From the IMG/VR virus record IMGVR_UViG_3300020409_000068, positions 1-25,941 of that record: a DNA stretch of 25,941 nucleotides; one strand, 5' to 3'. How positions within the stretch are numbered: the first letter of the stretch is position 1; every line of letters starts with the position of its first letter. Shown one piece after another: positions 1 through 25,941 of this stretch. Both the position numbers and the translations under genes were made by a program. Origin of the DNA: a virus. Its lineage: Duplodnaviria > Caudoviricetes. The notes under the pieces were generated by a model. The model searched no databases, was not told where the DNA came from, and saw only the letters and a list, made by a program, of their open reading frames with translations.

Positions 1-591
1 TTCGACCTTGTTCAGAACGGATCTAGTATTCAGATCTCACAAGATTATTCATCAATGGTTAACTTTGCAAGATGCAAGTGCCTTGGTGCAAACGTATTAA
101 GAGGCCCAGACCAGATTCCTTGGGATGGCAAATTAAAGTATGACTATCAACTATGGATTGACTCTGATATTGTATTCGATACAGAGAAGTTCTATCGTTT
201 AGTATGGATGCAAAAGGACATTGCTGGTGGTTGGTACTGCACAGAGGATGGAAAAACCACATCTGTTGCACATTGGTTAGAAGAAGAGGACTTTGCTAAG
301 AATGGTGGAGTGATGAATCACGAAACTATCGAATCAATCTCTCGTAGACGCAAGCCTTTCACTGTTGACTACACTGGATTTGGTTGGTTACTCATTAAAA
401 ACGGTGTATTCGAGCATAAAGAGATGAAGTATCCTTGGTTTGCTCCTAAAATGCAAGTCTTTGAGTCTGGAGATGTACAAGATATGTGTGGAGAAGACGT
501 ATCTTTCTGTTTAGACGCTAAAGAAGCGGGTATGGAAATTTGGATTGATCCAAAAATCCGTGTTGGTCACGAAAAAACGAGGATTATCTAA
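1..591 (+). CDS. GT-A fold (GT2-like) glycosyltransferase-like protein, 5'-truncated by the window edge
   Basis: Frame 1 is open from base 1 (FDLVQNGSSIQISQDYSS-MVNFARC...), so the track start at 55 is internal. Motifs are WIDSDIVF (DxD), TGFGWLLIK, GEDVSFC and VGHEK, typical of phage GT-A-type proteins. Stop TAA at 589-591. Confidence 0.75.
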   Translation, partial: FDLVQNGSSIQISQDYSSMVNFARCKCLGANVLRGPDQIPWDGKLKYDYQLWIDSDIVFDTEKFYRLVWMQKDIAGGWYCTEDGKTTSVAHWLEEEDFAKNGGVMNHETIESISRRRKPFTVDYTGFGWLLIKNGVFEHKEMKYPWFAPKMQVFESGDVQDMCGEDVSFCLDAKEAGMEIWIDPKIRVGHEKTRII

Positions 592-755
592 TGGAAGTTA
601 AGTACAAAGTCGTAGAATTAGGCACATCGGGATGGTGTGTCAACGATCCGAAGCAAGATGTAGGTCTTAATAAGGAACAAGCTAGGGAAAGATTAAACTT
701 TTACATGAATGAGGGTATATCCCCAGACAGATTAAGAGCTCAAATCGATAAATAA
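591..755 (+). CDS. Small hypothetical protein, 54 aa (MEVKYKVVELGTSGWCVNDPKQDVGLNKEQARERLNFYMNEGISPDRLRAQIDK)
   Basis: Translated by hand. ATG overlaps the upstream stop (TAATG, 589-593). The pattern Y-x-V-x-E-L-x-T-x-GW ... L-x-KEQ ... EG-x-x-P-x-RLR resembles a small cyanobacterial/cyanophage conserved hypothetical (from memory). Confidence 0.8.
   Translation: MEVKYKVVELGTSGWCVNDPKQDVGLNKEQARERLNFYMNEGISPDRLRAQIDK
747..754 (+). promoter_or_regulatory. Putative T4-type late promoter (GATAAATA)
   Basis: One mismatch to TATAAATA, ~20 nt upstream of ATG 774. The 16-mer ATAAATAAAAAGAAAA (748-763) is identical to the one at the canonical promoter (12453-12468). Confidence 0.65.
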
Positions 756-773
756 AAAGAAAATGGTCAAAAA

Positions 774-929
774 ATGGCAGATTCAGATCCAAGATTAGCT
801 CCCCATAACGTAGAAAGTGCTGGTTTTAAGAGTGGCGAGGTAAAGGGACAGTATGATGTGAGCGCTCAAGCACGCAAAAAGGCTGCCGCTAACAGTAATT
901 CTGGTCAATCTCCACTTGCTGCTGGATAA
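774..929 (+). CDS. Small hypothetical protein, 51 aa (MADSDPRLAPHNVESAGFKSGEVKGQYDVSAQARKKAAANSNSGQSPLAAG)
   Basis: Translated by hand. It lies between a late-promoter motif and an intrinsic terminator, and its codon use matches the neighbours. Confidence 0.7.
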   Translation: MADSDPRLAPHNVESAGFKSGEVKGQYDVSAQARKKAAANSNSGQSPLAAG

Positions 930-948
930 AAACCACAAAAAAACATTC

Positions 949-985
949 AAAGACCTTGAGGTGATTCACCAAAAGGTCTTTTTTT
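949..985 (+). terminator. Rho-independent terminator
   Basis: Outer stem AAAGACCTT (949-957) / AAGGTCTTT (973-981) and inner stem GGTG-ATT-CACC (960-970). A T7 run (979-985) overlaps the end of the 3' arm. It starts 20 nt after the stop at 929. Confidence 0.8.
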
Positions 986-988
986 GTG

Positions 989-996
989 TCTAAATA
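989..996 (+). promoter_or_regulatory. Putative late promoter (TCTAAATA) for the gp25-gp6-gp7 unit
   Basis: One mismatch to TATAAATA. It directly follows the terminator and lies ~26 nt upstream of ATG 1023. The same CTAAATA core precedes gp8. Confidence 0.65.
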
Positions 997-1022
997 GATT
1001 TGAATTAGTATATTTGCTCATA

Positions 1023-1160
1023 ATGAAGTTAAAAAATACGCCATTTGGCGGTTTTAAAGATGGTTTTATCGAAAAACCAGAAGATGATGAGAAAATTTTG
1101 CGTGAAGTTGTTGGTGATGACGCTAATGATGAGAAAAGAAAACAAAATTTAAGTGAATAA
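1023..1160 (+). CDS. Small charged hypothetical protein, 45 aa (MKLKNTPFGGFKDGFIEKPEDDEKILREVVGDDANDEKRKQNLSE)
   Basis: Translated by hand. Its stop overlaps the gp25 start (TAATG, 1158-1162), and it follows a late-promoter motif. Confidence 0.7.
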   Translation: MKLKNTPFGGFKDGFIEKPEDDEKILREVVGDDANDEKRKQNLSE

Positions 1161-1576
1161 TGGCAAAAGTAGATCGTAAACTTGTCAATAAAACTCCTTT
1201 CAAAGATATCAGTTTGTCTTTTAGTCGCCATCCTGTGACAGATGACATTGGTGTCTTTGTAAATGAGGATGCAATTAAGCGATCTGTAACTAATTTGGTA
1301 AGAACAAGAGTCGGTGAAAGATTTTATCAGAAATTATTGGGTAGTCCTCTTGAGGATTCCCTATTTGAGCAACAAGATAGCGACACTGCCGCGGTTTTGG
1401 AAGACGATATACTGCTTTTACTTGAAAACTACGAACCTAGAATCAAAAATGTTGACGTAGTTTGCTCATATGACTTGGAATCAACTGATATGAACGTCAG
1501 AATTTCTTACATTATTGCTGGATTGCAGTTTCCTCAACAAAATATAGAATTTATTCTTCAATCAACTAGAGTATAA
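1160..1576 (+). CDS. gp25: Baseplate wedge subunit, T4 gp25-like (GPW/gp25 family)
   Basis: 138 aa with FKDISLSF..HPVT.DI, AIKRSV.NLV.TR.GERF, LG S.L...LFE and YEPRI. It sits directly before gp6 with a TAATG overlap. Confidence 0.93.
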   Translation: MAKVDRKLVNKTPFKDISLSFSRHPVTDDIGVFVNEDAIKRSVTNLVRTRVGERFYQKLLGSPLEDSLFEQQDSDTAAVLEDDILLLLENYEPRIKNVDVVCSYDLESTDMNVRISYIIAGLQFPQQNIEFILQSTRV

Positions 1577-3450
1577 TGTCATTTAACCAGTTTACAAACT
1601 TAGATTTCGCTGATCTAAGAAACCAAATTAAAGATTACCTCAGAGTAAACAGTGATTTTGCTGATTTTGACTTTGAAGGATCTAACTTTTCTACTCTAAT
1701 TGATCTTTTAGCGTACAATAGTTACATTACTGCTTACAATACCAACATGGCAGTCAATGAGTGCTTCCTTGACAGTGCTACATTGCGTGAAAATGTGGTT
1801 TCTCTTGCTAGAAACATTGGTTACGTTCCCAGATCGACAAGATCTGCTCAAGCTATTGTTGATTTTAGTGTAGACTTAGGTGATAATGACACAAAAATTG
1901 TAACTTTGAAGGCTGGACAGGTTGCCGTTGGTAATCAAACAGGAAGTAACTACATTTTTTCTATTCCAGATGACTTTGTTGCAACAACTGGAGCAAATAA
2001 TTTTGCAAATTTCAGTAGATTGAAAATTTATGAAGGAATTTACCTCCAAAAGCAATTCCAAATTGATTATTCTCAACCAAATCAGAGATTTATTCTTCCA
2101 AATGCGAATGTTGACACAACTTCTATCCGTGTTACGATTTCTTCCACCACAAATGAGACTTATACGCTCTACAATAACATTTTGAAGGTGGATTCGACCT
2201 CTAAATTGTTCCTAATTCAAGAAATTGAAGATGAACAATACGAAATTTTGTTTGGTGATGGAATTATTGGTAAAAAACCGCCAGCTGGGGGAGTAATTAC
2301 TGTAACTTATATTGTAACTAACGGAAAATTGGGAAATGGAGCTAAAAATTTCTCATTTGTTGGTATTTTGAAAGATGATACTGATAGAACAATCACTGAC
2401 GGCATCTCAATCCTCACAACTCAGCAAAAAGCTGATATGGGCGATAATATTGAAGATGTTAGTTCGATCAAATATCTAGCACCTCGTATATACTCGTCAC
2501 AATACCGTGCAGTGACCGCCAATGACTACACAGGTATAATTCCATTCGTATATCCTAACGTTGAATCAGTGACCGCCTATGGTGGAGAAGAGTTAGATCC
2601 ACCTGAGTATGGAAAAGTCTTTATTTCGATAAAACCGAAGAATGGTTCTTTCCTTTCACAAATCACAAAGGACGATATCTCTAGGCAACTTAAACAATAT
2701 TCAATTGCTGGTATCAAACCAGAAATTATTGACTTAAAATACTTGTATGTAGAATTAGATACTTCTGTTTACTATAATACAAACGCAACATCAGATGCCA
2801 CTGAATTACTTAGTTCTGTTACTAGAACATTGACAACATATTCTAACTCATCCGATATTAATGCTTTTGGTGGTAGATTTAAGTATAGTAAAATTGTAGG
2901 ATTGATTGATGACTCTGCTAGAGGTGTTACTTCCAACATAACAAGAGTAAAAATGAGAAGAGATATCACTCCTGAGTTAAATACTTTTGCAACTTATGAA
3001 CTTTGCTACGGAAATGCCTTTTACGAACAGCCAAATGGATACGGCGTACGATCTAGTGGATTTACAGTCAGTGGCATTGACGGAGTTTTATATTTGGGCG
3101 ATATTCCTACTTCTGGGACAACTGTTGGAAAATTAGTATTCTTCAAACTTGTAAACAATATCCCACTAATCGTTAAGAATGATGCTGGAACTGTAGATTA
3201 CCTTCACGGCGAGATTAATTTGGATGTGGTAAATATAACAGGTGCAATGTTGGAAAGTGGACTTATTGAAGTTGAAGCAATACCCGATTCCAACGACATC
3301 ATCGCTCTGAAAGATTTGTATTTACAATTAGATGTTTCAAACAGCACAGTTAATGCTTTACCTGATGTTGTTTCCTCTGGAGAAAATACATCTGCAACAT
3401 CATACGTCACAACTTCTAGTTACGCTAGCGAATCAATCTATACAAGATAA
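1576..3450 (+). CDS. gp6: Baseplate wedge subunit, T4 gp6-like
   Basis: 624 aa with LDF..L...IK.YL...SDF.DFDFEGSN.S.LIDLLAYN, FLDSATLRENVVSLARNIGYVPRS, FGDGIIGKKP, QYRAVTANDY and PPEYGKVFISIKP. Confidence 0.95.
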   Translation: MSFNQFTNLDFADLRNQIKDYLRVNSDFADFDFEGSNFSTLIDLLAYNSYITAYNTNMAVNECFLDSATLRENVVSLARNIGYVPRSTRSAQAIVDFSVDLGDNDTKIVTLKAGQVAVGNQTGSNYIFSIPDDFVATTGANNFANFSRLKIYEGIYLQKQFQIDYSQPNQRFILPNANVDTTSIRVTISSTTNETYTLYNNILKVDSTSKLFLIQEIEDEQYEILFGDGIIGKKPPAGGVITVTYIVTNGKLGNGAKNFSFVGILKDDTDRTITDGISILTTQQKADMGDNIEDVSSIKYLAPRIYSSQYRAVTANDYTGIIPFVYPNVESVTAYGGEELDPPEYGKVFISIKPKNGSFLSQITKDDISRQLKQYSIAGIKPEIIDLKYLYVELDTSVYYNTNATSDATELLSSVTRTLTTYSNSSDINAFGGRFKYSKIVGLIDDSARGVTSNITRVKMRRDITPELNTFATYELCYGNAFYEQPNGYGVRSSGFTVSGIDGVLYLGDIPTSGTTVGKLVFFKLVNNIPLIVKNDAGTVDYLHGEINLDVVNITGAMLESGLIEVEAIPDSNDIIALKDLYLQLDVSNSTVNALPDVVSSGENTSATSYVTTSSYASESIYTR

Positions 3451-6400
3451 ATGACCGATATCAAAAGAGTCAAAATCTCTCATGTGATAGAATCACAGAT
3501 TCCTGAATTTCTCGTTCAGGAATCTCCTTTATTTGTCAAGTTTTTAGATCAGTATTATCAGTCTCAGGAACATCAATCTGGTTTGGCTGACTTGGCTAAC
3601 AATTTACCTGAGTATAGAAAGATAGGTGCTTTCAATAATGAGAGTTTAGTGCCTTCTACAACTCTTACATTGAATGCTTATGCTGGTGACACCTCAATAT
3701 CAGTAACATCTACCACTGGTTGGCCAGATACTTACGGTTTATTGAAGATAGACAATGAGATTATCACATATACATCTAAAACCTCTACAGAGTTTCTTGG
3801 ATGTGCTAGAGGATTCAGTGGCATCGATCAGATATCAAGAGAAGATGCTGCAGAGTATCTTAACTTTGCAGACACTGAAGCTGAAGTTCATTTAACTGGT
3901 GCAACAGTAATAAATTTAAGTAATCTGTTTCTACAGACTTTCTTTACTAAATTTAAAACAGAATTTCTTCCTGGCTTTGAAAATAGAAATTTTGTAAGTG
4001 GTACATCTGTTACCAACATACTTACAAGAGCAAAAGACTTCTATATGTCAAAGGGAACTGACTCTTCATATCAGATTCTCTTCAAATTATTGTATGGTGA
4101 GGATATTGAGATTCTCAAACCAATCGAGAATACGATTGTACCCTCAGATAACGTATATTTCAAAACTAAACACGTTCTTGTTGAAAATTTGTTTGGCGGA
4201 CAACCATTAGAGACTGTAGGTAACTTCTTATATCAAGATATTGCTGGAATTGGAACTGCAAGTGCTTCAATTTACAATGTAGAGTATCGACCAATCAATC
4301 AAACTGATTTTTACGAGATATCACTTGACTCAACATCATTTGATGGGTCATTTCAAGTGCCTGGTAAAACTAAAGCTCTAGAAGAGACACCAACAACCGC
4401 TGAGACTCTAGTTGTTGACTCTACAGTAGGATTTGGACAAAGTGGTACTCTTTTAGTTAAGCCAAGAGTTGGTGAAAACTTTATAACACTAAGATATACT
4501 GATAAAACGATAAATCAGTTCTTAGGAGTTACTGGTATTACGACTTCTCTAGTTTTTGGTGCAGATATACTTGAAAATAAGTTAGCATACGCATATGCTG
4601 GATTTGGGCAAACATCTTTACTCCAATTCAGACTTGTAAACGTAATTGATGAAGTAGATACAAGTAAATCTACAAATATGCAAATTGGGGACAATCTCAA
4701 GTTGCTTTCTTTCGGTAAAGACTTAGGAGATAATCCAAAATTCAATAATTGGATATACAACATCCCATCAAGTCATGATATTTCAAATGTTAGTCAAGTA
4801 AACGTCAATACTTACAGAATTAACATATTTGACTCTTGTGTTTTCTATATTGACGAAATTTTAATTGTAAAAAATGATAATGGCGATTCATCTGAAATAA
4901 GGGTCAAAGAAATTGAATATGCGTCAACAAACGTAGAACAAATTTATTCAAATACCATAGTTGTTCAAGCAACTGGTGGTATTCCTGTAAATGCGTCTGT
5001 AATTACTAAAACTGTTACTAAAGCATCTCATAACTCTAATTACTTTACAGAAGTTTCTAATTTTCCTGTTGGTATTCAGAATAGTTACTTAGACAAGAAT
5101 GAAGAGTTCTTCTATGTCACTTCAGCTGGTCTACCTAACTATCCTATCTTTGCCACAGATAATAAGGTCTTTATAAAGACAAGCACAGTGGAAGCCACAG
5201 GGTCTGACGGCACTCCTCTCTTTGGTGGTGGGTTTACTTACACTATTCAGTCTTTTGACTCCACCAACGTCACTCTGGCGTCGCCACCACCTCTTCCACA
5301 TAACTATGTAACTGGTGATAAGATTTATTGGGACAATACAACAAATAGTGGAATCAACACTGGTGTCTACTTTGTAACTGCAATCAACCAAACTGAATTT
5401 TATCTATCATTCAGTGGTGCTGACGTATTTGCTCAAAAGTATATTGCTGTAAGAACTGGAACCTCTGGACAATTCATATACAAATCTGGATGGGAAAATA
5501 AAACACTAAAGAATCAAAAGATAATTAGGAAATATCCATTTAATAGAACTTCTAATTTATTTGATGATCCTAATAAGAGAAGGATAAACAATAGACCAAT
5601 AGGTCTAATGGCTAATGGTGTGGAATTGTTTCCTCCTACAGTTTTTGATGAACAGATATTTCATGGTAACATTACTGAAATAAAAGTAACTAATCCAGGC
5701 ACAGATTATGATGTAATATCAGGCCCTCCTGTGGTTATCAATGATGCTCAAGGAACTGGTGCAATTGCTCATGCCAACATAGTAGGATCTTTTAAAGAAA
5801 TTAAATTAGTAACGCCTGGTATTGGATATCAAGAAAAGCCAAAGATTACTGTAGAAGGTGGTAATGGATCTGGTGCTGTTTTAGAATCTAATCTTGTTAG
5901 AGGCGCTATTGTTGCTAACTTTAAAGCAGATGGATCTTCTGTTAATACTACTGCTGAAACTGTCACCTTCCAAGAGAGACATAATTTTGAAGTAGGTGAA
6001 GGTATAGTTTACGATGCTAGAGGAAATACTCCTATCGTCAACGTTGTTAGTGGATCTACTTACTATGCCAGTGTCGTAGATGAAAAGACAATAAAATTAC
6101 ACAATACACCAGAGGATGCAAAAACAGGTATCAATACCGTTAATATTGGAAACATAAGTTTTGGTTTCCATAAGTTTACTTCTTTGGAAGCAAAAAATAC
6201 AATTACAAAAATCTATGTAAAAGAATCTGGTTCTGGATATTCAAATAGAAAAGTAATTGTTCCAGCAAGACCTGTAAATGGAGATGTTCAATCTGGTATA
6301 AGCACATCTGATGATTATATTCTTGCATATGATCACCATTTCCAAAATGGTGAAATTGTTGAATACTCTTCAACAGGAACAGTGGCAAGTGGATTGTCTA

Positions 6401-9400
6401 CAACAACTCAGTACGCTGTAAAAGTTATTGACACTAACAAATTCAAGTTATGTGATGTTGGTGTTTCAACACAGAGAAATCTTACGAATTATAACAAAAA
6501 TAAAACCGCTGTAATTCGCAGTTTGGGTAGTGGTAAACATACTATAAAGTATCCACCTATAGTGGTAAAGATTGAAAGTTTATCTGCTATTGGTAGCACA
6601 ACGGTAATACAACCTGAGATAGACCCACTGGTTCTAGGATCAGTTGACAACGTATATCTTGAGGAAGGTGGTATTGGATATGGCTGTACTAACATCATGG
6701 ACTTTCACAGAAGACCCAATGTTGGTATATCAACTATTGTATTCCAAGCTTTACTAAAACCAATTATTGTTGGCGGATCTATCGTAGATGTTCAAATTCT
6801 TGCTTCTGGTCAAGGTTATAGAGAAGACTCTGACATCAACATATACAGTCCTACAGGAAGCTTTGCTGATATAAGACCAATTATTACCAACAATAGAATA
6901 ACAGGTGTTCAGATCCTTGATGGTGGTGTTGGATATAGAAGTAGTGATACAACTCTAGATTTAAGAAACAGAGGTAAGTCTGCTAAGTTCATTGCTAACA
7001 TAAAAGAGTGGAAAATCAACCAAGTTCAGAAAAATGAAAATATCATTAGTGATGAAGATTCTATATTAACTAAACCAAGTACAAATCCAGAATATCAATT
7101 ACAAACTATAGGGATGTATCCTCCACAAAAGTTGAGATATCAACTTGGAGATAACATTGATTCTGGTAACTTAGAAACACCTAATGCTTTCCACTCTCCA
7201 ATATTGGGATTTGCTTATGATGGTAATCCAATCTATGGCCCATATGGTTATCAAAATCCAGACGGAGGTGCTATCAGAAGATTGCAGTCAGGGTATATTC
7301 TTAATACTGCGATACTATCGGGTATAAGACCTCCTGGCTTTGCTTTTGGATACTTTGTTAATGATTACATCTTTGACAACTCTGGCGACCTAGACGAGTT
7401 CGGTGGTAGATATTGTGTCACCCCACAGTTCCCTGATGGAACATATGCTTACTTCTACAGTGTTGATATTGATTCTAGTGGTGTTGCTAAACCAAAATAC
7501 CCATATCTACTTGGAAGTAAATTTAAAGATACTCCTATAGAGGAAAACTTTGTAACTTTCTTCAACCAAGACATTGATATTATTTCTAGAAATCTTACTA
7601 GAAACATATCGCCATACTATCTAACATTTGGTAATTCTAATTATGAACTTATAGATGATGTTAGAGATGCACTGAAACAAGAGTTTGAAATTACAAAAAC
7701 TAGAAGTGCTGGTATTACATCTGTTACTGTATTTGCTAAAGGTGATGGCTATAAGATAGATGACACTCTATCTTTGGATAATACTGGAACTAACGGATCA
7801 GGTACAAATATTGTAGTAAGTGAAATACTAGGAAAGCAAGTTGACACTGTAGAAATAGGTGTATCAACATTTGTCAATACTACACTTAGATTAAACAAAA
7901 AAGAAATTATAGGTGTTACGACAGAGCCACACGATATCATTGATGGTGAAACTGTACTAATAAGTGGTATAAACACATCTCAGTTCACTGAGTTTAATGG
8001 TACAAAAAAAGTTTCTGTTGTAAGTAGATCTGTAGGTTTAACAACATTCTTAGATAACGTAACTAACACAGGTGTAAGCACCTCAATCTTTGTTACTGAT
8101 ACAACTGGGTTTGCTCCTAGTGACACAATAGGTATTGGAACTGAAAAATTCATTGTTACTGGAGTAGACGAACAGTTCTCTAGATTATTTGTAAATAGGG
8201 AAAACTTTGTTGGTGCTGCTATGACTCATGCAGCTGGAACTAACAATGTTATACTGAAACCCAATAAGTTCTCTTTCCCTGTTGGCAATTCAACTGTAAC
8301 TAGATTTACATTTGAAAATTATATCACTTACTTCAATCCACAACAAACAGTCGGTGTTGGATCTACAGGAACTCACTATACGTTGCCACTTACAGGTTTA
8401 AGTACAGTACAAACCATAGAAAACAGATTTGTACCACAACAAAGAATCTACATCAAAAATCATAAGTTCTTTACTGGTCAAAAACTTGTTTATAACATGG
8501 GTATTGGTGGAACATCTCTTGTTTGGGCAAAAGTCGCTGCTGGTGCAACATCTGGTGTTGGAACTGAAGTTTTGCCTGATGGAGATGTCTATGCGATTAA
8601 TTTTGAACAAGATTATATTGGTATAGCAACTCTAGGATTCCCTACAACTGGTGATGCTGTGTGGTTCTACAATGTTGCATCTAATTCTGGATTTGCACAT
8701 TCTCTTGCAACTACTTTTGAGAAAGTAAATTCTAAAGTTGAGAAATTCTTTGGAAAAGTAGGAGTTGCATCGGATCATGGACTAGAAACTGGAGATATAA
8801 TAAGAATAGACGCTTTACCTAAAGATACTGAATCCACAATCATTAGATATGACCCAGTTCTTGCTAAAGTAACTACAAAACGAGTAGGATTCACATATAC
8901 AAGTTTTTCTGCTGATCTAACTGAAATAAACATCAATGATCATGATTTACAGAGCGGCGATAAGGTTGTTTACTATGATAATGGAAATACAATCGATGGA
9001 TTGATCAATAATGAGACATATTTTGTTCTTAGAGAAAATACCGACTTTATAAAACTGTGTAAGTACAAATCTGATGTATTTGACTCTAATCCAATTTCTA
9101 TATCAACAGTAACGACATCGAGTGCTAACAATTTAAGTTTCCTTGCTAAGATTAATCCAGCACTTACCTTCACTACTGGTAATACTGTCACATTTGATGT
9201 TTCTGATCAAAGTTTGCTTGACATGAGATTAGACTTCTTTAGTGACATTAATTTTAATAATAAACTAGATGTTAATGGTACAGAAGCAACAGGATTTAAC
9301 ATTACTAGATCTGGAATCTCTGGAAACGTTGATGCTACAGTTACTATCAAGACAGATACTGATTGGCCAAGTAAAACCTTCTATAATCTTACACCTGTAG

Positions 9401-12400
9401 TTCCTTCCGATGCCAGAAAGACATTTGGATCTTCTGATACTGATGTAACTGGTAGAAACAACATTACATTCAATAATACTGTAATTAGAAACGAACATGT
9501 CATAATTAAGACTGATGATACTAACTTTAGTTTCAATTTGAAGCAAAGACCATTAGAATCTCAAAAATTTGTTTCTAGAACTGGTGTAAGTACGATCACA
9601 TACAGTACAACTTCTCCAACTGCTAGAGGGCCTATCTTTAATACTAAGATAAACTTCCCAGGCAGAGGATACACCATATTACCAAGAGTTATTGGTTTTC
9701 AGAGCTCTCAAGGTAAAGATGCGATTGTAAAAGTATCTTCTCCAGATATTGGCAAGATTGATCTTATTGAAAGGATAAAAGATGGATTTGATTATCCGAC
9801 TGATCCTACTTTACTTCCATTCCTTAGTGTTCCTGCCATTGTTGAAGTAAGTGGTATTGCTAGGATGGATGAAATCCAAGTAACCGATGGAGGAAGAAGA
9901 TATAATCAACCACCCACACTTGCAGTTAGAGGAAATAGTAATGTGCAGATTGCAGCACATGTGGTAGGTGGATCTGTTGATAAAGTAGAAATAATCAAGA
10001 ACGCTTTTGAATTTAAAGAACCACTCAGTATCATTACAACTGATAACTCAAATGGTTATGATATAGACAATATCACTCATAGTGGAACTACTGTTACTGC
10101 TGAGTTGTTATTAGATGCACAATTTAATATACCAGTAACAACTGGATTCGCATCTACCGAAACCAAGTTACCTTTTGCTATAGGAGACAAGGTATTTGTT
10201 GAGGGTTGTAGATTGAAACCTGATTCAGTGCTTAATGGAGATGCAAACTTCAACTCTGCTGATTACGACTTCTCATTCTACACAGTTACAGGTGTTAATA
10301 CATCAAATGCAACTATTGAGTTTGATATGGCAAATGCACCTGGCATTTCAACAGTAACACTAGGAACATATGACGATGACTTTACATTAGGATCTATCGT
10401 AAACTTCAACGATATGGCGAAGTTTAATATGACTATCATTGAAGATGCTAAATTCTTATCTGGAGAAAAAGTAACATCTACAAGATTTGAAGGATTTGTA
10501 GCGGAGAATGGTTGGAATGTTAATATTGGTCAACTAAGACTTAGAGATACTTTAGGAACTTTAGCATCTGGTGATGTTTTATTTGGTGAAGTATCGAAAC
10601 TAAAAGGAGAGGTAAGAGATGTAAACAAATTTAGCATTGATACCACTCTTGGGGTTACTAGAGACAAGGTTTCTAAGAATGACATGAATATTGGTATTCT
10701 TAATGATTTCAGTCAAAGATTATCTGACAACTACTACTTCCAGAAGTTCTCTTATTCAATCAAGAGTAAATTGCCATATGATACTTGGAAAGAGTCTGTA
10801 AAATCTATTGTTCACCCATCAGGTTTCTTAGAGTTCTCTGATCTTATTGTAGAGAGTGATCCTATTGTAAATGCTCCTACTGTAGGGATTGCCAAGTCCA
10901 CCAACATGAAAGTTCAAGCAGTTGACACCAAAGTTGACTTGATATTGAATATTGATAGTGATATGTACATGGGTAAGAGAGATAATTTTGCCATAGTCAC
11001 CGAAGATGATCCTTTACCTGATGGATCGGTTCAAAGAATTTTCTTCCCAGAAGGCAGACCAATCAAGAGTTTCATTATGAACAAGACTAATAAGGTCTTG
11101 AATTTGGATGATATCTCCTCTGGTTTTAATGGCAGACATGATAGAACAGGAACTCTAGTTGGTAGTAAACAGTTCCAACTTTCTACTGGTGGAAAACCAG
11201 TATTCAAAAAATCATTTGCTGCAGCTGGAGTATTCACTGACGTAGATCTTTTACTTAACGTTATACAGATACAAAACCATGATTTCCAAACTGGTCAACC
11301 AGTTAGATTAAATACTCAGGGTGGTGATAGGATAAGTATTGCAACTACATCTCATACTACAGGGCCAAAGGACATTGTTATGTCTGTTGTAACATCTGGT
11401 ATTGGTGGAAGTTCAATGTATGAAAACGGATATAATGTTCAAATTCCAGGCCCCGTAACAGGAACTGCCGTAACAGAAAATCCTCCAGGCGCTCTATTCA
11501 GAATATATGGATTTGGCAATGCAGATGGAGGTGTTCCTGGCACAGGAGGAAGTGGTAGTGGTTCTATCTTCCAAGTTAAGTTTGACTTTGATCAAACTAC
11601 TGGTCAATGTATATCTACTGCTGTCACTCTAATCAACGGTGGTAGAGATTACATTGTGGGTGATAACGTAAGTATTGCTGGTACATATCTTGGTGGTGCC
11701 ACACCAGCAAACAACTTGACATTCCCTGTAACTAAAACAACAGGATCAAGAGTTGGAATAGAAACAACTTATACTAATATTCCTTCGACTAGTGATGGTG
11801 GTGGATCAGGAGCAACATTCAACGTAAGTAGAGATGGCAACTTAGACATCTCTGGTGTAAGTGTTGTTACTGGTGGAACTGGATATGCAACTACTAATAC
11901 AATCTCTATTGCAGGGACATATATTGGTGGAGTAACTCCAGGCGATAATATAACATTGACTCCTGTAGAATGTGGCGCAGACAAGATGCCTGATTTAATG
12001 TTTGTTCAGAAGGTAGATGATTTGAAATTCAGACTTGCTGGATTCTCTACATCATTACCATTTGATTTTACTTCATTAGGAACTGGTACACATGTGTTAT
12101 CAGTCACTGAGCCTAACAAACAGGCTTTAATTATGGTGGATAATATAATTCAAACTCCACTGACAAACAAGAGACTGGAAGTAACAGTATCTGAAACTGT
12201 TGGTGTCAATACAGAAACTATAACTATTAGTGCTGGAATTGGATCACTTGCTAAAGGTGATGTTCTTAAATTAGAGGATGAATTTGTTAAGGTTCAACAA
12301 ATAGGAGATGCTACATTTGTTAACGCAAGAACAGCAGAAATTGAAAATACTGTTGATAATAATTTCTTCTATGACACCAATAGATCAAACTCCACAGTTA

Positions 12401-12450
12401 TCAAAGTTTCCGATACTTCTGTGACTCTTGATGATAACCCTCCATATTAA
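3451..12450 (+). CDS. gp7: Giant baseplate wedge initiator, T4 gp7-like (N-terminal half), with many inserted beta-domains
   Basis: 2999 aa directly after gp6. It has the N-terminal QIPEFL..ESPLFV.FL.QYY, DFYMSKGT..SY..LFKLLY (from 4036), and DNYYFQKFSYSIKS...VHPSG (His codon at 10813), as in cyanophage gp7. It also carries G.GA..A...G.I..I.V...G.GY repeats. Confidence 0.85.
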   Translation: MTDIKRVKISHVIESQIPEFLVQESPLFVKFLDQYYQSQEHQSGLADLANNLPEYRKIGAFNNESLVPSTTLTLNAYAGDTSISVTSTTGWPDTYGLLKIDNEIITYTSKTSTEFLGCARGFSGIDQISREDAAEYLNFADTEAEVHLTGATVINLSNLFLQTFFTKFKTEFLPGFENRNFVSGTSVTNILTRAKDFYMSKGTDSSYQILFKLLYGEDIEILKPIENTIVPSDNVYFKTKHVLVENLFGGQPLETVGNFLYQDIAGIGTASASIYNVEYRPINQTDFYEISLDSTSFDGSFQVPGKTKALEETPTTAETLVVDSTVGFGQSGTLLVKPRVGENFITLRYTDKTINQFLGVTGITTSLVFGADILENKLAYAYAGFGQTSLLQFRLVNVIDEVDTSKSTNMQIGDNLKLLSFGKDLGDNPKFNNWIYNIPSSHDISNVSQVNVNTYRINIFDSCVFYIDEILIVKNDNGDSSEIRVKEIEYASTNVEQIYSNTIVVQATGGIPVNASVITKTVTKASHNSNYFTEVSNFPVGIQNSYLDKNEEFFYVTSAGLPNYPIFATDNKVFIKTSTVEATGSDGTPLFGGGFTYTIQSFDSTNVTLASPPPLPHNYVTGDKIYWDNTTNSGINTGVYFVTAINQTEFYLSFSGADVFAQKYIAVRTGTSGQFIYKSGWENKTLKNQKIIRKYPFNRTSNLFDDPNKRRINNRPIGLMANGVELFPPTVFDEQIFHGNITEIKVTNPGTDYDVISGPPVVINDAQGTGAIAHANIVGSFKEIKLVTPGIGYQEKPKITVEGGNGSGAVLESNLVRGAIVANFKADGSSVNTTAETVTFQERHNFEVGEGIVYDARGNTPIVNVVSGSTYYASVVDEKTIKLHNTPEDAKTGINTVNIGNISFGFHKFTSLEAKNTITKIYVKESGSGYSNRKVIVPARPVNGDVQSGISTSDDYILAYDHHFQNGEIVEYSSTGTVASGLSTTTQYAVKVIDTNKFKLCDVGVSTQRNLTNYNKNKTAVIRSLGSGKHTIKYPPIVVKIESLSAIGSTTVIQPEIDPLVLGSVDNVYLEEGGIGYGCTNIMDFHRRPNVGISTIVFQALLKPIIVGGSIVDVQILASGQGYREDSDINIYSPTGSFADIRPIITNNRITGVQILDGGVGYRSSDTTLDLRNRGKSAKFIANIKEWKINQVQKNENIISDEDSILTKPSTNPEYQLQTIGMYPPQKLRYQLGDNIDSGNLETPNAFHSPILGFAYDGNPIYGPYGYQNPDGGAIRRLQSGYILNTAILSGIRPPGFAFGYFVNDYIFDNSGDLDEFGGRYCVTPQFPDGTYAYFYSVDIDSSGVAKPKYPYLLGSKFKDTPIEENFVTFFNQDIDIISRNLTRNISPYYLTFGNSNYELIDDVRDALKQEFEITKTRSAGITSVTVFAKGDGYKIDDTLSLDNTGTNGSGTNIVVSEILGKQVDTVEIGVSTFVNTTLRLNKKEIIGVTTEPHDIIDGETVLISGINTSQFTEFNGTKKVSVVSRSVGLTTFLDNVTNTGVSTSIFVTDTTGFAPSDTIGIGTEKFIVTGVDEQFSRLFVNRENFVGAAMTHAAGTNNVILKPNKFSFPVGNSTVTRFTFENYITYFNPQQTVGVGSTGTHYTLPLTGLSTVQTIENRFVPQQRIYIKNHKFFTGQKLVYNMGIGGTSLVWAKVAAGATSGVGTEVLPDGDVYAINFEQDYIGIATLGFPTTGDAVWFYNVASNSGFAHSLATTFEKVNSKVEKFFGKVGVASDHGLETGDIIRIDALPKDTESTIIRYDPVLAKVTTKRVGFTYTSFSADLTEININDHDLQSGDKVVYYDNGNTIDGLINNETYFVLRENTDFIKLCKYKSDVFDSNPISISTVTTSSANNLSFLAKINPALTFTTGNTVTFDVSDQSLLDMRLDFFSDINFNNKLDVNGTEATGFNITRSGISGNVDATVTIKTDTDWPSKTFYNLTPVVPSDARKTFGSSDTDVTGRNNITFNNTVIRNEHVIIKTDDTNFSFNLKQRPLESQKFVSRTGVSTITYSTTSPTARGPIFNTKINFPGRGYTILPRVIGFQSSQGKDAIVKVSSPDIGKIDLIERIKDGFDYPTDPTLLPFLSVPAIVEVSGIARMDEIQVTDGGRRYNQPPTLAVRGNSNVQIAAHVVGGSVDKVEIIKNAFEFKEPLSIITTDNSNGYDIDNITHSGTTVTAELLLDAQFNIPVTTGFASTETKLPFAIGDKVFVEGCRLKPDSVLNGDANFNSADYDFSFYTVTGVNTSNATIEFDMANAPGISTVTLGTYDDDFTLGSIVNFNDMAKFNMTIIEDAKFLSGEKVTSTRFEGFVAENGWNVNIGQLRLRDTLGTLASGDVLFGEVSKLKGEVRDVNKFSIDTTLGVTRDKVSKNDMNIGILNDFSQRLSDNYYFQKFSYSIKSKLPYDTWKESVKSIVHPSGFLEFSDLIVESDPIVNAPTVGIAKSTNMKVQAVDTKVDLILNIDSDMYMGKRDNFAIVTEDDPLPDGSVQRIFFPEGRPIKSFIMNKTNKVLNLDDISSGFNGRHDRTGTLVGSKQFQLSTGGKPVFKKSFAAAGVFTDVDLLLNVIQIQNHDFQTGQPVRLNTQGGDRISIATTSHTTGPKDIVMSVVTSGIGGSSMYENGYNVQIPGPVTGTAVTENPPGALFRIYGFGNADGGVPGTGGSGSGSIFQVKFDFDQTTGQCISTAVTLINGGRDYIVGDNVSIAGTYLGGATPANNLTFPVTKTTGSRVGIETTYTNIPSTSDGGGSGATFNVSRDGNLDISGVSVVTGGTGYATTNTISIAGTYIGGVTPGDNITLTPVECGADKMPDLMFVQKVDDLKFRLAGFSTSLPFDFTSLGTGTHVLSVTEPNKQALIMVDNIIQTPLTNKRLEVTVSETVGVNTETITISAGIGSLAKGDVLKLEDEFVKVQQIGDATFVNARTAEIENTVDNNFFYDTNRSNSTVIKVSDTSVTLDDNPPY
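5590..7515 (+). other. Interrupted YHYH-family-like domain within gp7
   Basis: N-part PIGLMANGVELF (5590-5631). C-part HSPILGFAYDGNPIYGPYGY ... GDLDEFGGRYCVTPQFPDGTYAYF ... YPYLLG (7192-7515). About 520 aa of other repeats lie between, and there is no literal YHYH. Confidence 0.7.
11527..11967 (+). repeat. Tandem duplicated ~70-80 aa Gly-rich module in gp7
   Basis: GGSGSGSIFQV...GGRDY..GDNVSIAGTYLGGATPANNLTFPV versus GGGSGATFNV...GGTGY...NTISIAGTYIGGVTPGDNITLTPV. DNA similarity is visible around ATTGC.GG.ACATAT.TTGGTGG. Confidence 0.8.
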
Positions 12451-12451
12451 C

Positions 12452-12459
12452 TATAAATA
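12452..12459 (+). promoter_or_regulatory. T4-type late promoter, perfect TATAAATA
   Basis: Exact consensus in the 31-nt gap between the gp7 stop (12450) and ATG 12482. Confidence 0.85.
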
Positions 12460-12481
12460 AAAAGAAAACGTTTTTTAAGTA

Positions 12482-13504
12482 ATGGCTAAACAAGGGATTA
12501 GTACTGGTTCTGCTCCGAATGATGGGACGGGCGATACCCTATTGGCAGGGACTATTAAGATTAATGATAATTTTAACGAGATATACGATAAGTTCGGAGA
12601 CGGTACTAATCTTGTAAGTTTTGTTTCTTTTGCTAGCACTGCTGGGTATTCTACCAACTGTGGCATCGCATCAACATCTGTTCTTGCTGGTCTTGCAGCG
12701 AGTGTCACAAACAATATTGACATCAATACAAGTGGTGTTGTAACGACAAGTTATGCAGATATTGGTAAGATAACAATTCAACAGCCTGGTGCAATTACAG
12801 ATGGCCCTGTTGAAGTTGGTTTTGCTGCAACAATGTTCCGTATCAAAGCAGATGGTATGGTGGGCATTGGAACTTCACTTCCAACATCACAGATGGAGGT
12901 TGCATCTTTTTCTAATGAAAGGCCTTCAATATGGGCGATTGCAAAAGGTAATGGCCATGGGTTAAGAGTATCGGATCAAGACGTAACAGATAATAAGTCA
13001 TTTGTAGTAAGTAAAGAAGCTTATGTGGGTGTAGGTTCTACCGCTCCAACATGTAGATTGGATGTTCAAGGTGACGTTCTGGTGGGTGGTGCAACTACCT
13101 TGATGGATCAAGTAAATTTCAATTCTGATATTACTGAAAAAGTTGTAGGAAACTTTAGTGATGTTATGCAAGTAAGTGCAGGCGGCACATTTACTATTGA
13201 TGTATCACAAGGATCTGTAATATGTGGTGTTGCAACAACATCTATAACTTCATGGGCATTTACAAACGTAAGTGGACAGAATAGTAAAGCAACTACAGCA
13301 ACACTTATTATAAATGCAGGGTTAGGATATACCTATGGTGATCCTGTTACAGTTAACGGTGCTACAATCGCAACAGGAATTAGATGGGTAGGTGGCAACC
13401 CTCCACCATCTACATCAAACGAAGACATTCTAACGTTTAGTGTCATTCGCGATAGCACTGGAGTTACCAGAGTTTATTGTTCAAGTTCTATTAACATTAG
13501 TTGA
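12482..13504 (+). CDS. gp9: gp9/gp10-like baseplate tail-fibre connector fused to a short fibre and a C-terminal globular domain
   Basis: N-terminal MAKQGISTGSAPNDGTGDTLLAGTIKINDNFNEIY matches the T4 gp9/gp10 N-terminal motif. Two VGIGT..P...L.V fibre repeats follow (GMVGIGTSLPTSQMEV, AYVGVGSTAPTCRLDV). The C-terminal W.GG..P..T...DILTF domain is common in phage fibre/adaptor proteins. gp9 versus gp10 orthology cannot be resolved. Confidence 0.75.
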   Translation: MAKQGISTGSAPNDGTGDTLLAGTIKINDNFNEIYDKFGDGTNLVSFVSFASTAGYSTNCGIASTSVLAGLAASVTNNIDINTSGVVTTSYADIGKITIQQPGAITDGPVEVGFAATMFRIKADGMVGIGTSLPTSQMEVASFSNERPSIWAIAKGNGHGLRVSDQDVTDNKSFVVSKEAYVGVGSTAPTCRLDVQGDVLVGGATTLMDQVNFNSDITEKVVGNFSDVMQVSAGGTFTIDVSQGSVICGVATTSITSWAFTNVSGQNSKATTATLIINAGLGYTYGDPVTVNGATIATGIRWVGGNPPPSTSNEDILTFSVIRDSTGVTRVYCSSSINIS

Positions 13505-13517
13505 GGGAAACGAGTAA

Positions 13518-16500
13518 ATGCCAAGGACTACGCCTGGATCAGGAGCCCTCCTAAAACCAACTTTCGATTCATTCTATGGAGTTAGTTCCATAGAAGTTTT
13601 GAGTGGAGGAACAGGCTATGCAAAAACAGATCCACCTAAAATTGTAATTGAAGGAACATCCGATCCAACAACGGAAGGTGTTTTCTTTCCAGTTATAAGT
13701 GGTATTGGAACTATATCTGAAGTTATTATCTTCAAATCTGGATTGGGTTACTATCCAGTTTTTAGTACATCTTCATCTTCTGAAATTGCTGTAGAAAGAG
13801 GTGCTTTTGGTACACAGAAGGCTGGTCATGCGGCTGGTATTGCATACTCTGTATTTGCTGGTGATTATAATATTGTCGAAGATAATATATTCTTTATAGA
13901 TGCTCCATATGGAAAATCTGGCCCTGTAGGATTAGAAACAGGATCATCATTCTCTGGTAGACTATTTTCAAGAAAATTAGACCCATTTGATGAGAAAGAC
14001 AAAAACGTAATATTAGATGATATATCATTAGACTTCACAGGCGTTGCTGGAACTCAATTTACGCTTTCTGAAAATACAGGTGTTGTAACTGCACTTTACA
14101 ACAGCGTAAACACAGGTGTAGATGTAAATAACAATCCATTTATTCTAATCAATAATATTGTACAAACACCAGGCCTTGATTTTGAGATAGTAGATTCTGA
14201 CACAAATAAAATTAATTTTCTAAGTGGTGTTCCAAGAGCGGGAAGAATTGTAAAGGTTGGACTACAAACTGGATCTGGTTATTACTTACCAACAAAGGCA
14301 GCAGTAAGAGTTGGTGTTGGTTCTACTGGTAGTCTAGAACATATTCAGATAGAAGGTAAGGGGCAGGGATATAGATCAATACCCGAAATTTATGTAAGAT
14401 CGTCTCAAGGTTATGGTGCAAGTATAAGTGCAACTCTTGGTATCTCTACGACAGATAGTGTTGCTATATCGACTGTAACTTATAATCATATATCTGGTAT
14501 TGCCACATTCAATACAGGTGCAGTTTCTCATGGATTCGAGATTGATGATAGAGTTAGAATTACTGGTGCTGGATTTACATTCACTCCTGTATCTGCTGCA
14601 AGAAATATCAACACGTTTGGATATAATTACATCTCAGGTATTGCAACTATTGGTGTAACTGGTGGCCACTATATTGGTGTAGGAAAAAATCAAAGTAGAA
14701 GTTTATTACTTCAGGGTATTCAGGTAAGTGATGGTATATCCACATATACCCTCAGAGAGGACGCCTATCCAATTACAGAGGTGATTGATAGTCTTAACGT
14801 CTTAGTTAACTTAGGCATCGCCACACAACCTTTATCATACGAAGGGGGCGGAACTGTTCGTGCTGGTGTTGATACTGCCATCATGGAAGGTAGAAATGTA
14901 ATTGGTTTTGATATCCTAGGCATCACAACAAATACATTTGAAACTTTTGTTGGTATATCAACCTTTGAACATCAGTATGTTGGTGGTGGTGTAATAAACA
15001 GGGCGGAAGCAGGTATAATTACAAACTTTAGTATTGTGGAAGGAGGAACAGGTTTCTACAGACCTAGAGAAATATCTTTCCTAGATCAAACTCCTATAAA
15101 CGGAATTACAACTATTACTGCTTTTGGTAATGAGGTTGGATCAAGTATAAACATATCTGAATTAGATTATGATTCATTCTCTGGTGTTGCAACTATTCAT
15201 GCTGCGGCTTCTCATGGATTAACAACTTCAAGTGTAATAAAATTAGCTGGTGTTAAATTTAATACTAACGTTGGAGATATAACATTCCCATCAGATTCAC
15301 AAAAATATTATGGAGTTACTGGCATTTTAAGTGCAAAGAACTTTACTGTGAATATTGGTGCTGCCATGACAACCACTGGCATCCATACTGCACAATCTGG
15401 AATTGGATCATTTATAGAATTTGAAGGACATGGATTAGAAACCGATGATTTTGTTCAAACAACAGGAATTGCGGTAACATTTACAAGTGCTCCAGCAGTT
15501 CAAGTTGGTCATGTTGAGTATGATGAAAGATCTGGTATTGCAACTGTCACTACAAGAAAAAATCATAATCTTACAGAAGACGATTGTGTTGTTCTTTCTG
15601 GTATTGCATTTACTTGCGACTACGACCCTGCCCTAGGCGTTTCTAGTGCATTATATGATAATACAACTGGAGTTCTAACTGTCACCACTGCAGCACCTCA
15701 CGGCTACAAGGTAGGTAAAGATGTTATTCTAACTGGTCTTGCATTTACATGTGCTATAGATGGTGGTGCAAAAGATCATTACTATCCAAGAAGTAGATCA
15801 ACTGCATATGATACATCTCTCCCAATTACAGGTTATGCTGGAACTGCACTTGCCATAGATGTTGGCATATCTCGTGTCAAGAATCAATACGTTCATAGAT
15901 TTGAAGAGGCAATCACTGGTGCGTTGATATATGGTGGTGATTATCCTCATCAATTCCTCCGTGCAGAAGAAGGTGCATTATTAACTGGTGGGCCATATCT
16001 ACATGAGTTTCATAGTGCGACTGCAACATCAACATTTGCTGGTGGAGACTATCCGCACACATATGTCAGTTCTGATGAGAAAACAATCAAAGTTGGTGGT
16101 GATTATGCACACCAATTTGTAAGCGCAGACACTAACTCTGTACAAGTGGTTGGTGGATCACAAATTACGCCTACAGATGGAGACTATTCACCTAGCACTG
16201 GTTCTCTAATATTGACTGTTGCTAATCATGGTCTTACAGGCCCTACACAACATTCAATTACAACTGCAAACTATAATCCTCTTGCTGGTATCTTAACCGT
16301 GACTATTCCTAATCACGGATTTTCAAATGGCGATCAGGTTAGAATTGCAGATGAATCTATAGGTTGGAAGTGCTCATTAGACGCATTTACATCAACAAAA
16401 TATTATCCAAGATCCACAGATCCAATTAGTAATAGTTGGATTCCTATCAGTAACGTTTCTACAAACACTTTTGAGGTCTTTGCTGGTATTACTACTAGAG

Positions 16501-19500
16501 TAGATTATACAGTCTCTGGAGCAGATTACACACCTTCTGTGGGTGTGATGACAATGAGTATTGGAACTCATGATCTTAGAGTTGGGCAAAGTATCAAGTT
16601 TAGAGATAGTTCATTAGGATTTACTTGTGAGGCTGACCAAAATACTGCGATCAAGTATTATCCAAGATCAAAAGATCCAACTTATAACACTGCTGTTCCA
16701 ATCATAGGTGCGGCTGGAACTACTATTACTGTAAATGCTGGTGTATCAACCATAGTAAAATACAATATTAGATTTGCTGCCTACACTCCAGCGACAGGTA
16801 TTATGACTGTTTCTGTTGATAGGTTGCATAATTTTACGGCTGGTGAGACAATCAAATTTAAAAATGGATCTGTTGCTTTCAAATGTGAGCAAGACGGATT
16901 CCAAAGTAATCACTTCTATCCAAGACCAACTGACCCATATTACGATAAACCAGTAACTCTTGTTAGTGCTGCTGGTACTGAGTTTGTTGTAAATGTAGGT
17001 TCAACAGGTGGAGCAAATACATATCTATTCTTACCTAACCAAGGTGTTGCTGTAGAGGGTGTTATTGCTGGTGGTGACTATCCATATTCATTAGTTGGTG
17101 TTGGAACTGATGCTGTCATAACTGGTGGTGGAGACTATACTCCATACTGGTTCCAAAATGCAACTGCAAATGGAGTAGAAAGACCATCTCAACAAGTTCA
17201 AATTGCAGTGGGTTCATTGAACTTTAAGTGTGCTAAAGATGATTATGCAACTGTTCATGCATATCCTCGCCCTACAGATCCAGCGTACAACACAAATTTA
17301 GGTATTGTATCTGCCACAACTAACACATTTGAAGTCAGAGTTGGTGTTTCTACAATCGAAGAGCGTTCAATATCAACATCCACATATAACCCTGCAACAG
17401 GTGAATTGATAATGAATGTAGGTGCTGGACATTCGTATTATGATAATTCAGCTCATACAATTTCGACGGCAACGTATAATCCTAGTACTGGTGTACTAGA
17501 ACCAACCATTGCAAATCATGGTTTCGTTGCTGGTGAATATGTGAAGTTTGATCTAGAATCTATATCATTCAAATGTGATCAAGATGGATACACTGCAACT
17601 AAAGCATATCCAAGATACTCTGATCCATTCTTGAATGAGTGGTTGCCAATATACAACGTTGGCGTAAACACATTCTCTGTAAATGTTGGTGTATCTACTA
17701 TTGTAAATGCACATTGGTTCCAAAGTGCAACAACAGGTGGTCTTAAGAAAGCAAGAGATACTGTCGGAATCAACACTGCATCAATAATATTCACATGTGC
17801 CAGAGATAACTATGCAACAGAACACGCATATCCTCGTCCTGATGATCCAATAGGTGGCAATGTATCTGTTGGTATTGGTTCTACATCTGCCGATACTATA
17901 ACAATCAATGTCGGTGTATCAACAATAGTTAATTATAACATCTCAACTGCATCATATACCGCAAGTACAGGTATTATGACTGTGTTCTCCAATGTTCACG
18001 GATTCAATGGATCATATCAAAGAAATATAGATTTTGCATATTATGATGCCGTATCTGGTATTCTGACTGTGACATGTGCTAGTCATGGAATGGTTACTGG
18101 TAATAGAGTTCAAATTGCAAGAGATTCACTTAGATTCAGATGTAAGATGGATGGCAGAAAGTCCATCAAGAGTTATCCTAGAAGACACGACCCATCAGAT
18201 CAACAGTGGTTGTCAGTTACAACTGTAGACTTAGATAACTTTACAGTCAATGTGGGAACATCACCTCTAGTCTATCATACTCCCACAAGTGGATCATTCG
18301 ATCCTTTCACTGGGTTGATGACGATTGATATTGGCTCTCACACACTCAAGAAAGGAACTTCCGTCAAATTAAAAACAAATGGATTCAAATTTACCTGTGC
18401 CTTAGATAACCATGCGACATTCCACTATTACCCAAGGAAGTCTGGCATTAATGGCCCAGATCCTGCTTACAACACTGCTGTTAAAATTACTGCTACAACA
18501 GACACTACAATTACTCTGGATGTAGGAACATCATCCAATCAGACTGAACACATATTTGTATCTGCTGTAAACAATTCAGTTATTAGTGGTGGTGCATACG
18601 TTCATACATTTGAAAATGCAGAACTAGGTTCTCTACTAATAGCAAGAGATACAGTTGGTCTTGCAACAAACTCATACACATGGAGATGTTCTCAAGACAA
18701 CTATGCTACAGATCACACATATCCAAGAACAACTGACCCCATACATGATGTAGAAGTTGGTATTGTGACAACCACTCTTGATACATTTACTATCAATGTA
18801 GGTATTACATCTAGAGTTGTTTACAACGTAACTAATGCGACTTATGATGCAAACAGTGGATTGGCTACATTAACCACAGACTCGGCTCACGGATTGTCAA
18901 CTACAACTTCAGTAGGACTGATGACTGGTGGATTGGTTTACTCATGTTCTATGGATCAATATGCAACAGAACATCCTTATCCCAGAACCACAGATCCAGC
19001 ACACAATGCTGCTTTATATCCAACTGCCGTTACATCAAATAATCTTACTCTTAATGTTGGTGTTTCTACTAGAGTAGAATATAATATCAATCATGCCGAT
19101 TATCATGAATCTATTGGTATTATGACAGCTTTCTTACCAGTAGTTCATGGTATTACTACTGCTGCTGGTGTTGGTAGAAATGTCAAGTTAAAAACTGAGT
19201 CAATTTTATTCTCATGTTCTCAAGATAACTACACTACAAAACAATTCTATCCAAAGGGAGGAGATCCTTATTACAATGGTTCACTAATCACCAGAGTCAT
19301 TAATAACACAACCATTGAAACACAAGTAGGCCCATCTACCACACCTAGTTTCTATAACTCTGGTGGTACAATTCAAGGTGTCATACTTGCACCTAGACTT
19401 AATAATAATTCTCCTAGTGGAACTGACTTTGCTGCTGGTGGTACTTTTGTAGACAAGATTATTGATAGTAAAACATATGTTGTTAATGTTGGTATTTCAA

Positions 19501-22500
19501 CTGTAGATCATAACTATGCAAGAGCTGGACTTTCACAACAGGGTAAGAGAATTTCTTCCTCTATTGAGCAAGGATTCTCTGGATTTAATGTCATTGAAAA
19601 ACTAGACAATGCAAGATTCCGTATTGATGCTGGCATCACAACTCAAATTGCTTTGTATAAGAGGGGAGGTGAAATTACTAAACCAGTGTTTATTGATGTT
19701 GCAGAACCAGATCCATACTTCAATAGACCTCTTGAATATACATCAGGCACATCTGGTATCGGAACAAATTCTAAAGTTGATTTCAGAATCAATGTTGATG
19801 GAAACATTTCCGAGTTTAGTGTTCTTGAAGAAGGAACCGCATATAAAGTTGGTGATAGATTAACTGTTTCTGGTATTGCCACAGATCCAAGAGTGGGCAT
19901 AAACACCGAGTTCCAACTCATTGTAGAAGAACTTGAGAATGATACTTTCTCAGGATTCTATCCTGGCCAGTTTATACTCTTTGATGATATTGCTCCGTTC
20001 TTCAATGGAAAACGCAAGAAGTTTACTTTATCTGTAACAACTGCTGGAACAACTGAAATTTTAAGTCTTAAGACTCCAGCTGGTAGTGATATGGATATTA
20101 CAAATAATATCTTTATCTACATCAATGATATTCTACAAACTCCACAATCTTCTTACATATTCAAAGGTAGTAGAGTTATCTTTACTGAAGCTCCAAAAGA
20201 AAATTCTAAGTGTTCTGTATTCTACTTTAGAGGATCTAAGAGAGATGTTGAGACTGTAGAACCAGCACAGTCACTGAAACCTGGCGACGTTGTACAAATT
20301 AAAGAAAATAGATTTGTCAATGATGACATAGATCAGTTCAAGAGAACTGGTAAGAGAATAGTCGCTTCCGATCTTTTGGAAACATTTACATATAATAGTA
20401 TCGGAATCAATACTGATCAAAATGCAGATAGGCCTCTTGCATGGGAAAAACAAAGACATGATCAGATATTATCTGGTGTATTAATTTCTAAAGCAAGACC
20501 TAGTTTGAAGAGTAAAGTTCTTCCTACTACCAGATTAATTAAGAATGTTTCTAAAACTGATGATTCAATATATGTAAGTAATGCTTTCCCAGTATTCAAT
20601 GCTATTGATAAATTACTTCAATCTGAGAGAAATGTTCAGATCTTTGATGACACAGATGTATTACCAGGCATCATTACTTCTGTCGTTTCTACATCATCCA
20701 GTATTTCATCACTATCCATAGGATTTGGTGGCACAGGATATACTAACTTATCAAGTCCAAATGTAGCCATATCAAGTGCATTAATTAAACGCAAAGATCC
20801 AATATCTGCATGGGAGTTCGATCCTATCACAGGTATTACATCTGCTGTAGAATTTAAGGCACTGACAAAAGAGGAACCAATTATTGCTGTTGGTTCAAGT
20901 AGTTTCTACATGAATACTAAGAGTGGATCATTCTGGGAGAGGGGTAGAATTGGATTTGGTGGAACTGTAACATTTAATGGTGTCGGTGTAGGTAACAGTA
21001 ACACATCTACAGTCTACGCAATGGCTGTTGGTGATTATGGTTCTATGGCAAGAGCAGTTTCAATAGGTAACAGTTTGTCTACATGGACTGCAATAGATCT
21101 AAAAGAAGAAAGACAGATTCCAGCTATCAACCAAACCAGTACATTTGATAGTACATATCAGGGCAACTTCCAAGATGTTATTTGGGAAAACACTAGAAAT
21201 ACATGGGTTGCAGTTGGTGCTGGTGGATCTATCTTTACTGCGGTTGGCCTTACAACAGCAGAGGCTTTCAGTCAATTCTCAGGAACACTACAACAACTTA
21301 ATGCAGTATGTTATGGTCAGTCTGAATACATTGCAGTTGGTAATGGTGGTGTAATTCTTGCATCTAATGATGGAACAGGATGGGCAGACAAGACAAGTAA
21401 TACTGTCAATGACTTGAATGATATCATCTATGACGGTAATAAATTTATCGTTGTTGGTGACAGTGGAACTATTGGTATTTCAACTGACAAAAACTTCTGG
21501 CAACCTTGGAGTCAACAGTTACCAGCTGGAACACAACACCCTGCAACATTTGATTTTGCTAAGATTAAGTTTATTGATAATATCTACATTGGAATCAGTA
21601 CAGTTGGTGGATTGTATTATTCATTCGATTTGGCAAACTGGAACGAAAGGCCAATTAGCCATTCAAAAGAGATTCGTGATATTGTAGATACACCATTTGG
21701 TGATTTTGCAAGTCGCAGAGTTATTGCTGTTGGATCTGGAACCACTGTATTCTACGCAGATCCAGTAATCAACAGAGCAACTGCAACTGCATCTGTAACT
21801 GCTGGAGTAATTACATCTGTAACTGTAACTGATGGTGGATTTGGTTATGAGGTTGGTAGTAATCCACCAGTAATCGTTGAAACTGATAAGACTACAAAAG
21901 AAGATGTATTATCAATTGATGCAAAAGGTGACTTTGGTGATATTGTAGGAATAAATACATGGTTGCCAGGCTCTGGTGCTAGACTTCCACAATTGGCGTT
22001 TACATTGAAATCTCAATTCAATGATAACACTAATTTGGGTTATGGTTATTCTTCACTTAACTCTCTTGGAGTTAATTTTACAGGATTATCTAAAGGAGAT
22101 TACTTTACAATCTATGACAGTTCATTAGTTGTTGGACATGCCCTAACAGGTATTACAACTTCAAGTGGTTCTAATGTTGCTGTCGGTATGGTAACTGCTG
22201 GTGATTATCTTGGTGGCGTATTCAGAGTAGAACAAATCACAGCTGGTGATGCGATATCTGGATTAGCAACTGTAACATGTGCTTTCTTACCAGGCCCAAC
22301 ACCTTACGGAAACAACACTATTCAAGTGGGAGTTGCAACTACAGCAACCACTGATACCTTCTGGGGTAAATATAGTTGGGGTAAAATCTATGGATATCAG
22401 AACCGTGCTTCTGGTAATCCACAGGAATTTTTCGTCAATTCAAACAATGGTAATACTGGATTATCTACTGCTCCTGTAGTTTCCAGAAAGAAACCAATGA

Positions 22501-22505
22501 CTTAA
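13518..22505 (+). CDS. Giant virion structural protein, probably the C-terminal half of a split gp7; nested repeat array plus beta-propeller
   Basis: 2995 aa with GAGG at 13503-13506 upstream. It shares repeat types with gp7 (L/FDDI...F.L...I.IN.I.QTP; G.GY repeats) and lies immediately before gp8. It ends in WGKYSWGKI...GLSTAPVVSR, which I recall from cyanophage gp7 C-termini. Confidence 0.8.
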   Translation: MPRTTPGSGALLKPTFDSFYGVSSIEVLSGGTGYAKTDPPKIVIEGTSDPTTEGVFFPVISGIGTISEVIIFKSGLGYYPVFSTSSSSEIAVERGAFGTQKAGHAAGIAYSVFAGDYNIVEDNIFFIDAPYGKSGPVGLETGSSFSGRLFSRKLDPFDEKDKNVILDDISLDFTGVAGTQFTLSENTGVVTALYNSVNTGVDVNNNPFILINNIVQTPGLDFEIVDSDTNKINFLSGVPRAGRIVKVGLQTGSGYYLPTKAAVRVGVGSTGSLEHIQIEGKGQGYRSIPEIYVRSSQGYGASISATLGISTTDSVAISTVTYNHISGIATFNTGAVSHGFEIDDRVRITGAGFTFTPVSAARNINTFGYNYISGIATIGVTGGHYIGVGKNQSRSLLLQGIQVSDGISTYTLREDAYPITEVIDSLNVLVNLGIATQPLSYEGGGTVRAGVDTAIMEGRNVIGFDILGITTNTFETFVGISTFEHQYVGGGVINRAEAGIITNFSIVEGGTGFYRPREISFLDQTPINGITTITAFGNEVGSSINISELDYDSFSGVATIHAAASHGLTTSSVIKLAGVKFNTNVGDITFPSDSQKYYGVTGILSAKNFTVNIGAAMTTTGIHTAQSGIGSFIEFEGHGLETDDFVQTTGIAVTFTSAPAVQVGHVEYDERSGIATVTTRKNHNLTEDDCVVLSGIAFTCDYDPALGVSSALYDNTTGVLTVTTAAPHGYKVGKDVILTGLAFTCAIDGGAKDHYYPRSRSTAYDTSLPITGYAGTALAIDVGISRVKNQYVHRFEEAITGALIYGGDYPHQFLRAEEGALLTGGPYLHEFHSATATSTFAGGDYPHTYVSSDEKTIKVGGDYAHQFVSADTNSVQVVGGSQITPTDGDYSPSTGSLILTVANHGLTGPTQHSITTANYNPLAGILTVTIPNHGFSNGDQVRIADESIGWKCSLDAFTSTKYYPRSTDPISNSWIPISNVSTNTFEVFAGITTRVDYTVSGADYTPSVGVMTMSIGTHDLRVGQSIKFRDSSLGFTCEADQNTAIKYYPRSKDPTYNTAVPIIGAAGTTITVNAGVSTIVKYNIRFAAYTPATGIMTVSVDRLHNFTAGETIKFKNGSVAFKCEQDGFQSNHFYPRPTDPYYDKPVTLVSAAGTEFVVNVGSTGGANTYLFLPNQGVAVEGVIAGGDYPYSLVGVGTDAVITGGGDYTPYWFQNATANGVERPSQQVQIAVGSLNFKCAKDDYATVHAYPRPTDPAYNTNLGIVSATTNTFEVRVGVSTIEERSISTSTYNPATGELIMNVGAGHSYYDNSAHTISTATYNPSTGVLEPTIANHGFVAGEYVKFDLESISFKCDQDGYTATKAYPRYSDPFLNEWLPIYNVGVNTFSVNVGVSTIVNAHWFQSATTGGLKKARDTVGINTASIIFTCARDNYATEHAYPRPDDPIGGNVSVGIGSTSADTITINVGVSTIVNYNISTASYTASTGIMTVFSNVHGFNGSYQRNIDFAYYDAVSGILTVTCASHGMVTGNRVQIARDSLRFRCKMDGRKSIKSYPRRHDPSDQQWLSVTTVDLDNFTVNVGTSPLVYHTPTSGSFDPFTGLMTIDIGSHTLKKGTSVKLKTNGFKFTCALDNHATFHYYPRKSGINGPDPAYNTAVKITATTDTTITLDVGTSSNQTEHIFVSAVNNSVISGGAYVHTFENAELGSLLIARDTVGLATNSYTWRCSQDNYATDHTYPRTTDPIHDVEVGIVTTTLDTFTINVGITSRVVYNVTNATYDANSGLATLTTDSAHGLSTTTSVGLMTGGLVYSCSMDQYATEHPYPRTTDPAHNAALYPTAVTSNNLTLNVGVSTRVEYNINHADYHESIGIMTAFLPVVHGITTAAGVGRNVKLKTESILFSCSQDNYTTKQFYPKGGDPYYNGSLITRVINNTTIETQVGPSTTPSFYNSGGTIQGVILAPRLNNNSPSGTDFAAGGTFVDKIIDSKTYVVNVGISTVDHNYARAGLSQQGKRISSSIEQGFSGFNVIEKLDNARFRIDAGITTQIALYKRGGEITKPVFIDVAEPDPYFNRPLEYTSGTSGIGTNSKVDFRINVDGNISEFSVLEEGTAYKVGDRLTVSGIATDPRVGINTEFQLIVEELENDTFSGFYPGQFILFDDIAPFFNGKRKKFTLSVTTAGTTEILSLKTPAGSDMDITNNIFIYINDILQTPQSSYIFKGSRVIFTEAPKENSKCSVFYFRGSKRDVETVEPAQSLKPGDVVQIKENRFVNDDIDQFKRTGKRIVASDLLETFTYNSIGINTDQNADRPLAWEKQRHDQILSGVLISKARPSLKSKVLPTTRLIKNVSKTDDSIYVSNAFPVFNAIDKLLQSERNVQIFDDTDVLPGIITSVVSTSSSISSLSIGFGGTGYTNLSSPNVAISSALIKRKDPISAWEFDPITGITSAVEFKALTKEEPIIAVGSSSFYMNTKSGSFWERGRIGFGGTVTFNGVGVGNSNTSTVYAMAVGDYGSMARAVSIGNSLSTWTAIDLKEERQIPAINQTSTFDSTYQGNFQDVIWENTRNTWVAVGAGGSIFTAVGLTTAEAFSQFSGTLQQLNAVCYGQSEYIAVGNGGVILASNDGTGWADKTSNTVNDLNDIIYDGNKFIVVGDSGTIGISTDKNFWQPWSQQLPAGTQHPATFDFAKIKFIDNIYIGISTVGGLYYSFDLANWNERPISHSKEIRDIVDTPFGDFASRRVIAVGSGTTVFYADPVINRATATASVTAGVITSVTVTDGGFGYEVGSNPPVIVETDKTTKEDVLSIDAKGDFGDIVGINTWLPGSGARLPQLAFTLKSQFNDNTNLGYGYSSLNSLGVNFTGLSKGDYFTIYDSSLVVGHALTGITTSSGSNVAVGMVTAGDYLGGVFRVEQITAGDAISGLATVTCAFLPGPTPYGNNTIQVGVATTATTDTFWGKYSWGKIYGYQNRASGNPQEFFVNSNNGNTGLSTAPVVSRKKPMT
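14460..19680 (+). repeat. Array of ~17 nested ~90-100 aa beta-domain repeats (Y.P.TG.LT.T...HG...G..V.....F.C..D....H.YPR..DP......I.....TF.VNVG.S...H.F..A)
   Basis: The recurrent motifs YNP.TG, HG, F.C..D, YPR..DP and VNVGVST are read directly from the translation. The copies are diverged at DNA level. Confidence 0.9.
15885..16157 (+). repeat. Five tandem ~18-aa units (Y.H.F..A...A...GG)
   Basis: QYVHRFEEAITGALIYGG / DYPHQFLRAEEGALLTGG / PYLHEFHSATATSTFAGG / DYPHTYVSSDEKTIKVGG / DYAHQFVSADTNSVQVVGG. Confidence 0.9.
20796..21764 (+). other. Seven-bladed BNR/Ycf48-like beta-propeller domain inside the giant protein
   Basis: Blade motifs IIAVG, AMAVG, WVAVG, YIAVG, FIVVG, YIGIS and VIAVG, with Asp-box-like S.DG..W / STD..W / SFD...W turns. 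Confidence 0.8.
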
Positions 22506-22507
22506 CC

Positions 22508-22515
22508 ACTAAATA
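22508..22515 (+). promoter_or_regulatory. Putative late promoter (ACTAAATA) for gp8
   Basis: CTAAATA core in the 35-nt gap, followed by an A-rich leader, 25 nt upstream of ATG 22541. Confidence 0.7.
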
Positions 22516-22540
22516 AAACAAAAAGACTAGTTTTTTTAAA

Positions 22541-24136
22541 ATGCCTGCCATAATATCCGAACAGTTTAGAATTTTAAATGCCGAGACTTTTGTAAAGAGT
22601 TTTGTCGGGGTCGGATCTACTGTTAACAAATACTATGCGTTCATGGGATTACCAAATTCCACAGAACCAAAGGCAGGCGGTACTGCCACATGGCCTACCG
22701 ACACCCCTGCACCTCTAGATGGATTTGAAGAAGAGTATTCTATCAAAGAATCTATCATTGCGATGAAGAAAGTGACTGACAAAGATGTTCGCAGACTTGT
22801 TAGGAAGGTAAAATGGGTTGCTGGTACTACCTATGAAATGTACCGACATGACTATAATATCTACAATTTAACACCAATAACTTCACAAGGTAGTTTGTAT
22901 GAAGCAAATTACTACATAGTGAATGAGGACTTGAAAGTTTACATTTGTCTCCAAAATGGATCAGACCCTGAGAACCCCAAGGGTAGGCCTTCATATGACC
23001 AACCCACATTTGTTGACCTTGAGCCAAGAGCAGCTGGCACTAGTGGCGATGGTTACGTTTGGAAATACCTTTATACGATTAAACCATCAGAAATCGTTAA
23101 ATTTGACTCTATTGAATACATACCTGTGCCCGAAAACTGGGGAAAGGAAGGCGAGACTATTGCAACAAAGGCTAACGCTATAGATGGAAAGATCGAAGTT
23201 GTGGTTGTTGATAATCGAGGCTCTAACTATCAACCAATCTCTACATCTTTTGCCAATGTTCCAATTCTCGGAGATGGATCAGGAGGAAAGGCAACAATTA
23301 CGGTTGATTCTTTCGGAAAGGTATCTGAAGTATTTGTTACTGACGGAGGAGAAGGATATACCCACGGATCAATACAGTTCTTCCCAGGCGCTCCTGGCTC
23401 TGAGTCTGGCGGTGTTCTTGCTAACCTTACCAATACTGGAATAGGAACTACATCTGTTGCAAACTTTAATGTTATAATTCCACCAAAAGGTGGCCACGGA
23501 TATGACATCTATAGAGAATTAGGTGCATATAGAGCATTATTATATTCTAGATTTGAAACATTAGAAACTAATCCCGATATCATTGAAGGTAATGACTTTG
23601 CTAGGGTTGGACTTATAAAAAATCCTACTGTGTTTGGTAGTAGTACAGAATTGCTAGACACTGCCATGGTGAGTGGACTTAAAGCAATCAAACTTGCTGG
23701 AGTTACAACAGCGACTACTTATGCAGTTGATTCAGAAATAACACAGACTGTTGGACTTGGATCTACCGCAATTGGATACGTTGCATCTTGGGATAAAGTT
23801 ACAGGAGTATTGAAGTATTATCAACCAATGGGTCTTGCTTCTAGTGAAACTGGATACAAGATAATTCCATTCACATCTAATCCTGATGCTGGATATGGAT
23901 TAACAATCACTGGATCATCAGTAGTTGGCTCTATATTATCAATTGATACCAATTACAACGGTGTTAGTACCTCAATAAATAATAGGACTTATCAATTAGG
24001 TATGAGTTTTAGTGCTGGTATATCATCAGCAGAATTTAATACCAAATCGGGTGAAATAATTTATATTGATAATCGGACTGCTATTCCTAGATCTGCAAGT
24101 CAGAAGGAAGACATCAAAATAGTACTGGAGTTCTAA
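22541..24136 (+). CDS. gp8: Baseplate wedge subunit, T4 gp8-like
   Basis: 531 aa with MPAII.EQFRILNA..F, W..GTTYEMYRHDY, VYICLQNG, DGYVWKYLYTI, IIPPKGGHG.DIY.ELGA and C-terminal GEIIYIDNR..I.RS.SQKEDIKIVLEF. Confidence 0.93.
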   Translation: MPAIISEQFRILNAETFVKSFVGVGSTVNKYYAFMGLPNSTEPKAGGTATWPTDTPAPLDGFEEEYSIKESIIAMKKVTDKDVRRLVRKVKWVAGTTYEMYRHDYNIYNLTPITSQGSLYEANYYIVNEDLKVYICLQNGSDPENPKGRPSYDQPTFVDLEPRAAGTSGDGYVWKYLYTIKPSEIVKFDSIEYIPVPENWGKEGETIATKANAIDGKIEVVVVDNRGSNYQPISTSFANVPILGDGSGGKATITVDSFGKVSEVFVTDGGEGYTHGSIQFFPGAPGSESGGVLANLTNTGIGTTSVANFNVIIPPKGGHGYDIYRELGAYRALLYSRFETLETNPDIIEGNDFARVGLIKNPTVFGSSTELLDTAMVSGLKAIKLAGVTTATTYAVDSEITQTVGLGSTAIGYVASWDKVTGVLKYYQPMGLASSETGYKIIPFTSNPDAGYGLTITGSSVVGSILSIDTNYNGVSTSINNRTYQLGMSFSAGISSAEFNTKSGEIIYIDNRTAIPRSASQKEDIKIVLEF

Positions 24137-24142
24137 AAGAAA

Positions 24143-25941
24143 ATGCCACAGAATACCAACTTAAATTCATCTCCATATTTTGATGATTTTAATGAGTTAA
24201 AAAATTATCAAAAGGTACTATTCAAACCAGGCTTACCTGTACAGTCTAGAGAACTTACAACACTACAATCTATTCTACAAAACCAAGTAGAAAAGTTTGG
24301 TAAGCACTTTTTTAAAGAAGGTGCTGTTGTAATTCCTGGCCAGATTGCATATGATTCAGAGTATACTTGTGTGCAAATTGATGATAGTCATTTAGGTATT
24401 CCTGTCTCTCTTTACTTAGAAAATCTAAAGAACAAAAAGATTAGAGGCGAGACTAGTGGTGTTACAGCAAAGGTAGAAACATATATTACAAATAGAGAAT
24501 CAGTAAAAGGTGCATACACTCTATACATCAAATATCAAAGCTCTAGTGATACTGATTTTTCAAGAAGAACATTTGCAGACGGAGAAAATCTTTTATTAGA
24601 AGAGGATATGAATTATTCTCTGTCTAGTATCAGATCTGGTGCTAGTTTTGCAACAACAATTATTTCAAATGCAACTGCTACTGGTTCTGCAGCAAAGATT
24701 GCTTCTGGAATTTATTTCATCAGAGGTTTCTTTGTAACTGTTTCAGATTCCACAGTTATCTTGGATCAGTATGGCAGTACACCTTCATATAGAATTGGAC
24801 TTTTAGTTAACGAAGAACTTATAACTGCATCTGCCATAGATAATGATCTATATGATAATGCAAGAGGTTTCTCAAACTTTGCAGCGCCTGGAGCAGATAG
24901 ATTTAAACTATCCACAACTTTAATCAAGAAGTCTCTCACAGATTTGAATGATGAGAACTTTGTAGAATTGATGAGAGTTGAAAATGGTAATCTACAAAAG
25001 TTTGTTAAATCAGGAACTAAGATTAACGAAGTTATTAATGATGAATTAGCAAGAAGAACATTTGATGAATCTGGAAACTATTATATCAAACCATTTCCAA
25101 TAGTTCCTAAAGAACAATTAAATAACAGAATCGGAAATGATGGTGCATATTATTCTTCACAATTAACACAACAAGGAAATGTGCCTTCTGATGATTTCAT
25201 GTGTTTGTCTATTGGGCCAGGAAAAGCATATGTTAAGGGATATGAAATAGAAACTCTCAACACTACAACAGTTGATGTTCCTAAGCCTCGTACCACTCAA
25301 AAAATAGAGAATGAATCTTTACCGTTCAGTGTAGGTAGACAAGTTGAACTTAATCATGTTAGTGGTTCACCTCCAATAGGTGTTGGAACAGATTCTCATG
25401 TAAATCTATTCAATAAAAGAACAGTCACAGTAGGTGAAGGCAATGGAACACAAGTCGGTGTTGCCAGAGTTTATGACTTGAAGTTAAAGAATGTAGGTTA
25501 CGCTGATTCTTCTACTATATTTGAATCATCTTTATATGATATTCAAACATTCACATACTTACAATTAAACACAGCAACTACTGTACCCCTTCCAGCATAT
25601 ATTGAAGGTCAAAATAGTAATGCTGTAGGATTTGCATATACATCTTCTAACAACTCTAGTCAAATTACTTTATACCAAGTAAATGGACAATTCCAAGTTG
25701 GAGAAGAAATTTTTATCAATGGTGTCACTGCCTCTAGAAGTATTACAGAGGTAGAAGATTATGGCATGGAAGATGTAAAACAGTTAGTAGGAAATGATCC
25801 TACCAATTACAAATTTAGTGCAGATGCTGTATTAAATTTGGGTCATCTACTTGCTCCAGTTGCAACTCAATATACAATAAGTGCTAAGTCTGGTGCTGCA
25901 TCCACTATCACATCTCCAAGTGCAAACTTTGCTAATATTGG
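24143..25941 (+). CDS. DUF4815 / VrlC-like large virion structural protein, 3'-truncated by the window edge
   Basis: Absent from the ORF track because no stop falls in the window. It starts MPQNTNLNSSPYFDDFNELKNYQKVLFKPGLPVQSRELTTLQSILQNQVEKFG, then NFAAPGADRFKL, LARRTFDESGNY and GPGKAYVKGYEI in the same frame. This is the usual gene after gp8 in T4-like cyanophages. Confidence 0.9.
   Translation, partial: MPQNTNLNSSPYFDDFNELKNYQKVLFKPGLPVQSRELTTLQSILQNQVEKFGKHFFKEGAVVIPGQIAYDSEYTCVQIDDSHLGIPVSLYLENLKNKKIRGETSGVTAKVETYITNRESVKGAYTLYIKYQSSSDTDFSRRTFADGENLLLEEDMNYSLSSIRSGASFATTIISNATATGSAAKIASGIYFIRGFFVTVSDSTVILDQYGSTPSYRIGLLVNEELITASAIDNDLYDNARGFSNFAAPGADRFKLSTTLIKKSLTDLNDENFVELMRVENGNLQKFVKSGTKINEVINDELARRTFDESGNYYIKPFPIVPKEQLNNRIGNDGAYYSSQLTQQGNVPSDDFMCLSIGPGKAYVKGYEIETLNTTTVDVPKPRTTQKIENESLPFSVGRQVELNHVSGSPPIGVGTDSHVNLFNKRTVTVGEGNGTQVGVARVYDLKLKNVGYADSSTIFESSLYDIQTFTYLQLNTATTVPLPAYIEGQNSNAVGFAYTSSNNSSQITLYQVNGQFQVGEEIFINGVTASRSITEVEDYGMEDVKQLVGNDPTNYKFSADAVLNLGHLLAPVATQYTISAKSGAASTITSPSANFANI

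Follow-up and report, generated by a model that had tools for sequence, protein, structure and literature searches.

Flank-conditional avoidance of CCWGG in an S-SSM7-like cyanomyovirus suggests a phage DNA modification at GCY, with a DruA/DUF4338 protein as candidate enzyme

The DNA analysed here (the window, the 25,941 nucleotides of IMG/VR record IMGVR_UViG_3300020409_000068) comes from the baseplate region of a marine S-SSM7-like cyanomyovirus. Its gp25-gp6 DNA is 79% identical to that of S-SSM7 (Lipsvirus, Kyanoviridae). The ORFs are virion genes only (Table 1), in line with the statement in a preliminary description of this DNA that no gene responsible for a modification could be identified in it. 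The record of this phage consists of the window alone, and genome-wide tests were therefore run on relatives.

Table 1. Genes and short words of interest in the window
Feature	Position	Strand	Remark
Baseplate wedge gp6	1576..3450	+	used to place the phage
T4-like baseplate/virion protein, gp7-like, 2999 aa	3451..12450	+	11 CCWGG: 3970, 4360, 5695, 5815, 7333, 9658, 10339, 11446, 11485, 11536, 11938
Baseplate wedge-tail fibre connector-like ORF	12482..13504	+	CCWGG 12785; CCATGG 12955
Second large baseplate protein, 2995 aa	13518..22505	+	7 CCWGG: 13533, 14169, 19962, 20280, 20664, 21966, 22290; CCTAGG 14915, 15632; CTGCAG 15688
Baseplate wedge gp8	22541..24136	+	CCWGG 23384, 23393; CCATGG 23664
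3'-open virion ORF (phrog_358)	24143..25939	+	CCWGG 24227, 24335, 24887, 25217; CTGCAG 24687
CCWGG sites, n = 25	3970..25221	.	count; all Pro-Gly, each G-preceded or C-followed (GCC overlap)
GGNCC sites, n = 14	103..25219	.	count; all GGSCC (GCC inside)
CTGCAG sites, n = 4	3848..24692	.	count; 3848, 11219, 15688, 24687, all G-preceded or C-followed (GCT overlap)

The preliminary description had noted that every CCWGG of the window overlaps GGC or GCC, and all 25 sites were confirmed. A C follows 19 of them (the site at 21966 is also preceded by G), and a G before the site is the sole flank in the other six (4360, 5815, 12785, 13533, 24887, and 25217), exactly the split first described. The four CCATGG/CCTAGG sites that had been listed obey the same flank rule. 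All 25 in-frame Pro-Gly pairs are spelled CCW-GGN. CCSGG is absent, and each pair has either the Gly codon GGC, which makes up 97 of the 793 Gly codons, or a G just upstream. The null model was 1000 pooled synonymous-codon shuffles of the window. Against it, HCCWGGD was observed 0 times with 22.3 ± 2.9 expected, and no shuffle reached 0. Meanwhile, HCCWGGC was found 18 times (3.1 ± 1.6 expected), GCCWGGD 6 times (2.6 ± 1.4 expected), and CCWGG in total 25 times (28.3 expected).

In addition to the patterns first described, several other words deviate from the same shuffles, namely CCGG (0 observed, 21.9 expected; G-flanked GCCGG 0, 5.7 expected), GAATTC (0, 9.3 expected), and TTCGAA (0, 8.2 expected), and CTGCAG is always flanked. 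Furthermore, GGWCC was found 0 times with 14.6 expected, and GGSCC 14 times with 3.9 expected. As GGWCC is absent, the recoding of Gly-Pro follows the same logic as that of Pro-Gly.

The CCWGG flank rule is clade-wide. S-SSM7 has 206 CCWGG, of which 196 have a GC flank and the remaining 10 all overlap GGWCC. Likewise, the 215 sites of the relative G001 include 208 GC-flanked and 6 in GGWCC, and the 115 sites of G003 comprise 112 and 3. Among 751 CCWGG in 80 gp6-anchored IMG/VR loci, the 8 without a GC flank all lie in GGWCC, and none is unprotected. Orthologous Pro-Gly sites in gp6/gp7 were unprotected in 0 of 628 observations, and 14 of the 23 sites seen at least three times switch between two or more mutually exclusive solutions. 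On a separate branch with a DUF4338 gene (L542 and L544), GC-flanked CCWGG amount to 4/4 and 5/5. The CCWGG rule is invariant in the clade, whereas the CTGCAG, CCATGG, and ATGCAT rules vary with lineage, and some related loci hold unprotected copies of CTGCAG or of CCATGG/CCTAGG (L036-L038, L074, L075, L082; L015, L016, L063). P-HM2 was rejected as a rule-obeying phage. It is partly GC-enriched, but many of its CCWGG are unflanked, and the words it avoids are different ones.

The G-before/C-after rule applies to at least six cores besides CCWGG in the clade, and two of the rescued cores lack GG. In the pooled S-SSM7, G001, and G003 genomes, flanks were found for 76/76 CTGCAG, 35/35 CCTNAGG, 18/18 CYCGRG, 41/44 CCATGG, and 28/31 CCTAGG, and all six exceptions sit in GGWCC. 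CACGAG was rejected as a core, since it is flanked 8/8 times in S-SSM7 but 22/49 times once pooled with G001 and G003. Because the rule covers CTGCAG, CCATGG, CCTAGG, CCTNAGG, and CYCGRG as well as CCWGG, the protective word is GCY/RGC, not GGC, and some lineages have GGWCC as well. Palindromes are purged where GCA/GCG lies inside them (ATGCAT 0 vs 180 expected, GTGCAC 0 vs 70, TGCGCA 0 vs 48, GCATGC 1 vs 59) and retained where GCY does (AAGCTT 51 vs 75, CAGCTG 81 vs 47, GAGCTC 30 vs 29). GGWCC is the second rescuing context in S-SSM7-type lineages, and it rescues as a full palindrome only. However, some observations speak against a mark at GCY: GACGCC occurs 2 times with 48 expected, CCGG is missing from S-SSM7 and the window even with a G flank (0 vs 33 expected), and two copies of CACGTR have G before them (GCA context). 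In S-SSM7, moreover, GGSCC is absent although GCC lies inside it. HTVC008M, which has two DUF4338 homologues and another host, keeps GATC (83/83), GANTC (43/43), and GTMKAC (44/45) only where G-preceded or C-followed.

Virulent dsDNA phages avoid restriction sites. As in such avoidance, silent recoding strips palindromic words of 4-6 bases from S-SSM7, which has no or almost no copies of more than a dozen of them, and in the window HCCWGGD, CCGG, and GGWCC all fall to zero under the codon-preserving null. In contrast to plain restriction-site avoidance, whether a word is avoided here depends on a single flanking base. As this flank rescues many different cores, the avoidance reads out a modification motif. 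We consider it very probable that a modification of the phage's own rescues nuclease sites. A literature search, mostly without subscription papers, found no description of such flank-dependent avoidance for cyanophages. The preliminary description had suggested that an EcoRII-like host nuclease purges CCWGG unless an overlapping GGC-type modification blocks cutting. Its outline holds clade-wide, for several unrelated cores and with switching between solutions. Its details do not: GCT also protects, and neither a C5-methyltransferase or dpdA-type gene nor an EcoRII-like host enzyme was found by the searches given below.

The candidate modifier is S-SSM7 gp173, which matches DruA PF14236 (E 1.4e-11) and has gp44, gp62, and regA as neighbours. 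In most carriers viewed, the gp173-type gene, encoding 374-380 aa, lies between gp44 and gp62 in the clamp-loader operon. The gene is outside the window, and it was assigned to the window phage via loci with the same signature (e.g. L102, L103, and L113-L119). Against a gp173-type gene as the modifier, the GC rule is also seen on the short, unrelated contigs L312/L313 and L348-L352, on which DUF4338 has no match. Among the S-SSM7 ORFs that G001 shares and five non-carrier records lack, only gp173 also occurs in S-CAM9, S-T4, G002, and HTVC008M together, most carriers in this comparison being represented by partial sequence. The Lipsvirus-only genes gp035 (HNH), gp193, and gp257 are other possible candidates.

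Co-occurrence of the signature with a gene across related phages, an idea of the preliminary description, was assessed for the DUF4338 gene. Carriage of the DUF4338 gene tracks GCC-rescue of CCGG in the records and weakly in metagenome loci. Among CCGG-avoiding records, GC-flanked CCGG is kept in 8/9 carriers versus 0/4 non-carriers (1 site vs 53 expected), with Fisher p 0.007 when phylogeny is ignored. This count leaves out P-TIM68 (1.9 CCGG expected), the window, G003, and ten non-avoiding records, and the one C-followed CCGG of DSL-LC03 was scored as a GGNCC overlap. At CCGG-avoiding gp44 loci, only 2/12 carriers tolerate it (3 vs 27.2 expected) against 0/41 non-carriers (0 vs 54.4 expected; p 0.048). 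In non-carrier phages, CCGG is purged whatever its flank.

The predicted model of gp173 (pLDDT 90.8) has a GNAT fold; an earlier model from a shallow alignment was poor (pLDDT 66). In a structural search, Mu Mom (8bv8) ranked first (Z 9.7, rmsd 3.7, 166 aligned), tied with generic GNATs (Z 9.6 and 9.4), and among the matches listed 50/50 were GNAT-type or GNAT-containing. The best Foldseek match was malonyl-CoA decarboxylase, and when the DUF4338 family profile was searched against PDB sequences, no match had an E-value below 0.5. As for Druantia type I, gp173 gave a partial DruA match only (E 5e-6) and is flanked by gp44/gp62/regA instead of druB-E. Downstream of the candidate gene, at a distance of 3-6 kb, is a lone tRNA-Gly; a lone tRNA-Gly(TCC) is found in S-SSM7, G001, and 13/80 gene loci, and also in non-carriers. 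The DUF4338 family of marine T4-like phages has at least 6720 sequences, and no tested phage enzyme of this family was found in our literature search, mostly without subscription papers.

We propose that the phage would modify the C of GCY (or the paired G) after replication. A mark on one strand would suffice, and it would block site-specific nucleases, host or phage-borne, whose selection would purge other sites, so that an overlapping CCWGG survives. Against this, C5-methyltransferases (PF00145) are rare in host-family genomes (8/101), which fits poorly with many host type II systems. The marked base pair is probably that of the C of GCY, to judge from the rescued words. The modifier is probably the DruA/DUF4338 GNAT whose gene sits in the clamp-loader operon of relatives. 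By analogy with Mu Mom, such a GNAT could place an aminoacyl or other acyl group, for which Gly-tRNA is a possible donor, on an exocyclic amine, in this case N4 of C. Both the enzyme and its chemistry are less firm than the assignment of the base. For the whole model, in which a GCY cytosine mark rescues CCWGG and the candidate DUF4338 GNAT makes it, we put the chances at about even.

In the available part of PMC13219725, Mu Mom (PF25680, PDB 8bv8) is a post-replicative, motif-specific, anti-restriction modifier of adenine in SAS. Like Mom, gp173 has a GNAT fold, Mom is its best structural match, a lone tRNA-Gly is nearby, and its proposed role is anti-restriction. Unlike Mom, it belongs to PF14236 only and not to PF25680, which matches gp282 instead; identity is 12% over the aligned part, and its putative target is C (or G) in GCY, without A. 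An adenine target in SAS is ruled out, since CCAGG contains CAG and is yet unprotected. Nor does a Mom-type SAS flank account for the A-after rule seen in G024 and S-SRM01, where any base follows A.

The best-placed alternative, which we regard as doubtful, is that an unrecognised phage cytosine methyltransferase (N4 or C5) acts at GCY and a second one at GGWCC. According to the available part of PMC8256090, clusters of GpC[C/T] C5-methyltransferase and TET, with a proposed anti-restriction role, exist in phages of marine viromes, and their word is exactly GCY. In addition, SMRT sequencing of marine myovirus genomes gave m4C-class signals at RGCY, CCWGG, and GGWCC, and only three methyltransferase-motif pairs could be matched (available part of PMC8919816); these signals equally support the GCY model proposed above. 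These motifs share the virus group and the cytosine-class signal with our case, GGWCC is identical, and RGCY is a subset of GCY; however, RGCY explains only 12/25 window sites, and conditional avoidance is not described for the motifs in that part.

Enzyme searches covered relatives, the window's own genome being incomplete, and they recovered neither the C5/N4 methyltransferases nor the 7-deazaguanine genes to which the preliminary description had pointed. C5-methyltransferase PF00145 matched 0/33 phage records (9/14 positive controls), PF01555 had no match in S-SSM7, G001, and G002 (it matches P-SSM2, P-HM2, and P-TIM68), and the PC/ENV motif set of C5-methyltransferases was in no ORF of four genomes. 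TET/JBP PF12851 matched 0/4 phage records, where no control passed the cut-off. The only S-SSM7 gene with an NPPH motif, gp129, was rejected as the modifier, as it is absent from rule-obeying G001 (99% complete). Methyltransferase-like genes of S-SSM7 are gp257, which has a glycine-rich SAM-like motif and is 94% conserved in G001, and gp254; but both lie in a sugar-metabolism cluster, and gp257 is found in Lipsvirus records only.

Coliphage CAjan reportedly carries 7-deazaguanine at GGC and GA motifs, and RGC, the opposite strand of GCY, includes GGC. In dpdA phages, such motif-specific base modification guards against restriction (available part of bioRxiv 10.1101/2023.04.13.536721). Unlike in these phages, TGT PF01702 matched 0/5 records (14/14 controls matched; the model may miss divergent phage DpdA), no Dpd match was found among 37 proteins, folE/queD/queE/queC are missing from the S-SSM7 annotation, and AGC protects too.

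The pressure on CCWGG may instead come from a phage-encoded nuclease that destroys host or rival DNA, the pattern being self-protection. We consider this unlikely; it concerns the nuclease only and is compatible with the proposed DUF4338 modifier. The example is gp035, which is 505 aa long and has an HNH domain at its C-terminus. It is clade-specific: G001 and G003 have it at 86% conservation, and no other record examined gave a match. The invariance of the CCWGG rule beside lineage-variable rules would fit, as would the EcoRII-like PF09019 result in host-family genomes (0/151, with a silent control). However, the HNH matches of gp035 are weak (E about 1e-3 to 1e-4), PADLOC gave no match, and a single phage nuclease would not explain the purging of over a dozen further words.

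It is quite improbable that the second Mom-family gene, S-SSM7 gp282 (PF25680), makes the GCY mark. The family occurs in S-SSM7, G001, G003, and the window-like locus L303, and distant homologues are on L312/L313 (CCWGG 12/12 GC-flanked) and L348-L352. However, it is absent from six CCGG-rescuing phages, and PF25680 phages with no DUF4338 match purge CCWGG with no rescue (SplendidRed 0 vs 27 expected, G024 0 vs 63; ICP1 3 vs 88, none GC-flanked); phiSHEF2 and G022 also speak against it, and RaK2 and G021, which do not avoid CCWGG, are uninformative. PF25680 better fits GGWCC/GGNCC rescue (4/4 carriers among 33 records), itself a lead only.

GGCC methylases occur in cyanobacteria and no DNA methylase is recognisable in the phage, so the host might supply protective methylation during infection. 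This is very improbable: GGCC accounts for 6/25 window and 22/196 S-SSM7 sites, RGCY for 65/196 in S-SSM7, and the rule tracks phage lineage, not host, since S-SSM7 and Bellamy have the common host WH8109 and only S-SSM7 obeys it. In addition, viral motifs seldom recurred in prokaryote genomes (available part of PMC8919816).

Equally remote is a pattern with no modification, in which a nuclease cuts poorly beside G/C or, as the preliminary description had alternatively suggested, two opposed GG not followed by C are harmful; strand symmetry and the depletion of HCCNNGGD (7 vs 16.4 expected) would suit it, but six or more different cores are rescued by one flank, CTGCAG and CTCGAG are governed with no GG, GGWCC rescues only as a full palindrome, non-carriers purge CCGG whatever the flank, the rule holds without exception at spacing 1 between CC and GG alone (25/25, against 10/17 at spacing 2 and 8/26 at spacing 3, where HCCNNNGGD is at expectation, 18 vs 20.2), and S-SSM7 retains 150 GGWCC, each with two such opposed GG.

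Returning to the GCY mark and its DUF4338 candidate, a wider proposal is possible, and we offer it tentatively. The DruA/DUF4338 proteins of marine T4-like phages might be motif-specific DNA acyltransferases that add a Gly-tRNA-derived aminoacyl group to cytosine. The three-base word would vary among paralogues (GCY in this clade, WCC/GGW in HTVC008M and S-SRM01), orphan 'm4C' would partly be a new base, and the motif could be read from flank-rescued sites.

A DNA modification motif is thus predicted from sequence alone for S-SSM7, a cultured cyanophage, and HTVC008M, a cultured SAR11 phage, without a recognisable cytosine methylase, and the pattern names one gene to test. It links the orphan 'm4C' motifs of marine virus methylomes, a large family of phage proteins of unassigned function, and extreme site purging. 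If the enzyme is a GNAT, its product could be a new DNA base. Furthermore, flank-conditional avoidance offers an inexpensive way to screen uncultured phages for hidden modification systems.

In total, there were 25 CCWGG sites in the window (G+C content 36.7%). The preliminary description had claimed that all of them encode in-frame Pro-Gly and are GC-flanked (G immediately 5′ of the core or C immediately 3′ of it), and this was borne out for 25/25 sites (C follows in 19, and a preceding G is the sole flank in six). GGC accounted for 97 of the 793 Gly codons. Compared with 1000 synonymous-codon shuffles, the unflanked form HCCWGGD was observed 0 times versus 22.3±2.9, and CCWGGC lacking a preceding G 18 times versus 3.1. 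CCGG was also absent (0 vs 21.9 in synonymous-codon shuffles). Because Pro-Gly is always spelled CCNGG and CCGG is absent, the phage of the window cannot delete these sites, and every one is shifted into an overlap with GCC. Gly-Pro recoding obeys the same logic (GGWCC 0 vs 14.6 and GGSCC 14 vs 3.9 in codon shuffles). In addition, the four CCATGG/CCTAGG sites follow the flank rule, as had been stated before, and so do four CTGCAG sites.

The ORFs of the window are T4-like baseplate and virion genes, and the gp25-gp6 DNA shares 79% identity and the same gene order with Synechococcus phage S-SSM7. Genome-wide counts were taken from relatives, the window itself being 25,941 nt. In the whole S-SSM7 genome, CCWGG was GC-flanked in 196/206 cases, and the remaining 10 all overlapped GGWCC. 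Similarly, 208 of 215 sites were GC-flanked in the genome record G001 (6 within GGWCC, 1 true exception) and 112 of 115 in G003 (3 within GGWCC, 0 exceptions). Furthermore, 80 gp6-anchored IMG/VR loci, which total 853 kb and are mostly orthologs rather than independent samples, contained 751 CCWGG, of which 8 had no GC flank, all inside GGWCC. The CCWGG feature is real, strong and clade-wide. Many unflanked CCWGG persist, in the 80 kb of each examined, in 21 further named phages: 19 cyanophages from other genera, Sf-FS3, which is a nearer relative of S-SSM7, and HTVC008M. At orthologous Pro-Gly positions in gp6/gp7, unprotected sites made up 0 of 628 observations, and of the 23 positions observed three or more times, 14 differ between lineages, with at least two exclusive solutions in use. 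This switching points to continuing selection, rather than inheritance of a single recoding, as the probable force maintaining the rule. Gly-Pro is solved in opposite ways, with 0 GGWCC and 14 GGSCC in the window and 150 and 0 in S-SSM7; both solutions are used in other lineages.

The flank rule also covers other words. In the pool of S-SSM7, G001 and G003, it held for CTGCAG (76/76), CCTNAGG (35/35), CYCGRG (18/18), CCATGG (41/44) and CCTAGG (28/31), and all six exceptions of the last two lay within GGWCC. Thus, GCT appears to be protective as well as GCC. Any base is allowed 5′ of the G in xGCCWGGD (T 172, C 146, A 105, G 57). Six-base palindromes with inner GCA/GCG are purged (ATGCAT 0 vs 180, GTGCAC 0 vs 70, TGCGCA 0 vs 48, GCATGC 1 vs 59), and those with inner GCY persist. 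From these counts, the putative protective word is GCY, which reads RGC on the complementary strand. Narrower words cover fewer of the 25 window sites (RGCY alone 12, GGCC alone 6). We infer that the C of GCY is the marked pair, because this pair lies inside every rescued core and because CAATTG and YACGTR, in which only the other pair would fall inside the core, are absent in any flank from S-SSM7; sequence cannot separate this C from its partner G. However, there are counter-cases: CCGG is missing from the window and S-SSM7 even when G-flanked, S-SSM7 has no GGSCC, GACGCC is rare (2 vs 48), and two CACGTR preceded by G occur. On our assumption, these could be explained by position-dependent sensitivity of different nucleases. 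The earlier suggestion that two opposed targets of an enzyme acting on GG not followed by C are harmful fails, since spacing 1 is the only one at which the rule holds without exception, cores without GG are covered, and S-SSM7 retains its GGWCC sites.

The other earlier proposal, a host CCWGG nuclease blocked by an overlapping modification, stands in outline as modification-relieved site avoidance, but none of the enzymes it named was found when searched for. C5-methyltransferases (PF00145) matched in 0/33 phage records (controls positive in 9/14), and PF01555 in none of S-SSM7, G001 and G002. There was no match to the TET family in four phage records (no control passed the cut-off), to the TGT family in five records, or to Dpd among 37 candidate proteins. 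The Pfam scan covered 100 of the 319 S-SSM7 proteins, and the family searches the whole S-SSM7 record in six frames. By the genes found, the system belongs to neither the C5-methylase/TET nor the N4-methylase kinds. Virome C5-methyltransferases with GpC[C/T] specificity, paired with TETs, do exist (PMC8256090). In addition, SMRT sequencing of marine viral genomes gave RGCY in 9 genomes, CCNGG in 4 and GGWCC in 3, called m4C and shared between myovirus-like genomes; methyltransferases and motifs are unmatched there save three pairs (PMC8919816). Our literature search found no report of conditional avoidance in cyanophages, nor of a tested DUF4338 enzyme.

S-SSM7 includes two Mom-like genes, gp282 (PF25680, E 2.5e-32) and gp173 (DruA/DUF4338, E 1.4e-11). 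In S-SSM7 and most carriers viewed (records with a gp173 homologue), gp173 is flanked by the clamp-loader genes gp44 and gp62. The 31 phage records in which the family was found comprise cyano- or pelagiphages of marine or freshwater origin and two single-cell viruses, and there were at least 6720 metagenomic relatives. DUF4338 has been termed a GNAT (PMC10853773), and "methylcarbamoylase mom" is the existing annotation of the orthologue in S-SCSM2R (PMC12801897). The predicted structure of gp173 (78-sequence alignment, pLDDT 90.8) adopts a GNAT fold; in structure comparison, the model matched Mu Mom first (Z 9.7), tied with generic acetyltransferases, and Foldseek ranked malonyl-CoA decarboxylase first. 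Mom moves glycine from Gly-tRNA onto adenine in SAS (PMC13219725). In S-SSM7, G001 and 13/80 loci, the gp173 gene is followed 3-6 kb downstream by a single tRNA-Gly(TCC), and non-carriers also have tRNA-Gly(TCC). Large phages are predicted to encode additional GNAT enzymes that modify DNA (PMC7824862). The DUF4338 GNAT is our best candidate modifier.

Because most carriers do not avoid CCWGG, CCGG was used as the test word for gene presence. GC-flanked CCGG was kept in the CCGG-avoiding carriers Sf-FS3 (8), S-SCSM2R (5), DSL-LC02 (8), S-CAM9 (20), S-T4 (5, plus 2 unflanked), S-CREM1 (5), G001 (5) and G002 (18); the carrier S-SSM7 had none. Among non-carriers, GC-flanked CCGG was absent from P-SSM2 (9.0 expected), P-HM2 (11.7) and S-SCSM1 (15.5), and DSL-LC03 had one C-followed copy (16.7 expected), which overlapped GGNCC. 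Thus 8/9 carriers versus 0/4 non-carriers were tolerant (p 0.007, with kinship ignored, DSL-LC03 scored non-tolerant and most records covered in part, 80-180 kb). Of 160 gp44-anchored loci, 93 lacked the gene, 29 carried it and 38 were undetermined; the CCGG-avoiding ones were tolerant in 0/41 non-carriers (0 vs 54.4) and just 2/12 carriers (3 vs 27.2). The gene looks necessary for CCGG tolerance, but it is not sufficient. In the protein tree, the CCWGG rule occupied one clade (support 0.955) and a separate S-CAM9-like branch (flanked CCWGG 4/4 in locus L542 and 5/5 in its near copy L544). We also found loci around the gene sharing the exact signature of the window (all CCWGG flanked, GGWCC 0, GGSCC present); no contig joining the window to the gene was found. 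Against the model, the short contigs L312/L313 and L348-L352 follow the GC rule, and the gene is not in their available sequence. These contigs come from unrelated phages and contain distant Mom-family genes; the words rescued by a GC flank are either CCWGG (12/12 in L313) or CCGG together with CGCG.

As a modifier of GCY, gp282 is unlikely, since phages with its family and without a DUF4338 match purge CCWGG with no rescue. Four of 33 records have GGWCC/GGNCC overlaps, and the gp282 family was present in each of these four; it may be tied to that overlap, which we regard as a lead only. Other flank-rescue words also occur. The Pelagibacter phage HTVC008M (W08), with two DUF4338 homologues, has only G-before/C-after copies of GATC (83/83), GANTC (43/43) and GTMKAC (44/45), and many of its relatives (L400-L425) show the same flank restriction. 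This pattern would need a second word, WCC/GGW. In HTVC008M, 20/21 GAAGAG/CTCTTC also have G before or C after, and GANTC, the SAR11 methylation word, is avoided. In G024 (L634-L638, 97.8 kb), 83/83 CCGG have T before or A after, a rescue word different from GCY; GATC (0 vs 298) and CCWGG (0 vs 63) are absent, a Mom-family gene is present and a DUF4338 match is absent. P-TIM68 (W17) shows extreme CpG depletion (observed/expected 0.07) and has two N4/N6 methyltransferase genes.

Located features and regions in the window and in related phage records
Feature	Record	Coordinates	Observation
Depleted yet present words	Window	1-25941	GTAC 52 vs 98, AGCT 27 vs 81, TCGA 28 vs 61, TATATA 1 vs 12.6
5′-open ORF, phrog_1574	Window	1-591	Weak glycosyltransferase match (E 4.8e-06); conserved cyanophage gene upstream of gp25
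gp035	S-SSM7	L001:33641-35158	Conserved Lipsvirus gene, 86% in G001; C-terminal end is HNH domain
gp193	S-SSM7	L004:9569-10828	Conserved Lipsvirus gene, 88% in G001
Mom-family gene	DSL-LC03 (W22)	L186:808-1978	Overlaps gene annotated type II restriction endonuclease; GGCC solely as GGSCC (HGGCCD 0, GGSCC 43), both CCGG overlap GGNCC
Flanked CCWGG	S-SRM01 (W10)	40001-120000	T before or A after in 60/63; GGCC mostly GGSCC

For the nuclease, EcoRII-C gave no match in 151 host-family genomes, and the search control likewise gave no match. C5-methyltransferase was found in just 8/101 host-family genomes. Furthermore, the CCWGG rule is invariant, whereas the purging of other words is lineage-specific, a contrast compatible with a phage-borne nuclease, gp035 for example, behind the CCWGG pressure. 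The whole model, including the DUF4338 GNAT as modifier, could in our judgment prove right or wrong with about equal chance. The pattern itself very probably behaves as avoidance of restriction sites, with relief where the phage modifies its own DNA.

Follow-up and report, generated by a model that had tools for sequence, protein, structure and literature searches.

In chaperone-usher pili, a strand from a neighbouring subunit completes an Ig fold (donor-strand complementation), and this forms a chain of domains. The FCCH domain, the endosialidase barrel, the P22 I-domain, and reductase-type barrels are known as single inserts in larger hosts. Recursive insertion of a domain into its own copies is described for Si3 of the cyanobacterial RNA polymerase beta' subunit (RpoC2); there, eight SBHM repeats build a 150 A arm, and four of the eight SBHMs are assembled from distant segments (PMC10895346). 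Another account gives six-level recursion and bifurcating hosts for Si3 (PMC13114784), and a 2026 ECOD survey presents a six-level case as its complex example. Branched host-facing tail appendages are described for phages phiKp24, G7C, and CBA120 (10.1101/2022.03.15.484430). Our literature search, mostly without subscription papers, found no nested virion protein described.

Here, we analyze a window of 25,941 nucleotides, the whole of a stretch from a marine cyanobacterial virus (Caudoviricetes; IMG/VR record IMGVR_UViG_3300020409_000068), in which one ORF encodes 17 mutually inserted copies of a small domain, a predicted barrel, nine deep by our parse. The reading that we favour, at slightly better than even confidence, is that these copies fold as a branched tree of barrels, likely a baseplate appendage that probably binds the host surface.

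The host ORF within the gp7 gene block

The barrel interval covers residues ~315-2056 of the host ORF (Table 1), which lies between gp6 and gp8 in the gene order gp25, gp6, gp7-like, gp9/10-like, host ORF, gp8. SSM7_103, the second "gp7" of cyanophage S-SSM7, is 77.8% identical to the host ORF over its full length, sits in the same gene order, and gives an identical 17-barrel map with our segment HMMs. P-SSM2 and S-SCSM2R have one gp7 of 5.2k aa, into which the host ORF is fused and whose C-terminal part it matches. These S-SSM7, P-SSM2, and S-SCSM2R gp7 records carry the label only; nesting is not annotated in them. The host ORF matches phrog_2885 (E 4e-156) at profile positions 3333-3954, while the upstream ORF (3451-12450) covers positions 8-2548. 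The PF23786 wedge domain matched weakly in the upstream ORF (E 3e-4), with no match in the host ORF at E 0.1 in the Pfam search. We file the host ORF as the probable C-terminal part of a split gp7-like protein, rather than a whole gp7, and infer a baseplate position for it. The literature search turned up neither virion proteomics nor images of this protein; for S-SZBM1, a 6619-aa "baseplate wedge initiator" is reported as detected in virions (PMC9146016).

Piece order and predicted barrels

A sequence-only reading of the window had claimed ~17 repeat domains that interrupt one another instead of running in tandem. BLASTP self-comparison yielded nothing, and in its place we used segment HMMs for the N-hairpin (N), middle strand (M1), YPR loop (Y), second half (M2), and terminal strand (T/U). 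Their seeds were drawn from the host protein, so its piece map is not independent; control searches on shuffles gave 1 hit in 20 and, in another run, 2 hits in 30. The map divides a ~104-residue domain, present in 17 copies, into 51 pieces (17 N, 17 M2, and 17 terminal strands), in the interrupted order that had been claimed. Earlier coordinates for A, B, C, D, E, G, K, L, M, E', C', and three terminal strands all fall within ~10 nt of this map. The C hairpin was placed by eye here, and the HMM finds it in four orthologues (L036, P0243, P0246, and P0244).

The units occur in two orders, canonical N-M-T and permuted T-N-M. The token strings, curated by eye, parse with nesting plus the permuted form, and fail both as tandem units and with canonical nesting alone; none of 20,000 shuffled strings parses, and a tandem-only grammar fails for all four architectures tested. 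The balanced-parentheses behaviour proposed earlier holds in this nested parse, but the earlier list omitted four leading strands, t1-t4; leaving them out deprives G, K, M, and P of a terminal strand and unbalances the parentheses. With t1-t4 counted, the nesting depth is nine.

Based on the parse, C would carry D and E, and E would carry F, Q, and a stalk of P-M-K-G, from which M would bear N-O, K would bear L, and G would bear H-I-J. The four strands would run out first, and the bodies G, K, M, and P would then take them up from last to first. The branched stalk that had been suggested is retained, with the amendments that its barrels P-M-K-G are circularly permuted and that H-I-J extends its tip. 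Closure of C and E across the gap is a putative assignment at the sequence level.

Table 1. Host ORF and pieces of the nested barrels (positions in the window; "model" gives residue numbers in the predicted model; putative features were assigned from HMMs, the parse, or by eye)
Feature	Position	Strand	Remarks
Host ORF	13518..22505	+	2995 aa; second gp7-like protein, tail-baseplate gene block
Putative barrel A, residues 315-495	14460..15002	+	Interrupted after M1 by B; HMM/parse
Putative barrel B, residues 362-449	14601..14864	+	Complete, inside A; HMM/parse
Putative C N-hairpin	15072..15128	+	Depth 1; by eye
Putative barrel D	15147..15422	+	Complete, inside C; HMM/parse
Putative C HG motif + M1 strand	15426..15485	+	By eye
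Putative E N + M1	15498..15626	+	Depth 2; 12-barrel block F-Q inserted directly after; HMM/parse
Barrel F with own terminal strand	15633..15938	+	Depth 3; one barrel, model 1-105
Leading strands t1-t4, residues 808-880	15939..16157	+	Outgoing stalk leg; t1 to P, t2 to M, t3 to K, t4 to G
G N-hairpin	16164..16235	+	Permuted, depth 6; HMM and model
H body	16251..16496	+	Depth 7; closed by third strand; span model 207-524
I body	16503..16751	+	Depth 8; closed by second strand; span model 292-502
J body	16758..17006	+	Depth 9; closed by first strand; span model 375-483
Three terminal strands	17013..17180	+	For J, I, H in order; HMM and model
G second half	17181..17354	+	Span model 159-576
K N-hairpin	17364..17438	+	Permuted, depth 5; HMM/parse
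Barrel L	17451..17750	+	Complete, inside K, depth 6; span model 607-712
Putative K second half	17751..17924	+	HMM/parse
M N-hairpin	17931..18008	+	Permuted, depth 4; HMM/parse
N body	18021..18266	+	Depth 5; closed by strand 18594-18641; span model 796-1008
Barrel O with strand	18273..18593	+	Inside N, depth 6; span model 880-990, one weak row, Z 3.4
N terminal strand	18594..18641	+	HMM and model
Putative M second half	18642..18812	+	HMM/parse
P body	18819..19070	+	Permuted, depth 3; completed by t1; span model 106-1145
Putative barrel Q	19074..19376	+	Complete, depth 3; HMM/parse
Putative E second half + terminal strand (E')	19377..19544	+	HMM/parse
Putative C second half + terminal strand (C')	19545..19685	+	HMM/parse; directly after E in short orthologues

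All structural support comes from AlphaFold2 monomer predictions made with 52-row alignments of close relatives (65-97% identity), and barrel spans are the first and last residue aligned to a solved barrel in the fold search. The model of residues 703-1856 (mean pLDDT 75.8) is all-beta, with t1-t4 as strands; two of the five models from the first AlphaFold job were poor (57.6 and 51.5). The pTM values of two models (0.38 and 0.40) mean that domain orientations are not predicted, and overall shape and stiffness are not given. Barrels in the models join pieces up to ~1,000 residues apart, in agreement with the out-and-back, branched single chain that had been proposed; folding of each half with its sequence neighbour was not seen. 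The t1-P barrel spans residues 808-1847 (model 106-1145), with 76 residues aligned to a 77-residue barrel (rmsd 3.7, Z 5.6, one row), and the t4-G barrel spans residues 861-1278 (model 159-576; six fold-search rows). The fold-search rows listed include no single-barrel spans for K and M, and t2 is assigned to M and t3 to K by elimination.

Orphaning of the leading strands t1 and t2 was forecast beforehand for a model with M and P cut off. In this truncation, the sole long stretch with pLDDT <50 was model 104-141 (t1 and t2); the t1/t2 blocks scored 46, 32, 37, and 37, compared with 71, 73, 70, and 75 in the longer model, and t3 and t4 were still strands. Altogether, the parse, the barrels built from distant pieces, the truncation, and the empty-site and expanded orthologues described below uphold the last-in-first-out nesting that had been claimed.

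The unit is predicted to be an FCCH/endosialidase-like beta-barrel. The best match among the rows listed was the endosialidase barrel 4hiz of phi92 to barrel L (Z 8.1, rmsd 2.2 over 78), and the predicted models of L and J align with solved barrels at Z 7.2-8.1 and rmsd 1.9-2.9 over 77-81 residues. Other matches were 6dc6 (Z 7.7), 4p22 and 1v0e (both Z 7.5), and 2m5s (Z 5.5), and structural phage parts are among the matches: the FCWL1 head-tail interface (Z 7.0), the N4 tail (Z 6.2), and the P22 coat I-domain (Z 5.5). Identity is 11-20% to solved barrels and 11-13% to endosialidase barrels; a Z of 7-8 with identity as low as this may reflect a widespread arrangement, and similarity of fold does not establish function. 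PF16190 (FCCH, ubiquitin E1) matched the host ORF weakly (E 0.016) and fell below the curated cut-off, with 15.7 bits where 29.5 are required; Pfam found no domain in barrel F or barrel L searched singly, and some homologues carry precomputed PF16190 tags. A Foldseek search of the PDB with the whole model produced no clear match (best probability 0.44, TM 0.08 or less), and the top named BFVD matches were cyanophage proteins. A Kelch-type chain, 8pjs, considered for barrel L (phmmer E 9e-10, summed over ~10-bit stretches), was rejected because the models are barrels.

Whole-barrel differences among orthologues

The comparison of nesting among related phages that the earlier reading called for gave 5, 12, 17, 23, or 24 barrels per orthologue, in the same gene context and always balanced. 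The 17-barrel layout is constant in each ~3000-aa orthologue mapped, from S-SSM7 through the divergent P0244, and 116 of the 120 homologues listed are 2995-3002 aa long. Each added barrel contributes 103.6-105.7 aa. In Sf-FS3_86 and P0247, the leading strands number five, as do the strandless bodies; the Sf-FS3 protein has 12 barrels and a stalk of five that is unbranched. P0119-P0121 have extra inserts of two strands plus two bodies and of three plus three, with one lone T-N-M unit in addition in P0119 and P0121.

Short forms of 1731-1752 aa were found at 4 of 41 loci (L035-L038) and in P0242, P0243, and P0246. In the four that were mapped (L036, L038, P0243, and P0246), E is uninterrupted and twelve barrels are absent, leaving five, which indicates that a baseplate can do without the tree. 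The short form is no clean empty site, since its E has a C-half that scores higher against Q' (82.5) than against E' (33), and the half that closed E ancestrally is ambiguous. A quick-method, 21-row tree of the C-terminal flank does not separate gain from loss because the outgroups are on long branches. What the protein sequences show is the order and balance of the pieces and that orthologues differ by whole barrels, gained or lost.

Hosts G, K, and M are mutually alike (44-51), as are guests H, L, and N (32-44), as would be expected if host-guest cassettes had been duplicated whole. There is no general support for an origin of each guest as a tandem copy of its host's half: the E hairpin is nearest D, and the F hairpin is nearest A. 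At the DNA level, the repeats are 60-87% alike, and none of the 20 families listed, out of 29, shows a recent exact duplication. Divergence across 33 orthologues is weakly tip-biased (G-N 72.7 and J 76.2 vs K' 95.1 and E' 95.6), although A+B (75.2) and C/D (73.2) run against this bias; the stalk halves K', E', and M' (89.7) are highly conserved. One Cys per barrel is invariant in 33/33 orthologues in 13 barrels. For a candidate Cys/Asp/His/His metal site joining body and strand, inspection by eye found that His does not strictly co-occur.

Possible role of the tree and comparison with known systems

The two ends of the barrel probably lie side by side, so barrels would stack by loop insertion, with two chain crossings per joint. 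The tree would end where the chain began, and it could therefore not space the N- and C-terminal parts of the protein; its tips would be barrels only. Without a spacing role, its job likely lies in the barrel surfaces. We estimate the longest path, nine barrels, at roughly 25-35 nm if straight. Such a structure would probably serve in adsorption, where many weak sites on the barrels could together hold glycans of the host surface in a multivalent way. The same barrels also occur in tail-fibre PHROGs and beside CBM5/12, and in K1F the endosialidase barrel is reported to be a polysialic acid binding site (10.1101/2025.10.06.680778). More tentatively, the self-inserting barrel may work as a grammar in which strands duplicate independently of strandless bodies and the two pair up again last-in-first-out, giving a stiff, branched, length-tunable, nine-level host-capture antenna with a multivalent glycan array, where barrel number and layout (5-24) tune adsorption or host range.

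The nested tree could instead be a structural scaffold that docks other virion proteins (fibres, enzymes) or braces the baseplate with no host contact, an alternative we consider rather doubtful. Its fold matches to the head-tail interface, N4 tail, and P22 coat domain, the conserved stalk halves, and the gp9/10-like gene directly upstream would all suit a scaffold, but 5-24 barrels in one gene context are hard to square with a fixed docking stoichiometry, and the same barrels recur in many unrelated giant virion proteins. It is unlikely that the nesting is real yet forms a floppy or compact cluster of little selected function, grown by tolerated duplications: the low pTM values, the short forms lacking 12 barrels, and the flank tree that does not tell gain from loss are consistent with this, whereas the constant layout and length of the ~3000-aa orthologues and the invariant Cys speak against it. 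Quite improbable, in our view, is complementation between chains, in which the strands of one copy complete the bodies of the next, within an oligomer or round the six-fold baseplate; the models cover monomers only, and equal numbers of strands and bodies would also be expected under symmetric swapping, but every strand is satisfied within the monomer, last-in-first-out, and the inserts of relatives are self-contained and balanced, the smallest being a single T-N-M domain. Very improbable, and already largely refuted, is a plain tandem or locally permuted array whose long-range pairing is a parsing artefact. The HMM seeds came from this protein, the strings were curated by eye, and the barrel does occur un-nested in P0261, P0262, and P0273, but against this reading stand the failed tandem grammar, model barrels spanning 300-1,000 residues, the forecast orphaning of t1 and t2, and the natural empty sites in short orthologues.

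If the favoured reading of a host-binding tree is right, stacking by insertion would be a second natural route to long protein arms, beside the end-to-end addition of domains seen in most fibres and adhesins, and it would go some way to explaining the giant size and variability of cyanophage gp7 proteins and their invisibility to Pfam. With the series of 5, 12, 17, 23, and 24 barrels, in phages of which S-SSM7 and Sf-FS3 are in culture, two questions become open to experiment: whether tree size changes adsorption to Synechococcus, and how folding proceeds in a chain whose strands meet their partners only after up to ~1,000 residues. The permuted, strand-completed barrel may also be a ready module for the design of branched single-chain scaffolds.

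Recursive self-insertion is already known from Si3, at six levels; the present case reaches nine by our parse. As in Si3, one small beta domain is inserted in its own copies at several levels, and the chain would fold back into an elongated arm. Unlike Si3, this is a probable virion protein with 17 copies of an FCCH-like barrel (5-24 across orthologues); it mixes canonical with circularly permuted copies, and its outgoing stalk leg would be a row of single strands. Its host is a phage gp7-like protein, not the RNA polymerase trigger loop, and no SBHM proteins were among the best 50 matches listed in each of three fold searches; it would work like Si3 without being Si3. In phiKp24, G7C, and CBA120, the branches are separate depolymerase chains docked on T4 gp10-like sites, whereas here the branching would lie within one chain, encoded by one ORF, with barrel models and no beta-helix enzyme seen. 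As in chaperone-usher pili, a strandless domain is completed by a strand supplied from elsewhere, but here the completion is predicted to be intrachain, in a barrel, and last-in-first-out. Finally, in contrast to FCCH, endosialidase, P22 I-domain, and reductase-type barrels, the barrel of this locus inserts into itself, in two permutations.

A second gp7-like protein in a cyanophage baseplate block

The window covers a baseplate gene block of a T4-like cyanophage (see table), and the 2995-aa barrel-bearing protein shares 77.8% identity with SSM7_103 of Synechococcus phage S-SSM7, which is labelled a second gp7 and lies in an identical gene order. In P-SSM2 and S-SCSM2R, the homologue is the distal portion of a single ~5,200-aa CDS between gp6 and gp8. 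A phrog_2885 match is divided over both giant ORFs, and all 436 phage records matching the 2995-aa ORF are titled Synechococcus, Prochlorococcus, Cyanophage or Marine virus. The 2999-aa ORF contains a YHYH domain and seven H-x-x-x-x-G-D/E-x-V motifs that look like a related barrel subfamily; by eye, the unit at 8776 is broken by that at 8941, and the unit at 11278 by a long insert. Segment HMMs built on the 2995-aa protein found no match in this ORF.

Features of the baseplate block and of the barrel-bearing protein
Feature	Position in window (nt)	Description
Conserved cyanophage ORF	55-591	phrog_1574; weak glycosyltransferase match (phrog_34859, E 5e-6)
gp25	1160-1576	
gp6	1576-3450	
gp7-like ORF	3451-12450	2999 aa
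H-x-x-x-x-G-D/E-x-V motifs	5299, 5980, 6334, 7930, 8776, 8941, 11278	in the 2999-aa ORF
gp9/10-like ORF	12482-13504	
Barrel-bearing ORF	13518-22505	2995 aa, + strand
GG-x-GY repeat family	~14400-14460, ~15003-15070, ~19686-19860	by eye
Invariant Cys residues of barrels E to Q	15615-19217	at M1 ends
Leading strands t1-t4	15939-16157	residues 808-880
V-A-V-G-x-x-G-type repeats	20835-21767	
gp8	22541-24136	

Piece order and nesting in the protein and its orthologues

The pieces that make up each of the 17 barrels (A to Q) are a hairpin with an HG end (N), a strand with an F-x-C end (M1), the YPR loop (Y), a second half that finishes in V-N-V-G (M2) and one terminal strand (labelled T or U). We counted 17 N, 17 M2 and 17 terminal strands. 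The C hairpin was assigned by eye here, and four orthologues give an HMM match for it. Identity among barrel bodies is 26-52%. A sequence-only reading had described these repeats as nested last-in-first-out. Piece-specific HMMs recovered its order, with coordinates agreeing to within ~10 nt, and its nesting held, but it had overlooked four leading terminal strands (t1-t4), which come after F and F's own strand. Correspondingly placed strands are absent behind the bodies of G, K, M and P. Because the HMMs were seeded on this protein itself (matches in shuffled sequence: 1 in 20 and 2 in 30), the independent evidence is how they behave on relatives.

Neither tandem units nor canonical nesting by itself can account for the resulting 51-token string; a grammar allowing nesting, N-M-T units and permuted T-N-M units parses it, and parses 0 of 20,000 shuffles. 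In the parse, A encloses B; C encloses D and E; E encloses F, P and Q; P encloses M; M encloses K and N, the latter holding O; K encloses G and L; and G encloses H, which holds I, which holds J at level 9 (C taken as level 1). We regard this nested topology as very probable. By eye, a second repeat family, marked by a GG-x-GY motif, hosts both A and C as insertions, so that the nesting likely extends one further level outward. One Cys at the M1 end is invariant in 33/33 orthologues in each of the 13 barrels E to Q, and E carries a second; disulfide, metal and structural functions are candidate roles. The V-A-V-G-x-x-G-type repeats are reminiscent of a beta-propeller; a Pfam search of that region gave no match.

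Among 120 homologues listed of the 901 found in 7,999 candidates, 116 have 2995-3002 aa, one 2920 aa and three 3631-3738 aa. A short form (1731-1752 aa) occurs at 4 of 41 IMG/VR loci (L035-L038; 18 of the 41 were translated) and in three further proteins. In all four that were mapped (L036, L038, P0243, P0246), E is unbroken, the entire F-Q block is absent and C still encloses D and E; gp8 is next downstream in L036 and L038. Sf-FS3_86 and P0247 (2492 aa) each carry five leading strands together with five plain bodies that lack strands. In P0119-P0121, the YPR loops of M and P hold additional inserts, one with two strands followed by two bodies and another with three followed by three; P0119 and P0121 have one isolated T-N-M unit besides. 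All four architectures tested, of 5, 12, 17 and 23 barrels, parse, with 101 of 20,000 shuffles of the 5-barrel string parsing as well, and each barrel adds 103.6-105.7 aa. Piece order, balance and gain or loss of whole barrels are established at the level of sequence.

The first half of short-form E is nearest E (score 111), and its second half scores 82.5 against the second half of Q versus 33 against that of E. This Q'-like half, seen in L036:33-5288, L038:5574-10829, P0243 and P0246, is a clue to the origin or loss of the insert: a deletion may have made the short form a hybrid, or E' may be a later copy. A tree of the flank did not resolve gain versus loss.

Predicted fold and long-range closure

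The predicted model of residues 703-1856 (mean pLDDT 75.8, pTM 0.38; 0.38-0.40 across models) is all-beta, with t1-t4 as strands. Domain spans were taken from the extent of alignment to single solved barrels (residue = model number + 702). Single barrels span F (1-105), L (607-712), N to a late strand (796-1008) and, from a weak row, O (880-990); of the three terminal strands in series at ~17015-17180, the first is joined to J (375-483), the second to I (292-501) and the third to H (207-524). The t1-to-P span (106-1145) aligned to 9fmv over 76 residues (rmsd 3.7), and none of the fold-search rows listed spanned K or M.

A truncated model (residues 703-1470) removed M and P, with the expectation set beforehand that last-in-first-out pairing leaves t1 and t2 partnerless, and the reverse order t3 and t4. 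Its sole long stretch with pLDDT <50 was model 104-141, comprising t1 and t2, which were strandless; F's strand, t3 and t4 kept their strand state, and six rows aligned one barrel over 159-576, that is, t4 plus both G halves. Within residues 703-1856, the models agree with the long-range pairing proposed from sequence, and barrels are predicted to be completed across 300-1,000 residues, last-in-first-out.

The best fold match of the predicted models is the phage endosialidase beta-barrel (4hiz, Z 8.1, rmsd 2.2 over 78; 1v0e, Z 7.5). Other top matches are to the FCCH domain of E1 (Z 7.2-7.7), to components of phage necks and tails and to barrels of the reductase type; Z values of 7-8 can mirror a common arrangement. 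For a siphophage tail tip, the accessible text mentions an FCCH-like match and then discounts it (PMC13612043). The termini of inserted domains lie near each other (median 14.3 A versus 29.8 A) in the consulted part of a 2026 ECOD survey (PMC13114784); both permutations are present in the 17-barrel protein, which suggests that its barrel termini are close too.

Spread, possible function and known systems

Searching 50% clusters without a profile yielded 553 proteins at E <=0.001; of 150 listed, 135 have at least two hairpins, and among these an adjacent hairpin pair occurs in 67, an adjacent strand pair in 46 and an interrupted YPR loop in 44. The barrel is un-nested in P0261, P0262 and P0273. 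Nested blocks occur in further virion-type proteins (the P0160, P0204 and P0215 groups and the 4764-aa P0248, where a similar block recurs several times).

Hosts G, K and M are mutually similar, as are guests H, L and N, and there is a comparable series among the strands of F, t1, t3 and t4; these likenesses would fit separate duplication of strand rows and host-guest cassettes. With neighbouring barrel ends, the arm would lengthen solely via insertion in a far loop, placing two chain crossings at every joint. As the tree goes back to its origin and its tips bear barrels alone, any function would reside in barrel surfaces. The main rival is that the tree acts as a scaffold. We favor multivalent binding of the host surface, a weak step, because the K1F endosialidase barrel is described as binding polysialic acid, with loops that tell hosts apart (10.1101/2025.10.06.680778, in part), the repeat matches tail-fibre PHROGs, and it occurs alongside CBM5/12 in one protein, P0215. 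The branched, folded-back arm first proposed is partly supported, in its nested build, and a host-binding baseplate appendage seems slightly on the probable side.

A 6619-aa gp7 has been detected in virions (PMC9146016); the accessible portions of that paper and of PMC3037559 give no structure. In phiKp24-type phages, the text consulted describes fibre branches as separate docked chains (10.1101/2022.03.15.484430), and our search of the literature, covering main texts, found no nested barrels in a virion protein. The protein is not Si3 of cyanobacterial RNA polymerase but is alike in architecture: as far as the available text goes, Si3 comprises eight SBHMs arranged by recursive self-insertion rather than in tandem, 150 A long (PMC10895346), with six levels of recursion (PMC13114784).
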